Assembly (NCBI GenBank): GCA_008632985.1 | Contig: QPGO01000049.1 | Location: 310,001-374,000 of the forward strand | Direction: 5' to 3' | Origin: Psammoneis japonica | Taxonomy: Eukaryota | DNA: 64,000 nt | Shown: in pieces, positions 1 through 64,000 of the stretch | How positions within the stretch are numbered: the first letter of the stretch is position 1 | Layout of the letters: each line of letters opens with the position of its first letter | Notes under the pieces: generated by a model | Database searches by the model: none | The model's input: only the letters and a program-made list of their open reading frames with translations | What the model was told of the DNA's origin: nothing | Position numbers and translations under genes: made by a program

Positions 1-2340
1 CTCAAGACTGCTTTCAATGCAACCTTCCTCTTTCCACAAACCAACAAACATCGCAGGTGGGAGTGAGCACATGCAATGGGATGGACAGCTGGATGGATCT
101 GGCACAACAACCTGATTTTGGCAAATTGAGAATCCCAACATCTGGGTTGCTTTGGGTGGGTTGGACAGCCACCACCTCCTGGTTGCTTGAGGCATCACAT
201 GTTGCACACACAAAGCTGGGTGTTGTCATGCCACATGATGTGGCACTTTGAAGTTGCACCCCATGCAATGCTCAGAACAACAAAGAAGTGCATCTCATGC
301 CATGGAACTTGATTGTTTGTACATCAATGGCCACAAAGTTGATCAAGATGAGAGTTTTGTCATCACACCACAACAAGACAGTGGAAGATTTTGATGGTTG
401 TGCTGGATTTCTTGGCACTGTTGACTGTCATGCCACATTCAGACACGCCAACAAACAGTGTGTTTGCTGACTTCCACAGGGCTCTCACAACTGCTGCGTG
501 AACAAGTCCAAAATCACTGGGTTTGTTTCTGCTGTGCAGCAGATGCAATCATCATCAGCATCTGAGGAGTGCACGTGCACCGGCATGAACAGAGTCATTT
601 TTTTCTTCCAGCTTCCCATGGCAGATGCACAAAATGATGTTTTGATTTCCGGTGTCAACAATGCATCTTGCACGATGTGGCAAGAGGAGCACTTGAATGT
701 TTTTTTTCTGAAGAGAGTGGAGGAGCGCCAACTTGTGTGTCAAATGCAGCTGTTGGATGCTGTGAACAATTGTCGGCACCCACGACTCTCTCACATCGAA
801 TGGCAGTTGTGTCCACAGATGACGCCATGCATGGATGAGATCAGCTGCACTTGCTTCTCTCATGCCCCCATCTCCCCTTGTTTGGGAAGTTTTTGCTTCC
901 TCATCAAAGAGGCAGTCTCAGCCACAACACCTGCCTTGTTCTTTTCCACCCTGCGGTGTCAGCGCAGCTTGGCTGTGTGATGTGGCACATGATGTGCTTT
1001 GTCACGGGACAGTGCATGAAACCCAACAGTGCAACAAGGCCTGTTCCAGCTCCAGGTGCTCCTCGAAGGTTCGATTCCCATCTTTTGTGCATTTGGCGCA
1101 ATTGACTTTTTCCAAATCCGTTTTTTGCCAAATCGAGGGGCAAGTGCACTCTTTGCATGTGTTTTCGGGTGCACACTCACCTCTTGATTTTTGAAACGAT
1201 CAAAATTGAAGGAGTCAATTGAAGCCAAACTGCGCAGAAAATCGGCCTCTCTCGCGATGAAAAGCGGATCACCTGGAGCTGGAACAGGCCACAAGTGGGA
1301 GCTTCAAACCACCGGCGATTGGATCTGGAATCAGCTCGTTGAGCTCATTCCAAATCCATGCTCAAATGGATCGGAGTGCGCTCTCTCTGGCCTCCGCTGG
1401 CCAGTGGCTGCTCTCTGCTGCTGGCTGCCAGCTGGCTGGCAGCAGCGGCAGCACAGCCAGCGGCTGTCCTTCCTTGAGTCTGTGCGTCGTCCACACAGGA
1501 ACTAATTTTGCCCCCAGCGGACACTCTGGGTTGAGGATGGATCGTCCAGATGATGTCTGTTTGCGCATGAGCTTGCATTTTTTTGAAAAAACCTGGATTT
1601 CTCACGCTGGATGCGCGTGCTCGCCAACAAAACATTTTCAGCGATGGGCCGAACTTTGTCCCTTTGAAAGACATCACAGAAGGTGTTGGTGATGGTTGTG
1701 ACCATGCGCGATCTTTAGCTTGACGACTGTGGGTGTGTCCACAGACAGTCAAACGCCAGTTGTCGGCATTTCCTGGAAAGTCGTGGCTTGTCTCCCATGA
1801 GCAGTGCGATTTTGGCGAAAAATGGCGGTTTGTCGAATTTGACAACTGCACCGAATCCGACAATTGGCATTTGAAGGTTGAAATGTGCAGCTCGCATGCA
1901 GGCCCAACAGCCCTGATGGGGGCTGGACACACTCACAAGTGTTTGGGGGTGCTCAGAGGCATCGCAAAATGACACGGGCGAAGTGCAGGGAAATTGCAAA
2001 ATCACCAGCTAATTAAAAAAAAATGTCTCATCTAGAGACGATCCATCCTCAACCGTTTCCTCCCGAGTGACTGCAAATGACTGCATTTTGTATTTAATTT
2101 TTACATTTTACGTATGTAAAGCATGTAGTCATTGTTCAAAGATGCATTTCTTAGATGAACAATTTCGCATTGAAGCATGTCCAAATTAAGTGCGAAACGA
2201 TGGTGCCTGTTGCAGGGCGGCAGACACATCAGATGTAGACACAGGGTCATGCCATCAGTGTCGAACAGTGGCGTTAGGACCTAAATGATCCTACGGAATA
2301 GCCCATGGCTATGGAAGGCACCTATTTTGACAGAAGTTAA

Positions 2341-2942
2341 GGTGGTACGAGACGAAAATTGTGAAAATCGTTTCCGCGCGCATTTTCATTGAAAATCACG
2401 GGAATCAGGAATTCGTCGTCAGATAAAAGCATTGTGTCTTATTAGCGAATCACATGGGTCGGATGCGCGTGATTACAAGTGTGTCGCTCAACGGAAATTC
2501 CGTTTTGGCGATCGCTCATTATTTATCGCCTCGTTCTCTACATCGTCTTGGAAAGGCCATGAAAGGCACTTCCAAGACGAAAACACTTATGAATTCAAGC
2601 ATGCAGACACTTTCTCTACTGTCTTAGCTTCCTGCCGAGTGAAAGAAACTGCACCTTTCGACACTTTTTCCTATCTAAGTATCTAATTCAAAAACTTAGG
2701 GCGAAAAAACAGGACCTTTTTTTTGCTAATAGGAATATCTTATTGACATAATCTCGAAACTTGCAGTTTCTTTCCATAGGCAAGTCAAGGAGACACCAAT
2801 TAAGAATGCAGGACACTTGGTTGAAGGAAACGCAGCATTTGATAGCGTCCTGGGACAAGCCGAAGTGCGACCATCGCTTTGTGTAGAAACGTGTAGAAAT
2901 CATACCAGAAAAAATTCCAAACAATTTTCGTCTCGTACTACG
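2341..2942. mobile_element. Non-autonomous DNA transposon with 22-bp TIRs and TTAA target duplication (Kolobok/piggyBac-like)
   Basis: TTAA|GGTGGTACGAGACGAAAATTGT at 2337-2362 and ACAATTTTCGTCTCGTACTACG|TTAA at 2921-2946; the inverted repeat has 2 mismatches; no convincing internal ORF. Confidence 0.7.
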
Positions 2943-4193
2943 TTAAATAGGGTCAAAGTCATCGCTAAAATTGGTCCTCTACATACGTAGAGCTCCGTAT
3001 GTGTTTGTCTGTCCATCGCCAGTTCGTGCCAACATTTAGGGGAATGAACGAGCAGGCTAGTGTCTGCATCCTACCGTGCACTTGAGCATTTATGATGAGT
3101 TGAAATTTTGTACGCACAGTTACCCCACATGCGATACATCGATGGAAAGCTGAGAGTCTGCTCATTCCGTGGGGGGGGGAATGGGGGGGTAAGCTCTGAC
3201 GGTTTTTTCGGAAGATGAGGTGTGAGTTTTGGGTGTGATCATTGAAACACATCCAATTGTTCAAACAATTGATGTTGAGCCTCATTTCTTTGATTGGCGA
3301 GCAACCGATATTGTGGAACACTTTTGACATGCTAAACACGACCTGATTTGGACCGTTGGCATTTCAATGCATTCTACAGACATGTGGGCGTGCATTGAAA
3401 CAGGTCCGGGGGTCAAAAACTCCAATGCGCGACCCTCAAGTGTTCTCAGTTTCAAAGTCATCGAAAATATCCAAAAACACGGTAAGTGATCAATCATCGT
3501 AGACGAAGCAACAATGTCTACTCCACATGTAATGTTGTAGCGCAACAAGAGACAACAACCAAGCACATGACAGCTGGCAGGCACAGTCATTGAAGAGACG
3601 GACTAATTCAATAGGAGACTTAGGCGTATATAAAAGCACAATTTCCTATGTGATTTTAGATTTTTATTTCAAATGAATACAAAAAACACGTTCGGGAGGA
3701 AACTGTTAACTGGCCAACCACCCAACGGTGCGGCTTGCCTTTTTTCGTTCCCATCCGCATGATTGGTTTCTTAAACAAAGAGCTTTTCAGTTTCCCACTC
3801 TTGATTATATCAATAATTTCAAATGTATATCAGGACATAAGAAATGCATGATGCTAATGCTTTTTTTCAATAGAGGTTCGAAATGTCCCCCATAAATGGG
3901 TTCGAAATGCTACATTAAAGGGATTGTGTCTTATTAACCCCCTCGCCTCATGGAATATTTTCAAATATTGTGCACAACGGTCGCGTTCATGCGTTGGATT
4001 TATGGGCAGAAACGAAATCGCTATCGACGCTCACAAATTCGCCGGGAAAAAACAAAACAGCGTCGGGTCGCGACAGCTATACTGTAGTATTGTGTTGTAT
4101 TGCTGTAGACATCCCTCGGCCTTGTGGTGATCAGACAAGCTCTCATAAAGCCTTTCAAGCGTGCCCACAACGCCAGGATACCCAAGACCCAAG

Positions 4194-7100
4194 ATGAAAC
4201 TTTCGCCGGCCTTTGCGTTTCTGGTGGTTACTGCGACCTCAGCCTCCCCCCACACAGAGCCAAAGAGTCATAAACGCAGGAACAATTTCCGTCAAGGCAA
4301 TAACAGGACTTTCAAGTCCAAAAAGATTGACAATTGTGACTGCCATCTAATATGGGAAAAACTCCACGACTTAGAGGCAAGGCTACACGCGGTCGAAAAC
4401 TGCGTTGATAATGACGAGCATGATATATCGATCTGCACATTTGGATTTCAAGAAAAACCTGGAAAAACCAACTTGATTGGCAAGAACGTTGACATTACGG
4501 CGACAAAAGGAATCTTCCTTGAAGCTCTCGCCGGGAACATTGAAGAGGCGGCCGCTGGTGACATCACGTCGACATCAGGTGGCTCTATCATCGAGACGGC
4601 TAAAGATTCAATCATTGAGTCCGCCGAAAGCGGTGATATCATATCAACTACCCTAGTTGGTTCTATCATTGAAAGTGCTGGCGACACTATTGAGGAGACG
4701 GCCATTAATAACATCGAGTCCACATCATCAGGTGGTTCTATCATCGAAACGGCTATTGGTTCCATCACGGAGACGGCCACGAACGGCGATATTACTTCGA
4801 CTGCCACCGCTGGTTCCATCATTGAAAGTGCTGGTGATACTATTGAGGAGATGGCCGCTAATAACATTGAGTCCACATCATCAGGTGGTTCTATCGTCGA
4901 GACGGCTAATGATTCCATCACGGAGAGGGCCACAAACGGCGATATCACTTCAACTGCGAATGTTGGTTCCATAATTGAAAATGCTGGTGACACTATTGAG
5001 GAAACGGCCGCTAATAACATCGAGTCCATATCATTGGGTGGCTCTATCGTCGAGACGGCTAATGATTCCATTACGGAGACGGCCGCGACCGGCGATATCA
5101 CTTCAACTGCGACTGCTGGTTCCATCATTGAGAGCGCTGGCGACACTATTGAGGAGACGGCCGCTAACAACGTCGAGTCCACATCATTGGGTGGCTCTAT
5201 CGTCGAGATGGCTAATGATTCCATCACGGAGACGGCCACGAACGGTGATATTACTTCAACTGCGAATGTTGGTTCCATAATTGAAAATGCTGGTGACACT
5301 ATTGAGGAAACGGCCGCTAATAACATCGAGTCCATATCATTGGGTGGCTCTATTGTCGAGACGGCTAATGATTCCATTACGGAGACGGCCGCGACCGGCG
5401 ATATCACTTCAACTGCCACCGCTGGTTCCATCATTGAAAGTGCTGGTGACACTATTGAGGAGACGGCCGCTAATAACATTGAGTCCACATCATCGGGTGG
5501 TTCTATCATCGAGATGGCTAATGATTCCATCACGGAGACGGCCACAAACGGCGATATCACTTCAACTGCGAATGTTGGTTCCATAATTGAAAATGCTGGT
5601 GACACTATTGAGGAAACGGCCGCTAATAACATCGAGTCCATATCATTGGGTGGCTCTATCGTCGAGACGGCTGATGATTCCATTACGGAGACGGCCGCGA
5701 CCGGCGATATCACTTCAACTGCGACTGCTGGTTCCATCATTGAAAGCGCTGGCGACACTATTGAGGAGACGGCCGCTAACAACATCGAGTCCACATCATT
5801 GGGTGGCTCTATCGTCGAGATGGCTAATGATTCCATCACGGAGACGGCCACGAACGGTGATATCACTTCAACTGCGAATGTTGGCTCCATAATTGAAAAT
5901 GCTGGTGACACTATTGAGGAAACGGCCGCTAATAACATCGAGTTCATATCATTGGGTGGCTCTATCGTCGAGACGGCTAATGATTCCATTACGGAGACGG
6001 CCGCGACCGGCGATATCACTTCAACTGCAACGGCTGGTTCCATCATTGAAAGTGCTGGTGACACTATTGAGGAGACGGCCGCTAACAACGTCGAGTCCAC
6101 ATCATTGGGTGGCTCTATCGTCGAGACGGCTAATGATTCCATCACGGAGACGGCCACGAACGGCGACATCAGCTCGACTGCCACTGATGGCTCTATCATT
6201 GAAAGTGCTGGCGACACTATTGTGGAGACGGCCGCCAATGACATCATGTCCACATCATCAGGTGGTTCTATCGTCAAAATAGCCGACGAATCCATCACGG
6301 AGATTGCCACGAACGGCGACATCTCTTCGACTGCCACTGCTGGCTCTATCATTGAAAGTGCTGGCGACACTATTGTGGAGACTGCCGCTAATGACATCTC
6401 GTCCACATCATCAGCTGGTTCTATCGTCGAAACGGCCAATGATTCCATCACGGAGACGGCCTCAACCGGCGACATCAGTTCGACTGCCACTGCTGGTTCT
6501 ATCTTTGAAATTGCTGGCGACTCTATTGTGGAGACGGCCGTTAATGATATCACGTTAACATCATCAAGTGGTTCCATCACGGAGACGGCTAATGATTCCA
6601 TCACGGAGACGGCCACGACCGGCGATATCACTTCGACTGCCACTGCTGGTTCTATCATTGAAGTTGCTGGCGATACTATTGAGGAGACGGCCGCTAATGA
6701 CATCACGTCCGTATCATCAGGTGGTTCTATCATCGAGACGGCTAATGATTCCATCACCGAGGCGGCCACGAACGGCGACATCACTTCGACTGCCACAGCT
6801 GGCTCTATCATTGAAAGTGCTGGCGACACTATTGAGGAGACGGCCGCCAATGACATCATGTCCACATCATCAGGTGGTTCTATCGTGGAAATGGCTAACG
6901 ATGCCATCACGGAGACGGCCTCGACCGGCGACATCACTTCGATCGCCACTGCTGGTTCTGTCATTGAAAATGCTGGCACCGACATTACGGAAAATGCCGA
7001 CGGTGCCATCAATGAAAACGCAGGCACCGACATTATTGAGACGGCCGGAGCCACCATCACTGAAAATGCCGGCACCAACATTTTGGAGATGGCCATGGGT

Positions 7101-7412
7101 TCTATCTCTGAGACGGCCGGCGTGGGCATCACATCGGTTGCCACAGCTGGTGCTATCGTTGCAACCGCCACAGGGGATATCAGTTTGTCTACCTCGTCCG
7201 GTGCAATCAATCTGGCCACCGTTGCTGCGTTCCCCCTTGGTGATATCACTCTGTCGGCCCCTAGTGCAAACATTGGAATTTCTGCCGGCAATAACATGCT
7301 TGTAGAAGCCCTCGCCGCCGGTGGTGCTGCTCCTCCTGTCCTTTCAATCCAAGCCCCGAATGGCCAGATGGAATTGATAGATGTTGATGGCGTACCGTTC
7401 TCTCCTTCTTAA
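4194..7412 (+). CDS. Secreted acidic repeat protein, predicted beta-helix/beta-solenoid (gp5/VgrG C-terminal-like)
   Basis: Uninterrupted ORF from ATG 4194. Signal-peptide-like MKLSPAFAFLVVTATSA, short coiled coil (WEKLHDLEARLHAVEN), then many 51-aa units made of six 8-9-residue segments (SITETATNG DITSTATAG SIIESAGD TIEETAAN NIESTSSGG SIVETAND). Confidence 0.85.
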   Translation: MKLSPAFAFLVVTATSASPHTEPKSHKRRNNFRQGNNRTFKSKKIDNCDCHLIWEKLHDLEARLHAVENCVDNDEHDISICTFGFQEKPGKTNLIGKNVDITATKGIFLEALAGNIEEAAAGDITSTSGGSIIETAKDSIIESAESGDIISTTLVGSIIESAGDTIEETAINNIESTSSGGSIIETAIGSITETATNGDITSTATAGSIIESAGDTIEEMAANNIESTSSGGSIVETANDSITERATNGDITSTANVGSIIENAGDTIEETAANNIESISLGGSIVETANDSITETAATGDITSTATAGSIIESAGDTIEETAANNVESTSLGGSIVEMANDSITETATNGDITSTANVGSIIENAGDTIEETAANNIESISLGGSIVETANDSITETAATGDITSTATAGSIIESAGDTIEETAANNIESTSSGGSIIEMANDSITETATNGDITSTANVGSIIENAGDTIEETAANNIESISLGGSIVETADDSITETAATGDITSTATAGSIIESAGDTIEETAANNIESTSLGGSIVEMANDSITETATNGDITSTANVGSIIENAGDTIEETAANNIEFISLGGSIVETANDSITETAATGDITSTATAGSIIESAGDTIEETAANNVESTSLGGSIVETANDSITETATNGDISSTATDGSIIESAGDTIVETAANDIMSTSSGGSIVKIADESITEIATNGDISSTATAGSIIESAGDTIVETAANDISSTSSAGSIVETANDSITETASTGDISSTATAGSIFEIAGDSIVETAVNDITLTSSSGSITETANDSITETATTGDITSTATAGSIIEVAGDTIEETAANDITSVSSGGSIIETANDSITEAATNGDITSTATAGSIIESAGDTIEETAANDIMSTSSGGSIVEMANDAITETASTGDITSIATAGSVIENAGTDITENADGAINENAGTDIIETAGATITENAGTNILEMAMGSISETAGVGITSVATAGAIVATATGDISLSTSSGAINLATVAAFPLGDITLSAPSANIGISAGNNMLVEALAAGGAAPPVLSIQAPNGQMELIDVDGVPFSPS
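4600..6960 (+). repeat. Coding tandem repeat, 153-bp unit with 306-bp higher-order period
   Basis: Alternative-frame ORFs recur exactly every 306 bp (4975, 5281, 5587, 5893); units are near identical. Confidence 0.9.
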
Positions 7413-7675
7413 GAATGCCAAGAGTAAAAATCAGGGTTGGGACTTGTCGGGGACACAAGAAAATGGATGGTTAGGTCGTCTTTTTGGGGTGGCATTTCCG
7501 TTGTGTAGTCAATCTTTTCGTTAAATGCGTGATTTCTTTTCGTTTTCGTAGTTCTACATTCTCCTGTGCACGCCAACAGGCGACAATGCATGGAGCTTGT
7601 ACGCTGTGGAAAAAATAATTTTCAAAAAGCGCTTGCTACGAGTATTGGGTGATTCTATGTGGTGTATCTAGCACT

Positions 7676-7845
7676 TGATTCGATACGACATACATTGTTG
7701 ACAGGATACGACATGGCAGCATTCGACACGATACGATGCGGCATGGGAGCATTCGATCGATCGATTCGATTCGATACGGTAGCTAGCATTCGATTTGAAC
7801 CATCGATTCCAACGACTCCAATGCCGCCTACTAGCTAGCCTAGCT
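7676..7845. repeat. Low-complexity CGATT/CGATA and CTAG micro-repeats
   Basis: attcgatcgatcgattcgattcgatacgg; ctagctagcctagc. Confidence 0.6.
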
Positions 7846-7921
7846 TCTCCAACGCTGCCTTGTCTGGACTTGGCATTGTTTTGTTTCCACTTTTTGAAGA
7901 GGGCGAGTGTTTCTGTCGCAC

Positions 7922-8139
7922 TGACAAGGCGCGTCTTCAGTTCCTACTTACGGAGCAGCGATAGATAAGCAGTGTAGTGAAAAAAGACCTCCCTACGAAC
8001 TGGTGACTGTGAAACAAGTGCTTGGTAAAAAAAGAGTGAGAAGATCTCGGATAGAGATCTTGCTTCAGGCTATCTAAAAGGGGTCTAACCGTCATCCGTA
8101 AACAGCCTGTCTGTGTGCACTCTGCGCGGCCAGCTGACA
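7922..8139 (-). repeat. 3' LTR of the copia relic
   Basis: TG...CA-bounded 218-bp segment, preceded on the minus strand by the polypurine tract AGGGGAGGG (8140-8148) and lying downstream of the RNase H end. Confidence 0.6.
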
Positions 8140-10200
8140 CCCTCCCCTAGCCTAGAGAGAATGTCAACAGAGACAACGTAGATCACAGACAGAAAATATG
8201 AGCATCACAATCAATCATGCAACAAGGCATGTCAGACCAAATGAACATGAAATAAATCAGACAAAATGTTCTCCAGAGGGGCAGTTTGTGGGTGCCAGTG
8301 TGGCATCGGAGAGAAGGCAGTGTCCCGTCATTCGGCGAGCATGGTGAGCATGCAGCATTCACCCGAGAGCCTTGGTGAGGTCATTGCCAGGGTTGACAAT
8401 GCTCAGAATGTATTGTGTTATGACATGTCTGGCTTCCTTCCAGTCTAGGAGCCCAAGTGCGAGCCACCAAATGCAAGTGTGTCAGGAGGGCTCGGCAAAC
8501 ATTGTTGTTGTTCATCTTGACTGCCAATTTGTTGCCAACACACAGGGGAGTCAAGTCTTCCTCAGGGAAGCTAAGCTCCTAAAGTGTGTGACAAAGGCAC
8601 AGTGCATGCTTGGTGGCATTGCCAGCAGCACAAAGCTTGGCCTCTGTGGAGCTCATCATGGCAGCTGTTTGGGTCTTGCATCAGAAGGAAACGGCAGCAT
8701 CATTTCCACCTGCAGCATCCAAAAAGCTGGGATTGAGTTAAATGCTCAGCATGTGGGAAAGTCAGGAGTTCTGAATCCAGAGCAAGATGCTTAAAAGAGC
8801 AGGTTGGGAGAGAGGAGTCCGTCATTGGATTCTTGCAATTCAGGCCCCAATGCTTTGTGCTTTGAAGGCATTTTGCAACAGGGATTCCCAGTGAAATGGA
8901 ATTTGTCCACCAAGGTTTCTTCCATTTTGGCAGGTGAAGGTGTGCCATCTTGTGTTTGTTCAAGGTGCACAACATTCAGGGGAATCTCATCAAACCATGG
9001 TTCATCAATGCCCTCATCATGTTGCACATGCTTGGTTTCTTTGACCTCAGAGGTCACTGCATCACACCACAAGATGTTCTTGGTTGTTCAACTGGAGCTT
9101 GGCAGGACATCTCTTTGACTTGTGCACCCATGCTGGAAAACCAAATGCGTGCTGCACCCCAAAATCCTCATGCTTTCCAGCACCACAGCAGCGGCAATTA
9201 TGAAGTGCATGTGCCCAGAGCTCAACAGGCAAATGCACACCAACGAGCATTGCTCAAATTTTGTTGGCAACTGTCAAATGTGAGCATTCATCAGGGCCAC
9301 TCTGATTGGAGGCATTCTCGCCAGTTGGACAGATGGCACAATTAAACTCTTCCTCAAACAATCTCCAAACTTCAGGATTCTTGTACAATTTGCCACCCTG
9401 ATCCACAAACACATGCTTGTCAGGACATCATGGCAAGTGGTCATTCATGAACCAACAGAACAATTCAATTGGAGAAGCCTTGGAGACTCAAGTTGCACCA
9501 TGGAGACAGTGTGAAAAATGATTGTGTGCTGCAACACAACAAGTGCAATCATTTAATCTGACACAAGCAGTTGTCCAAACTTTGGAAACTTTGGTTGGCA
9601 CAGGATTGTTCACATCAAAAATTGGCTGCATTCGCTCTCTTCTCTTGCCTCCTGTGTTTGCATCATCACAATCACACCACACACTGCCATTTCCTTTGTC
9701 ACCCGGTTCACCCACACACAATCTCTGCTCATCTTTACAACAAAATGAGCTCTGCCAAATGCGAGTCATGTGACATTGTTCCAAACTCATTTGTCAGCCT
9801 GTCTTGTGTGTTGCCTCACCTTGTTTGACTTTGTCCCAGCCCCCTCTGTTTGCACCACAAAATTTTTGCACCACAACATTGCAGCATCTCTGCACCATTG
9901 GAAGGACCCAATCCACTTGTCATTCAAAGAGTTGGCTTGACTTGCAACTCTTCAATGGAAGCTGGGCACTGCAACCCCAAAACACGGAACTGAGCATTGA
10001 AGACACCAGATGCATGCGCTCATTGTGGCAAGGGCAGGAGCTTGCTTGGGGTCCTTTTGTCACAGAAAAATCTTCAAGAGAAAAGCATGACAGACAGCTG
10101 CAAGTGACCCCCAATCTGCAAGCCTTGCATCCAAAAAGGAAAGAAGCCCATAAAAAATGCACAGAAAAGTGCCACCAGCAGAGCAATGTGGAGAAAAAGA
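7922..10200 (-). mobile_element. Degenerate Ty1/copia (CoDi-like) LTR retrotransposon; RT apparently deleted
   Basis: Minus-strand translation of 8320-8710 gives copia RNase H motifs (KTQT..SSTEAK, TPLCVGN, NPGNDLTKALG*MLHAHHARRMTGHC). Integrase C-terminal-like WCDAVTSEVKETKHVQHDEG at ~9010-9070. The 5' boundary is approximate. Confidence 0.75.
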
Positions 10201-13200
10201 ACAAAAAGTAAAAGCACCGCAAGTCCCGCCAGTGTCTTGTTCCAGAGTTGGGTGTGCACATGTGCAAAAAAACACCCATTTTTGCATGAAGTGCATGGCC
10301 TGAAATTGTGGCAGAAATTTTCCAATGTTGAGGCTTGGGTGCATGCAGAAATGTCTTTTGCACTCCTGAATCAACCTTTCTGAGGATCATGTTTTTTGGT
10401 TTTTCAGCTCCAGGGCCCTGGCACCGGCAAATGGTGCCACAAGATGAGCGCTCAATTTTCCTCTGAGTGGTTCATGTTTGCAACAAGAACATGCTCCCAT
10501 TGCAACCAAACTCATGCCAAGAATGCAATGGCCACAGCACCAGAATCTGTTAAAATTTTGCTTGCACAAGTGAAAACTGTGTGCAACAACTGCCCCTCAC
10601 TCATGCAACTGCATCAACTGCGTGTGATGTGCATTTTCTTGGGTTTGTTGATGTTGTTACATCAGTGCAATCATGGGGCAAGGCCTGCACAATTTGTGTT
10701 TTTTGTTCATGTGTTGGGTTGGGGATCACACAATGGTTTCAGCAACACAATTGTCAAGTCACAAATTGTGTGATGAGTGAATTGCAAAAAAATGCAGTGA
10801 TCAACTTTGGACCCTTTCCTGCTGCTTTCTTGCAATCAATGACTGAAATCTTGCACCAGTCAATTGTTGGAAAACAATGCAAGTGATGAAGGAGAAAAGA
10901 AATGTTTTGAGCAGCAAATTGGGAGCAAAGTGAGGCTCATTGTTGCTCCTGAAAGCTGTGGTCATTGTGGTGCAGTGCAAAAGTGTGACACAGACTGCAA
11001 CTGCTGTTTTTCATTGCAGACAGATTGTGTGTTGACTGTGTTGAACAATGTGGCCCTCATGATGCAATTCAATTGAGCATGAGGTTGAAAAAAGGGGGCC
11101 ATCATGGCTGCCACAGATCACAACTTTTTTGTTTTTCTTTGTTCGTGTTTGTTTTGTGTGCAGACACAAATGCAGTGTTTTTAACGCAAACAATCATGCA
11201 ATGAACACATCACAAAACATTTGTTTTTGTGCAAAAAATGGACATGTGCACACCACCCAAGTCTGGAACAAGTCCAGCGGATCACCAACTCAGCAGAGGA
11301 GACTGGTCTCTTCTGCAAAAGGCCCAGCAGGTGCACAAAAATGACAAACATTCATGCTGCTGCTGTGCAGTGCAGCAGATTTGTGCCTCCTGGCAGGTTC
11401 AAGTGATGATTGCATCAATGCTTGCTTTCAAATTGTGCTGTGTTGCAACAACAAAAATGGCCAAAGACAATGGGAGCACACAGAGCATGGCACAGCATGA
11501 GACAGAAAAAGAGAAGAGTGGCGCTTTCTGTTTGACAGAAGCTGAAGGCAAATGGCAAGAATTCAAACAACAACTCCTTGCTGCTGTCTAAACAGCAGAT
11601 GAGTCTCCACTCAGAGACCGTCACAGGAGCCGAAAGACGTGTAAGTCGGCATAATCGGGCTACTGTCATTGTTCTTGTGAGCCTTGTGGCTCGAAAGCAA
11701 ACTACATCGCGCGCGAACGCGCGGAACTAAAGCACACAAAACTGTGCGCGGTAAACTAAACAGCGCGCGACATTTCGCGCGCACCTAAATCCTGTTCAAA
11801 TCCTGTCACTGTTCTCTTTTGTAAATCTTGCATCAAGCACACCTCAAAATCATCTGTTGCATGCCAGCACTAAAACCCATGCCAATTCTGCATGACAATC
11901 TCAATGTGTCACTGTGACCCCCCACTTCCCCTTTTGCACTTGGAAGCTTGAGTCAGAACACAAGATCAGTTCGTGCGTGCCCAATGGACATGAGCAAATG
12001 CCATGCACAGCAAAACTTAACTGTCATGACTGGGAGCTCTGGTCTTGGCTTTCACCACATGTCAAACTTGGCAAGTTTGAGCAATCTCTCAAACTTGCAA
12101 GATTGCTCAAACATTGCAAGATTGCTCAAACTTGCACAACTTTGAGCCAGCTGTTTTCAATGTTGACATTTGAAAACATTGCAACATCAGTTGTGTTTTC
12201 CATGGATGAGCCAACAAGACAAAAAAACAGCCCCAGCCAACAACCAACAATGCTGCATGACCACCCATGGCAGCATCAAATTACAATCTTGTGACAACAA
12301 AAATGACACCATTGCAACCCCCACATTTTGCTCAGCGAGGTGGTGTCATTTCTTGTTTTGTCAGTGCAACAAACACAGACTCATGGGATGATTTTAGCAA
12401 CTTTCAACTGGAAATTTCTTGAACCCTTGTCTTGAGGCATTTTGACTCCCTTCTCTCAGCAATCAATCAAAACAGAAATGATGCCATCAAATCCTCTGCA
12501 TGCACATCAGCTGATGAGATTTTTTCTGTGTCACAAGAACCTGCTTTGGTGACCTCATGCATCAAGTTTCTGTGATGGACCAAGACTTGCAACATCTTCT
12601 GAATGCAATGTGTTCATTTTTGCAAGCACCACTTCATGCACAACCATGTCCTTCACCAAATGTGTCACACTTCCTTCATGTCATTGACTGGCTCAACTTT
12701 TACAATCTCAAAGCTGAAAGAAGTTGTCAAAAATGACAAACAAACTGCTGTGGCAACTTGTGAAAAAAAAAGCAAGTCCAGGCAATGTTGTGCATCATGT
12801 GCAGATGGATTGAACAACAGCCAGGGGCTTGAATCTAAGAATCCTCCAACCAGCGGACAACCAGACTGAAATCTGCACAAAGAAATGTGAGGGCAAGCAC
12901 ACAAATTTCCTTGTTGTGTTTTTGTGCAGTGAGGTTGCCTGCATTTGCTGCAACACTGCCTCTGTTGTGGCATTGCAAGCATGGCTCCCTTTTTGTGTTG
13001 TCTCATGACCTGAAAACAGCAGCTTTGTCTCTGTCTCTGTTCCTGAGTGTTGATGAACTAGATTCAAAAAGGCACCCTGAGTTTCAAAAACATTCAGTTG
13101 TCAGTGGCTGGATGTGTGCACACAATGGAAATACAAAAAGGCCCTTTTCCCAGCAACATTGCACCTTCTGTTTGTCCTGCTTCATGCCATGTGGTTTTGA

Positions 13201-16125
13201 GCCACTGCCCCATGCTCAATGCTCACCAAACAAACTGAGTTCCACTCAGTCAACATGCTGGCTAGCCAACAAATTTCTGTTGGCTTGCCTCTCAAGTTTT
13301 GACTGCAATGCAGCTTGCCATCACCATTGTTGTTGGAAGAGCCGGCCTCTTTTTTGTCAAAAGCAAATTTGTCACAGTTTTCAGAAATGGGGCTGGAGGC
13401 TTTTGCTCTGTGTTGCTGTTCTTGAGGCAAGAGAAGGGGACTTCAAAGCTTGGAGGAGCACTGTCACCTGAGTCAAAGACATGGTGCCACTCATTGTTGG
13501 AGATGCCCAATTTGTCAGCCTCAGCTTCCAACTTTTGAGCAGATGTGCCAGCAAACACTTGCAGGAGCTTTTGCAGGGGTGTCTTGCTTGAGCCAACAAA
13601 TGAGCACACTGGAGCTCATTTTACCCCAAGAGATGACTCGGTGTCCTTGGAAATGGCACCGCAACAATGAAGAGTTGCTGTTGTGGGGGGATGTTGGAGG
13701 GCTTGGATCCCTTGGGTGGGGGCTCAGCTGCAGTCAAAGCCACAGCTCTGGCTGTTTCTTGGAAGTGCAGTGGGCTTGCCAGCATGGACTTCATTTCAGT
13801 TTGCACCACCAGCAAGCAAAGAAGCCACCAGCTCCATTTGCCACACCCAGCTCCAACACCTCTTAACTCCATTGCTGATTTTCTCAGTTGATGCAGGTGG
13901 TCAACACTGTGCAGATCTGTGCACGGTGTGGGCAGCTCAAATTGGATCACACACATGGAGATCGTGGTGGGAACTGTGGGAGAGACACAACAAACAAGTT
14001 CACGGACATGACTTGGATTCTCTTGATCATCTTCACAAAGACGCATGGCAGAAGCCAAGCTCACTGCCATTTACAACAAGAGGCAAGAACATCTTGCAAA
14101 GGACACAAAGCGGATCTTGTGGATTCCCTGGAGGATCATTTGTCACACAGCACGTTGCAGATCATGAACTGGGTGTCAATGATCAAACCCCGCCTCGAAG
14201 CCAGCACAAAAGAAGAAAGGTGCCTCGCACTTCGTGGCACCCGTTCCATCGCCAGTTGTTTTGGAAGGGCATCACCATCCGGTGCTGATGCCCCAGCTGG
14301 CCAGTTCCTTGTCCCCTTCTGCTGCACTGGCTGCACTGGAAGTGTGGGTTAGCCATCATCAACACAGCTGACAATGGAGTGACTGTGGCAATGCCAACAG
14401 GGCACCTGTTCAGCAACTCTTTGGTTGACCTTGACAGTTGGCTCCAGCCAAAAGTTTTGGACCCAGTGTGCAGCTCTTTGAGAAGAACATGGATGTCAGG
14501 CTTCTTTGTGCTGAGGACAGTTGGCAAAGGCTTGGCAGCTGTCTTGAAAATGCTGTCGTCTTCTTTGGCTGCTGCAGCCAAGCAGGGCACTGCATGCCAG
14601 AGCAGGAGATTTGGCAAAGTTGCCTGCTGGAGGGTTGTTTTGAGCATCAAAGAGAGGCTGGATGGCAGCAGGCAGCAGGGATGGCAGCTGCAACAGTGCT
14701 GGCAGCAATCTGATTGGCACCCATTGCATCATTTTGGCGCGCACAAGCTCTGGTTTCTGCAGAAATTTTGAACTGAGTCAGGTCTCCATGGTGAAAAGGA
14801 AGAGCGCCAGTTTATGGCATTTTCCAAAGCCCAAATTGTGAGAGTGAAAACTGGACTTTTTGACACCCAACAACAAAAGAGAAAAACAAAAAGTGACCCT
14901 TGTGTGCACTGGAGTCTACACAGATGAACATGCACCAAAGAAATGTCCAAAACAAGAAATTGTTAATTGCACAAAAGATCCATTTTTGATTTGAACTTGG
15001 AACTCTTGTGTGAGATCGGTTGTTTTAATCTGTGTTTGATTCAGACATTGATTGTGGTCATTGCAGCAGTCTTCATGTCTCATGGCTTGATGCATGCTGA
15101 CACATGAACGCATGGCTTGCATGTAAAAAAAAACAAACAGTGGCCAAGCTGCAAGAAATCAAAGGAAACTAATCTGCAGAGTCAGCAACAATGCACACTG
15201 ACAGCTGGCCACTCCAGCTAAATCCAAGTCTTGTGTTCTGGCAGCCAGAAGCCAAGGCTGCCACAAAAACAATGCATTTTCAAACAGAGTCAAGCAGTTC
15301 AGACAAGGCAAAGACATCTCTCTCTGCATGGGAGAGGTTTTGTGGCTGCACCCAAAGTCAAAAGGCAAGTCAGGGTTGCAGGAGGCTAAATCAAACTCAA
15401 AGAATTAGATGGAGCAGAAACAACAAGGCAATGATTGAGAGAGAAGAAGCATCTTGGCAGATGCTTGTGATTCTCATGTCAGCAGCAGACAAGAAGACCA
15501 CACTTCTGACAAGAGGGGGCAGCTTGTTTTCTCAACAACATGGGCTTTAACAATCAAGATGGTTGCTTCTGTCGAGTTCAGCAGAGTTTAAATTGCTTTC
15601 TTCACGCTCCTTGTGTCATGATGGCCTGAGCACAGCATCAAAAGTGTTGATGAGCCTGCAGATGCTTCCAAGCACGTTTGACTGTTTTCCGTGGAATAAT
15701 TTTCAAACATGCCAAATGAAATGTTTGTGGACTGCTTGGACTTCAACATTGCTGATTTTGGGAAGCTTGCACGGGATAAATCAATCTCGAGTCACCGAAT
15801 TTAACCTAGACAGAGCCGAGTGCTGACAGAGAATAGATCGTGGTGTTCGCGAATGATGGACATTTAAAATGATGGTAGTGTAGTGCCAAATTTTTCGAGT
15901 ATTTTTCGCAACTCTAGTGTCTAGCAGCAGTGGAATTGGGTGTCAGAAAGTGTATCGTGTCAGCATTTTCTTCTCTTTCTCAACTGAATCTTTCTCTCTC
16001 TCTCTCTCTTTTCGATTTTCCTCAACATCTTTCCGCTTTGGGCTTCATTCGCATTGAACATGTCATCCTCTCCCAATTCATTGACTAGACTCACCGCCTT
16101 TCTTCCCCTTGGCCATTCTCTGCAG

Positions 16126-18354
16126 CTATACGCCAGTTGTAACCGCCAACGCCCGGACGCTATGAACAACCCTACCCTTGGTGTTCAGCACCACCTCTAT
16201 TACGTCGGATTCTCGCGAAATGCTTCTAATGTCATCTTGATTCGCCGTTGCTGCATCGGGATTCTGGAGAGGTACGTCTATTGTCGCGTTCCGTGAAAAG
16301 AATAGAGTCTCTTTGTTGCCTCCTTTGTAAAGTGCCACCACCTTCACGAGTGAGTCTATTCCTTCCTTGGAAGCAACTTTTGGCTTTTTGAAATCTCCTT
16401 CAACCTGAGAACGACGAAAAGGCCCAGACGACAAACGTTCCTGTTTCTGCTTGAACACTGTCTTACCGTTTCGCCTGATTTTTGGTCGTATCTTCACAAG
16501 GAGTGGTTCTGCAATGTACACATAGTCTGCCTTTTCGTTGTCGAGGGCCTCCTGCGCATCGGCAGGGATGGCTAAGAGCGGTTCAACTTCGTAGTTGGCA
16601 GGACCATAACGCTGATAATCTTTCTTGCAATAGTTGAACAAATATCCTGGAGATGTATCGAAGACTTGGCAGTACGAGGGCATAGTGTTCGTCAAGAACT
16701 GATAGGTACAGCAAGTGAAACGCATATTCACAGCTCCCACAGGTAGGGAAAGTATATCCATGAAAGATTTTGATCCCACATAGAAATTGCCATTTCTACA
16801 CCCAGGTTGACATGTCACTGGTTCATATGGAGCTGGAGTATTCTTCCGTCCAACCAAATCTTTCCACTTGCCGCAACCATCGCCGAGGTCACAGTTTGCG
16901 TCTTTGTCGGTTCCGGATCCATAGGAGTACTCATCAGCAAGTTTAAACAACGAGTGACCAAGCTCATGAACAGCCACCAACGGGGCTGCAGGATGCACCG
17001 AGACCGTTGCAACGTTGGAAAAAGTGTAACCAGCTCCGCCGTATGCCCTAGAGTTGTCTATGACGATCGTCTGAAGGTTAGACCCGATTGGAGCACATTT
17101 ACTTGATAGCCTGTGCGCGCGTTCAATGTCGCAGCACAACAAACGGTCGATCCCTGCACAGCCCCCTTGACAATATGAAGGACCCAGTTCGTCGGGATCA
17201 ACTCGAAAGACATTCAGCTCATCGATTTCATCGGAAAACATGCGGTAATTCTTGAAGGAATTGTACGTCGTGTTAACCTGGACTTTCCAGTCTTCATAGC
17301 TCGCCGTATCGAATGCGGATGGGACGAAGACAAGGTTAACCTTGTTCTTGTTGAAGGGTGTTCCGTAATTATGTTTGACTGGATGGCATTCTGATGATGC
17401 CATACAGGCACCATTTCTGCATGCTCCCGACATACATTCATAGTTTTCCGAACACACCATACCTGTTGCGAGACTTCCTGCTGCACAGGAACCGCATTGC
17501 AAATCCTCACATAAAATTAGAGACAGGGGCTCACTGAAGCAACCGTTCTTCATACATTTGTGACACAAACTTTCTTCTGCTTTACCTGCTTGTGCATCTT
17601 TAGGCTGAGCCGCTGACTGAAGTAACGCTCTAGTCGGTTTGGCAGTCGGCGAAGTCGATGGTTGCAACGTCGGTGCTTGTGTCGTTGGAGAGGAAGTCGG
17701 TGAATTCGATGGTAACGTTCGAGGAGGCGTTGGTGGCATTGTCAGAGGAAACATTGGTGCGGCTGTCGGAGTTTTTGTCGGAGACCTTGTCGGGTGGGAA
17801 GTCAGTCGTAGTGTCGGCGGAACAGAAGGACTGCTTGTTGGAGTTGACGTTGGTCGCGCTGTCGGAGGACTTGATGGTGTCGAAGTCGGATCCTTTGTGA
17901 AAAGAGAGGTTGTCGGTGAATTTGATGGGGTCATCGTTGGGGGAGGCGTTGATGCGGCTGTCGGAGTTTCTGTCAAAACCGTCGGAGAATGAGTTGGCTT
18001 TGGTGTTGGCTGGTCGGTCGGGTCCAATGTTGGGGTTGGATTTTCTGTGGGGCTTCTCACAGGCTCCACTGTGGGGGCACTGGTTGGAGGCCTTGTTCGT
18101 GTCGCTCCATCAGTGTCTGCAGGCTCTGCTGCAGCAGCCTTGGCTGCTCCAGTCGCGGCGGTAGTAGCTGCAGCATGGTCTCTAGCGCTAGCGGCAGTGT
18201 CTTCGGTAGCAGCGTCGCCTTTATTAGCCGCTCCAGCAGCTTTGGCAGGTGCTGCGTCTGCGGCCTTCGCAGCTGCAGCAGCTGCATTAGCGGGTGCTAC
18301 TGCAACAATCAGCCAAACAATTGCACATCGAATGAGAAAGGAGCTGGTGCTCAT
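16126..18354 (-). CDS. Secreted zinc metallopeptidase, M64 (IgA peptidase)-like, with Ala-rich and PT/PS-rich stalk and Cys-rich module
   Basis: Likely start MSTSSFLIRCAIVWLIVAVAPANA (ATG 18354); YGGAG and VHELGHSLFKLADEY (HExxH...DEY) motifs; mucin-like PTxxPT repeats. Confidence 0.8.
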   Translation of the reverse strand: MSTSSFLIRCAIVWLIVAVAPANAAAAAAKAADAAPAKAAGAANKGDAATEDTAASARDHAAATTAATGAAKAAAAEPADTDGATRTRPPTSAPTVEPVRSPTENPTPTLDPTDQPTPKPTHSPTVLTETPTAASTPPPTMTPSNSPTTSLFTKDPTSTPSSPPTARPTSTPTSSPSVPPTLRLTSHPTRSPTKTPTAAPMFPLTMPPTPPRTLPSNSPTSSPTTQAPTLQPSTSPTAKPTRALLQSAAQPKDAQAGKAEESLCHKCMKNGCFSEPLSLILCEDLQCGSCAAGSLATGMVCSENYECMSGACRNGACMASSECHPVKHNYGTPFNKNKVNLVFVPSAFDTASYEDWKVQVNTTYNSFKNYRMFSDEIDELNVFRVDPDELGPSYCQGGCAGIDRLLCCDIERAHRLSSKCAPIGSNLQTIVIDNSRAYGGAGYTFSNVATVSVHPAAPLVAVHELGHSLFKLADEYSYGSGTDKDANCDLGDGCGKWKDLVGRKNTPAPYEPVTCQPGCRNGNFYVGSKSFMDILSLPVGAVNMRFTCCTYQFLTNTMPSYCQVFDTSPGYLFNYCKKDYQRYGPANYEVEPLLAIPADAQEALDNEKADYVYIAEPLLVKIRPKIRRNGKTVFKQKQERLSSGPFRRSQVEGDFKKPKVASKEGIDSLVKVVALYKGGNKETLFFSRNATIDVPLQNPDAATANQDDIRSISRESDVIEVVLNTKGRVVHSVRALAVTTGV

Positions 18355-20139
18355 TCTAGCGAAAACCAATTGTATACCGTGTATGAGCCAGAACCAGAAA
18401 AAGTTTCTACTTGCGACTCTCGTCGTGCCATTAATGTGTGCGAGCTTTGCTGTTGCTATTAGCAACAGTGCTGTAGCAAGGGCAAAAAATGATTTGATAC
18501 GATTCTGAATAAAATGTGACGTGCCTGTCTGATGGTCATTTTGAAACACTCTGCAGCACCTGTACCGGTACCGGTACATACTGTACCGGGTAAATTACAC
18601 TGTTTCAGCCAAGGATTTAAGCCCCATTTATGTCACAGTAGAAACAGAAACAATTATTTATTTGGGGGGTTTGGCGGTTTTCTCAATGGTGTCGGGCGCC
18701 GCCCCGGAATTTGAACCAAGGCATTGGAAGTCCTGGGGTGACAGCACATCATCTCAACATGGAGATGTCATCCTTTTGGGGGTGGCGCAGCACCTGCAAA
18801 GGGACAAATCCAGAGACTTGCTCCTTGTTCCCTTGCTCTTGTGCTCTGTGCTGCAATGAGAAGACACACTGCACCCTGCCTGTTGCAGAGAAGGAGCAGG
18901 GCCCCGTGTCTGAAACTTTCACCTGAACATCTGCTTGAGCCGCTGACCAGCCTAACCTTCACAGCATTGTTGAGATTGAACAGACAGACATCAGTTTGGC
19001 AGTCAAAAATGGGCGGCAGAAAGTTGGCATTTTTGGTTGTGCTGTCTTTGTTCCAGCATCTTCAAAAGGTGGCAAGACTCTGTGTTTGCGTTGCCCATTT
19101 TGAACCTTCGATGTTCAAACTTGACATGTCATGACTCACAGCTTTTGTCACCCTTTGTTCACTAAAACAATGCCAAAAAGCTGCCACAGTGGGAGCGCCT
19201 GCTGCTGCACCAGTCTGCCCACTTTTTCCAACATTCTGAAAGAGTGTTTTGTGCAAAGTGGTGTGCTGCTGCTGTGCTCTCCTCCAGTGGCTGCAATGAT
19301 GAGGAGGGCGGCATGGCAGCACAGCTCAAACAAAAAGAAACACTGACAGCGCTGCAGGAAAGGCTCTGTTGACAGCAGCAGCTTCTCTCAAGAGGTGCAT
19401 GATGAGACAGCCAATGAAAATGATTTTTGAGCTGAGCACACAACAAACTGTGCAGCACCACAATCTGGGAAAAGAAGCACCGCATGCACCATCGCTGAGC
19501 CAAGAGCTGGCAGTGAGACAACAAACAAAGAAGAGGGGCACTGCTGGCCCAGTTTTTGGCTCACTTCAAGCTGGAAGAATGGAGAGCACAACGTTTGACA
19601 GCACAACGTTTGAGAGCTTTGGCGGGAGCATGCTGGCACATGTTTTCATTGCAGCCAGCATCGCAGCATCAACATCATCCAGAGGCCAGGAGCCTGCCAC
19701 GCCACTGTTGCACTGCCATCTCCAAGGCTTGGGCATGTTTGGTTTTTTGCCCCCAGGATGCGTTGACCCTCATCTGCCTTGTCCCTGAACCTTGGGCCAC
19801 ATTGTCGCCCCCCCCCCCCCCCCTCTTTTACCTGAAAAATTTTGTGGCGAGTCGTCCTCGAACATGTCAACGGTTCAGACACGTCAAGCGACGGACAGAC
19901 GTTTCTTCTTAGCTCATCTCGACACAGCTTGCCGACACATGCTGTAAACGGCAGGACCTAAGAATTGCGTAATTTACTCGCCTCCAATGATCTCTAATCT
20001 AGCTACCACTAGCAGAGAGGGGCCTACGACACACCATCGTAACCTTGCATTTGACACGCGCTACCCACCCTCTACGGTGCTATACTCTAGAGTCTTTCCA
20101 GTGGTCAAATCTGCATGTGCCTGTTTTTCATCTGGTTCT

Positions 20140-21759
20140 TCAGTATCCAATGTCCGTCATAACCCGCTTACCCCTTGTATCATACTTTTTGCTGCTATTT
20201 CGAGAACGGAATGCATTCTTCCTTCCACCCTTTTTCTTACGTTCATCCAACTGTCGTCGAACCCGTTCCCGTGCCTTTTCTTCCGCTTCAAGCCTTTGTT
20301 GCTCCTTGAGCAAATCATCATCATCAATGGCTACAACCTTCACTTGGTCCTCGTCATTTTCTGACAACGACTCATCGTCCTCCACACAACCGGTTTCCTC
20401 AGGCAGGGACTCTCCTTCTACATGCGACGCCACATCATGTTCGTGGTCACTTTCCTCATCTTGAACCACATCCAAGCCATGCGACTGATCTCGTTCATAA
20501 TAATACAGCTCCATATCTCGGTTCGAGTCTTCTGTCGAAAAACCACTCGCTTGGAGCTCTTGGTCAAGACGCAGCTGTGCTCGCGACGCAATCGCGTCGT
20601 CGTCGCCGCCATTGTCGGCAAAATCCACAATATCGTCCCACTTTGGAACTAATTCATCCCATCCATCCTCGGGAAGACAACGAAGCTTGGATACAAAAAA
20701 CTTTATGAGACACTGCAAATCTCGTTCGTACAATTCCTTGGCGTTTGGGTGCCTCGTGCTGACCATTTGTGGAAAATCAATCAGAGTCACAATCGGCTTG
20801 GGTTCACCGCTGTCCAACAATTCCGCTGGCTCGGGAGGAGCTTCGGTTATAATTTCTCCCGTGCCGTCAATATGATGCTTTTGCAAAGCGCTGTGCGAAC
20901 TCAGTGCACCCTTGGATGCCACCGACAAACCCGAGTGACGGACATAGTGTTCCGCCACGTCATTGTCATCGGCAATAGCACTCTGAATTCCAGAAAGATC
21001 CACCATTAAATTGAATTCATTGAGATCGCAATGCACCAGACCGTGTTTGGCAAGTCGTGTCGCCAACTCGGTGCTTTGTTGAAAAATGCTCTCGGCTTGG
21101 GCGGCAGACACGCGGTTGGCGTGAATCTGATACAACGGCATGCCTCGTACGAGACTCATTACGACAATGTGCCGATTGTGCCCAATCGGATCAGGAGTAG
21201 GATAGTCCACCTGATTGAGGGCCTTCATGAATGCAAATTCCTTGAGAGCCGAAACTCGACTGAGAAACAACCACGAGTTTGGCTGTTGCCGAAAGACGGC
21301 GCCTCGTTTTTTGTTCTTGGACACGGCGTTCACCATGAAATAGTCTCGTTTCTTCTTGACATCACGAAAGGACGTTCTACCCAGTCGATGGAATTTCAAC
21401 ACAATTTGCTTTCCATCCTTGTTGGCAGCGAGATAGACGTCACTTTCTTTACCCGTTCCGATCCGATCTCCCAGAGCAGAAATAATCCCACGCGTCTTGA
21501 GATTGTGTAATGCCAAAATGTCGTATCCCGAATTCGTCAAGCGATACCCATCATAACCGCAACTGCGGTCATGACTGAGCAATTTGTCACGCAACAAGGA
21601 CGACAAGAGTCGACCGGTACCTCCGTGTCGTAGATTGGCAATGGACGCAATGAGCGGTGCGGGAACAAGTGCGTGATTCCGCATGCCGGTTTCGACGGCT
21701 GCCAAGACACGAAAGTCTTGACGACCCATGGTCCTCATGACGGTGGGATCGAGTTTCAT
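20140..21759 (-). CDS. RIO2: Serine/threonine kinase RIO2 (40S ribosome biogenesis)
   Basis: MKLD start; winged-helix N-terminus (GMRNHALVP, YDGYRLTNSGYDILAL); IGTGKESDVY, KFHRLGRTSFR, HCDLNEFN and IDFPQMVS motifs. Confidence 0.95.
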   Translation of the reverse strand: MKLDPTVMRTMGRQDFRVLAAVETGMRNHALVPAPLIASIANLRHGGTGRLLSSLLRDKLLSHDRSCGYDGYRLTNSGYDILALHNLKTRGIISALGDRIGTGKESDVYLAANKDGKQIVLKFHRLGRTSFRDVKKKRDYFMVNAVSKNKKRGAVFRQQPNSWLFLSRVSALKEFAFMKALNQVDYPTPDPIGHNRHIVVMSLVRGMPLYQIHANRVSAAQAESIFQQSTELATRLAKHGLVHCDLNEFNLMVDLSGIQSAIADDNDVAEHYVRHSGLSVASKGALSSHSALQKHHIDGTGEIITEAPPEPAELLDSGEPKPIVTLIDFPQMVSTRHPNAKELYERDLQCLIKFFVSKLRCLPEDGWDELVPKWDDIVDFADNGGDDDAIASRAQLRLDQELQASGFSTEDSNRDMELYYYERDQSHGLDVVQDEESDHEHDVASHVEGESLPEETGCVEDDESLSENDEDQVKVVAIDDDDLLKEQQRLEAEEKARERVRRQLDERKKKGGRKNAFRSRNSSKKYDTRGKRVMTDIGY

Positions 21760-24700
21760 AACTTTGTTGTTGCACAATAAGAATGTGTCAGGTTTGTGAG
21801 AGAAATGCGGAAGAGGAAAACAACAACTCCACAGAAAAAAAAAATCGAAAAAACTGCCGCCGAGCGGCCGATGGCTCGTAATTAGGTTATGAGCGTGCCC
21901 CTTGTGCACGCACTGGCAGGTGTGCCCACTTTGAACTTTAGCTGCTGCTCCCACTCTCTCCCGGTGGCTAGCTAGCTAGGGCTAGCTACTCGCTAGCTAG
22001 CTGGGGCTGCCAGCTCTGCTGTAGCTCCAGTGGCTGGAGCATGACAGGGCCTGGCAGCTCTCCTCTGCAGCAGCTCTGCTCTAGAGAGGCATTGTGTGAA
22101 CAGAAAAAGAGTGTGAGCGGGGTCGCACGGATGCCAACGCACATCCTGGGGGAAATCCAAAGAGTCAAAGATCAAAAGCTGGAACAAAGAACAATCAACA
22201 AACAATCACCAATCAGCACACCACACAATGAAGATTGAGTTGTGAAAAGCAAGAAGAACGTTTCATGGGTGCCACAGGGAAAGACGGAAACATCGCCAGG
22301 CAACTCTCTTTTTCTCACTGAGGAAGATGCTGGCACCAGAGATGAGGGGAAGCTTCTTGGGTGCAGAGGGCTCCTCCCACCTGACAAAAACCAAGTGGGT
22401 GGACTCTGGTCTACATTGAGCTCATCCCTTGATGTTGTCAGGGTGCTTTCTCAATGGAAGCCAGTCAAAAAGAGCACCCAAAGCCAGCAGGGAGGAGTGC
22501 TGCTGCTCAAAAGTGCTGCCAAAAGGAGCACCTCACCTGGAGAAGCTCTCTGCTTGGTCCATCATTTGGAAATTTTTGTTGCAGTCAAGTCATGAGGCTC
22601 CAGCTTTTTGTTGAAAATGTCAACAGCTTGAAATTGGCACCTTGTGCCACTCACCTTGAAAAGCACTCAACACCAAACACGCGATGCTCTGGTGCTTGAC
22701 ACATGTGAAGAGGAGTGCGGCCCTGAATTGCAGCATGTCAAAGGACACCCCACAACCCAGTTGCAGATGCCCTCAGCCATCCAGTGGTCTTAGAGATGCC
22801 TGATTTGCATCCATTGTGTGAAGCCTTTGCACTGGAAACCGTCGCAGCCACCACCAGTGAGCTTTGAGCAAAAGTGTGCCAAAGAACAGCAGAAGGAGGA
22901 TGAGTGCCTTTTGCTGAATTCTTGTGAGATTCCTGGATGAAAGAGCTCAGTGTGGAGTTTGTCTCACATCTCTTTGGCTTGAAGGGCAGCAAGTCAAGGG
23001 TGCTGGAAAAGTGGGGGGTGGTTGGAGATTGCTTGAGTTTTGTTGTTGGTGGCAAGATGATGGCTCGCAAGGTCAAGTTGCTTCAAAAATTTGTGTGTCA
23101 CATGGTGCCAACTGGCAATGGGGGCAGCAATGTCGGGGGCTTTTTGATGGAACATTCTTGTCACCATGACCAAGTTGCCAGCTTTGAACTTGGCATCTTC
23201 AAGGGTGACTTTTTCTGGGAAGCAGCTTGCAGCAAAAAAGCTGCTGCACCCCATGTCATTCTGTGCTGGAGCAACACTGGACAACCCAGGAGACAAGAGA
23301 GCAGATGTGGCTTTTGCAACTCTGGGTGCTTGGCAGAAACTGTGGCAAAATCGTTGCTTTTGACTGCATGTTCCAGCCCAGTCATGCACCTTTCAGTCCT
23401 GGGAGAACAGCCCCAGCAGAACAAGTGTCTTGCATGTTTGTAAAAGCATCTTGGAAATGATGGCCACAAATGTTTCTTGAGGCTTCATGCGATTGTCCAG
23501 CCAACAGCACCGCTGTGTTGACCCCACTGTGCTGTGTGTGTTGCACACTTCAGTGCTTTGCTCTTCTTTTGTGAGGCTGTTTTTGAGGCTTGTTTTCACA
23601 CATGGGTGTGACTTTTGATCATGGATCACATTTTTGTGGCATGTGCACATCTGGAACACAACAACTGCAACAAAGACAATCTGATGCAATGTGGGATGGA
23701 CAAACTGAAAGTGTGCACAATTAAATGACTCACATGAGTGACTCAAGTCACAATGTGTTGCTCTGTCTCTCTCCCCCTCCCTCTCTCTCTGTTGCTCTCA
23801 AACAAGCCACATCAAAGAATGCACCTGATGAAAAAAGTGGGCAAGCAGTTGAGGCAACAGCTGCTGGCCTGTTCCAGCTCCAGGTGATCTGCAATCCATC
23901 ATGTGAGATGCTGGCCAAAAATTGCGCTCAGCACAATGAACTTTTTTAATTTAAATTGTTCTGAAAATGGAAAGGTGAGAGCATGTAAAAAACAAAAGTT
24001 TTGTGCACACTCACCCTTGAAGAAGTTCAATGTGCCAAATGCCAACATGGGCCAGTGACAAATCACACACCTGTGTGCAACACCCAAAGCTGGAACAAGC
24101 CTGCTCTTGGACATGTCAGACAACAGTCTGGAGGCACACCAATTGGGCTGACACTGTGTGACAGTGATGTGACAAAACGGGGCCAGTTGAGAAAGAAAGT
24201 GAGAGGTCTTCTCAGAGAAATCAGCTTGGCTTTCCAGGTCTGGCCATCAACAACAGAATCAGTGTGCAGACAGCACATTTTTTATCTGAGCCAAACACAC
24301 ACACACAGGTGCAGAGCAGCACTTGTTGAATTTAGAAGTGAGAGTTTCGCTCATTGGCTTCATCTGCAGCTGGCTTCAAAAAGTTCCGCAATGTTGCAGG
24401 GTGGACAGACTGCAAGTGCATGTGATCAACTCAAATGATTAACTCAGGCTCAGTTAATTCAACTCTTTGGATGGCATTTTCAACCACAATGAACTCTTTC
24501 CATTTGCTGCATTGGGCAGAAAACTCTGCACACTTTGAGAAATGGCAGTTTTCTTTGGCTCTTTTTTCCTTTTTCTCTGGCACCAGTGCAGTGCTGGCAG
24601 TGCCCTTGGGGTTCCAACCACATTCTTACAGCATTCGTTGAGAGCTTTTAGAAAACTCCAACACAACTGTGATGATTTCGACCATTGAGAAGGATGCATC

Positions 24701-25026
24701 AAAGGAACACAACATCATTTTCGGTTGTGCTGTCTGTGGCTTCTTGATCGCTCTGCATGGCTGGACTCTGAATTTTTCGACGTTTCATTTTTATATCCAA
24801 TTATGTTTACAAACATAAAATTTTGCGCGTACGCACGAAGCCGGACATAAGTCTTTCCCTCTTCATGCTTCATCATCCTTGAGGAAGTGTATTAAATTTT
24901 CAGTCCCACAGCAGTCCCGGCACGACAGAGCATCTTCTCCATGCGTCTGCAGAGGCTTTTTCACACAAATTCAAAATATCAGTCCCCAACTGAAACTTCA
25001 CACAACTAATTATCGCCAAATTCAAA

Positions 25027-25578
25027 ATGAGATTCCTTTTCGCATCAATCATTGTCTTCACATCTTCACTTTTAACCAGGTGCGAGAGTATCGAACGCAG
25101 AGTTGCCAAAGAACGCAATCTCGAATCGTCGGATGAGGACAAATTCGTCGATCCAATTATCCTTTGGGCCAATCCATCTGTCGATGGTTGTCTTCTAGCC
25201 AAGGGGGTCGGAAAAAAGAGTGACGTGATTCTCTCTGGTGGTGAGTGCACTGGGTTCTACCCTGACGACAGCGAAGGAGACGTATTGTTTATCCGCGCTT
25301 TCGGAGAGGATGGCGACCTGTGTTTGCAAGCAGGGTTCGGAAAGTCACTTCGTGGTGGAAGCAAGATGCGACTCTTTCCCTGTGACAAAAATAACGTGTT
25401 CCAGCGGTGGAACACGAACCTTATCGATGAGCCTGGTTCCCTCTTTCTCGAGAGCAACAAGTACGATAATCTCTGTGTCACCCATCGTGGTGTGACCGCA
25501 AACTTAGACGTCGACCCAATCATTTTCAAAAAGTGTGACCGTCTCCCAGAATCTCGCAAGGCATGGAGCTTTGATTAG
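25027..25578 (+). CDS. Secreted ricin-B/beta-trefoil lectin-like protein, copy 1
   Basis: Signal peptide; CL..., C...NVFQRW (QxW) and NLCVTHRG motifs; close paralog at 28007. Confidence 0.7.
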   Translation: MRFLFASIIVFTSSLLTRCESIERRVAKERNLESSDEDKFVDPIILWANPSVDGCLLAKGVGKKSDVILSGGECTGFYPDDSEGDVLFIRAFGEDGDLCLQAGFGKSLRGGSKMRLFPCDKNNVFQRWNTNLIDEPGSLFLESNKYDNLCVTHRGVTANLDVDPIIFKKCDRLPESRKAWSFD

Positions 25579-26149
25579 ACTAGGCAAAGCTCCGCCATTC
25601 CTTTCCAACAGGATAGTGGATTGCACTCAGTTGTTTCGATACACACTATAATGTTGGTCCTCTGTAGGACTTGCTAGTATTTTAGTTACATTCAAATACC
25701 GACACGTAGTTCCGTGCATGGTATGCTAACTTTTAGATTTATCTGGTTTTAGATTGCATGTGCTAATGAAAATTGCACAAAACTGTTTATCAAGGACCAA
25801 TTATACTTTGCAGAGCTCATGAAGAAACACTTGTGCTTTCTGCATTCAGTCAATGCCGTTTACTCACGTAATTGCTGAGACATTCGGCAAGGCGTGTCTT
25901 CATGAAGTGATAGTGCCATGGTGCCGTACAAAATAGCATATCTCCAGTGAGAATTTGTACGCATGAAACTTCATTCAGCTCGGCCCTTGCATTCGTAAGG
26001 AACATTTACTGCCATAAAAATTACCCCTCTAGAGGGCCGAACGCAGCAGCAATAGTAATTTGTCCTTCATCTATCGCAGTAACGATCAATAGTAAGAAGG
26101 AGCACAGAAATCAATTGTGCCGGGGACAACCTTGTGGAGATGTCCTGTC

Positions 26150-26345
26150 TATCTTTTTGGCACCTTCCACTGTTCATGTTAATGCTTCAGCAATCTCTTT
26201 CTCGACTTTCTTTGCTTGATTCCCGAGATACGCGCTCACTTCTGACGACCTTGGAACGGTACCTTTTCAGGGCAGTAGAAAATGACACATCTGTCATTGA
26301 CGGAGAATTGTCGTCAAGGTTAGAACCTGGTTGGTGGCTCTGACA
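26150..26345 (-). pseudogene. Truncated remnant of the 3' end of the 29.2-30.5 kb kinase
   Basis: cttgcttgattcccgagatac...cacttctgacgaccttgg...gacacat aligns by eye with 29243-29316 (cttgcttgattttcaagatac...cacttgcgacgtccttgg...gacacat), at the equivalent position downstream of the lectin copy. Confidence 0.55.
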
Positions 26346-26400
26346 CTGGGATTTTCGATTTGTAGCTTGTTACGTTTCTGTACGCTACCAGGATAACATC

Positions 26401-27300
26401 TCAGAGGTTTGTCGCTGCGTTGCTTGATGCTTCCTTTCGAATATGAGCTTCCTTTCGACTCGGCAATACAGCTTGTAACGCTTTTCCCCAATCGTTGCCA
26501 AATTCTCGATATTTAAGCAAAATATCAAAAACATGGTTGCAGGTCAGAACTGGAGTGGACGCCATGGCCTCAAGATGGTCCTCCAGGGGTAATTTGGCCG
26601 TAGCAACACCCAGCTGTTTCGCTCGGCGAAATGCCGCACCCTTTAAGCGATTTCGATCAACAATGCCGCCAATTACATAAATCTTGTCATTGTCCAGTTG
26701 TGTAATGACGGTTTCGGAATCGCTTGTAAGATAAATCACGTTTGAGAGATTGTCCTTGAAATGCTCTTCAAGCGACTGCGCAGTACGGTGAAAGGCTCGA
26801 TTGGGCCACTCCGAAAAACCAGTCTCGCTTTGCAAGAGCTCCAAGGTTGCACCTTGCAAACTAGTGGCGGCAAAGAGACATGGATGTGGGCTGTTCTTGT
26901 TGTAGGAATAGCAATATCTCATCTGTGACGCCAAACTGGATATCTCCTTGTCGGTCATGGAGCTTTCAAAGGAGCAATCGAGACAAATTTGAAAGGACGC
27001 ATCGGCAAGTGGCTTTTTCTCGACATCCCATGCTTGTTGTCGTCGTTTCTTGCGCTCACCGGCAGCTGTCCGTTCCACCATGAGCATGTGCTCGGCCTGT
27101 AAATCTCGACCTTGAGCAAGGGCCTTTTGTGCTTTTGCGTCCTTTTCGTTTTGTTTGCGTTCCAACTTCTTTTCTTTTTGCCGCTGTCGCTTTTGAAGCT
27201 TTTTGAGCCGAGACTTGGACAAGCCTGTTGACGACGACGACTCGAGGAGTGGGCTCTGAGTGCAATCCGCACTTGCAATGTCCGTCGCATCAGAATCCAT
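26401..27300 (-). CDS. TRM10: tRNA (guanine-9-N1)-methyltransferase, Trm10 family
   Basis: Lys-rich N-terminus; CLDCSF...EISSLASQ, IYLTSDSE, YVIGGIVDRNR, TAKLPL, VLTCNHV and LPSRK motifs. Confidence 0.92.
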   Translation of the reverse strand: MDSDATDIASADCTQSPLLESSSSTGLSKSRLKKLQKRQRQKEKKLERKQNEKDAKAQKALAQGRDLQAEHMLMVERTAAGERKKRRQQAWDVEKKPLADASFQICLDCSFESSMTDKEISSLASQMRYCYSYNKNSPHPCLFAATSLQGATLELLQSETGFSEWPNRAFHRTAQSLEEHFKDNLSNVIYLTSDSETVITQLDNDKIYVIGGIVDRNRLKGAAFRRAKQLGVATAKLPLEDHLEAMASTPVLTCNHVFDILLKYREFGNDWGKALQAVLPSRKEAHIRKEASSNAATNL

Positions 27301-28006
27301 TGTTCGAATGCGAACTACGAATGCTCCCTCAGCGCGTCAAGCATCAATGGAAGATGGAAGCAGAGTGGCGCGGGAAGTCCGAGATGCTTTCAGGGTGCTT
27401 TTGAGCAAAAACGACCGAGGTGGGTGAGAGCTGGGTGAAGAGAACGACGACAGTTGTGGCAGTCAACAGGTTCTTCGACACACCAACATTTTCCGTTGTG
27501 CGTTGCTATTCTCCACAAGGTTGCTGCTCTATGACGTATTCTCATGATGTGGTGGACCATACCGTACACAACAGGGCGACCGGGGACTGCACACCCAACC
27601 CGACTTCTTCTCTCTCTTGGAATGCAAAATTTTGAAATTTGGCGGGATATGGATTGAAACGTGACGGTTATCTCAACGAGCAAAGTTGTAAATTGTGCGA
27701 TTAATTTTGGCAATACATACTCGTTTCTTTTCCGTTGCAGAACAAAAAGTAACCGTTGAACTCAAATTCAGCCACAAAGTTCGAGATTTGGGATTTTCAA
27801 GCTGTAACACGAATGCCGTAGGCTCTTTGAAAAAACCATTCAGACAGCAATGAAGAAGTCCATTAAAATTCTAAATCCCGCAGCAGTCCCTGCACGACAG
27901 GAGGGTACCATACTCAAATAATACATCATGCACTCGCAGAGCGAGGTTGTGTCACAAATTGCAGTTCTCAACTCAATCTTACAATTTTTTCTTCTCCAAC
28001 TGCACA

Positions 28007-28579
28007 ATGAGATTCCTTTTGGCATCAATCACTGTCCTCACATCTTCACTTTTCATCACGTGCGAGGGTGTCGAACGCAGAGCTACCAAAGAACGCAACC
28101 TTGGGTCGTCGTCGTCGGATGAGGACAGATTTGTCGATCCGATTATCCTTTGGGCCAATCCATCTGTCGATGGTTGTCTTCTAGCCAAGGGAGAGGGAAG
28201 CAAGAGTAAGGTTATTCTCTCTAGTGGGGATTGCACCGGGTTCTTCCCTGATGGCGTCGACAGCATCAACAATGGAGACGACGCATTGTTCCTCCGCGCT
28301 GGCGGTATTGATGGCGACCTGTGTTTGCAAGCAGGGTACGGAAAGTCACTTCGTGGGGGAAGCAAGTTGCGACTCTTTCCATGTGAAAAGAATAACGTGT
28401 TCCAAAGGTGGAACCCGAACCTCCTCGATGAGCCGGGTCCCCTCTTTCTCAAGAGCAACAAGTACAATCATCTGTGTGTCACCCATCGTGGTGTGAAAGC
28501 AAACGTTGACGTCGACCCAATCATTCTCAAAAAGTGTGACCGTCTGCCAGAATCTCGCAAGGCGTGGAGCTTTGATTAG
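28007..28579 (+). CDS. Secreted ricin-B/beta-trefoil lectin-like protein, copy 2
   Basis: ATG at 28007 (MRFLLASITVL); highly similar to 25027-25578 over its full length. Confidence 0.7.
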   Translation: MRFLLASITVLTSSLFITCEGVERRATKERNLGSSSSDEDRFVDPIILWANPSVDGCLLAKGEGSKSKVILSSGDCTGFFPDGVDSINNGDDALFLRAGGIDGDLCLQAGYGKSLRGGSKLRLFPCEKNNVFQRWNPNLLDEPGPLFLKSNKYNHLCVTHRGVKANVDVDPIILKKCDRLPESRKAWSFD

Positions 28580-29181
28580 ACTGGGTAAGGCTCCACCGTT
28601 GCTTTCCAATGGCATAGTTGATTACCCTCACTTGTTTCGATACACAGTTTAGTCAATATTCGAATACCGACAAGGAGATCGCATGCCTGGTTAGCCAAAA
28701 TTTAGATTTCGTCTATAGATTGCATGCGCTAATAAAATAGCATAAAAGTATTTATCAAGCACCAGCTACACGTTGCAGAGCTCATGAAGAAACTCTTGTG
28801 CTTCTTGCATTCAGTCAATGCCGGTTGCTCATGAAAAGTGCTGAAGCTATGCGGCAAGGCGTGTCTTCATAATGTGATGCGCCATGGTGCCGTTCACCAT
28901 AGCATGTCTTAAGTGAGAATTGGTACGCATGAAACTTCATGCAGCTCGGGCCGTTGCGTTCGTAATGAACACCTACTGCTTAAAAAATTACTCCTCTAGA
29001 GCCTAGAACCTAACGAAGCAGCTAATAGTAATGGGTCTTTTCCCACCCATTGCATAGGCGGTTCTATGAGATTCCAGCAATCAATCGAAAAGGACCACGA
29101 CATGCTCTTCCGGTCTACCCCGGGGTAATCCCTCTCATAGCAAGGTTATAAAGAAGCAAAGCAAATAATTGACAGTCCGCT

Positions 29182-30468
29182 CTATCCCTTTGGCACCTTC
29201 CATGGCTGATTCAATTCGTCATCACTCTCTTTCTCGAGCTTCCTTGCTTGATTTTCAAGATACTCAGCCACTTGCGACGTCCTTGGTCTCTTTTCGGGTT
29301 CTAGAACAAGACACATGCGCATGGCGGTCCTGAGAGCAACCACGACAACGTCCGTGCTTGTCTCGAACGCCTCTGGAAGCTTCGGAACGTCGCCAGCGAG
29401 CACGAGCTTGATGCCCTCTGATGACCCCATCCCGTCAGCATAGTACTTGTACTCGTTCATTAAGAGTAGATAGAATGTGTTGCCCAGGACATACGTATCA
29501 GTATTCTCATCAAGCACGCTGTATCCATCGACATTTGACGGTGCATCTTTCTGCTCCTCTGGAGCTCTGCTTCGAGATGGCATTGGGTCTCTCCTAACTT
29601 TGCAAGTCCTATTCTCCTTCTCATTCCATTTCAATATCCCTGCACAATTGAAATCATTCAACTGATACCTTCCATGGAGTTTGACGTATTGTCGTTCTCC
29701 AAGATCGCTGTGTACAAACGGCGAACGAACGCCCCCTCCAATCCCGTGAAAGTCGGCAAGACCCTTGGCTGCATCCAGAGCTGCAAACATGCGTTCACCT
29801 CGATTCAAGTCCATGTAGTGGTCTTCCAGTGTTCCTTCATCGGCCCATTCATACAAAGATGCAGAGCCGCAATAGCTATAGATGCTGGCAACATTTTGTG
29901 AAGAGGTTAACTTCTCTGAAATGACAGCGTCCATGGCTTCATTCCGGATCGATGACTCTCGAAATGAGCTGTCCACGTGGCGATTTTTGTAAGCCCATTT
30001 TGTTTCAGCCGATTCGTGCAAGCGAGACACGATTCGGTTTACTCCAGAAGCAACGATGCGAAAAGAATCGTTATTATCATCTAAATAGGAAAAAGTGCTT
30101 TCGTGCATTGTGTTGCATGTTGGATATGGTTTAGTTTGCCAGTCAAACATTAGCGCACACTCTTGTTCTTCTTCATCCCGAATTACCCAAGGAGGTCTCG
30201 TGTCTTTGAAAGTATCGTTTAGGAGAGGCATAGCTTCAGCATCAAGGATTGTCACATTTCCTTTCAAGCTGAATATTACAGAAGATGGTTTTGGGGTGTA
30301 AAACGCCTCACGGAAACGGATTGATTCAATAGACAGAAGCTGCTTTTCATTGTCAACACTGCTTGTGCCCAGACCACATAGGAAGGAAAACACTTGAAAA
30401 AGTACCACCGACACCAATGCTGCAATGTAAAAGGATAACTGGTGGATAAACAGAAGTCGTGACGGCAT
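29182..30468 (-). CDS. Membrane-anchored secretory-pathway protein kinase (PKDCC/VLK-like)
   Basis: N-terminal hydrophobic segment; WQTKPYPTCNTMHE, LTSS..VASIYSYCG, VHSDLGERQY, LNDFN, RAPEE and KRP motifs. The start is uncertain because the ORF is open to 30582. Confidence 0.8.
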   Translation of the reverse strand: MPSRLLFIHQLSFYIAALVSVVLFQVFSFLCGLGTSSVDNEKQLLSIESIRFREAFYTPKPSSVIFSLKGNVTILDAEAMPLLNDTFKDTRPPWVIRDEEEQECALMFDWQTKPYPTCNTMHESTFSYLDDNNDSFRIVASGVNRIVSRLHESAETKWAYKNRHVDSSFRESSIRNEAMDAVISEKLTSSQNVASIYSYCGSASLYEWADEGTLEDHYMDLNRGERMFAALDAAKGLADFHGIGGGVRSPFVHSDLGERQYVKLHGRYQLNDFNCAGILKWNEKENRTCKVRRDPMPSRSRAPEEQKDAPSNVDGYSVLDENTDTYVLGNTFYLLLMNEYKYYADGMGSSEGIKLVLAGDVPKLPEAFETSTDVVVVALRTAMRMCLVLEPEKRPRTSQVAEYLENQARKLEKESDDELNQPWKVPKG

Positions 30469-30780
30469 GTCGAACAGCCTCGAATGCCTCTTTCGTTTGG
30501 TCTTGCGAAGCTGGAGAGAGCTACTCTCGTCGCTTTCCTTTCCTATCACCCCACTCGCCTCGAAGCACCCTATCCTAGCCACTCTCTAGAGAGGGCTACT
30601 CCGTACAAGCAGTGCAGTTCCTTCACCCTTTGACACTTGGCAGAGGTGACAGGTGCGGTGAAAATTGAAAATGAGCGTTGAGCGTTGTGGGGCGGGGCGT
30701 GCGTTGGCGGCTTTTCTTTTGTTCCAATGCTGGGAATCTCTTCTTCCCTCACCGTCTGTAAGCTTATTTTAATACCACTA

Positions 30781-30830
30781 ACCTAACAAACCTGCCCGCC
30801 TAAGGATTCCGGATTCCTTTTTCTGTCTTG
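30781..30830. repeat. Short dispersed repeat, second copy at 47861-47908
   Basis: aacaaa.ctgccc...aaggattccggattcctttt.ctgtcttg at both places. Confidence 0.6.
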
Positions 30831-32019
30831 ATTGGGCGGAAAATGGTTCATTGAGTGCAGAGAAGCTGCCAACAACTCAGTTGAATGAACATTGAATGCT
30901 GAATGCCGCAGCCTTGATGTTGGTGCTGACAGAGTTCAACAGGAGGATGTGAGCCGCCACAAGGCAAAAGTCAAAAAAGCGCACACCTTGTCAAGTCGTG
31001 CCGCCCCTGGGCAAGGGCCTCTGCGCAAACATTGGGCCGTGTGAAGGATGCCGAGGGGTGTGGTCTGAAAAATGAGTTGGGCATGCTCACATTTTATCTT
31101 CATCACATAACATGGGTTTGCGGCATTTGGCGAACATCAATCGTTCTGCTGCCCACATGTGAAATGCCCCAGAAATGAACTTGCGCGGAGGCCCCTGCAC
31201 CGCGACAACTCTGCACACTGTCAAACCATTTCACCGTTCAGCACCCAAATGTCACCACACAAACACCACGGCAAATTGATGCTGTTCACCTGACAGGCTG
31301 TTGTGACTGTGCCCCCTCTCTTCCTTAGAAAGCAGGGGCACAGACCATTGCCACAAGTTCTGCATGAGAATTGTGTGCCCCTGGTTTGGGGGGGAATGAA
31401 TCGGTTTTTGCAAAATGTTGAGTTGGCAAGATTCGGTGAGTCAAGTGGTGATGATGGTTCTTGCAAGAGTGTTCATGCCACACTTCTCATTCATTGTTCA
31501 TCTCCCCCCTGAAGGCAACATGTGGACAACTCAATGTCATGTGAGAAAATGCGATGGACACATCCACGTCATGAACTGTGACAATTTCATTGTGAACAAT
31601 CATCTCATCTCCCACAGAAAGCAGATTTGCTGTGCTGTGAGGCAAAACTTCAGATCAGCAATTGAACTCCCAGAGGGTTTCTGTGGACACGTCAACCAGA
31701 GCTGACAGTGTTCTTCTCCCTTGATGGCCAAGCCAGCGGGCAGCTGATGTGATCCTCAAATGCACCGGTGCGATCCTTCAAAGAAGCAATTCGAGCTTTG
31801 GCACAAACCTTGTGCAGCTGTTGGTGCATCGAACAATGGACAATGAGCAAGGGCCATTGTGCCGTTGTGATTCTGCTCCAATGTGAGTCATCATTGAAGT
31901 GGAATTTTACATTGTCGTCGCATCCTGCTCTCACAAACACTTCACATTTGCTGTCTGCCCCCTTCTTGACACACGCGTCCAAGATGCCAGATGCTGTCCA
32001 TTGAAGGTCTGGGCACCAG

Positions 32020-32370
32020 TCCATTTTGAGAGCACTCATGAACATGAATTTCGTGTTTGGAATGTTTTGTTCTTCAGCCAACTCAGCAGCTTGTTTCACC
32101 TGATTGGGGCCAAGAGACATTCCAGTCACTTGAGAATTGGGCCTGAGGTTTTTTGCAAGATGACAGGAATTTCCTCCTGCTCCACACCCATCATCCAACA
32201 CCTTTGCTGATGAGTCCATTTCTGGACTGGTGCCACCGAGTTTCATCATTTCATCTGCAAAGTCACACTTGGCCTGAATGAAATCCTTCTTCTCATGCCC
32301 TGCCCCCATCTCCTCTTTGGTGCAGCATCCAAGATGGATGTGTTTCACCCCAGCAGTGCTTAAGGATGCC
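32020..32370 (-). pseudogene. Fragment of MPBQ/MSBQ (tocopherol/plastoquinone pathway)-type SAM methyltransferase, hypermutated
   Basis: HIHLGCC...AGHEKKDFIQAKCDFADEMM...KVLDDGCGAGGNSCHLAK...VTGMSLGPNQVK matches the recalled family pattern HIHLGYY...AGY.KK.FIQAKYDF..VLDVGCG.GGTSRYLAK..VTGITLSPNQV. Confidence 0.8.
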
Positions 32371-33787
32371 ATCTTTTCCAGAGCAGTGCAGCAGCTAAAT
32401 GCACCACGGCAACTTTCAGAAGCAGATGCAGCACGGCAAGGAAGCAGAAACAAAATAAATTGAAAACAACAGCCTGATTTCAACATCTTGTTTTACTTCT
32501 GCTCGGCTGGGCTGCAGCTGTGGCACCGTTTTCTCTGATTCATTGACCAAGGACGTTTGAAAGAACACCATCACATTGATGCATTTAAGATGTGATGAGA
32601 TTGAGAAAGGAGGCTGTGAAGGTTTGATGGCCTCATCATTCCCGCACATTGCGGTCAGGATCAACTTTTTCATTGCTGCAATCAGCTTGTCAATGTCTTT
32701 CTTTGTGTGAATTGCAGATGCTGTCATTTGCAATGCTGGTGCAGGGATGGTGTGCATGTGGCCTGCTGCATGTTGACCCATCGACACCATGGCTGCTCCG
32801 TTCTTCAAACAATCTTTGCAATTGAGCCAAAAAGGGCAGTGTTTTTGTCATCATCACAGAGGTCCTCCTCTCTTCAATGACCATTCTTTGACATGAAATG
32901 GGGTCCGATGGGCCACCGCTCACATCTTCAGACTCTTTCGTGTCCTTGGGCTCATGGTTGCTTTTCCCATTGTCTCTTGACGATTGGTGCCGCCACCACC
33001 ATCGGTCTCCTCATCCTCTGCTTGCAGCACTCGCACTGGCAATGACAATGGTCGCAGCACAATCGTCGTCGTCCTCGCCCTGATCCTTGGAGGAGGAAAC
33101 GAAAACAAACTCACAACTTGATGATGACGGCATGGATGATGCACCACTCCAACCAACCAAACAACAATAAAGCTGCATCTTGTCATCATGGTTGTCTGCC
33201 GGCACCGCATTGCACAGGGTGCGTGTGTCGTACTTTCCGCAAACAGAAACGGTGTCAGTTTTGGATGCACAGTGGGGCACCCTAATTCCAATTCAGGCGA
33301 TCCGACGATTTGTACTGTGTAGTCGACCAGTCCGATGTGGCGAAGAATCACAAAGAACAAGCAAACCGGCAGGTGTCTAATTACCTAATCTTTAACGGTC
33401 TAATTGCCAAAATTTAATTCAAACGAAGCTCACGTGCTAACCGGTGAAATCTTTTCTCGGCAACCGACACTCACGGCAACTGGGATTGATTGGGGGTTGT
33501 TAGGGTCTGAACAAAAGACACGCAAAGTTCGCAAAGTTCCTCATGCTGCTGGCGATGTCGAACACTCGGATGCATGAGGGGTGATGCAAAGGATGCTGCT
33601 GTTGAAATCGTCACAAAGGTCTGCAAGATTCACTGTGGCGATGTCCCGAAAGTTGACAGGAGCAGCGAGAACAAAGCTGGCTAAGATGAGGGAGATGATG
33701 CCTCATTGTGCCAAGAGACTCCAAGCTTGCAGTTGTGTACGTCACATTTGGGAGGCAAACTGTCATTGGAAATGACAGTTGTCTTAA

Positions 33788-35728
33788 CTAGCCAGGCACA
33801 CCTCCAGTCCGAACATGTGAAACATGAAGGGGTTCCACCGAGTGTTCCAGTTGTGATTGGCCTTCCATGTTGCTCCGAGTGCCAGTTGTTCTGGAAACAG
33901 CAATTGTGGTCTCCTTCTTCAATCCAATCTTCCCTTGCTTGGCAAGGTCCTTGACAATGTAGGCAACAACAATTGTGTTGTGCAGAATGTAGCCGCTGTC
34001 GAGAAGACCACCAACCACACGCATCAGCTGTTCCAAATCTGCAGAGTGTGTCTTGCCAACAGTGTTCTGCATGCATCGAAGTTGCCATTTGCCAGCATCT
34101 GGAACGAGGACAAAGAAGTCAAGGAAGGGCTGGCTGTTGTCTTCGGGGATGAACCACTGGGCCTCATTGGATGACTTGTCCTCATCTTTGATCGCGTCTT
34201 CTGGCAAACTCTGGTTAGCGGTGACATCCTGGACTGCAGCAGGCAGATTGTAAATCTTGCCTGTTGGCCATAACACCCTTGTTTTTTTGCTTGTCGTACC
34301 CATCATAACATGTGCGGGCTGTGCCCTTTGGCCCATGACTGCATGCTGCGATGCTGCCAGATCATGACAGTGATGTAAATGTACAGCAAAGTCGGCCTCA
34401 AAAATCTCACCTGGAGCACCGTTGACAAGATGTTCCTTCATCAGCGGACAAAACTCGAAGAACTTGTTTCGTGCACCAGTGTTGCGGCCTGCTGCATTGG
34501 CCAAGTAACTGGAGGTGTACAGTGCAACTTGCCCACCATCAGCAAGGCACCTTTGAAGAGCAGAATTCACAGCCTCGCAGTGCCTGTCACCAGCAGCTAC
34601 AGTTCTGTCACCCATCCTTTTGATGATGCTTTCACATTCATCCTGGATCTCTTCTATGGTGAAGTTGAAGAACCACCGTGCATTGATTCCGCAACAGCAG
34701 AACTTGCTGTCAACCAGGTCTTCCTCTGTCACACTTGATGCATCCTCTGTGTCAAGGGTCTTGCAGACTTGTTTCTTTAGTTCTGGGTCCTGGAGACCTT
34801 TGATGTGGTCTTGTCGAGTAAAGGGGCGCATGATTTTTTCCTCCACGTTGATTGCACGTCTAGCTTCTTCTTTCTTCGCGGCTGCTCCCAGTGATGAAAC
34901 GTGAATCACACGTCTCTTGCCTCTTCTCGATTGATGACATGCCACGTCACTTGCCCAGCCACAAGCAGCGGGGCCTTGGTTGGATTGTGCTGCATCTGAA
35001 ACATCAGCAGGGGCGTCCACGATTAACACCTCAGAATTCTCAAATACATCGAGCTCGAGAATGTCCGAAAGCTGTCCAGGCAAATCTTCAAAACCACAGA
35101 CGATGCCACCCTTAAATTGAAAGACCTCCCAGCTGTCGGAATTGGATCGACGACCCACCCAAATCACATCCTCCGTTGTCCCAAGATGCTCCGCCACGGC
35201 CCAAGCCAAGTTGCTCTTACCAGTGCCGGGAGCACCAATGAACTCGATGTTGAAGTCCTCCACCCCTTCATGTGAGTCCACCAATTGGTCAAAAAGTTCC
35301 TGCATCCCTTCACGTCCACAACAGCGAACACTGTCCGAGGCGCTGGGTGTCAAGATTTTAAACTTGTTGACCGTCAGATCAATGCACTTGTGTGATTCCA
35401 CCTTGGCATCGGCACTTGCATCTCTGATTTTCCTTCTCTTCGTGTGTGGCTCTTCAACTGCCAAGTCTGTTTTAGAAGCTTTCCATTTTCCGTCCCAGAC
35501 CTTCCATCTTCCCAAAACTTTGTTTGCAAGGGCGTTCGGGAGCCCGTCCGCAGTCAGAATTTCGTGCGTGAGTGTGCCAAACGAGTCAGCATCATCGCAT
35601 CCTTTGGGTTGGAGCATTGCAGCAGCTTCGAGGGCGTCTTTTTGCCTCATGCCAAATCCGGTTGTTTCGTTGGCTAACCACACCGCCAGCTCTTCGGGAT
35701 CACCAAATGGAGGCTTGTCATCACTCAT
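33788..35728 (-). CDS. Crinkler-like protein (N-terminal header, P-loop NTPase, C-terminal restriction-endonuclease-like domain); probably decaying
   Basis: Open 646-codon frame with Walker A GAPGTGKS, LIVD, G.NARWFF, GEIFEADF and LDF...MQNTVGKTHS motifs; only 5 Tyr, none in the first ~400 aa. Confidence 0.65.
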   Translation of the reverse strand: MSDDKPPFGDPEELAVWLANETTGFGMRQKDALEAAAMLQPKGCDDADSFGTLTHEILTADGLPNALANKVLGRWKVWDGKWKASKTDLAVEEPHTKRRKIRDASADAKVESHKCIDLTVNKFKILTPSASDSVRCCGREGMQELFDQLVDSHEGVEDFNIEFIGAPGTGKSNLAWAVAEHLGTTEDVIWVGRRSNSDSWEVFQFKGGIVCGFEDLPGQLSDILELDVFENSEVLIVDAPADVSDAAQSNQGPAACGWASDVACHQSRRGKRRVIHVSSLGAAAKKEEARRAINVEEKIMRPFTRQDHIKGLQDPELKKQVCKTLDTEDASSVTEEDLVDSKFCCCGINARWFFNFTIEEIQDECESIIKRMGDRTVAAGDRHCEAVNSALQRCLADGGQVALYTSSYLANAAGRNTGARNKFFEFCPLMKEHLVNGAPGEIFEADFAVHLHHCHDLAASQHAVMGQRAQPAHVMMGTTSKKTRVLWPTGKIYNLPAAVQDVTANQSLPEDAIKDEDKSSNEAQWFIPEDNSQPFLDFFVLVPDAGKWQLRCMQNTVGKTHSADLEQLMRVVGGLLDSGYILHNTIVVAYIVKDLAKQGKIGLKKETTIAVSRTTGTRSNMEGQSQLEHSVEPLHVSHVRTGGVPG

Positions 35729-38250
35729 GGTTGATTCCAATTGGTGGTGGTGGTTGTTCCAATGTCATGACGTTCTTGCGGAATGTCCTCCTCCTTCCGA
35801 GTCAGAGCAACCGGCAATTTCAATGGAAAAAAGCTGATTGCAGCTGATTGAATTTTAATGGATGACAATGGACCGGCCACGAACGAAAGCAGGAGAATTT
35901 TCGTTTCATTGCGACCACTCAGGTTCAAGGTGGTTGGTGATTGCAGACTTTTCGTGTCAGGCCAACCCCAACCGAGCGAAAAAAGAAAATGAAAAAGACG
36001 AAACAGCTCGAAAAGCTCGAACTCACCCGGATTTTCACCCTCGACTCTTTTTCAACTCGGCCGAAACACTCTCCATCGTGAGTCTGTGCGTTGACCGTTG
36101 TCGTGTGCGCGCACACCCAAAGTCTCCACACAGACGACTCTCGCGGAAGTGAGACAGACAATGTGCCAGGGTCGCATGCAGGTGATTTGTTGCCGTGCCC
36201 TCCTGGTGTGTTTCGTGTAGAATTCTCCGTAGAAAAGTTTTGTGCGCATGTAGAAACATGCGGGGATTCCGGAGGCATCGTAACAAACCGTCCGTCTGAC
36301 TTCCGCGAGAGTCTATGAGGAGACCTTCGTGTGCGTGCGAGCGCGCGCAAAGATCGGTCGATGCACAGACTCCATGGGCACAACATCGTACGAGCGATGG
36401 TGGTGTTTGCATGACATTTGTTTGTCTTCAACATGAATGTAGAAGACAAACCACAAATTTCAGAAAAATGCACCACACATCAACATCACCCGCCCACGCC
36501 GCTCGCCATCTCAATGTCAAAACAATGTCAAAGATGTTGTCCGGAACTGACGACGACTGTTTCAGGAAACATTTGTCGGTGTCAACATAAAGCCAACTGG
36601 GAATGCTGCAACCCTTTTCACTGAACATTGGAGGTGAGTTTAAGCTGACCAAAGTGGGAAAGACCCGGGGAAGCTCGTCGTCAACCTGACTCTCGTGCCG
36701 CTCGCTCTCGTGTTTCTTCAGAATGGCATGGTTGTTTGCAACGTTGAGCGTCATGACAAAGTCGGTGATGCCACATGCAACCATCTGTTGCTCCAAACGT
36801 TTTGTGCTGACTTTGAGACCGAGAGGGCGACAAGAACAAACAAGAACAATGTCCAAGATGTCGCGGCGGTGAGTTTGTCTCTTCTCAGTTGAAGTGAATT
36901 CGGCGCTTTCTCCTTGTCCCAGTTTTCAATGATCTCACCAACCTTTGCATCACTTGTTTGTTCTCTTACATTCTCTGATGTTGACAGCAACGCGTGTCTT
37001 GAATTTGCTCTCGTCGCTGGGCCAATTCTTCGTGTCCAACCGCATTTGCTGCCGACACGTGTTGCTGCAGAACAGTCAAAACCGCCCTTTCAACATCAAC
37101 GGGTGGGTGCAATGACATTCATTTAAGGGTTTCACCTGGTGCCCCCTTTCAAAGGAATGAGCAGAACTGAGCAAGGTCGATTTGCCTCTGACAAATTCTG
37201 GAGAAAGGTGCACCTGCAGCTGTTCGCGACAACATCTTCTTCAATTTCTTCCTGTAGCTAAATTAATTTTGACAAGTCTGCAAAATTAATTTAGCTACTG
37301 ATTGGTGGTTTTCAAGAACGGGGACGCATCGGCTCATTTTCCGTCATCGTTTGTCGGCTTCTCTCGTGTTTCAGTGCGAGGCGCACCATGCAGTCGAACT
37401 AGTCAAGTTCTTGCGAACACCAAATTTATTATCTTTTTAAATTCTATATAAAGTTGATTATGGAATGGTTTCTACGTTCTACGGGATGTTGTGCCCATAG
37501 ACTCACGATGGAGAGTGCGGCCGAAACGAAAAAAGAGTCCGACTCTTTTTTCACAAACCCGGAAGTGTGAAAAAAGAGAAAAGAGTGATGTGGGCCGCAT
37601 GCTGTCATACAATTCGTACATGCGTCTTGGTTTACGTAGGACACCAGTAAAGCAATCCAAAGTTCGCCTCACGCACCGCATCATCAAGTCGCCATGGCGG
37701 TCTGTGATTGTTTTTGACGACTTCTTTCAATGTCATGACTGTATAAGTAACACCAATTGATAATTTGAAATAGATATGATATATCTCTTGAAGGAACTGG
37801 TGAAGTATGTAGCAGTTCTTCTACAACAGACCTTTTGTCTTCAAATGATGTTGCCGGTCTTGATGTGCATCATAGAAAGTCGACACATAAGGTCCCTAAA
37901 GTAGATCTTTATGACACAGAAATAACCATACTGACTAATTTAGATACGACTTATTCAATGGGGCTATTCTTATGTTGTTTGATTTTAGATTAGGGGCTCG
38001 AAATGGCCCGAGAAGTGTACAAAAACTTTCCACTTGACAACCACTTAAGTCATCCCATTAGCCTGTTGTATTTGCACTGAACAAAAAAAGAAATAGCACC
38101 CACCGACTAAGAAAAAAATGGAGGTTCTAATGGTGTTATTCTCATTGTCATAAGGTAGAACTTCGATGCCGTTATGGTCGTCATCTTCACTGTCGTGTGA
38201 GGCCTCTCGCTTTGCTTATCATCAGCATGCCCAAGACACCCGGATATTTA

Positions 38251-38997
38251 GAGTAGAACGCAATTTAAGGCCCGGCGTGAAGGCCCTTGTGCTATCAGGC
38301 TCAAATCATGGATTCGAGGTACGAGCTCCACAAAAACATAACGAGAACAGTGCTCGACGAATGGTCAGCGGCCGTTTCCACCTGCAGTGCAGTTGCAAAA
38401 AAATGACCATGCCACCACAAATGGAGGTCCAAACGAACAATACTACACCAATCCTCACCACATTGATGCACAAATGGATCCTGAGCAGCTTCGTCGCTGC
38501 AGTCAATGGATCCATTGACTTGCTCCTCATGGCTCTCCTCTGTTTCTCTGGTGCCTCTCATTGAACTCTTCTTGCTTTTGAAAATTACAACTGGTTTCTC
38601 CTTGTTGCACTGACCTTCACAAAGAAAGATGACACAGTCAACAAACATGATGGAGCACATTCTTCCGTCTTCGGAGGCTTCTTCGGCGGCGCCATGGTGC
38701 GTCGTTTGTGTCGCATCGAGATGCGATGTGGGATCCTGCGCAGGACGTAGCACCAACTCTGCGTGTGTGACGTGGAGGGCCTTAAATCATGACCATCCTG
38801 TCATCCTCGCTCTTCGGACATTTTGGTTCACGCGACAAAACTCATCAACTGCACGGATTTGAGAAAGTGGAACAATTTTTTTCTGACAAGTTCAATGAGA
38901 TCTTTCATGCAAACACACAAAAGTGCAAAATGCACGCGCATCACATGTCGTCTTCATAGATGGAGTTCTTGGCCGGGCCTTAAATTGCGTTCTGCTC
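38251..38997. mobile_element. Non-autonomous TIR element (GAG...CTC ends, TA on both flanks)
   Basis: GAGTAGAACGCAATTTAAGGCCCGGC (38251-38276) is inverted at 38972-38997 as GCCGGGCCTTAAATTGCGTTCTGCTC, with one mismatch. Confidence 0.75.
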
Positions 38998-39122
38998 TAG
39001 CTTTTTAATTTTCACGCCGGTTGGGTCACCAAAACGACAAAATGAAAAAAGAGTTGAGGTTGGCTCTTTTTCATTTTCTTTTTTCGCTCGGCTGGGGTTG
39101 GCCTCAGTCGGTGAGGTTTGAT

Positions 39123-39178
39123 TTGTCGGGTTGTCGGGTTGTCCGGTTGTCCACTTGTCGGGTTGTCCAGTTGTCTGG
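39123..39178. repeat. Tandem 8-mer (TTGTCGGG-like) array, 7 units
   Basis: ttgtcggg ttgtcggg ttgtccgg ttgtccac ttgtcggg ttgtccag ttgtctgg; a weak inverted relative lies at ~12845-12873. Confidence 0.7.
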
Positions 39179-42100
39179 ATTTGAAAGTGTGTCCCTTGGA
39201 TTTGGCAGCAGCGTGGGTTATTTGCTGTAGTGCGAACAAGTCATTCGGATTCCGACAATGATCATTGGGGACATCGGAGTTCTGGGGACTCCCCACTGCT
39301 CGAGTGTGGTTGGGCCTGAGTAATTCTAAAAACCGTTGACGGCCGTCACTTTGTAATTTGGCAGCATTTTAGTGTTCTGTGCATGAGGCATTTATGCAGA
39401 AATTACACACGTGCAAGCATCAGGGGGAACGAGCGCAGTGAAGAGACAACGCGAGCGAAGAGACCGACAATGATGCAAGAGCCACAGAGAGACACAAAGA
39501 CAGCAATCCAACGATGTTGCAAGAGGGTGCAAAAGAGAGAAAAGATCCATTTGAGTTGGTGCCATGTCTTCAACAAAAAAGAACAAAGCAAGACAACACT
39601 GGCATGCACACAAAAACTCACACAGAGAAGCATGGCACCAGCGCCTGAAAAATGACCACATCTGCGGTGACATGGAACAACACAAGGAGGTGAGAACACA
39701 ATTTTCTACAAACACAAGGCAACAACGAGCAAATGACCAACAGAAACTCACCAGCAGGGTCAAAACTTGGGGTGCCTGGATCGTCAATGGCGGGCAGGGA
39801 GGACAGATGGAAGAGAGGCAGTGTGGTGGTTCCACAGAGCAGGATGACAAAAGCAGGTGGCAAATTGGCACAAGCAATGGTGGAAAGTCAGTGCTTGGGC
39901 TCAAGTGACTCATCCAGTCCATGCAAATCATGGCAGCAGCTTGGAGAACGGAGGCAGCGCCACGGTGGGACGGCATGGACCGGGGAGAGAAGAAGTGCTG
40001 CGGCAGAACGGCATGGAACGGGGACGGAGCCAAAAACGGTGATGGTGATGGTGCAGACCCATGGACTCAGACATCCCTGTCTTCGAGTCCTGCACATCAA
40101 GATTTGGGGCAAGGATGTTCAAGGTGAGCACCACTGCGAACGAGAACGGGGAAAACGAGACATGATTCTGCAAGAATCAGAACTCACCACATTGTGAGTC
40201 ATTCTGACCCATTCTAGGGCCGGGGCTCACTCACACAGCATGACCCAATGGATTGCAACACTGTCAAGCAAGGCAGGAGTTGGGAGGCAGTGTTGCACTG
40301 GTCAAATCAGCCAAAAGTGCCATTGTTGGAGGGAGCGGCGGTTGTCGATCGGCCGCTCAGAAAAATTGTGAGCCATCAACTTGACCACGCACTGCTCAGA
40401 GTTGCACAGAATCTCTTGGTGCAAAATGCACACAAATGCACGTCAGTGTAAAAATCATGCAGAATGGTTGCAACAAGCAAAACCTTGCTGTCTCTCTGCA
40501 GCTCACAAGGATTCTTCCATCAAACAATGCCAGCACGTGTGATTCTAAGTGGCTTGATTTGAATCAGTCCCACCAACGTTTTTAAATTTTGATCTTGCCA
40601 ATGGTTTCAGGTGCTGAGATTAACACAGACACAAGTTTGAATTGAACATCAGGCATTTAGAAATTTCAATCATTGCGCGACTGCCAGTTGGCACCAAAAA
40701 CCATCACCTCCAAGTAAACCTGCAGTGCAAAAGTGAACTTTTTCAGTGCTGTGGGACGTCAGTCTTGCACATAAAAGTGCTCCCCAAGCAGGTGACAGTT
40801 GAACTGAACATGTGAAATCCTCACAGCGGGAGACCCTGTGTGCACTCCCTGTGCATTCAATGTGTCTCAGTTCCGACCTTCTCATTGGGTTGCACAATGG
40901 CGAGAACAACCCACAGCTTGTCATGTGGCCTTCTCGTTGGGCTAAAGCCCTCCTCGTTGTCCACCCTCCTTGCCGGGGTCATTCTTGCCATTGTGCAACC
41001 CGCCTCGTTGGTCTCCACCTCATTGCTTGGACCCTCCTTGTTGGGCTCCACAAGTGCACAGCAGGGCGCGCACCTGCAGGACTTCCTAAAAAATCGACAA
41101 ATTCCCTGTGATGGGTGCATGGAACTCGTTTTTCAGGAGAGCTCGAAACTGCTGTGAAAGTGGGGTTGTCGGCGTGGTGTGTTGAAAAATGAATTCAGAT
41201 TTTATGAAGATGATTTGTTGCACATTGCATGTGAAACGTGAAACAGTCACATTGGAAAAACCATGTCGAACAACAAGTGAGCTTGTGCAATGTGCTGCAG
41301 TCAGCTCATGTTGGCATGCACTGGGGGCGCACGCGGCATTTGAGTGTGCATTGCAGAGAGGGTGTGTGATGTTCATTCCTCACACAAAACTGCACATGTT
41401 TGCCACACACGTGGAATCTGCACCATCACTTGTGCAGTTTGAAATCTTGTGCTTCTCCCTCATGACTCTCACGACGCTTTTTCACATTCGCGTGGCCACC
41501 ACACTGCAACTTTTGAAAAAACTCATGACCTGCCTTCATCAATTGTTTGGTCCTGCTGGGCACAAAGAAGCCCAGGACCACTTCTTGGAGGCAAATGATG
41601 GTCAACAAGGGCATTTGCAGTTGTTGCAAGTGTGGTCTTAATGATTTCATCACCTCAAACTGGTCGCATCACGGATTCAGACATGGTCTGTCAGTCCATC
41701 AGTCTGTCTGTTAGCAGGGAAGCCTGACCTTTGTCCGAGGGGTCAGGCCGGATTTTTGGCACATGTCACAGAGAGGGCACATGTTAAAAAGTGCATGCCA
41801 AAGCAAGCAGACTGCACTTCTGGCAGTGAAGTGGACAAAAAAAGTGTCCGTGCACTTTGCCGCAGCCCCAAAAATCGCATGAGCCATCAAACATGACGGT
41901 CATCCAAGTCAATGGTGTGGTGGCACTGCCTCCCTGCAGCTGCACGCAACACCAGCCCTGGCAGCAGGGCCCTTTGTGCACCACACATGCAATGCAGCAT
42001 GCAATGACAACAACCAATGGCTGGCCAGTGTGGTGGCCCTGCCACCCTGCCGGCAATGTGCTCAGTGCAAACATGCCAGCCCCGGCGGTGCAGTGCCGGC

Positions 42101-44399
42101 AGGGCCCCTGCAGTGCTGCATGCACAAACAGGCAATGAACAGCACACACACATCCACACCCACAAAGAAAGACAAGTGGTCAATGTTCCCGCGGACTGGT
42201 TTGGCTGCTCTGTGGCAGCTGGAGCAGCTGCTCCAGCCAGTGGTCATCCATGCAAGCATCACATTTCGGGTGAATGTGACGTGTGTCAACAATCAACAAC
42301 ATGATGCTCCAGCCCCAATGCCACCACTGTTTTTCCAATGCTCCCCAGCTGTTTTGCCATTGAAAGCAAAGCATTGAACACCACTGGGCATGGGTGCGCA
42401 TGGTTGACTCTCTTCGCACCCAAGTTTAGATGGAGACATGAAGCCCGCAAGACAAGCAGCACTCTTGGCATCTGTCTTGAAGCAGATCTTTCTGGAGGAT
42501 GGTGCCTCCAGGCCAAGATGACCGGTCTCAGTCTTTGTGACTTTGATTGGGTTGGTTGACAAACCTCTCACTTTTCCAGTGTTGTTGAGACAGGGACCCT
42601 GATCAACGTCACTGGATCATGCACACGCTTTGGAGAAGCAATTTTTTTTGCTCCGTCGCTCTCACCATGTCTGATTTCTTTGCTTCCGGCCTTGATGACA
42701 ATGCCTTTGTCACCCTTGCTCAGCATCTTCAGTCTGATGTGACTTTGCCATTTTGGCTTGGTCTCCTTCGTCACAATTGCCTCAGGACCCTCTCTTGGGC
42801 TTGGGTCATCAGGGGGGCATCAGGGGTTGAACGCCCAAGGAGGCTTAAGTCTGGGTGGTCACAGTGCCTTGCAAGATGTCGTCAGTCATGGATGCGACAT
42901 CAATTGAGCTGAACTCGGAGAAGTCAACTCTCATCACAACTTTGTCAGGCAGTTTTCAAGTGAAGCCAATGGTCTCGAGTCTCGACCCTGGTTTGGATGG
43001 CACAGGACGTGCTGCCAATGACCAGGATTCCAAGCCCAGGGACGCACCAGGTGTCGACTTCTTTGCAGTGGGAGAGAACGGAGCAATCCAGGGTGCGCTC
43101 AATGCAGAGGAGAAAGATGCATTTGTCGAATGCACCTCATCATTGTGTCATCTGGTTGGAAGGGACAGACACTTCGCGCTGCCTCGGGATCATTGGTGGT
43201 GGAGCCACATTCTGTCTCAAGGAGACTGGAGGCTGCAAGGTCAAGCACAAGGGCAGCAGGAAGGAGCTCAGCCCGGAGGGTGTGGCGGCAATCTTGAAAA
43301 TGCTTGACACTGGGTTCTGCCAGCCAGTTCTTGAAGGCAACTGTGTTGCACCAAACGCATTGGTGAGGTGGGAGACCCAAGCATGATGCTCTTGCCGGGT
43401 GGCGGCAAAATTTTCTAATCTGCCAAAATTTGGACAATGACATGTCCAAGGACAAGATTGATGCTGCTCTGAAGGAGTGCAAGGAGGCGGCAGCTTGCAA
43501 AACCACTGCCAGGTCTTGGCAGGATGCCAACCCCTTCCCCACTCTGTTCAGAGCCTTTGTCCCTTGGGGTGTTACGATCTCAAGCAGAGGTGTTTGTTGG
43601 TCCTGTGGGTCAGAGCGGTTCACATGTGTGGCACACAAAATTGGGGCAGGTGGATGGTCAGATGGTTGCATTGATTCTTTCATCTGCTTTGCACATGACA
43701 TTTGGCAAACTCAAGTTTGTGTGCAAAAATGTCCTGGAGAATTGCCCACATTTGGGACAAACATTTTGCCAACAAAGATGCCATTGCAAACATTGACAAT
43801 GCTGTTGCCAGATCCTCTTCTGATGAGAGCCCTGCCCCTTGGACCCCTGCAAGTGAGTCAGACATGGATTTGTTTTTGGTGGTCCCCGAGAATGAACAAA
43901 AAAAGGGATCCCCACGCTCGACCAAGAAAGTCATGGACAAAAGCCATCGAGCCCATTAAATGCCTGGAGCCACAGGTGTTGGTGCAGATGATGCTGAAAT
44001 TGTCTCACCGGAGTTTGCACAAGGCATCAAGGAGAAAGCCATGTTGCTTCAATTCAATTGCCAGGATGCTGAAGATGGCAGTGACAACCCACACATGGGT
44101 TGAGTTGCAATCCTCCAATGGGGTGGCACATGCAAGTTTGTCACCTGCAGGCACAATTTGTCAACCCACACAAACAATGAAATGGGGCATCTTGAACACT
44201 GTGTTGGTCTGCACAAATGTGTGCATGCAAACAACCATTCAGCCAGCATTGAGTTTCCCAGTGCCAGCTGGACAAGGGAAAACAAGCGTGCGGTTGAGCT
44301 TTGGGAGGGGCACAAGTGGAAAAGTGGATTTGACATCTCGCTTGGCCTGGTTGTCAGTGAAAGCTCCGGTGACAATCAGCGGCAAAATCCAGTCACTGC

Positions 44400-44842
44400 C
44401 TTTTTTTGAACCAATTGATTAAAGAATCAGAACCATTTGAAGTTGTCAGTGACAACTTTCAATGTGCAGATGGCATGAAGATTGGGGTTGTTGCTTGCAA
44501 CCCAGGAGTGCAAGAAGAAGCTTTTTCAGGAGTTGGCAGAATGGGAAGCATCAATCTGGGGAAGGAAGATTTGGTGGGCTGTTCTCACTTGTGCAATGGG
44601 TTCAAACAAAAGTTGCTGTGGTCCCAGGAGAGAAGGACAATGTGATGATTTGCACTGGGGAAATCACCAGAGAAAACAGGGCCACAGAGCAGCACATCAA
44701 ATGCAGTGCAAATGCTTGCAAAGGATGTTCAGGTGGCGTCATGATTGTGATGGAACATGGGCATCCTGACTTTGGGAAAGCAATTGCAGTTCATGTGGGC
44801 TGGTGCAAGACATTGAGGACTGACACATTGGCTTCAAATTAG
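44400..44842 (+). pseudogene. Trypsin-like serine protease domain fragment, degenerate
   Basis: IKCSANACKGCSGGVMIVM...HPDFGKAIAVHVG resembles the G.SG...AVH end of trypsin-like domains; upstream frames are broken. Confidence 0.45.
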
Positions 44843-46324
44843 CCGGGAACTTCAATGGGGTTTGGGAGCCACAAATGGTCTTGTTTGGGGGAACATGCCG
44901 GAGACCATGCGCTTCAACCACAAACAATTCCCCGGAAGTGCACCACTTTTAACTGCTTTGAGCTTGGTGTTTTTAACCTCTTCTAAAACACTGATTGCTC
45001 TTGCGAGCATTTCACAAGACATTGCTTGTGTTCCCAGTTTGCAACAGACTTCATTGACTGTCTTCTCATCAAACAAATCTTTTAAAATTCAATTGATTTG
45101 CAAGGCTTTTAAACATTCCTCAACAGAAAAAACTCTTTAAGAATGGCCTTTTGGCTTTTGCTGTTTTGACTCCTTTTTGCAACAAGCAGATGCAACGATG
45201 TCTTTCGACAAAACAATCTCAACCTGTTCACCATGTTCCAAAACATGATGGATCAACTCCTGGAGCAGAGGAATTGGATGACGCCAACCAGGACACCGCG
45301 TGCAGGAAGCACATCCTTGCCTTCACCCCAATCCCAAATGTGCACAAACCAGCTGTCCAATGTGCACTGCCCACAACTGACTCCTGGTGCAGGATGCTGT
45401 TCTGGGTGCAGGCTTTCACAGACAACCCCAGAGCCACTGTTGCCCGCTGGTCCTGATGGTGTTGGCAGCTGTGATGCAACAGGTTTCCTTCAGCAACAAG
45501 CAGCACTTGCATGATCAGGAGTCACCAGCAATCTGTTTGGTCCTGGTTTACACTGGGGCACTCCACAGCCCCCTCTCTCTCCATTCTTCCCACAGGATGC
45601 AACAAATGCCACAGGAACAAATTGATCTGGCAGGTCTCCATTGGATGGCAGTGCCACCCAGCACTTTGTGCATTTGTTGCTGCCACTGGGACCAGGGGCC
45701 AGATCAAGTTGCACAACACAGCCCTGTGGCTGTGGCAGGACTCACCCAAATGCAGCTTCCACCAGAGGAAACTCTGACAACTCTCCTGAAGAAGCAAAGC
45801 CCACTTGGACAGAGTGCTGAGTGTGCTGCAGTGTCAAGATGGCATCACATTTAATGTTGAGCTCATGATTGCATGTTGTTTTGTCTTTTGTGGCAAACAT
45901 TGGTGCTGGAGTGCAGCAAAACAATGGGCAGGCCTCTCCGCAGGTCCAGCCTGGGGCTCCGGTTCAGCATCCAGCAAGTCGTGCTGGTGCCGGAAACTGT
46001 GCATGCTCCTTCAACAAGATGCTTCTGCCATCCATGCTTGCCCATCAGGAACAGCAAAGCCCCATCACTTGCTCACCACATGGTGCAACAAAGACAGCAT
46101 CAAGTGGCACGTCATTTGCACAGCAACTGCGGGGTTTTGGCACAGGGAGTGACATGCACGGGGTGCCAGGGTCACCTTTGCAGCCTTGCAGCAATCCTGT
46201 CATGCAAGGTTCTTTGCCAGGTGGACTGGCTGGTGGCATGTGGGGGGTGCATCCAGGGCAGCAGGGCATGCCACAGCACTGTCCTGCAACTTTGCCTGGT
46301 CCACCAACTCAGTTTGCAGCATCA

Positions 46325-46665
46325 AACAAAGGACCAGAAGGAGCCAATCTGTTCACATTCCATGCACCAAACCACTTTACAAACCTGGACATGTGCTGCC
46401 TGTTTTGGCAATGCAGAAACTTGTTCAATGTCCACATCATGGTGGGAAAAGAGAGGGGGTGCAGTCCCGGTTTTGATTTTGTTTCTTTTTGTGACAATCC
46501 TGAGTCTGTGTCCATGGTGATCAAGGAGTTGAATGGCTTTGCTGCAAGTGTTGCATCATGCTGTCACACATTCATTTGATCTGGCCTCCCACATTTTGCT
46601 TTGTTTCTGTGTTTGGTGACCCCCTTAGATCAGAAGCAAGTGGCTCAAAGTGCAACACAAGCAAC
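46325..46665 (+). pseudogene. CELF/Bruno-family RNA-binding protein, C-terminal RRM with retained intron, hypermutated
   Basis: GPEGANLFTFHAPNHFTNLDM...GFDFVSFCDNPES...IKELNGFA, then an intron 46544-46628 (GCAAGT...TTAG), then IRSKWLKVQHKQ; matches CELF RRM3 (GPEGANLFI.H.P...GFGFVSY...NGF.IG.KRLKVQ). Confidence 0.8.
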
Positions 46666-49049
46666 AGAGCTGGATGTCAGACAGACCTTTTGGCAGCCAG
46701 TGTGCTTCCACCATCAAATCATTGGTGCAATGTGCAGAGATCTGTGGATGAAGGTCCTCCTCTTGATTCTGTGGATCCTCCTCTGGATGTTGGAGGGCAT
46801 CCCCTGAGAGTGCCAGATGAGCCACCTTCACTCATGTTTTGCACTGTTTTGTTCAGTTGTGTGCTGTCCTCTCTAGCCACCAGTGTTCAGCCTCAACTGC
46901 AGGACTCACAGATTGTGAACAATCAACTCATCAAGAAATGAGACATTCTCTCTACTTGGCTGCAGCACTGTGGCATGATGCTGGCAGTTGTTTGGCAACA
47001 GCCCCCTCTGAGGTCTGATGATTTGCATTTCTCATTGTTGTCACATGATTTCTTTGATTTTTCAGGTTTGCTTTTCTCAGTTGGAGCAACAACCACAGGC
47101 ATTTTGATCTTTGTTTTTGGTGAAGGCACTGGAGCGGGAGGACAAAGCCATCCAAGATCATGAGTCCACAACCATGTGAAACTGCCGACAATGCATCTCC
47201 TGACAAGAACAGGTGGAATGATCATCACAAATGTGTGAACTTTTTCTTGGCATGTCAAAGTGCACTCTTCAACAGTGTGGGTCGAAATCAAAAGTGTGCT
47301 CAACTGCCCCGATTGGCAATGAGATTTTTTCATCATCACTTGCAGCAGGTGTGAAGGTGTCAGTGCAAGGCATTGGATGCATTGTGGTGCACAAAATGAA
47401 AGTGCCCGGGAGCCATCTTTTGCCACCATCGTCGGCCTCAAATTTTGATGTGGGTCGCAGAATTCATGCCCCAAACGTGCTGGCACACAGACTTTTTTGA
47501 TGGTCTCACTTCCAAAAACATCCCCCAAAATGAGCGTTGAGTGTTGTGTGTGTGTGTGTGTGTGTGGGGGGGCATCTTTGGATGGAAGTGAGATCGTCGA
47601 AGGCTGTCTGATCGTCAATGTGTTTGGGGGTTTTCCCAGCGCAATTTGCACCCACAAGAAAACACGCAGAATCTGCTCGCACCCCCAAATGCCCCCCCCA
47701 TCGCACTGACTGACAGACTTTGTTGGTGCAAATTCTGTGCAACTTTCGTCGACAGTCTCACTTCCAAAGATGTCCCCCAGCTGTGGGGGTTGGCAGCTTT
47801 TTTTGTTCAAATGCTGGGAATCCCAGCGTCTCCTTCTCACTGTCCACAACCTTGGCACTGACCAAACAAATCTGCCCTCAAGGATTCCGGATTCCTTTTG
47901 CTGTCTTGCTTCTGTTCAAATAAATTCTGTCCATCTGTGCATTTGGGGTGTTTTGTCAGTGGGGCTGCGCACAATTTCAATGTGTGAAAATGATGCAGAG
48001 TTTGTCCTGCGTTCACATGAAGTTTTCAAACACCCCGATTGCACTGATTGACAGACTGCTCCAGTGCAAATCATCGCTCAGTCTGGGCACCAGGATCCAG
48101 GGAATGAAACTTGCTTTTTTTTAATCAGGAAATTGTGCATTCGACCAAGAAATTGCTTTTTTGTGTGGAAGCACACAGCCATTGACAAATGACACAAACA
48201 TCTGTTGAATCCACAATGATGTCAACAGAGCTGTTTGCACTCATTTTGGTCCCCTCACATGGGAGCTTTTGCTTGGTTGACACAAGGTCAAAACCTCTTT
48301 GGATGTGTGCCAAAATGACAAACCCAGGATTCAGACCCACATGCTTGTGACAGCTGCATTGCTTGTGGAGCTCACCCTTTGTCATTGGTTTCCTGTTGTG
48401 ACTTCTTCAGAACTTGACATGCAACAATGTCATGGCATTGAGTTGTGTCAAAAGTGTTTGGCAAGAATGTCAAACTGAGCAGCCACAAGCAAAAATTCTG
48501 GGACTGAATCCTGGGTTTTGTGGGGCACCATGACTGGACAATGAGCAAGATTGTTCAAACAGCAGCTGTCCAGACATTCCCCAGTTCTCTGTTTTTTTCT
48601 TTCTTCCCTTTGCACACTGGTCATCTCCCTGCCCACTTTGTTGTCTGGATCTCATGATTTCATGTGTGTTTGCTTTTTTGTTGCAATTGTTTGTGTTCTG
48701 TTTTTGCTGCTGGAGTTGCAGCCAAAGTGCTGGCTGATGGAGCATGTGGGGCTCCACATGTGGTGGTTGCTCACCATGCACTTGCCCAGACAAATGCCCC
48801 TGCAAAGAAGCAAAGCACCAAGCACCCAGCAGGACATTTTCCGGGTGCCTTCCACCTGGCAGAGCAAGTCCACAGTCTTGCACCATTGGGCAGAGGGTGC
48901 TTCTTGCCAATGTGCTCCAGCCCCAGGTGGGAGAGCTTGCATCACTGATGTGTGACACAATTTTTTTGTCATCTGTCACATGTTTCGTGTGCACATTTCT
49001 GCATGTGACATTCTAAAAAAATGTTCCAGACATGCTGTTTTGCAAAGCC

Positions 49050-50390
49050 CCAGACATTTCATTTGATGAACTTGTGGGAACAACAATGTGCCAGATGTGT
49101 TCTAGCCGCCAGCTGCACGTGAACCAAAATGAGCACAATGATGACATTCACGTGAATTTTTACGTGGTCTCTGACTTGCAAACAAGCTTTCACCACCCAA
49201 AGCACAGATTTGCACAAACAAAAATGTTTTGCAACACTGACAAGACTGGCATCAGTGTTGCGGTGTCATTGTTTTTGTGCAGTCAACGTTTTTTCATTGT
49301 GACAAAAGAGTTGTAACACAACAGATGATTTTCGCCAAAAATTTTTGAAGATTCACACACTGTTGCTGTTTGCAGGCTAACAAATGACATTTGTGCATGC
49401 ACTTTGTAGTGTCAATCCACTTGCACAAAAATTTCTGTGCTGTGAGTGCTGACGCACAGTCAGCATTGTTTCCACATGACAGTTTTGTGACATGTGTGTC
49501 ATCGAGACTTGAGCGCCAATGAAAAAAATTGTTTGAATGTCCACACTCTAATTGAGTGTAGAAGCCAGAATGCACAAGCATTTTAATGAACAGCCTCAGG
49601 AATGCATGGAGCTTGCACAAACCATGTTCAAAATGGGCTGCCATTTTGTGCATCACCTGGGGCTGGAACATGTCACCAGGTGCGTTCTTCAATGTCTGAA
49701 GAGCGCACCTGGCCAAGTGAAAAATGATGCACTTCAGTCATGGATGAGTTTGTGCATTCACAAAATTGCCTCATTTTCTGTTGGCAATCATCGACACTTT
49801 CATTGCCTGACAATTGCAGAGCTTGCATGCAGAATTCTGTGGGCCCAATGTCACACAGATTCCCGCCTGCATCTGGAGACGTGTTCCAGCCACACATGAA
49901 CCAAAACATGCACAAAAGTGACATTTGTGTGATTTTTACATGGTCTCTAACTTGCGGCACAAACAAGCTTTCACCACCAAAAGCACACATTAATTCAAAC
50001 ACATGTGTTTTGCAACACTGACAAGACTCGTGCACACAACAATTGGTTTTTGCCAAAATTTTTAAAGATTCATGTGCTGTTGATGTTTGAAGGCCAGCAC
50101 AAAATGTTTGTGTGTGGTGCGCATTTTGCAGTGACAATCTGCTTGCACAAAAATTTCTGCAGTGCAAGTGCTGACACATGGTTGGCATTGTTTCCATGTG
50201 GCAGTTTTGTGATGTGCACGTCATGAAGACTTGAACTCTGATGAAAAATTTGTTCAAATGTTCACACTCTCTAATCAAGTGCAAAAGCCAGAGTGCACAA
50301 GCATTTCAATGAACAGCCTCGACACACAAAGCTTGCACAAATTGTGCTCAAAATGGATTGTTGTTTTGTGCATCACCTGGGGCCAGTGCA
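49050..50390. repeat. Degenerate tandem duplication, offset ~720-780 bp
   Basis: acaagctttcaccac at ~49182 and ~49963; ttgcacaaaaatttctg at 49421 and ~50143; tgcacaagcattt.aatgaacagcctc at ~49571 and ~50293. Confidence 0.75.
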
Positions 50391-52900
50391 GCATGCGACT
50401 GTCATGTGCATGTCTGTAATTGCACATTGTGTGTGTCAATCGCACCACATTCATGCATGCGCACGAAGGACAGAACGATCACACAGAGTTGATTGGATGT
50501 CGAAAATTGCAAATGCAATCGATTGACAATGTTGACATCTTGCGTGTCAATGGCAATTGCACCCAGATGATCTGTTGTCACAATTGCATTCTCCGAAAGG
50601 CCTTTTGTCTGCAGAAACAGCACAGAAGCTTTGGGCCATTGAGAACTCATTCGGAGAAACCAAAAATCACAGAACAAAATTTAATCTCACAATTTCCACT
50701 TTTTGCACTTTGCTCTGCTTTTGTTTGTGCTTGTTCTTCAAGCACAGTGCACCAGAGCACGTCTGGAACATGTCTGCCCATGGTGCACGGGTGCAAAAAG
50801 TGCTGTTTTTGCATCATTTGTTTTGAGCCGCTCACCATCGCAAGTCTGTGTGTCAACCAACATGCGCATGCTTTGCACACCCCATGCCCACCCACGCACA
50901 GAACAAACAGGCATCAGGAATGAACAGGAACCAGACAAAGCATGGACAAATTGCAAAAAGCATGGGGGAACTTTCTCACAGATTCTATGAGACAAATGGG
51001 TGACAGACAGACAAGTGTGACAGAAAAGGCCAATTTTTGTCATCCTCATGCTTTTTGTGCCACATTCGATGCTGACAATGGCGTGCTGTTGTCAATGCTG
51101 TTGACTGGTTTTTGTGTGACGAAACGCATCATGTGTGTCTTGTGGCAAGTGACAAGCATGGATGCAAGCCCATGTTGACCCTGGGTGCAGTGTTTGTGGT
51201 TAATTTCAGGGCATTGTTGTCACTGGATTTTTTTGCAATTTTCTGTGTGAATCATGCACAGCAAAAATGTGGGACATTGATGACAGTGGAGTCATCTTGA
51301 AATGACTGATTGGAGCCACCAGACAGACACCAGTGAGCCAAATGTTGTGCATCAGCTGCACTTGGCTGTCATGTTTGTGTTGTTGCTGCTGCACATGCCT
51401 GAAATCAGTGCAGATGTTGTTTTCATCCCCACATGGTTGCCATTGTTGCTTGTCATGTTGTGTCACATTTTCATGCATCTCGGTTGCATTTTTCGAATCA
51501 ACCTCATCTTTTTTTTTGAGGTTGTGTGCAGCTTGCAATTCTTGCATAAACCTTGTGCCAGCAAAATGCCAGGAAACTGGCATCTGTTGCCTGTTCATTC
51601 TTTCTGCAGCTGCCCCCGGTCAAGTCATGGACTCTCACACAGGAATCTCAAAATCCGCAAGAGCAACGGGGCACATTTCCCACCACACACATGACCCTGG
51701 TGCATTGGCTGTCTGAATTCTCTGAGAGTCAGTCTGTCAAGTGATGGGCTGGTGGGGTGTGCAAAGCATGTGAGTGTCGTCATGGAGAGTGGTTTTCAGT
51801 TTTTTCAGTTTGTTTTGCGTTGCCTGGGTGCCGCACACGGCATCGCCACTTGCTGTCTGTGCAGTGATTTCTGTCATGATTTGCACTTTTGTCTGTCCCT
51901 GCAAGCAGTCTGCCACACCACGGGTTGGCTGGCACTGGCATTGTTGATTTGGTGGGGAGTCTCTAGAGCCAGCTGCTGGCTGAAAAAGTCTGCTCATCAG
52001 TGCGTTTGGGGAATTTGCCAGTGCAACTCTGTTCAGGGTTCTTAAATTGCAGAATTTTCTGTCATGGTCAGTTCACAAAAAATTGTTACATTGCGAAGAA
52101 AGCGCAAGTGCACCATCATAAAAAAATGCGATTGCACTGATTTGGCAATCACACTGCAATCATGTTGTGATGCTGCCTCCTCCCGGCAGGGGCGTGCCCC
52201 GTGCGCCCTCCGCACAGGAGCGCCTGCATGATCTGGGTAAATTTCCAGCATCAATTTGGACCTTGATGGCAACCTCAAAGACACTGTGTAAGATGACACT
52301 GGAAACATGCATGGAAAACTGGCAGTGCATTCACTCGTGCTGCAGTTGTTTCTTTTGCACTGCCTTGTCCCAAGATGCAATTGTGGCAAGGAGAGGCAAA
52401 ATGAGGGGCGGCCATTGCTTCTTTCCATCTCTCTTGTTTCTCTTTTCTCAAGAGGTGCAATGTGGAAACGAGACAGTGCCAGTGGCCAGAGACTGCGTGG
52501 TGTGCAAAAAGAGCGGCGATGGTGTGGTGCCTCCGAAAAATGTGACGTGCATGCGTGACGCAAGATTCCACATTCCGAATTCTCACATTTGGCTCTCGAA
52601 AAGAGCTTGCACAATGATTGACAGACTCTTTCAGCACTGAAATGGACAGCTTGCCGAGTTCATTTTTGGTGTGCCAGTGCAAAGTTGTGCAGATCTGCAC
52701 ACACAGGTTTCTATGTGCATTTGCACTGAAATGGCAGTTGGCCCATCAGCTCATTCAAATTTGTGCAGCAACCCACCCGTGCATGCCGCACTTGCAATGG
52801 TGATGACACAACAGCATTGTTTGCACTCTGATGCTGCCTTTTCACTTCACATCTCCCTTGCCATGGAGTTTAAGAATGTAACTGACAATCGGTTCAAGAA

Positions 52901-53243
52901 AATGGCAGGTTGTGATCGGGTTGCAGGGGTTTTGTTTTGCCATGAAAAGATGCCGTTGGACCCATCAACATGACACACAATGGTCAGTGTTGACATTGAG
53001 ACGACATGTTGACCCCAATTGAAGCATCTTTGGCAACATTGTGGCACTGGCATGCAGTGTGGAAGACTCAGCAATGGCAGGTCGTGACCGAGTTACAGGG
53101 GTTTTGTTTCGCCATAAAAAGATGCCGTTGGACCCATCAACATGACGTGCAATGGTCGGTGTTGGAATTGCAACAATGCACTGATCCCATTTGAAGCATC
53201 CTCAGTGGTGTTGTGATGTTGGCATTCTACATGGAAGACTCAG
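52901..53243. repeat. Tandem repeat, 172-bp unit, two clear copies plus a degenerate continuation
   Basis: aatggcaggt.gtga...aaaagatgccgttggacccatcaacatgac starts at 52901 and 53073. Confidence 0.85.
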
Positions 53244-54312
53244 TGGTTCTCAATGTGGTGGCATGATGGTGGAGTTGGCTGGAGGCCAAGGAGGACTTAC
53301 CCTGAGTGTGTTTCTGTGGATGCAAGAACCGCAAATGATGCATTGGCCCCATTGGAAGTTACTTTAGCAGCACTGTGGCAAATGTGACCGGTGTGGATGA
53401 CTCATCAGAGCTCAAATTGGTGGCATGACAGTGAATTTAGCCTGATCCCAAGGAGGGCTTGTTCTGAAAAGGTTGCTCATCCAGGGACTGTGACTGGCTG
53501 CTTTGTCGTCCTTTTCACCATGCAGCAGAAGTTTAGAGGGATCTGCATTGTGGGCACAAACAAGTGATGTTTCCAAAAAGATTTGTGGTTGTAGACATCA
53601 ACCAGTCACATGACAAATCCATGACTGAAATAAAATGCTGGAGAGTTGTCAAGTCGGCGGCGTTGTCATCTTGTTGGACGAGCTAGAAGTCTCATCATTT
53701 GCTCTCCTACGGCAGAGAGCATTGATTGAATTGAACATCAACTTGATGTGGGAGACAACAGTCACATTGGTGGAGGAGTTGGCTGTGGTTGTCATTTGAG
53801 AATGATTCAAAGTGGGTGACGCAGGCCTCTGTTACGACCCAACAACATGCAAACAGCTGTGCAGTCTATGTTGAAGCTTCTGACCAGCTTTGAAGGCAAT
53901 TCATTTTGTCTGTCGACAGACCGACCATCTGTGTGTTGTGTGTGACAATGATGTTTTGGCATTTTTGCTTTACATTCACAGTGTGTCAGCAACGCCATTC
54001 GCTCTCTTTGTGCTTTGTGTTGTTCTTGTGTTGGAGCTCGCAGAGTTCGTGATGTTCGCACGCATGCATGAGAAACTGTCGCATGTGGAAACACATTGAA
54101 TTTCTGCTGGCATGCTGTCCTCGAAAAGTCCAACGGACGAGAGGGGCCTGTGACCGTTGGTCATCGTCACCCCACAGAAAAAACCGTTGAAAATGACCCT
54201 CTGACCTCGGGACGATTGTTTTCCCCGTTGCACCTCTCATTCTTCCGAAGAGCAAAGCAACAACTAGACAGTTTTAATCGCTGTCTCGAGGCTGAGGACA
54301 CCTTCAGCCACA

Positions 54313-56559
54313 TTGTTTGTTGCATTTGCTCGCAGGGACACTGCATTTGTTGTGGCAAACGTGCCACCACCACCAGGAGCAGGACAAGGACTGCCACCAG
54401 TGGCGAACCCAAATGCGGGAGGTCAACCGGCACAAGCTGCGGCACCTCACGCACACGTTGCACCGCAACCAGGGGCAACCCAACCAGCCCCACCAGTTCA
54501 TCTGGTCCCAGGAGGAGCTGGAGCACCGCCCCCACCGGCACAGCCAGTCGCTGCGCCACCCCAACAGCCACCGATGGTGCCCTTGCCAATGCCAGTCATC
54601 AACACATGCCAGGCCTGCTGCTCCACGATCAACAATGATCCGCACGGCAGTGAATGCGCCGACCCGATGTTGGATTTTGCAGCGATTGTAAATGGCAACG
54701 CAAGGCACGGGGCGAACGCACTTGCGGAACGAGTTGCGTCGGCCTCGACGCACAACATGCCCATGGCCATGGCACTCCATTGCCGCGACCCCAACGCAAA
54801 CGCGGTGGATCCGGGCCGCATCCAAATCTGCCATCGCATCACTCAGCACCCAACCACGGTCGTGGGGCCACCCCAGCCATGGGATGGTCAGAAGTTTGCG
54901 ATCGTTGGTGACCTGCACCAAGGACAGCACACCGTTGTGACTTTCCCGGATGTGCATTTTGCGTTGGCCGCACCAGGGACTTGGGTTCCTGCTGATGCAG
55001 CATCAGCGACCCATGTCACCGCTGCGCCCGATGGGTTACACCCGGCTGTGGCAGCGCACAACGCGGACTCGGAGGAGGTGCGGACGAGGGGGGCCATGTT
55101 TGTGCCTTTCGATTTAGTCAAGCTGCTCCTGCCAGAGCCGCTGACCCCTGAGGAGGCACACACTCGCGCATGTGGAGCGCTTGACGCAGCGAACAAAGTG
55201 GCTGATTGCCAGGCACTTCTGGATTTTCTTCGCGTCGCATGTGTTGTGACGCAAGTTAATGGCGAGGAGTCGGTGGTTTGCACGGAGTGGCCCGCTCTCC
55301 CGCAACCGCCTGACAAGCACCTGATTCGTTTTTTTGACCAACGCGTGCATCACGACCTCCCTGGATTTAAAACACAGGCTGCGCCGGGACCGCAGTTCCA
55401 GCCGGTTATTCACGCTGTCGACAACCTCACCGCGGAACAATGGCAACAGCGTTTGGACACCCAAGCCCGCCAGCAGGCTGCCGATCACGGAAAGACACCA
55501 GTGCAGTTCTACGGAGAACATGGTGTCACAAAACGTTTGGCTGCTGCACGCAAGACTGGACGGATCACTGCAGTGCAGAATGCTGTGGATGAGCAACGCC
55601 AGGCACAGAATGTGTGCTTTGAGGTTCCAATCTCAGTTGGCATGGTTGCCAAGCTCGTTCAACTCACATTGGCCGGACATGATAAAGATGACCTCACCCA
55701 AGGTGTCAATCCCTTCATTTTTGGACTCACCACTCCTCAACAGGCGGAACAGACAGCACACCGTGCGGCCATGTGCCGCCAGATTCACGGTGGAATGGGC
55801 ACGCCCTCCCTGTCCGACACTGTGGTCCTTGAAGCACCGGACGACGCGAAGGTTGCTGCCACTGTGCAGGCGGTTCAACATTCACTTGATGGACTCCGGG
55901 TGGTCCTGTCTGCGGCCTCAGGCGCCACCCACCTGGTCGTCCATTACCTCATGGACCTTCGCCGCTCCTTGGATGTTTGCGCAAACGATCTTGCACTGCA
56001 GATGATGCACTGCCCTGCACTGCCTGCAGATTTCCAGTGCTGTGTCCAGATCGAAATCCATCATTGGTTTAAAGATCAAGAATCCATGCATAATCCCGTT
56101 CCTTTCACGCCCAAGAATGTCATCTACGAGGCGGCCAAGGGTGCCATGAATTGGCAGCGTCCGCTGCCGATTGCCGTTCGACCTCAAGGCCCACCAACAT
56201 GCGGCCCGACGGGACCGCTTCAGCATCCGGGATCAACTCAAGCACCTGCACCCTCACCTGCTGGGCAAGCTCAGACTCCGGGCGACAATTCCATTGTTTG
56301 CAACGAAAACTACGATGACCGTTTTTCTGCTGTTCGTGACCGCCCAAACGTGCGCTCTCGTGAAGTCAAGCAGCGCTGTGCTCGCAACAACATTGCCTTG
56401 CCCGTTGACTTGAATGGCGCTGCCCGTTGCCTCCCCTGCCACATTGAGGGGCAATGCAACACCAATTGTGGTTCCCGCAATGACCATCACGGATGCCACA
56501 CCGATGCAAAGCAGGCTTCGCTCCTCGAGTGGGCCACGGAGCATTGGAAAACTGAGTGA
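54313..56559 (+). CDS. ORF1 gag-like protein of the YR retrotransposon (mutated)
   Basis: 748-codon frame with Pro/Ala-rich N-terminus and C-terminal Cys/His finger CLPCHIEGQCNTNCGSRNDH; true start unclear. Confidence 0.75.
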   Translation: MFVAFARRDTAFVVANVPPPPGAGQGLPPVANPNAGGQPAQAAAPHAHVAPQPGATQPAPPVHLVPGGAGAPPPPAQPVAAPPQQPPMVPLPMPVINTCQACCSTINNDPHGSECADPMLDFAAIVNGNARHGANALAERVASASTHNMPMAMALHCRDPNANAVDPGRIQICHRITQHPTTVVGPPQPWDGQKFAIVGDLHQGQHTVVTFPDVHFALAAPGTWVPADAASATHVTAAPDGLHPAVAAHNADSEEVRTRGAMFVPFDLVKLLLPEPLTPEEAHTRACGALDAANKVADCQALLDFLRVACVVTQVNGEESVVCTEWPALPQPPDKHLIRFFDQRVHHDLPGFKTQAAPGPQFQPVIHAVDNLTAEQWQQRLDTQARQQAADHGKTPVQFYGEHGVTKRLAAARKTGRITAVQNAVDEQRQAQNVCFEVPISVGMVAKLVQLTLAGHDKDDLTQGVNPFIFGLTTPQQAEQTAHRAAMCRQIHGGMGTPSLSDTVVLEAPDDAKVAATVQAVQHSLDGLRVVLSAASGATHLVVHYLMDLRRSLDVCANDLALQMMHCPALPADFQCCVQIEIHHWFKDQESMHNPVPFTPKNVIYEAAKGAMNWQRPLPIAVRPQGPPTCGPTGPLQHPGSTQAPAPSPAGQAQTPGDNSIVCNENYDDRFSAVRDRPNVRSREVKQRCARNNIALPVDLNGAARCLPCHIEGQCNTNCGSRNDHHGCHTDAKQASLLEWATEHWKTE

Positions 56560-56730
56560 GAATTCGGCAGCGGCATCGGTTCGGGGACCGACCACCGAGA
56601 GCCTTTTCATCTGGAGCCGGCGACGGCACCAGACCCGCCACCCCCACAGGCGGAGAATCTGTGTGCTCAGCAGAGCCATGGTCGTCCCACTCTTCGTGGG
56701 CAAACCATTGCAAACTCTGAGCTGGATAAA

Positions 56731-58750
56731 TTGGGCAAGCAAATTCTTAAGGATGCTCTTGCACTTCGTCAAAAAGGTCTCAGTTGCCTCCTTCGCCATC
56801 GCAGGAAGAGAGGAGACTGGGGTCAGCTCCGCAAGGCCGCAGGGCATCCAGCCCACAGGCTCTTGTGCCATTGCCGAACACGGGGAGCGCCCATCACGGT
56901 CGCCGATGCCCCGTGGACGGCTGAAGAGCTAGAAGCAAGTGTCATCAGGGGGCCACACAAGTCCACTTGTGAATGCATCGATTTTTTGCGCGAAGACATG
57001 CACGACTGCGTTGAAAAAGGTTTTTGGGTTGTGCCACCGTATGAGGAAGTGAAGAACGTTCCTGGTCTGCGCATTAGTCCGATGGGCGTTGTACCCCAAC
57101 ATGCCAGACGGCCCCGTCCCATTGTTGATTGCTCCCACTTTGGGGTCAATCAAGCCACACAGCCAAACGCCCACATGGGGGCAATGCAATTCGGCCGGAC
57201 ATTGGACCGTTTGCTTCGGCGCATCCTCCTCGCCAACCCGAAAAAGGGGCGAGTCTATCTCATGAAGATCGACCTCTCGGATGGCTTCTACAGGGTTTTC
57301 TTGTCTGAAGATCGTGCACCTTTGTTGGGCGTTTCTTTCCCACACTTGCCAGGCGAGCCACGCCTCGTGGCAACTCCGACATGTCTGCCCATGGGATGGA
57401 CTAATTCGCCACCAATCTTCAGTGCAGGTACAGAGACCGCGGCTGACTTGTCAAATCAGGCCTTGCTCCATAATGTCACAGCACCGCCACACCGATTGGA
57501 GCGACTCGCTGAGAGCCATCCACCGACACATCAACCGACACCGCCACCGGACCCGGCGCTCTCCGTCCCCGTTCCAGCCCAATCTGACCCACACCTCAAC
57601 CACTCTAAACGTCGGCGTCTAGCATGCATCGACGTTTATGTTGACGACTTCATCGGTGCAGCCCAGGGCGATGCGACCGCCCGCCGCAACGTGCACCGAG
57701 TTGTCATGCATGCCATCGACGACATCTTTCGCCCTGCCGATTCCCACGACTCGCCCACTCGCAAGGAGCCCACATCCGTCAAAAAGCTCCGCAAGGGCGA
57801 TGCAACGTGGACCACGCAGAAGGAGGTCCTTGGTTGGTTGATCGACACTCAGTCGATGACCTTGCGGCTAACACCACGCCGCCGAGAACGCCTTCACCAA
57901 ACACTGTGCCAGGACTTTCCCCGGAGCCGCCGCCACCCACTGTCCTCGATCACCAGAAGCTCCTGGGCGAATTGCGTTTGCTCGCCATTGCCTTGCCCGG
58001 AGCTCGAGGACTTTTCTCCGTTCTACAGGAGAATCTCCACCACGCTACACCCGATGCACGCCTCCGGCTCACGGAGAACGTGCACACCATTCTCGATGAT
58101 TTTCGAGACCTCTGTGCGACACTGGATGCACGCCCCACCCACATTCAAGAGCCAGCCCCGTTGGAACCCACTGTTGGGGGTTGTCACGACGCAGCCGGCC
58201 ATGGTGCCGGGGGCGTCCTGCTGCCAACTCCCACAGCTGTGCCACGAGCCACTCAACTCCGCACTGGCACCGGACGTGTCTGCTCTCACACACGCCTGGG
58301 CCCCATTGTGTGGCGCATGCCTTTTCCCAAGGACATGACTGCCAGCCTTGGCACCTGCGAGAATCCCAAGGGTCCCATCACCAACACCGACCTTGAGCTC
58401 GCGGGCAGCTTCATTCAGTCCTGCACCTTAGCGGATTGCTGTGACATCAGGGAACAAACTTTCCTTTCCCACACCGACAACCTCGGCACCATGTTTCAGC
58501 AACGCAAAGGAGCCAGCACGACCACAAAACCAGCCTCCCATCTCCTCCGGGGCCAAGCCCACCACCAACGCCATCACCGTTGTGTTGGCCTCCACGACCA
58601 CATCCCCGGCCCTCTCAACGGCGCAGCAGACAATGCTTCTCGCATGCAACGCCTCCCTGACTCTGATTTCTTGCACCATTTTGACTCTGCTCACCCACAG
58701 ATCTCCTCCTGGCGAATGTGGACCCCACCACCCGCGCTGCGTTCATTCGT
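56731..58750 (+). pseudogene. Reverse transcriptase / RNase H of the YR retrotransposon, frameshifted near 57930
   Basis: RISPMGVVPQ..RRPRPIVD, KIDLSDGFYR, LPMGWTNSPP, YVDDFIG and KEVLGW motifs; continues in the 57807 frame with DAAGHGAGGV, ITNTDLELAG, TDN and ADNASR. Confidence 0.88.
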
Positions 58751-59863
58751 GATCTCAGTGCTGTGCAGCATGCCATTGCCCACAGCGTCACTGCTTCAAG
58801 ATCCTCCACCGCCGATTCCCACTGGAGTCTCTGGTCCAACTTCTGCACCCAACTGGCCCTTGACCCACTCCTCGAAGACGTTTCCGACCCCGTCATCTAC
58901 CTTCAAGTCTTCCTGCATCGGTGCCGAACTGGCGCCATCACCCCCCGCGGAAATCCCATCCGCACACGCACCGCTGAGGATGCCGCACATTCAGTTGGGC
59001 AAACGTTTGCGGCAATGGGGACCCCAGACCCCCGACACACATCCCAAGGCCAGTTGGACTTCCGCCTTAGCCGACAAATTCGCTGTCACAAGAAAGAGGA
59101 TCCTCCACCCGACCGGGTCAAACCAGTCCCTGTTGCCATCCTCTTTTGGATCCTCCATGCCGCCGCAATCACACCCCACACAGGAACAAAAGCCATTGCC
59201 AGCATGATTGCGCTGGCTCACTTTTTTCTCCTTCGGCCTGGCGAATGCACCGCCACCCCATCCGACACCACCCCTTTCCGCCTGGCTGACGCACGGCTCT
59301 CCTTGGGCGGTGTTTACCTTGACATTTGGACAGCCACCGATGCCCAACTCGATGCCGCCACCTTCGCAACGCTTGCGTTCACTGATCAAAAGAACGGCGT
59401 CCACGGCGAAGTCATCGGTTTAGGCTGCTCCGGCCATCCCCAACTTTGCCCTGTCCTTGCTCTCGTTGAGTGCATCAAGCACCTCTGCAATCATGGAGCG
59501 CTCCCAGACGCCCCACTGGGAGTTTGTTTTGCCAATCATCAATGGCATTGTGTTTCACTGGCTGACATCTCCTCCGTGCTGTGCACCGCCGTCATTGCCA
59601 TTGGCCCTGCCAACCTGGGTTTCAACCCCTCCGACATTTCGGCCCGTTGTCTCCGCGCCGCCGGTGCCATGGCATTGCTTTGCGCCCACGTTGACACCGA
59701 CGTCATCTGGCTCTTGGGCCGGTGGCGATCAGATGAGATGCTTCGTCACCTTCATCTCCAGGCAGAACCCATCATGCGCCACTTCGCCAGACGCATGTTG
59801 GAAGGTGGAGATTTCGTCCTCCACCCAAACGCGGAGGTTCCCATTCATCTGGAACCCCCGTGA
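58718..59863 (+). CDS. Tyrosine recombinase of the YR retrotransposon; catalytic Tyr position reads His
   Basis: FFLLRPGEC, QKNG, CPV.A, ARCLRAAGA and LGRWRSDEMLRHLH motifs; overlaps the RNase H frame, as is typical of DIRS-order elements. Confidence 0.88.
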   Translation: MDPTTRAAFIRDLSAVQHAIAHSVTASRSSTADSHWSLWSNFCTQLALDPLLEDVSDPVIYLQVFLHRCRTGAITPRGNPIRTRTAEDAAHSVGQTFAAMGTPDPRHTSQGQLDFRLSRQIRCHKKEDPPPDRVKPVPVAILFWILHAAAITPHTGTKAIASMIALAHFFLLRPGECTATPSDTTPFRLADARLSLGGVYLDIWTATDAQLDAATFATLAFTDQKNGVHGEVIGLGCSGHPQLCPVLALVECIKHLCNHGALPDAPLGVCFANHQWHCVSLADISSVLCTAVIAIGPANLGFNPSDISARCLRAAGAMALLCAHVDTDVIWLLGRWRSDEMLRHLHLQAEPIMRHFARRMLEGGDFVLHPNAEVPIHLEPP

Positions 59864-60627
59864 TTCACCACCAGCCCGCCAGCCGGGCCCACCCACCCAC
59901 CCACCCAAGACTCGTGGCCCATTCCGACTCCACGTTGTTGTTGGGAGGCGCTGGCGGCCCTGCCGTCCAGCTTGGGATTTGGAGAGGCGTCATGTGCACC
60001 AGCGAAGCACTCTCCACTCCTGACCACCTGTCCCACTTGCTGCCCAGCCTCCCAATCCGGGTCGACCGAAGGACGAACGAGAAAAGCGGTGGCAGCCGCT
60101 GTCCTCAAAAAGTCCAACGGACGAGAGGGGCCTGTGACCGTTGGTCATCGTCACCCTGCAGAAAAAACCGTTGAAGATGACCCTCTGACCTCGGGATGAT
60201 TGTTTTCCCCGTTGCACCTCTCATTCTTCCGAAGAGCAAAGCAACAACTAGATGGTTTTAATCGCTCCCACCTCTCCCGCCCTCTGGCCCTGCCATCCAG
60301 CTTGGGATTTGGAGAGGCGTCATGTGCACTAGCAAAGCACTCTCCACTCCTAACCACCTGTCCCACTTGCTGCCTAGCCTCCCAATCCGGGTCGACCGAA
60401 GGACGAACGAGAAAAGCGGCGGCAGCCGCCAAAAATGAAACTCGACAAGCTGTCCATGCATTCTACGTAGCCCTAAACATTATAATACACATGATGATTC
60501 TTCAGCCAGGCTGGAGACTTCCCCCGATTGTTCATCAACTCGGTTGGTTGTTCAGAGTTGAAAAAAAACCTGGTGATTGTTTGACGATGCGAGTGGAGTG
60601 TCTGGCGCTATTTTCCACAACATCAAC

Positions 60628-61415
60628 ATGAGTGATCCTTTATCTTTTTCTTCCAGCATTGTCAGGGGAGATTTCGATCGAGTCCGAACCTTCCTCGAAC
60701 ACCGAGTCGTCTCGCTACCCTTTCACGCCACTTTATCTCGCCGTCGCACACTACGAAAATTGCAACAGCAACAATGGCAACATTGTCGAGCTCTTGTTGG
60801 AACATGGAGCTGATGTGAATAAACGAAATTTTGATAGTTCGAAATTTACACCGCTCCATGGCGCTGTTTTGTTTTCAGGGTACCAGCTTCGGTATCGCAG
60901 TTGTTGTTACAAGTATCGCACAATGCGCAGGTAGACTCTAGAGACAGCATGAATCGCACTCCTTTGCATTATGCTATGGTTTCCTATGGCGACAGAGGGC
61001 CTGTAGTAAGGTCGTTGCTACAGAATGGAGCCAACATTGATGCCATGGATAAAGACGGATGTACACCGCTCATTTTGCGTGCCGCTTAGGAAGGGAATGC
61101 ATGGCAGACATACTGTCGAAACAAGGCGCCAATATCAACGCCACAGACTCCAAAGGATTGTTGCCAATTCATCATGCGATTTCCAGGGGTGCAGACTCTA
61201 TTGTATTGCTCTTGATGAAAGCTCACTCGGATGATCTGTTGAAGGTTGACGACGTTCATCCGTGTCTGTGGGCGCACGCGCTTGCGACGGTCGGACACAA
61301 GACCGAACCGAAAAGACTTTCCTTGTCGTTTTCATTGCTTCGGGAAAAGCCTGATTTATTTGGGCACAAATCGAACACAAGGAAACGAAAGCATCCTGAT
61401 CGATTTGTTCCGTAG
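60628..61415 (+). pseudogene. Ankyrin-repeat gene with frameshifts and an in-frame stop
   Basis: TPLYLAV...LLEHGADVN, TPLHGA, TPLHYA...LLQNGANID and QGANIN..GLLPIHHA are spread across several frames; TAG at 61087-61089. Confidence 0.75.
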
Positions 61416-62307
61416 ACTTTTCAGAGATTTTGAAACATGTTCAATGTGTATTGTTGCAAGGCAAAGGGGTATCCATTACCTGTAGGCAGTGAAATTGTTG
61501 TGTATGAAGCCTCCTCTAGACATAGTTCTGTAATTCAAAAAGTAGTGCATTGATTTTATTGCGATCGACCTTTAAGCTACATGTGCCCGATGCGGAAAAA
61601 GCTAGGATAGAGACCACGAGATCTGTTGCGCACGTTGCGTTATTTTACGGAGTTATCCATGCCGCGCAAACCACATGGCTTGCGCAAAACTTATTACCGA
61701 AGAAGCTGCTTGCAAGTCCGAGATGCTGATTGCATGTGTAGACAAGCGAATGAAACAGAAGAAGGGAAATTGGTGGTTTGGGCGTTTTCCTGTTGCAATT
61801 GCAGGTCACAGTGGAGGCTTAGTAAAGGACAAAATCGCTCACGAAAAGACGGAAAGAAGCCATCTATCGTTTGGCTTCCGTGATTGTCCTACGTAATCAG
61901 TCTCTCCAACTCCTTGCTTCTGTCGCACGCTTCAGGCTTGTGGCGTTGCCGCTAAATAAGGAAGACTTTGGAGAATGACAGAACCCATTGGGCATTTTCA
62001 CCGGCTTCTTCATACAAACATGCCCATCTGATTTGGAACTCATGATAAGCAGAGGGATCAGTTCTCTTTGCCAAATGCAAAGAATCTGACTTATGGCGTA
62101 ACGAACTCCATTTCAGTCTCTTAACCATCTTCCCAAGCCATGTCTCCCTGTCATCTGCGTCATCCTATATCCCCTCACATTTCATACCTCATTGATCTAA
62201 GAAATGCCAAAGCTTCTCTCGTCTTTACCGCACACAGTGAAATGATAACTCGTCCGCGCTGCCTTGATCTTCCGGCGCATAGGTTCCTGTCAAAACGAAA
62301 AGTTTCA

Positions 62308-63329
62308 TCATTCATCCACAAGGTCTTCTTCCTTTACCAACGCATATTCTATAACGTCTTGCGCCTCCAACTCCGCGTCTTGCATTGTTTTGAAGATACC
62401 AGACCATGGTGTCAACAAATCATAAATGACGACCCCAAGCATTGTGTACGTGCCAATCAGTAGAGACCAACAGACACTCAATTGAAAGTTGAGAAGAGTG
62501 TTGTCGTTCAATTCACTGCTGCCAACGTCCGTCTCCAGCAAGAAGACAAAGAGCAAGGTTGCCGCCAACACAACCATATTACCATAGTGTGCTGGTGAAA
62601 AGGTTGTTTGAATGGCCGCAATCAGGTCGGCACGGATATCCTTGAACCTGTTAACGGATCCGTACACTTCTCCGATAAAGGATGGGATCTGTTCTGCTGG
62701 TGCCTCGTTGGACATGTCATTGAGGAGTAGCAAGAGTAATGAAATTTCATTGCGCTGGCGTAGCGTCACTGGAGTGACGCGGCGAGATTCGAATTGAGCC
62801 ATTGTCTTGGAGACAAACGATGTCACGAGCTGAAGCCCTTTTGATTTGTAGGGTTCAGGAAATCCTTGAACTAAGAGTTGAATTTCATGAACCTCTTCGA
62901 TTTGGCCGATTAGCATTTTGTGAATATTGATTTGACGGTCGTACAGTGTTTGAATAGTCATGGCCACCAATGTACCAAATAGAATGGAAACGCTAAGCGT
63001 CACGGGACCACCCAACACATCCTTCGTCACGGAACTAATGGTAGTGTCATCCCAAGCATACCCCGATGCGCTTGCTAGAAAGTCATGGAATACTCTATTG
63101 GTATCACGTACAAGAAAAAAGCAGCCGTGGCCAGAACCGGTGGCATTCCCCATGCAAACGCGTCCAGGTCTGGCGGTGGAAGTGTCTTGTGGTCGGATTC
63201 AGAAGCACTGTAATATTCTCGTTCAGCTGCTAGACGAAGAGGGGTTCGAACGTGAGAATATGGACCCCATGCACTAGTGATGGTGAAAGCGCTTAATACG
63301 ACAATAGTTGGAAGCTGCTGTCGTCTCAT
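62308..63329 (-). CDS. Multi-pass membrane protein with signal peptide (possibly DUF4239-like); frame break near 63110
   Basis: MRRQQLPTIVVLSAFTITSAW N-terminus in one frame; the remainder with hydrophobic helices (SILFGTLVAMTI..LY.RQ; VIYDL..P.SG) in another frame. Confidence 0.6.
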
Positions 63330-63423
63330 GGCTGTGCAATTCTTGTTGTCAGTCGACCCAACTTGGAAACCGTTTTGATGTGAGAAAGATCCAAAAGATA
63401 TGAGCACGTAGAAATCAGTACAT

Positions 63424-63631
63424 TGGGGGAAGTCTCCAGCCAGCTGCTGGCTGAAAAAAGTCTGCTCGTCAGTGCGTTTGGGGGTTTTGCAAGTACAAGT
63501 TTTACGTACGCAAAATAAGACGAGTCTGTCCAGCGTTCACCAAAACCCCCTAACGCACAGATTGACAGACTCTTTCAGTACAATTTCTACACAAAATTCT
63601 TCAGCCAGCAGCTGGCTGGAGACTTCCCCCA
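63424..63631. mobile_element. MITE with perfect 32-bp TIRs and 4-bp ACAT target duplication
   Basis: ACAT|TGGGGGAAGTCTCCAGCCAGCTGCTGGCTGAA ... TTCAGCCAGCAGCTGGCTGGAGACTTCCCCCA|ACAT; related fragments at ~51954-52020, ~52617-52640 and ~60501-60525. Confidence 0.85.
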
Positions 63632-63861
63632 ACATTCTCTACGTGAATCCCAATCGGTGTTCCGCCTCGCCTCATCCCACTGCATTCGTTGTTACTCTGT
63701 ACACTCTACAACATAACAACTTCTGTACTGGAGCCCAACGACGACACTCTTCGACTGTCGACTTCGACTTCAATCTCATCTGCAACATCTCAGCAACTCA
63801 CATTTCGTTGTTGCAACAGAACACACCAGCCGCGGTCTCGCAATGGAAGCAAGACACAACC

Positions 63862-64000
63862 ATGGCTCACACGGCTCTTTTTCTAAAGGTTCTTGCTGCG
63901 GCACTTCTCGGCACCTACATTGAAAAGACACTGTTGCCCGAAGCCCTGTTGGATTTCTTGACGGAACCCCCTCCGGCACTGCTGGACTTCCACGAGCTTT
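63862..64000 (+). CDS. Possible 5' end of a gene running off the window
   Basis: ATG 63862 opens MAHTALFLKVLAAALLGTYIEK..., a hydrophobic N-terminus with no stop before the window end. Confidence 0.3.
   Translation, partial: MAHTALFLKVLAAALLGTYIEKTLLPEALLDFLTEPPPALLDFHEL

Follow-up and report, generated by a model that had tools for sequence, protein, structure and literature searches.

Old transposon and pseudogene DNA makes up roughly two thirds of the 64-kb window (the whole stretch of DNA analysed), and nearly all of its TA dinucleotides have been turned into TG or CA. Hypermutation at TpA in these domains very probably accounts for the pattern. The overall best explanation, in which CpG decay and TpA->TpG/CpA change struck resident elements, the latter as a mutational defence using an adenine deaminase, is judged probable, and its deaminase step, taken singly, is proposed tentatively. 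The original prediction of a strand-symmetric A:T->G:C change at TpA, distinct from CpG decay and located in bounded transposon and pseudogene blocks, was upheld by comparisons of repeat copies, tyrosine codons and LTRs.

Composition and extent of the depleted blocks

The TA-poor blocks were sharply bounded and covered about 40.7-40.8 kb. Pooled (40,728 bp), they showed obs/exp ratios of 0.10 for TA, 0.45 for CG, 1.68 for TG and 1.71 for CA, with 6.0 TA per kb, compared to 0.57, 0.95, 1.17 and 1.22, with 40.5 TA per kb, in the pooled undepleted blocks (18,157 bp). Their GC content was 49.7%, against 46.6% in undepleted blocks. At the level of 1-kb windows, TA obs/exp was 0.01-0.28 in depleted blocks, or 0.01-0.38 in the largest (TG and CA 1.3-2.3; CG mostly 0.04-0.8), and 0.47-0.79 in gene blocks (CG 0.8-1.3). 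Forty-five TA-free gaps exceeded 300 bp, the longest spanning 1,183 bp (320-1503), and the block borders were sharp to within ~50 bp, adjoining TA-containing intergenic DNA.

Segmentation with a threshold of TA/(TA+TG+CA) <0.10 in 200-bp windows, smoothed, returned 100-2000, 8260-11580, 11860-15740, 18740-19860, 22100-24700, 30880-33240, 33520-37180 (in three pieces) and 38400-60280 (with a gap at 38920-39440). These coordinates are close to those originally predicted for TA-poor, TG/CA-rich blocks, which the sliding-window ratios also bore out; the predicted block at 8200-15780 held for most of its length but not for ~11595-11810, where TA and CG persist. Three further short calls, two in genes (17740-18120 and 27020-27480) and one in the undepleted right flank (61220-61380), look like ordinary composition. 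The blocks, with the host gene lying between two of them, were as follows (ratios are obs/exp).

1..2010, no strand: TA-depleted block (TA 0.01-0.03), with a sharp edge at ~2010, running past the left end of the window
8200..15790, no strand: TA- and CG-depleted, unrecognisable repeat-derived block (TA 0.05-0.27, CG 0.04-0.51)
18690..19860, no strand: TA-depleted block flanked by RIO2 and an M64 peptidase gene (TA 0.13), with a TA-free gap at 19163-19829 and sharp edges
20143..21975, minus strand: RIO2 kinase, undepleted host gene with depleted blocks on both sides (Pfam RIO1 and Rio2_N; TA 0.48-0.50)
22090..24790, no strand: TA- and CG-depleted block on the far side of RIO2 (TA 0.07-0.21, CG 0.11-0.34)
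30810..33240, no strand: TA-depleted block with a host-gene fragment (TA 0.06-0.07)
33520..37180, no strand: partly depleted block with low TA (0.13-0.29) and near-normal CG (0.48-1.07)
38400..54085, no strand: largest depleted block, unrecognisable (TA 0.01-0.38)
49109-49663 / 49886-50383 and 52901-53071 / 53073-53243: diverged tandem repeats inside the largest block, rich in CA<->TG doublets

None of the seven ORFs in the block at 1..2010 had a Pfam match, and no protein domain was recognisable there. Pfam likewise gave no credible match in 38400..54085, where a lone chance match to MAGP (E 0.0063) scored 17.2 bits against a 28-bit cut-off. Contigs from other genomic copies connect positions 10845, 11274 and 11636 with ~23865, and the repeat family of 8200..15790 is thus also present at 23.8-24.8 kb.

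The best named matches of RIO2 were diatoms, and the host genes of the window are, judging from such sequence matches, diatom genes. A gene duplicate of 1.1 kb, at 80% identity, showed no depletion, so that plain duplication is insufficient as a trigger.

Direction of change and TpA specificity

The direction of the change was read from a repeat present in a depleted and an undepleted copy.

12257..12760, plus strand: depleted copy of a 0.5-kb repeat, 66% identity to 38184-37685
37685..38184, minus strand: undepleted copy of the same repeat, the reference for direction, with 37 TA and 12 CG within the alignment

The kilobase around the undepleted copy (37001-38000) had TA and CG obs/exp of 0.60 and 0.97. 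This copy sits amid depleted blocks, which was counted against the best explanation.

At the 37 TA of the undepleted copy, the depleted copy reads TG at 13 and CA at 10; it has three TA left, and the reverse change was found at none of six T-preceded A/T positions. The direction is TA->TG/CA. All 12 CG were altered as well, nine of them to TG or CA. Five repeat pairs within depleted blocks contained 32 CA<->TG doublets in 965 aligned columns (mean of 2.5 and maximum of 8 in 2,000 shuffles), compared to one doublet against 0.7 expected in a control pair of undepleted genes. These doublets are independent changes made after duplication.

Relative to undepleted DNA, the depleted blocks had lost 34.5 TA and 23.8 CG per kb (sum 58.3) and gained 62.8 TG+CA. 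As the losses equal the gain, the mass balance points to a TpA process in addition to ordinary CpG decay, and both processes together explain the entire TG/CA excess. The choice between TG and CA showed no runs (runs-test z from -1.95 to +1.6 in nine blocks) and no strand bias in eight of the nine.

Tetranucleotide context matters, ATAT, ATAC and ATAG being almost lost and TTAA largely kept. Survival was 0 for ATAT, 0.02 for ATAC, 0.03 for ATAG, 0.09 for GTAC, 0.12 for both ATAA and CTAC, 0.15 for CTAG, 0.24 for GTAA, 0.30 for CTAA and 0.69 for TTAA, figures that are approximate because the undepleted reference comprises genes and intergenic DNA rather than ancestral elements. For the context on the edited strand, tetramer gains favour the absence of A after the edited A, and the 12 informative sites, from one copy pair, split 6:6.

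In the 0.5-kb repeat pair, A>G change affected 23 of 74 A preceded by T, compared to 13/101 after A, 11/70 after C and 8/62 after G. A Pol-eta-type polymerase mutating WA to WG, one of the mechanisms originally suggested, does not fit these counts, as A>G after A was not above the level after C or G; AA obs/exp was also practically the same in depleted and undepleted blocks (1.24 and 1.19). In its fuller form, this alternative holds that T:G mismatches from 5mC deamination set off error-prone patch repair, and the CpG decay that accompanies TA loss in most blocks is in keeping with it. The retroelement described below counts further against it.

The mutated base could alternatively be T, if the thymine of TpA in silenced DNA carried a 5-hydroxymethyluracil-type modification made by a TET/JBP dioxygenase and was mispaired or misrepaired to give T>C. 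Because TpA is its own complement, the T>C and A>G readings are indistinguishable in sequence, and T>C at TpA fits all sequence tests as well as A>G on the opposite strand. In dinoflagellates, which also belong to SAR, 5hmU made by TET/JBP homologues is reported to silence transposons, with a preference for T in TA and TC (PMC11572971). In the window, however, TC obs/exp shifts little (0.97 in depleted and 1.14 in undepleted blocks). 5hmU is also not known to be strongly mutagenic, and thymine modification is considered unlikely.

Timing of the change in an LTR retroelement

The right part of the depleted DNA is a retroelement with recognisable repeats.

54086..60429, plus strand: LTR retroelement, GC 58%, TA obs/exp 0.07-0.28, CG nearly normal at 0.76-0.99
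54114-54282 / 60098-60266 and 59956-60099 / 60286-60429: direct repeats of the retroelement, 96% identity
56560-58335, plus strand: reverse transcriptase ORF (RVT_1, 1.7e-06, under the Pfam cut-off)

The 5' LTR shows 13 differences from the 3' LTR. Twelve of them fall on TA or CG sites, two CA<->TG doublets among them, and the process therefore acted after integration. Per-copy loss k was at least 0.69 at TA sites, 0.12 at 22 CpG sites and 0.002 elsewhere, rates resting on small counts (seven TA sites); by the LTR differences, the excess at TpA over background is at least ~350-fold. Since the TA sites go faster than the CpG sites, TA loss does not arise as a side effect of CpG deamination. The same rates speak against patch synthesis at T:G mismatches, TA loss in this element running ahead of CpG loss, and we regard the patch-repair alternative as highly improbable.

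Another origin for the pattern would be RNA-level, with double-stranded transposon transcripts edited by an ADAR-like enzyme, or mRNA by an ADAT-type one, and the changes fixed by reverse transcription before integration. The presence of a retroelement in one of the depleted blocks suits this reading, as does the preference of ADAR and of fungal A-to-I editing for U 5' of the edited A (10.64898/2026.01.13.699255; PMC11156358). The LTRs, identical at integration, nevertheless now differ by CA<->TG and by TA versus TG/CA, the change is just as marked in a host-gene fragment and in non-coding repeats, and the strands are hit equally, with eight of nine blocks unbiased. An RNA-level origin is accordingly very unlikely.

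Loss of tyrosine codons in decayed proteins

Stop-to-stop ORFs in the depleted blocks contain ~0% Tyr, and reading frames there are still open. The 1,196 relatives of the retroelement (identity up to 64%) contain Tyr at ~2% and Cys at ~0.7%. Two further decayed frames were informative.

32007..32345, minus strand: MPBQ/MSBQ-type methyltransferase pseudogene fragment, 113 aa (Pfam Methyltransf_31, 2.1e-09)
33791..35764, minus strand: open but decaying reading frame of 658 aa, STAND-like NTPase family (131 relatives, best 50% identity)

The methyltransferase fragment was 64-66% identical to four diatom homologues (tblastn), which carry the JGI name MPBQ/MSBQ methyltransferase, and relatives of the NTPase-like ORF gave weak nSTAND_NTPase5 matches. 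As originally predicted, conserved Tyr is read as Cys or His: ten of 14 conserved columns, a small count, were changed (seven to Cys, three to His) and four were still Tyr. The changes affected all five columns in the methyltransferase fragment (C, C, H, C, H), two of four in the reverse transcriptase and three of five in the NTPase-like ORF (C, C, H). At all five sites where the codon was examined, in the latter two ORFs, it was TGY or CAY.

A high-copy element and read support

One depleted block encloses a short element of different composition.

11595..11810, no strand: short high-copy element, inserted in 8200..15790, that keeps TA and CG

Summed k-mer depth, which is not a copy number, reached ~168,000 across this element compared to ~63 in its flanks. 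Its other copies vary at ten positions, of which seven fall in five TA/TG/CA sites, two in CpG and one elsewhere, and TA sites are read as TG or CA in one third to one half of the depth. Judged from this variation, the TpA process is possibly still ongoing.

Contigs assembled from a read run (31-mer, 0.5-7 kb) matched genes and depleted blocks at an even k-mer depth of ~63-65, with just seven single differences in 20 kb. The run is not independent proof against systematic read error, as its platform is unrecorded and it may be the assembly's own source, which leaves some room for an artefact in which a modified base at TpA is consistently miscalled. The depth and the few differences are nonetheless consistent with accurate reads; moreover, the young element inside a depleted block retains TA and TTAA survives, which a blanket miscall would not allow, and miscalls would not give stable TG versus CA alternatives at homologous repeat sites. 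A sequencing or polishing artefact is thus most improbable.

Comparison with known systems

The view that no system like this had been described is outdated. In a 2026 preprint, Mettrop et al. report that viral DNA integrated in Bigelowiella natans is hypermutated from TpA to TpG/CpA. Of 231 mutations that mutation-accumulation lines gained in two viral insertions, 230 were A>G/T>C and all of these fell on TpA, at a rate ~1000-fold over background; ADAT2 was proposed as the enzyme (bioRxiv 10.64898/2026.01.13.699255). By sequence pattern, the signature of the window matches this hypermutation: both appear nearly exclusively A>G/T>C, at TpA only, with TpG/CpA products on either strand in particular non-host regions, and the preprint also describes TpA-poor, CpA+TpG-rich clusters that carry domains of reverse transcriptases and transposases. 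The excess over background is at least ~350-fold here. The window differs in lineage (diatom, a stramenopile, versus chlorarachniophyte, Rhizaria), in saturation (TA obs/exp of 0.10 over 40.7 kb versus a Rho of 0.45 in the giant-virus region) and in targets (retroelement, repeats and pseudogenes, with no viral gene recognised). Unlike in B. natans as reported, TpA loss coincides with CpG decay, and TTAA is spared, whereas the available preprint text mentions no tetranucleotide context. The evidence is direct in B. natans (de novo mutations) and historical in the window. No diatom report of TpA hypermutation was found in the literature, and the available preprint text does not mention diatoms.

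Fungal RIP shares the post-integration, domain-limited transition hypermutation of repeats, with ruined transposons and a sharp-bordered dinucleotide scar. RIP works by C>T change, chiefly in CpA, producing TpA and stop codons (10.64898/2026.01.13.699255), whereas the process in the window destroys TpA, raises GC, leaves frames open and spared the 1.1-kb duplicate. DNMT4, a relative of fungal RID present in many diatoms, has no assigned function in the cited account (PMC9998398), and is a lead rather than a link to this process. In Phaeodactylum, DNMT5a methylates transposons at CpG (PMC9998398), and decay of diatom 5mC would similarly turn CG into TG/CA, as in the depleted blocks (CG obs/exp 0.45; 12 of 12 CG changed in the repeat copy); it cannot remove TpA, however, and explains ~24 of the 63 per kb TG+CA gain. 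ADAR/ADAT-type A-to-I editing, including fungal sexual-stage mRNA editing, shares A>G with a preceding U/T (PMC11156358) but acts on RNA, while the change in the window arose in resident DNA. Dinoflagellate 5hmU at TA/TC involves T in TpA, transposon silencing and a SAR lineage, but the cited account presents it as an epigenetic mark and not as a mutational scar (PMC11572971).

Proposed mechanism

The window is diatom nuclear DNA in which normal genes alternate with inserted transposons, pseudogene fragments and unrecognisable DNA derived from repeats. Once resident in the genome, these pieces underwent two mutational processes that halted at their borders. The first is ordinary CpG decay to TpG/CpA. 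The second, much faster, converts TpA to TpG or CpA: the A of TpA undergoes a single A:T->G:C transition, which can strike either strand and does so independently at each site. Tyr codons, TAA/TAG stops and TA-rich signals would be lost and few new stops created, so that elements would be disabled by missense with their frames open.

As the agent, a DNA adenine deaminase and a thymine modification are each something we infer. In the favoured explanation, a domain-directed enzyme would deaminate DNA adenine in T-A context, as ADAT/TadA-type deaminases do on RNA, with repeat homology, small RNA or heterochromatin as candidate directing marks. Its proposed role would be to defend the genome by mutation, which would make it the same kind of system as the TpA hypermutation of B. 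natans.

Composition and borders of the depleted blocks

Overall, the window (64,000 bp, 49% GC) consisted of two sharply unlike kinds of sequence. The blocks delimited in the original prediction had, in 1-kb windows, observed/expected ratios of 0.01-0.28 for TA, 1.3-2.3 for TG and CA, and mostly 0.04-0.8 for CG, while the stretches between them had ratios of 0.47-0.79 for TA and about 0.8-1.3 for CG. A simple segmentation assigned about 40.8 kb (64% of the window) to depleted DNA, and 45 TA-free gaps were longer than 300 bp, with a maximum of 1,183 bp. On both the sliding-window ratios and the segmentation, the TA-poor, TG/CA-rich blocks that had been claimed were real and far beyond chance.

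Depleted segments (simple segmentation) and pooled composition of depleted and undepleted blocks
100-2000: depleted segment
8260-11580: depleted segment
11860-15740: depleted segment
18740-19860: depleted segment
22100-24700: depleted segment
30880-33240: depleted segment
33520-37180: depleted segment, in pieces
38400-60280: depleted segment
Depleted blocks, pooled: 40,728 bp; TA 6.0/kb; observed/expected TA 0.10, CG 0.45, TG 1.68, CA 1.71; GC 49.7%
Undepleted blocks, pooled: 18,157 bp; TA 40.5/kb; observed/expected TA 0.57, CG 0.95, TG 1.17, CA 1.22; GC 46.6%

Block edges were abrupt (about 50 bp) and lay beside normal genes and intergenic DNA that kept its TA, for example on both flanks of RIO2. 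The right edge of the block at 18.7-19.86 kb carried a run of about 16 C (19800-19824), and a (GCTA)n-like microsatellite with TA retained (21968-22002) stood directly ahead of the block at 22.1-24.8 kb. An undepleted kilobase without long ORFs (37250-38350), flanked by depleted blocks, carried the unconverted copy of a 0.5-kb repeat.

The genes in undepleted blocks encoded the RIO2 kinase, a tRNA m1G methyltransferase, an M64 peptidase and a bestrophin-like protein. The closest match of RIO2 overall was at 80% identity, and its best named relatives were from diatoms (Odontella, 79% over part of the protein; Thalassionema, about 70%; Fragilaria, 67%; Thalassiosirales, about 58-60%). These relatives, together with the diatom relatives of a methyltransferase fragment in a depleted block, place the window in the nuclear DNA of a diatom. 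Another undepleted block contained a 1,087-aa open frame (4149-7412) with at least 15 tandem 153-nt (51-aa) repeats of about 80-85% identity and nine matches to Pfam DUF2345, a domain described from bacteria; the opposite strand was open too (986 aa).

Content of the depleted blocks

When the depleted blocks were searched with Pfam (149 stop-to-stop ORFs, each 100 aa or longer), only two meaningful matches were obtained; those to MAGP and DUF7564 were far under the cut-offs and were disregarded. No deaminase domain was present among the Pfam matches of the window, the Rfam search of the window gave no match, and a protein-atlas look-up of the 330-aa ORF at 46926-47915 returned no usable match. 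The comparison of the window with itself by tblastx was mainly noise and was left out of the results.

Features of the depleted blocks
54114-54282 / 60098-60266 and 59956-60099 / 60286-60429: direct repeats of the retroelement, 96% identical
56560-58335: reverse transcriptase ORF within the retroelement, RVT_1 match under the Pfam cut-off
32345-32007, minus strand: methyltransferase fragment, 113 residues of MPBQ/MSBQ methyltransferase
Block at 33.5-37.2 kb (partly depleted): NTPase-like ORF, open 658-aa frame of a family with weak STAND-NTPase likeness

The reverse transcriptase ORF had 1,196 protein relatives, with identities up to 64%, and a metagenome scan found no DNA of these relatives. 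The methyltransferase fragment, whose relatives were diatom proteins, is a pseudogene piece of a host gene. Repeat families also occurred in the blocks: in X1, one of two public read sets compared with the window, contigs of other genomic copies linked about 10.8-11.6 kb with about 23.86 kb. The second read set, X2, matched only gene parts and not the depleted blocks, and was not counted as evidence. Within one depleted block, positions 12062-12145 showed a palindromic/tandem arrangement of a CAAACTTGCAAGATTGCTCAAAC-like word, with an inverted self-BLAST match of 77%.

TA as the ancestral state

Four independent lines showed that TA was ancestral and TG/CA derived. The 0.5-kb repeat was present as a depleted copy (12257-12760, plus strand) and an undepleted copy (37685-38184, minus strand) with 66% identity, the latter being taken as the reference. 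In the depleted copy, 36 of the 37 TA of the undepleted copy were changed, 13 to TG and 10 to CA, and all 12 CG were changed as well, nine of them to TG or CA. The depleted copy had only three TA, and the reverse change was seen at none of six T-preceded A/T positions. As both products occurred in the copy pair and were similarly enriched across the pooled blocks, either strand was affected.

In five repeat pairs of which both members were depleted (965 aligned columns), 126 of 149 substitutions were transitions. These pairs contained 32 doublets, in which one copy reads CA and the other TG, against a column-shuffle mean of 2.5 and a maximum of 8 (2,000 shuffles). A doublet would represent one ancestral TA resolved independently, to TG in one copy and to CA in the other. 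In the control, an undepleted gene duplicate (24974-26067 / 27956-29040), one doublet was found where 0.7 were expected, and 87 of 193 substitutions were transitions.

At the protein level, conserved Tyr was read as Cys or His in the blocks, as originally predicted, in 10 of 14 columns, and every change was to Cys or His. The methyltransferase fragment was changed in all five columns, which read C, C, H, C, H (one of four homologues has Phe at one of them), the reverse transcriptase ORF in two of four (presence in at least 40 of 60 homologues and a consensus of 70% or more required), and the NTPase-like ORF in three of five (presence in at least 5 of 29, consensus of 60% or more). The Tyr-derived codons were TGY or CAY at all five changed sites of the latter two ORFs. 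Among the relatives of the reverse transcriptase ORF, the 120 that were listed had about 2% Tyr and about 0.7% Cys, compared to 0.8% and 3.4% in the ORF itself; their protein content was used in place of the family's native DNA composition. Cys or His at these positions is accordingly not already present in intact family members, as one objection raised with the original prediction would have it.

Finally, the losses of TA (34.5 per kb) and CG (23.8 per kb) summed to 58.3 per kb, against a TG plus CA gain of 62.8 per kb, and the whole TG/CA excess is thus explained by conversion of TA together with that of CG. Decay of CpG driven by 5mC could account for the CG part, and diatom transposons are reported to be CpG-methylated (PMC9998398), but as the sole process it was rejected, since the CG loss falls short of the TG plus CA gain and the TA loss fills the gap. 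CpG decay was present in the diatom blocks as a second, slower component beside the TpA process.

Sequence context and strand

In the copy pair, going from the undepleted to the depleted member with both strands counted, 23 of 74 A preceded by T had become G; with a preceding A, C or G the counts were 13 of 101, 11 of 70 and 8 of 62, respectively, all three at the level of general divergence. The predicted enrichment of A>G at TpA was hence seen, in this one copy pair. Mutagenesis at WA of the Pol-eta/somatic-hypermutation type, one of the mechanisms initially considered, did not hold up, as A>G after A was at background and the AA observed/expected ratio was unchanged (1.24 in depleted vs 1.19 in undepleted blocks).

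The flanking bases also mattered, as given by tetranucleotide survival in the window.

Survival of TA-centred tetranucleotides in depleted relative to undepleted DNA of the window (strand-symmetrised)
ATAT: 0 (0 against 43)
ATAC: 0.02
ATAG: 0.03
GTAC: 0.09
ATAA: 0.12
CTAC: 0.12
CTAG: 0.15
GTAA: 0.24
CTAA: 0.30
TTAA: 0.69 (56 against 36)

Arithmetic on these figures fitted a multiplicative model with one base per strand well. The deciding base may lie either on the 3' side of the edited A or two positions 5' of it. Tetramer gains favoured 'not A after the edited A', with which a GTAA>GCAA variant among the copies of a short element at 11595-11810 agreed; 12 informative sites of the copy pair split 6:6, and in view of this disagreement the context effect is given in strand-symmetric form only.

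TG and CA followed each other in random order within blocks (nine blocks, z of the runs test -1.95 to +1.6, no overdispersion in 300-bp windows), and this random interleaving gave no sign of processive, strand-coordinated editing. The retroelement (54100-60280) had 616 CA and 459 TG and a GC skew down to -0.24, unlike the other blocks, which probably reflects its own strand composition rather than editing of one strand.

The TpA process would remove TAY (Tyr), TAA and TAG codons and create almost no new stops, which would account for the many long open frames seen in the blocks, free of Tyr and rich in Cys and His. TA-rich signals would also be lost, and elements would be disabled via missense, not truncation.

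Timing and rates in the LTR copies

The TpA process acted after integration, on resident DNA. The LTR copies, i.e. the direct-repeat pairs of the retroelement (54086-60429), showed 13 differences, 12 of them at TA or CG sites. Among the seven inferable TA sites, two were kept in both copies, three were lost in one (TA against TG/CA, all in the pair 59956-60099 / 60286-60429), and two were CA/TG doublets, both between the 5' and 3' LTR. These two doublets, together with the affected host-gene fragment, led to the rejection of A-to-I hyperediting of RNA fixed by retrotransposition.

Per-copy loss k was at least 0.69 for TA, 0.12 for CpG (22 sites) and 0.002 for other sites. The rate at TA sites was thus no less than about 6-fold that of CpG sites (small numbers, with 7 TA and 22 CpG sites) and no less than about 350-fold that of the remaining sites (7 TA sites and one other difference, as historical divergence). 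The order among blocks agreed with this order of rates: in the retroelement and the block at 33.5-37.2 kb most TA was gone while CG was still at 0.5-1.07, and the most decayed blocks were without both.

A probably young high-copy element and the accuracy of the reads

The element at 11595-11810 kept TA and CG inside a converted block, and had a summed k-mer depth (not a copy number) of about 168,000 in X1, against about 63 in its flanks. CGCGCG runs were frequent in it, and it had no Rfam match. As its own TA and CG are retained, it probably inserted more recently, into a block that was converted by then. Seven of the 10 variant positions among its other copies fell within five TA/TG/CA sites, where the variant TG or CA made up roughly a third to half of the depth, and two of the 10 were CpG variants. 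From these variants, TpA conversion may still be running.

X1 contained 98% of sampled words from 16000-25000, and in its contigs of 0.5-7 kb on 8000-27999 the k-mer depth stayed at about 63-65 across genes and depleted blocks alike. The window departed from these contigs at seven single positions, all of them within the depleted DNA compared (about 11.3 kb), while the undepleted DNA (about 8.7 kb) had none (Fisher p = 0.02); each of the seven was a transition (four CpG-type, one TA>TG, two other). The X1 match fits accurate reads and single-copy DNA, X1 being possibly the source of the assembly and not fully independent. A blanket miscall of TA is very unlikely, as the young element inside a block was spared, TTAA was spared, and homologous sites carried the alternatives TG and CA.

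Relation to known systems

The central interpretation is supported: besides CpG decay, a further strand-symmetric A:T>G:C process acted at TpA and was confined to transposon and pseudogene domains. The original prediction knew of no described system of this kind; the same signature was reported in 2026 for Bigelowiella natans. As reported in that preprint, mutation-accumulation lines of B. natans showed about 6e-7 mutations per site per generation in two integrated viral regions, 230 of 231 being A>G/T>C and all at TpA; de novo mutations, observed in real time, arose at about 1e-7 to 1e-6 per site and generation, transposon domains were enriched among TpA-depleted genes, and an ADAT2 homologue was proposed as the enzyme (Mettrop et al., bioRxiv 10.64898/2026.01.13.699255). 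The accessible part of the preprint makes no mention of diatoms, stramenopiles or trinucleotide context (bioRxiv 10.64898/2026.01.13.699255). In the largely open-access literature searched, no report of the TpA signature in diatoms was found.

As in B. natans, transitions predominated in the diatom blocks, the mutated A was preceded by T, the products were TpG and CpA on either strand, and the process was confined to foreign or mobile regions, here a retroelement, repeats and pseudogenes. The B. natans targets are a giant virus and a virophage; Pfam found no viral domain among the 149 ORFs of the diatom blocks, most of whose sequence was unrecognisable. Since its kind had been described in another lineage, the diatom process is not categorically new, but the diatom provides a new case of TpA hypermutation that is far more extreme. 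It adds action on resident DNA, the lack of strand runs and of a WA component, the protected TTAA context, and a TpA process independent of CpG decay and faster.

Fungal RIP, which changes C to T at CpA, makes TpA and lowers GC, was rejected, as TpA was lost and GC was higher in the depleted than in the undepleted blocks. Chemistry and outcome are opposite: RIP truncates, whereas the diatom process would act by missense. A RIP-like trigger by duplication was also considered. The depleted blocks include repeat families, yet neither copy of a tandem duplicate (24974-26290 / 27956-29316; about 1.1-1.3 kb, about 80% identity) was TA-depleted, and duplication at this identity alone therefore does not attract the TpA process. 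The second copy overlaps a 234-aa ORF (27875-28579, plus strand) with a ricin-B-type lectin match (E 3.6e-05, 24.4 bits vs a 29-bit cut-off).

An adenine deaminase of the ADAT/TadA type acting on DNA is one candidate for the TpA step. A modification of thymine may instead be the source, with lower probability, as an A>G change at TpA reads as T>C at TpA on the opposite strand; 5hmU is reported to replace T preferentially in TA and TC and to silence transposons in dinoflagellates (PMC11572971). The editor proposed here would be a natural double-strand, TpA-specific A:T>G:C mutator sparing TTAA. That diatoms have such a dedicated, domain-directed TpA-erasing DNA editor as a genome defence, and that it is the same system as in Rhizaria, is advanced tentatively, as a possibility somewhat short of probable.

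Significance

TpA-targeted hypermutation had previously been reported once, in the 2026 preprint, in one chlorarachniophyte and without an enzyme. The saturated diatom signature would mean that it is no curiosity of one alga but is present in two or more distant SAR lineages, and that its targets extend beyond viral insertions to ordinary transposons and pseudogenes in resident DNA. For annotation, depleted blocks give long, false Tyr-free ORFs and defeat domain searches. Diatoms suit further study, with many sequenced genomes and established genetics; the family of the 11595-11810 element would be the best substrate for a genome-wide mutation spectrum, and the responsible gene should emerge from comparing diatoms that carry the scar with those that lack it. 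Such a gene would encode a natural enzyme for A:T>G:C change in a defined DNA context, of relevance to base editing and also to how eukaryotes police mobile DNA. If the proposal is true, the process would represent an ancient equivalent of fungal RIP shared across SAR, running in the opposite chemical direction and disabling elements without stop codons.

Follow-up and report, generated by a model that had tools for sequence, protein, structure and literature searches.

The 64,000-nt window of Psammoneis japonica DNA (the whole stretch analysed) carries at 54116-60429 a tyrosine-recombinase (YR) retrotransposon in which TpA has largely disappeared. A preliminary description, made from the letters alone, attributed this to TpA conversion that destroys tyrosine codons. 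The question raised by the locus is whether such a process acts in this genome, on which DNA it acts, and what becomes of the enzymes encoded there. Comparisons among copies make it very probable that a post-insertion TpA mutator directed at repeat DNA operates here.

Identity, boundaries and insertion site

The element is delimited by its split direct repeats and by empty-site comparison (Table 1), and it is classed as Ngaro-type from structure and domains. Like the Ngaro elements that PMC4157794 and PMC8547959 define (order DIRS), it is about 6.3 kb long, shows the A1-[ORFs]-B1A2B2 arrangement with the internal repeats 3' of the YR, and encodes ORF1, an ORF2 with reverse transcriptase (RT) as well as RNase H (by RVT_1 and model alignment), and an overlapping YR in place of an integrase (by the structure model of a homolog). 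Nothing folded follows the RNase H, the model of a pol homolog being unfolded beyond residue about 710 of 817. No methyltransferase domain was matched by Pfam in nine homologs, an absence that separates Ngaro and Viper from PAT. Unlike Ngaro as defined, this YR is missed by Pfam and has the motif RxLR instead of HxxR; element structure is, as PMC4157794 cautions, homoplastic. The A and B repeat pairs are present in most of 33 element copies.

Table 1. Features of the locus, in window positions
Feature	Position	Strand	Evidence or remark
Captured host-gene piece within repeat (control)	32018..32375	-	Aligned to TA-normal copy in L042
Left part of 1.5-kb non-autonomous TIR element (insertion target)	52642..54115	.	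TA o/e 0.17, CG 0.39
2-base GC overlap, left junction	54114..54115	+	Empty-site comparison with L048-L051
Split direct repeat A1	54116..54282	+	96% to A2 over 169 nt
ORF1, 763 aa stop to stop, gag-like by position	54268..56559	+	Gene order per PMC8547959; stop TGA
ORF2, reverse transcriptase and RNase H	56560..59207	+	RVT_1 E 1.7e-6, just under cut-off
ORF3, tyrosine recombinase	58685..59863	+	Model of homolog P0002 matches Cre, E 3.6e-7
CAC at putative catalytic tyrosine (LRHLH)	59747..59749	+	Tyr in 118/120 outside homologs at LRYLH position
Split direct repeat B1	59956..60099	+	96% to B2 over 144 nt; 0 TA left
Split direct repeat A2	60098..60266	+	Repeat comparison with A1
Split direct repeat B2, right end of element	60286..60429	+	3 TA left
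Right end and TIR of host element	60430..60457	.	Normal TA content returns

The insertion target is a TIR element with inverted arms at 52642-52667 and 60432-60457 and at least eight further near-full copies among 69 matches. In three of the four fetched copies (L048-L051) the sequence crosses the insertion point without a break and enters the right TIR. The GC overlap is single in the empty site and present at both ends of the inserted element, and the same comparison shows no target-site duplication at the junctions. This structure shows insertion, by recombination at the GC overlap, of an Ngaro-type element that probably had ordinary TA content.

The preliminary description placed a young, structurally complete element at 54114..59863. 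The start moves to 54116, after the GC overlap, and the end to 60429, so the element is longer. Completeness holds for the ends and the gene order and fails for ORF1, which is without 54 bases near 55533 that siblings carry, and for ORF2, where one base near 57937, present in all four covering siblings, is absent and the pol frame apparently shifts. Youth is favoured by the split repeats, which differ at a single position outside TA/CG steps in 313 bp (A1 and A2 show seven differences, six at TA/CG-type steps; B1 and B2 show six, every one at a TA or CG step). It is disfavoured by CpG loss, which ranks 24th of 29 copies counted from the youngest.

Loss of TA and CG

Between 54114 and 59863, TA occurs 37 times against a mean of 249 and a minimum of 202 in 300 base shuffles (o/e 0.15), and CG 398 times against 482 (o/e 0.81), bearing out the early impression of rare TA and still abundant CG. 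AA/TT is not depleted (o/e 1.2), and TA o/e in the window's host genes is 0.35-0.56. By comparison with four sibling copies, 82-91% of the source TpA has been lost versus 25-33% of the source CpG, lost TA having become TG or CA in equal shares. Over the columns compared, the inferred source had about 157 TA sites, and the inferred sources of seven families have 0.024-0.032 TA per site.

Across 29 fetched copies, in families of three or more, TA loss rises with copy age, the lowest value being 42% (at a CpG loss of about 5%) and the highest 93% (at 30%). The TA/CG hazard ratio is 5-7.6 in this family and 4.4-14.7 over the 29 copies, and a model tying the two rates is rejected by 302 log-likelihood units (x2); these estimates presuppose one source per family, and the substructure present (private other changes 0.3-5.9%) can make the CG loss of older families look too high. 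Per-base hazards from a split-repeat clock (59 pairs, 33 copies; leaving out L003 and L033, 99% duplicates of L004 and L032, as well as L040 and one non-terminal pair) are 0.42 for TA, 0.087 for CG and 0.0025 for other transitions. TpA conversion is thus much faster than CpG decay, as had been proposed. It is not independent of it, the alternative offered at the same time: TA and CG loss co-vary across the 29 copies (Spearman 0.84), as would likewise be expected of a shared repair pathway. Locally, the correlation is weak (r 0.18, Spearman p 0.07). TA loss is apparently front-loaded (log-log slope 0.61). Four recent duplicate pairs show 35 TA changes versus 82 expected, and near-identical duplicates (99%) still differ at TA.

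Spectrum, context and targeting

The share of TA to TG among changes is 0.49-0.57 in seven families. Strand-coordinated runs are absent, the same-strand fraction being 0.495-0.511 at all distances. On the 3' side C or T is favoured 2.7-3.1 times over A, so that TAY is preferred; on the 5' side A is about twice as favourable as other bases, and ATAY is best. TA retention hardly depends on how far away CG lies (0.20-0.27 within 25 bp). Beside a mutated CG it is reduced in 7/7 families, in a raw comparison across copy ages.

Every affected sequence examined is a repeat, and copies inside TA-normal flanks are still depleted internally. DNA other than retrotransposons is affected too, namely the TIR element and the captured host-gene piece. 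Relative to its parent, this piece has all 16 TA altered (8 to TG, 8 to CA), while 7 of 10 parental CG have become TG/CA and 2 are kept. TA o/e is 0.02-0.26 in 34 copies in this genome and 0.37-0.86 in 80 outside loci, of which 79 keep the tyrosine; none of these 80 metagenome loci is a TA-depleted relative, in a set biased to intact sequences by selection for similarity to an intact profile and by the collapse of repeats in metagenome contigs. One outside protein of 120 (P0003), known from protein alone, bears the tyrosine scar.

Fate of the recombinase and other proteins

Sequence searches of Pfam and PDB left the recombinase unrecognised; the model of its homolog P0002 (pLDDT 92.8) also matches XerA and integron integrase. 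From this Cre-like fold and from its position, codon 59747-59749 is at the site of the probable catalytic tyrosine. Every tyrosine codon is TAY, and therefore TA loss turns Tyr into Cys or His. The last 381 aa of ORF3 contain two Tyr, against a median of seven in outside homologs, and all five conserved Tyr have given way, to Cys at 58922, 59246 and 59525 and to His at 59087 and 59747. A separate YR alignment took in 101 of the 120 homologs. The TGC at 59246-59248 gives RPGEC where 115/120 outside homologs have RPGEY. The reported loss of tyrosines, with RPGEC and LRHLH, therefore stands against these homologs. At the catalytic codon, sibling copies have TGC (C159 and C2) or CAC (C217/C332). 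One contig from run X1, a run that may derive from the very sample behind the assembly, is identical to 59311-59774, an identity that rules out a base-calling slip only.

Among the 54 copies covering the catalytic codon, seven retain its Tyr, none of these seven together with the RPGEY Tyr, and no intact copy is found; these counts are lower bounds, as assembly gaps lie inside young copies. A pattern search found the intact RPGEY-T coding motif at three places, each a copy without the catalytic Tyr. Seven codons in Arg columns of ORF3 are altered in the pattern of CpG decay, and the catalytic-motif Arg are retained at 59234 and 59654.

The idea that the element was disabled by missense changes while its frames stayed open is not supported. 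The apparent pol frameshift would cripple the 54116-60429 copy even without Tyr loss, all five siblings carry indels, and 10 of 15 premature recombinase stops arose from Arg codons through CpG decay. Outside pol homologs each consist of one ORF (805+ aa), and the model of one can be aligned to retroviral RT-RNase H chains along about 720 columns. That stops are erased rather than created is true in part: all 15 premature stops are TGA, none TAA or TAG, and the gag stop, TGA in four copies, is CAA in two near-identical ones (C217/C332), whereas CpG decay creates TGA. No Pfam family was matched by ORF1 above the cut-off. ORF2 retains one of six conserved Tyr, and also YVDD at 57637-57648. CVDD occurs in two of four distinct copies, and outside homologs have FVDD in 50 and YVDD in 13 of the 70 sequences (of 120) used for this census, in which TAA counts, mostly in gap columns, were left unused; the vulnerability suggested for the RT YxDD motif is hence not general here.

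Proposed process and its alternatives

In every chromosomal copy examined, a host process very probably converts A:T to G:C at TpA, on either strand and site by site, favouring TAY (best ATAY), limited to repeat DNA and 5-15 times faster than the CpG decay ongoing there; the repeat CpG are probably methylated, by analogy with other diatoms. Replacement of Tyr by Cys or His removes the nucleophile codon in most copies, presumably with loss of activity, and CpG decay and indels may complete the inactivation. For the chemistry, the chances appear about even that DNA adenine is deaminated by an enzyme of TadA/ADAT fold steered to silenced chromatin. The assembly encodes ADAT2-like and TadA-like genes; a deaminase search gave nine matches, of housekeeping types and without expansion, and the evidence links none of these to the TpA process. 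TadA8e variants act genome-wide, A-to-G, at TA motifs, and TadA-type enzymes work on single strands (PMC13225742), which counts against deamination because strand-coordinated runs are absent. A search for C5 methyltransferases gave 27 matches. Searches for Tet/JBP and MT-A70 were empty, and their positive controls equally silent, so they are uninformative.

A less likely reading, still to be taken seriously, is that a modified repeat TpA (N6-methyladenine or oxidised thymine) mispairs or deaminates, like 5mC at CpG. A symmetric mark predicts the palindromic target, the equal strands, the lack of strand coordination and the age trend shared with CpG; however, the TA rate per base, about five times that of CpG and apparently front-loaded, is unlike a steady chemical clock, and no writer enzyme is identified. 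Considerably less probable is low-fidelity patch resynthesis, prompted by 5mC-deamination mismatches, that mutates adjacent TA. The spectrum of a polymerase-eta-like enzyme is WA/TW, whereas AA/TT is undepleted at o/e 1.2 and TT/CT differences are 2-7% pairwise. The lower TA retention next to mutated CG in all seven families (the raw comparison across ages) and the residual local TA-CG correlation of 0.18 fit resynthesis, but retention scarcely varies with CG distance, TA loss is several-fold above CG loss, and strand-coordinated patches are absent.

ADAR- or APOBEC-like editing of RNA or cDNA during retrotransposition would account for front-loading and for the small TG excess, up to 0.57, in some families, and ADAR prefers a 5' U (cited in bioRxiv 10.64898/2026.01.13.699255). 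Equal strands, the lack of same-strand runs, mutation of the TIR element and of the captured gene piece, and TA differences between split repeats and between 99% duplicates speak against such editing, which is highly improbable and already largely refuted. Scarcely credible is a family TA-poor with His from the start, or TA purged by selection or assembly error. No support was found for it, diatom genes being just mildly TA-poor (0.35-0.56); the source had normal TA content, the same site has different outcomes (Cys or His) among copies, X1 contigs reproduce the sequence, and the captured piece lost its TA against a TA-normal parent. The TA-poor ancestor with His, which would have overturned the early reading, is thereby excluded.

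Comparison with known systems

Fungal RIP is likewise a dinucleotide-specific transition hypermutation limited to repeats, where it inactivates transposons as well as duplicated pieces of genes. It proceeds from C to T and creates TpA, whereas TpA is removed here and strand-coordinated runs are absent. Diatom transposons are DNMT5-methylated (PMC9998398), and their CpG decay occurs in the same DNA, is palindromic and strand-symmetric and yields TG/CA; unlike the TpA process, it cannot remove TA and is about five times slower per base. The guide-independent off-targets of the TadA8e base editor (PMC13225742) resemble the present changes in being genome-wide A-to-G/T-to-C with TA-motif preference, but that editor is engineered and not repeat-targeted, and shows only that the fold can yield such a spectrum.

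The closest parallel is Bigelowiella natans, whose integrated NCLDV and virophage DNA undergoes TpA hypermutation (Mettrop et al., bioRxiv 10.64898/2026.01.13.699255); RT and DDE domains are over-represented among its TA-poor sequences, and ADAT2 is proposed there as candidate. In both, A:T to G:C change is limited to TpA with TpG/CpA products on both strands, and just as the loss in B. natans is sharply regional in invading DNA, here it is confined to repeated DNA. B. natans is a rhizarian in which the process was seen de novo, in two viral inserts, one single-copy; the present host is a stramenopile with near-saturated transposons and a captured host gene, known from existing copies alone. 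The present case also differs from that report in its concurrent CpG decay, its series of copy ages, its TAY preference and its effects on proteins; the words diatom, CpG, retrotransposon, tyrosine and context do not occur in the preprint text. A literature search, with most subscription papers outside its reach, found no TpA process in diatoms, and by the same search the one account so far of a mutator that acts on chromosomal DNA with targeted A:T to G:C change is a single preprint dealing with a single alga.

Its near-saturation of transposons in another, distant lineage would make such a mutator a candidate for a widespread genome defence, a mirror of RIP, and would point towards a natural enzyme editing adenine in chromatin. 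The TAY preference, like the age series, yields measurable predictions for tracking that enzyme down. TA-erased copies resemble open, plausible genes, and their raw-divergence ages are inflated many-fold; the Tyr-to-Cys/His scars allow the process to be spotted elsewhere, in further genomes, with protein sequences as the sole material. It is tentatively suggested, as a rather doubtful proposal, that diatoms and chlorarachniophytes share a defence that edits DNA adenine or marks TpA on new insertions, strongest early and site by site on double-stranded chromatin, here erasing the catalytic Tyr of a whole retrotransposon superfamily, so that tyrosine-nucleophile transposons would persist only via escaping copies.

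Dinucleotide composition and direction of change

Between 54114 and 59863 the element holds 37 TA where 249 are expected (300 base shuffles, minimum 202; observed/expected, o/e, 0.15) and 398 CG against 482 from base shuffles (o/e 0.81). The preliminary description of a CG-rich but TA-poor element is thus borne out, as is its account of the recombinase frame, whose 381 aa include 2 Tyr and read RPGEC and LRHLH at the motifs. The window is a mosaic in which gene DNA has TA o/e of ~0.35-0.7 and repeat blocks ~0.05-0.2. A 1087-aa frame (4149-7412) with many tandem repeats, rich in T/A/S/I/E, is normal in TA and CG despite its repetitiveness. A Cys/His-rich open frame of 658 aa (33788-35764, minus strand) lies in partly TA-depleted DNA (TA o/e ~0.2) and is possibly a multicopy host gene under attack.

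Neither an ancestral His at the catalytic site nor a TA-poor source was found. The catalytic codon reads CAC, TGC, TGC and CAC in the copies, both products of a single TAC, and 118 of 120 outside homologs carry Tyr there; a mixture model (1296 sites, five copies) places ~157 TA and ~473 CG sites in the source. TA o/e is 0.37-0.86 (median 0.58) in 80 metagenome relatives, a set biased to intact sequence in which 79 keep the Tyr, and 0.02-0.26 in 34 copies in the genome. A repeat at 31001-32492 carries a captured host-gene piece, presumably methyltransferase-like, that is TA-stripped relative to a TA-normal relative (L042). Within 32018-32375 this piece has lost 16/16 TA (8 to TG, 8 to CA) and 7/10 CG. 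One outside metagenome recombinase (P0003), <83% like any copy fetched from the genome, has Cys or His at 4/5 conserved Tyr and CpG-pattern change at 0/20 conserved Arg, hinting that another organism may share the process.

Structure and insertion site

The split direct repeats follow the A1-[ORFs]-B1A2B2 plan that published accounts give for Ngaro elements (PMC8547959, PMC4157794). On its structure the element is assigned to Ngaro, and it is an ordinary representative of a known order. Modelled structures of an outside ORF3 (recombinase) homolog and an ORF2 (pol) homolog resemble, respectively, Cre and a reverse transcriptase with RNase H, the latter with no further folded domain predicted. 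All named pol homologs come from a diatom, and the closest relative of one window host gene is a Bacillariophyta cluster; the host is accordingly described as diatom-like.

Split direct repeats of the element (window positions)
Repeat	Position
A1	54114-54282
B1	59956-60099
A2	60098-60266
B2	60286-60429

The insertion interrupts a 1.5-kb TIR element (52642-60457). A GC present once at the insertion point in uninterrupted TIR-element copies stands at both ends of the insert and comparison with those copies reveals no target duplication, which fits recombinase-mediated integration. The TIR family is non-autonomous, with many copies (TA o/e 0.15-0.39 in the window copy and L048-L051). The window's TIR copy has lost 27-32 CG sites versus 4-7 in four others, perhaps through the nested insertion. 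To the right of the element, 60632-61415 holds TA-normal frames with the look of a broken ankyrin-repeat gene.

Five siblings (contigs C159, C2, C181, C217, C332) are 83-91% identical to the element, C217 and C332 being 99.8% alike. Only in the window copy is one base near 57937 missing, which shifts the pol frame, along with 54 bases of gag; every sibling has indels of its own. In read run X1, one contig has 20 bases more than the window at 60700. Depth is 25-36 on X1 contigs unique to the element versus 47 for the flank near 60700, which may mean that just one homolog carries the insertion or its variants.

Rates of TA and CG loss

The window copy and C159 show 634 differences, 543 of them transitions, with 225 CG versus TG/CA and 83 TG-versus-CA sites. 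Under the five-copy mixture model TA loss is 0.82-0.91 and CG loss 0.25-0.33, with a TA-to-TG share of 0.51; a single rate for both is rejected (2 delta lnL 302), upholding the claim that TpA is lost faster than CpG decays. Remaining pyrimidine-context transitions amount to 2-7% pairwise. The same holds against copy age: in 29 copies drawn from 7 families, TA loss climbs from 0.42-0.50, where CG loss is 0.04-0.07, to 0.93, where it is 0.31, with TA/CG hazard ratios of 4.4-14.7 and a rank correlation of 0.84 between the two losses. A separate split-repeat clock (59 pairs, 33 copies, 9384 positions) takes the members of each pair to have been identical when inserted; its per-base hazards are 0.42 (TA), 0.087 (CG) and 0.0025 (other transitions).

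With four-base context allowed for, the rise in TA loss still lags behind that in CG loss (log-log slope 0.61, s.e. 0.06). Four pairs of recent duplicates show 35 TA changes where 82 are expected. This points either to a front-loaded process or to sites more unequal than the model permits; CG loss of old families may also be inflated by family substructure. All three copies of the youngest family (L024, L030, L037) contain assembly gaps, so less-mutated copies may be absent from the assembly. Loci L008 and L013 are 96.9% alike, inside the element only, with 6 TG/CA mismatches and 104 CG-site differences; since nearly all TA conversions are shared while CG sites differ, an already converted copy was copied, through trans-mobilisation or gene conversion.

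Site of action and candidate chemistry

The process acts on chromosomal DNA, as the strands are struck equally, non-retro DNA is affected, and TA differences are seen between split repeats and between 99% duplicates. It tracks the element: TA is depleted within copies whose flanks are TA-normal, and in the window TA returns at ~60400. It is distributive, adjacent converted sites falling on the same strand at a fraction of 0.495-0.511 at all distances to 1.6 kb. TA retention runs from 0.03 in ATAT, 0.06 in ATAC and 0.14 in GTAC to 0.45 in CTAG and 0.54 in TTAA; in a strand model a 3' C/T is favoured 2.7-3.1-fold over 3' A, and a 5' A about twofold over other bases.

Adenine deamination by an enzyme of TadA/ADAT fold is the first-ranked chemistry, on which we are evenly divided. 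It is placed first because engineered TadA makes A-to-G changes at TA in genomes (PMC13225742) and the genome has an ADAT2-like and a TadA-like gene. Both are expected housekeeping genes, and no expansion of deaminase genes was found in the genome. The absence of strand runs fits equally well a symmetric base mark at TA in place of direct deamination, a reading we consider rather unlikely, and a repair-linked error seems more improbable still. Diatom transposons are CpG-methylated according to one study (PMC9998398).

One frame (L059:313-1785, minus strand) joins a deaminase domain and a 2OG-Fe(II) dioxygenase. The C5 DNA methyltransferase family is represented by 27 matches (L144-L153), several clustered on contigs C297, C10 and C301 and some with stops.

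Consequences for proteins

Tyr is conserved at five columns of the recombinase; across 37 copies these contain Tyr 38 times, Cys 66 times, His 50 times and another residue 19 times. The catalytic Tyr is kept in 7/34 copies, the RPGEY Tyr in 3/34 and both in 0/34; 20 additional loci keep the catalytic Tyr in none. Six conserved pol columns retain Tyr at 18/202, and CGN is kept at conserved Arg columns with CGN-type codons in 725/933 (pol) and 523/652 (recombinase). Among 13,109 recombinase codons all 15 premature stops are TGA, 10 at Arg columns; a hand count over the 111 matches listed gives 78 TGA, 5 TAA and 3 TAG. At the gag stop, four copies have TGA, whereas C217 and C332 read CAA, as an erased TAA would.

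The proposed erasure of stops and loss of Tyr therefore stand, whereas the expectation of open frames fails on CpG-derived TGA and indels. The suggested exposure of the RT YxDD motif is not general: YVDD survives in the window copy, and FVDD is the usual form in outside homologs. The genetic code makes Tyr the residue most at risk, all its codons being TAY, the favoured context; design against tyrosine enzymes need not be invoked.

Comparison with known systems

The mutation process is real and strong, and of a kind reported once before. In Bigelowiella natans, Mettrop et al. (bioRxiv 10.64898/2026.01.13.699255) describe viral inserts hypermutated de novo from TpA to TpG/CpA, and also TA-poor sequences that resemble transposons; the process in the present genome is of the same kind. 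The literature searched, incomplete in coverage, yielded no report of a TpA process in diatoms. Relative to the main text on B. natans, whose supplements may give flanking contexts, the rule on sequence context and the lack of strand runs are new. By the same comparison, so are the lineage, the almost complete coverage of a transposon superfamily and the age series against CpG decay.

Follow-up and report, generated by a model that had tools for sequence, protein, structure and literature searches.

Split direct repeats at 59956–60429 of the window, the whole stretch of 64,000 nucleotides that was analysed, form the 3' end of a retrotransposon, and their copies are no longer identical. The question that this locus raises is which mutational process separated the copies, and in which direction it ran. 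A preliminary description had proposed that nearly all of the differences arose by two changes, TA to CA/TG and CG to CA/TG, in repeats that were identical at insertion. For the element at 54114–60429 this initial identity is an assumption, taken from the A1-B1-A2-B2 definition of split direct repeats in the available text of PMC4157794 and from two relatives (L027 and L029) that share the repeat layout of 54114–60429 and have B pairs that are 100% identical.

The region 59956–60429 is the B1-A2-B2 tail of a dead 6.3-kb Ngaro-like tyrosine-recombinase retrotransposon that occupies 54114–60429 on the forward strand. The element starts with the left terminal repeat A1 (54114–54282, 169 nt), which matches A2 at 96% and has a boundary that is uncertain by 2 bases. 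Next comes ORF1 (54268–56559, 763 codons), in the gag position and with no Pfam match. A pol-like ORF contains the reverse-transcriptase (RT) part (56560–57930), for which Pfam RVT_1 just missed its cut-off (E-value 1.7e-6, 28.3 bits, cut-off 29.6), and continues in another frame (57935–58745); both frames align end to end with homologues of about 800 amino acids, and a single frameshift near 57930–57960 breaks the ORF. The RT ORF has 1196 homologues at E-values of at most 0.001, the best of which is 64% identical, and some of them carry PF00078. The tyrosine recombinase (YR) ORF (58685–59863, 392 codons) is inactivated, with the catalytic Tyr now a His (CAC at 59747–59749). Downstream of it lie the internal copies B1 (59956–60099) and A2 (60098–60266), the latter a repeat of A1, and the right terminal repeat B2 (60286–60429), with a spacer of 19 nt between A2 and B2.

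The 392-codon ORF has no Pfam match and no PDB sequence match, and its assignment as a tyrosine recombinase is settled by the predicted fold. An AlphaFold model built with 33 homologues (pLDDT 76.5) finds its best folds among Cre recombinase chains, which give TM-scores of 0.5–0.65 (4crx_A, E-value 1.2e-6, TM-scores 0.51/0.60). The ORF has 983 homologues at E-values of at most 0.001 among 8000 candidates scored, the best of them 71% identical, and retains the C-terminal consensus ...GRWRSDEMLR-Y-LH, in which LRYLH reads RHLH in the window.

A methyltransferase domain separates DIRS1 and PAT elements, which have it, from Ngaro elements, which do not. The four ORFs of this heavily mutated copy show no match to a Pfam methyltransferase, and the element is probably Ngaro-like, a class assigned by its layout and by the missing match rather than by phylogeny. 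The Ngaro/PAT-type elements outlined in the available text of PMC4157794 have the same order of gag-like, RT and YR ORFs, the same B1-A2 internal repeats downstream of YR, and the same correspondence of A2 with A1 and of B2 with B1; the element described here differs in its 19-nt A2-B2 spacer and in being dead.

In contigs of the public run X1 the element is missing and 54112/54113 is linked straight to 60429/60428, and a contig of another copy in the run X2 departs from the window sequence at 60430, which together fix the ends of the element. A 26-nt inverted repeat (85%), at 52642–52667 and 60432–60457, brackets older repeat DNA together with the retrotransposon. Given this bracketing repeat and the X1 contigs in which 54112 is followed directly by 60429, the insertion target of the retrotransposon seems to have been an older high-copy element that carried terminal inverted repeats. 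The mean word depth in X1 is 1744 in the left flank, in the high-copy range, and 52 in the right flank.

Alignment of B1 (59956–60099) with B2 (60286–60429) over 144 positions yields six differing positions, transitions only, and reproduces all six of the differences in the preliminary description. Three of them set CG against CA or TG: 59965 G/60295 A and 60004 G/60334 A, with CG in B1 and CA in B2, and 60090 T/60420 C, with TG in B1 and CG in B2. At the other three, B2 has kept a TA where B1 reads CA (60000 C/60330 T), TG (60022 G/60352 A) and CA (60045 C/60375 T). A1 (54114–54282) and A2 (60098–60266) differ at seven of 169 positions, namely a single CG/CA difference, a single CG/TG difference, two adjacent doublets in which CA stands against TG (54173–4/60157–8 and 54269–70/60253–4), and an A/G difference in an AAA context at 54192/60176. 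The four A1/A2 differences that were earlier said to fit the pattern are present, and the one that had been set aside (gaaaat/gaagat, the A/G in AAA) indeed falls outside it. There is no transversion among the 13 differences of the A and B pairs, and 12 of the 13 lie at pyrimidine-purine steps, which hold 131 of the 313 repeat positions (41.9%; binomial P = 2.3e-4).

Since two repeat copies alone cannot show the direction of a change, homologues were used to polarise the changes. The comparison comprised 78 homologues (33 for YR and 45 for RT) and 431 codons that agree in at least 80% of them; a single base change was inferred per changed codon and counted against the non-synonymous transition opportunities in each context. 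Transitions from TpA to CpA or TpG were found at 11 of only 26 opportunities, relative to homologues that are at most 71% identical, and some of these changes may predate insertion. Transitions at CpG took 17 of 158 opportunities. The opposite changes were absent, from CpA/TpG to TpA at 0 of 104 and from TpG/CpA to CpG at 0 of 98, and the remaining contexts gave 0 of 251 for other C/G sites and 1 of 198 for other A/T sites, so that a single transition falls on the 547 opportunities outside TpA, CpG and the class from CpA/TpG to TpA. The test also returned 7 transversions and 10 multi-step changes. TpA accounts for 11 of the 12 inferred A/T transitions (11/26 opportunities versus 1/296). By Fisher's test, TA to CA/TG differs from its reverse with P = 2.7e-9, TpA from other A/T sites with P = 1e-12, and TpA from CpG with P = 2.5e-4; cut-offs of 0.7, 0.9 and 0.95 repeat the picture obtained at 80%. 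Both directions that had been proposed from the repeats are thus borne out, TA to CA/TG by the 11/26 against 0/104 and by a TpA odds ratio below that of all 80 relatives (see below), and CG to CA/TG by the 17/158 against 0/98.

The events divide almost evenly between the strands, with 6 T>C and 5 A>G at TpA, and the odds ratios of CA and TG are alike, which corresponds to an equal enrichment of the two products. Relative to other sites, rates derived by hand from the codon counts are about 360-fold for TpA and about 70- to 74-fold for CpG, or about five times higher per site for TpA than for CpG. The estimates of TA loss differ, at about 77% from composition and 42% at conserved codons. Tyrosine codons illustrate the outcome: at a cut-off of 0.7, 12 Tyr are conserved among the homologues, of which this copy retains 2 and has Cys in place of 6 and His in place of 4, and the catalytic Tyr is among the 10 lost. 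The codon at 58692–58694 encodes Tyr in the homologues and reads CAC in the window and TGT in two other genomic copies, and CA/TG doublets can therefore descend from TA and not only from CG.

The loss of TpA is specific to the copy in the window. Among 80 related elements from metagenome contigs, the TpA odds ratio ranges from 0.38 to 0.88 (median 0.64), with CA/TG at 1.15, CpG at 0.88 and a GC content of 0.55. The copy at 54114–60429 has a TpA odds ratio of 0.15, lower than in 80 of 80 relatives, with CA/TG at 1.42, CpG at 0.80 and a GC content of 0.586. As the relatives combine a GC content of 0.55 with TpA at 0.38–0.88, GC-richness is a trait of the family and TpA loss is not. The differences between repeat copies in five metagenome relatives (n = 53) comprise 24 transversions, 18 other transitions, 8 of the CpG type and 3 of the TpA type, and this mixed spectrum assigns the signature to the host rather than to the element family.

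The bases that flank TA determine how readily it is lost. Survival of each NTAN context in the element, expressed relative to the 80 relatives and based on small counts, is lowest for ATAT (0), ATAC/GTAT (0.05), ATAG/CTAT (0.05) and GTAC (0.12), intermediate for CTAC/GTAG (0.17), GTAA/TTAC (0.18) and ATAA/TTAT (0.40), and highest for CTAG (0.46), CTAA/TTAG (0.64) and TTAA (1.04). RTAY is lost first and TTAA is spared, and NTAN survival follows the same order in the old domains of the window.

The repeats conform to this rule. The TAs of B2 at 60330, 60351 and 60375 stand in the slow contexts CTAG, CTAA and CTAG, those that survive in both A copies are CTAG and TTAA, and the two A doublets, if derived from TA, would have been CTAC and ATAG, which are fast contexts. 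Context by context, the repeats have thus lost TA much as the element has over its full length, which fits a loss after insertion, for few sites and with the TA origin of the doublets presumed. It had also been remarked that the intact TAs are all in B2, nearest the domain edge. Their location in B2 stands (3 of 3), and an effect of the edge was rejected: the surviving TAs per kb, from the left of the element, number 3, 8, 7, 12, 4 and 3, followed by 5 in the last 430 bp. Given a same-copy chance of P = 0.25, the absence of a gradient along the element and the slow contexts of the B2 TAs, the remark carries no weight.

Beyond the element, the window is a mosaic. A map in steps of 500 bp shows seven depleted stretches with 0–9 TA per 500 bp, where 18–44 are expected. 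These are a domain at 1–2000, with 3 TA in 2000 bases and a partial loss of CpG; an older domain at 8500–15500, with odds ratios of 0.09 for TpA and 0.18 for CpG and a less depleted island at 11501–12000; a stretch at 19001–19500; a domain at 22000–24500 (TpA 0.08, CpG 0.15); a stretch at 31000–33000; a partly depleted stretch at 33500–37000; and the TpA-depleted, CA/TG-enriched domain at 38500–60457, which ends with the element and the 26-nt inverted-repeat remnant. TpA odds ratios are 0.02–0.2 in the transposon-rich stretches and 0.5–0.7 in genes and spacers. The older stretches reach TpA values down to 0.02–0.1, and the oldest have CpG at 0.07–0.3 and CA/TG at 1.7–2.0. By contrast, the younger stretches (the element, 1001–2000 and 35501–37000) have lost TpA and little CpG, from which it follows that TpA goes before CpG. 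The right edge of the last domain is sharp, with no TA from 60376 to 60463 and then six in 60464–60486, and falls just beyond the end of the element and the remnant at 60432–60457, which is an inverted copy of 52642–52667.

Duplicated DNA within the window provides a further comparison. In duplicates that lie inside depleted domains, CA/TG doublets make up 19 of 55 and 8 of 31 difference blocks, compared with 1 of 157 in a duplicate in normal DNA, and the process therefore works in place. The duplicate in normal DNA, which serves as an internal control, is a 1.1-kb direct duplication (24974–26067 and 27956–29040) with 79.5% identity and normal composition, in which 87 of the 157 differences are transversions.

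The erasure of TAA and TAG accounts for the long overlapping ORFs of the element and the old domains; these ORFs lie in several frames and on both strands, 51 ORFs of at least 80 codons overlap 53000–62000, and gene finders would over-call such TpA-erased regions. Twelve ORFs of the old domains gave no credible Pfam family.

Several other ORFs were noted in the window. At 4149–7412, an ORF of 1087 codons with normal dinucleotide content has a bacterial-type DUF2345 domain (E-value 3e-27) and is made up of a 153-bp coding repeat in 15.7 copies (86% matches); the opposite strand of this interval carries an ORF of 986 codons. The segment 27001–27500 has normal CpG and only 2 TA against an expectation of 28, and lies in or near the 5' part of a tRNA (guanine-1) methyltransferase ORF (26401–27336, reverse strand). 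A class-I methyltransferase ORF (31692–32492, reverse strand; Methyltransf_31, E-value 2e-9) lies in a TpA-depleted domain with 1–4 TA per 500 bp; it may be a host gene or transposon cargo. An intact ORF of 658 codons (33788–35764, reverse strand), with a weak P-loop or viral-type helicase signal (PF00910, E-value 0.024) and 131 representative homologues (best 50% identity), stands in a stretch that has lost TpA and not CpG, and is possibly a recent insert of virus-like or mobile nature. The codon test on this ORF, in a partly depleted stretch (63 representatives, 108 conserved codons), gave one TpA and one CpG transition, too few to count, besides two transversions and one multi-step change. 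To the right of the domain edge, an ankyrin-repeat gene with normal TpA (60632–61415) is split over three frames, which could reflect short introns or frameshifts. For the RIO2 kinase gene of the window, the closest relatives that carry a species name come from diatoms, with 67% identity to a Fragilaria protein and 80% to the best match without a name. The host is a diatom-like eukaryote, a stramenopile.

The explanation that best accounts for these observations, and which we regard as very probable from the sequence comparisons, is that the repeat copies in the tail of a Ngaro-like element at the edge of a transposon-rich domain have diverged where they stand, through two transition processes that each act in one sequence context. 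The first and faster one would convert TpA to CpA or TpG, an A:T to G:C change at 5'-TA-3' on either strand, and would have removed about three quarters of the TA steps of the element and nearly all of those in the older neighbouring DNA. The second would be the familiar decay of CpG to TpG or CpA, presumably through deamination of 5-methylcytosine. The sequence comparisons establish the differences and their contexts, the direction of change, its strand symmetry, its confinement to transposon domains, the order in which TpA and CpG are lost and the flank rule; the chemistry is a proposal. As put forward for the alga Bigelowiella natans, the first process may be an enzymatic deamination of adenine to hypoxanthine in DNA, targeted to chromatin or to foreign DNA, a proposal to which we give slightly less than an even chance. 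Because CpG and TpA are lost in shared domains, one mechanism instead of two could be responsible.

A different chemistry with the same signature would be T:G-mismatch repair. Thymine and 5-methylcytosine both offer a methyl group 5' of a mismatched G, and very-short-patch repair depletes CTAG in E. coli. A repair activity that guards methylated CpG in these domains could also "correct" to C:G those replication errors that set a G opposite the T of TpA, and in this way fix TA as CA/TG. The shared domains of TpA and CpG loss, the strand symmetry and the restriction to transitions are all consistent with it, as is the likeness of thymine and 5-methylcytosine at the mismatch, its link to the depleted domains being one that we infer. 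However, TpA is lost faster, also where CpG is near normal (1001–2000, 35501–37000 and the element, with CpG at 0.80), and a repair strong enough to erase TpA should protect CpG, yet CpG in the old domains has fallen to 0.07–0.3. We consider this explanation unlikely.

A second alternative places the changes in RNA, with ADAR-like A-to-I editing of the element transcript before reverse transcription and inheritance of the edited bases at insertion. The element is a retrotransposon, and ADAR-type enzymes favour a 5' U, as cited in the available text of 10.64898/2026.01.13.699255. Editing of the sense strand, however, predicts A>G only, and the observed 6 T>C to 5 A>G, with CA and TG equally enriched, is a strand symmetry that argues against it. 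Moreover, the same signature extends to the DNA around the element, to tandem duplicates and to other parts of the domain that are not retroelements, and the match between per-context loss in the repeats and in the whole element speaks for change after insertion, which leaves RNA editing very improbable.

Assembly or base-calling artefacts restricted to repeats were considered against the data of the run X1. Error-free Logan contigs of X1 cover at least 54973–55449, 59311–59774 and 60395–60800 (10 of 542 pieces listed); the contig at 59311–59774 is exact and carries nine inferred changes, the lost catalytic Tyr among them, and that at 60395–60800 includes the difference position 60420. At 60295, the A of the window has about 173 of a depth of 758.4, and G, in eight contigs from other copies, has 585.3. 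Contigs of other copies give a direction for four places, with G at 60295 and 60107, A at 60176 and CA, like A1, at 60157–8. Among the variant places obtained from contigs, 40 of 1055 are listed, and 60330, 60352 and 60375 lie outside those 40. The runs X2 and X3 have next to no coverage of the stretch, and X1 does not count as independent support, since it may be the source data of the assembly itself; the read support for the 13 repeat differences is accordingly partial. In favour of an artefact, X1 contains only 65% of the 31-mers sampled from the stretch, and at 23 of the 40 listed variant places (56235–58861) the letter of the window occurs in none of the aligned contigs. The exact contigs over 54973–55449 and 59311–59774 count against it, and so do the halt of the signature at transposon ends, the sparing of TTAA and the TpA values of 0.5–0.7 in genes, none of which an artefact would produce; the probability of an artefact is minimal.

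Ordinary C-to-T decay alone, by which B2 would have gained its three TAs from CA/TG, as in repeat-induced point mutation (RIP) or non-CpG methylation, with nothing special at TpA, would agree with differences that are all transitions and with C to T as the commonest spontaneous change, but it is scarcely credible, as the gain in B2 is ruled out by the 0/104 against 11/26 at conserved codons, the domains have almost no TpA left where this decay would have enriched it, and conserved Tyr codons have turned into His or Cys.

The preferred reading, with its two processes acting in place, has a close counterpart in mutation-accumulation lines of B. natans (Mettrop et al., bioRxiv 10.64898/2026.01.13.699255). 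According to the available text of this preprint, two integrated viral regions mutate about 1000-fold faster than the rest, and 230 of 231 mutations in the viral regions are A>G or T>C, all of these at TpA and leading to TpG or CpA. The hypermutation arises de novo and in some lines only, TpA-poor and CpA+TpG-rich clusters contain reverse-transcriptase and DDE genes, and the enzyme that the authors put forward is an ADAT2-like adenine deaminase acting on DNA. As far as that text goes, both systems change A/T to G/C at TpA only, with TpG and CpA products according to strand; both affect foreign DNA against a normal background, here with genes at 0.5–0.7 and domains at 0.02–0.2; and both leave TpA depletion with a gain of CpA+TpG as the long-term trace. 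The preprint describes a chlorarachniophyte and viral regions; the host here is a diatom-like stramenopile, and the targets are a retrotransposon and old transposon debris. The depletion is deeper here, with odds ratios of 0.02–0.15 versus 0.45 for the B. natans giant-virus region, and it is accompanied by a loss of CpG in the same domains and by a flank rule, whereas the main text of the preprint, in the portion available, is silent on CpG, flanks and diatoms. The evidence from B. natans consists of de novo mutations and that presented here of sequence comparison. TpA-directed A:T to G:C hypermutation has one prior report, this 2026 preprint on a rhizarian alga, and the present case is a second and deeper instance, in a new lineage and on retrotransposons. 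A literature search, with most subscription journals outside its reach, yielded nothing comparable for diatoms, where hypermutation directed at TpA is concerned.

Other known systems share part of these features. Like the process described here, fungal RIP hypermutates repeated or foreign DNA by transitions at one dinucleotide, which disable the genes of transposons and are recorded as a dinucleotide scar. RIP converts CpA to TpA and enriches TpA. The present case is its mirror image, as it consumes TpA and generates CpA/TpG, with RIP-type changes at 0 of 104 opportunities. Decay of CpG through 5-methylcytosine agrees with the 17/158 transitions at CpG versus 0/355 at other C/G sites and with CpG at 0.07–0.3 in the old domains; this decay, which is recognised here by its sequence trace, explains about half of the repeat differences and no TpA loss. 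ADAR hyper-editing and the TadA/ADAT2 deaminases likewise change A to G next to a 5' T or U, and here the change affects both DNA strands, in place, in double-stranded chromosomal DNA.

A scar of this kind in a diatom-like genome suggests that the process is not limited to one species, and here the scar lies on retrotransposons, is nearly saturated, ends sharply at the domain edges and follows a flank rule. TpA depletion can serve, at little cost, to mark silenced foreign DNA throughout a genome, and it may explain how old transposons escape homology searches and why stop-poor long ORFs occur in all frames. With TpA changing about 360-fold and CpG about 70-fold faster than other sites, the dating of insertions from their repeats needs correction. 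The NTAN motif defines a substrate for an enzyme hunt, and genetically tractable diatoms exist in which the mechanism would be testable if the scar is present in them. More tentatively, and at rather less than even chances, diatoms, like B. natans, may possess a defence by DNA editing, targeted through chromatin, in which the adenine of 5'-VTAB-3' is deaminated in either strand of transposon or viral DNA that has been silenced; it would leave TTAA immune, act in place after insertion and several-fold faster than the decay of 5-methylcytosine, and together with this decay would drive both palindromic pyrimidine-purine steps, TA and CG, into CA/TG. If this is true, "reverse RIP" would amount to a eukaryotic genome defence that is old or has evolved repeatedly across the SAR lineages, and any assembly would reveal it as TpA-free domains.
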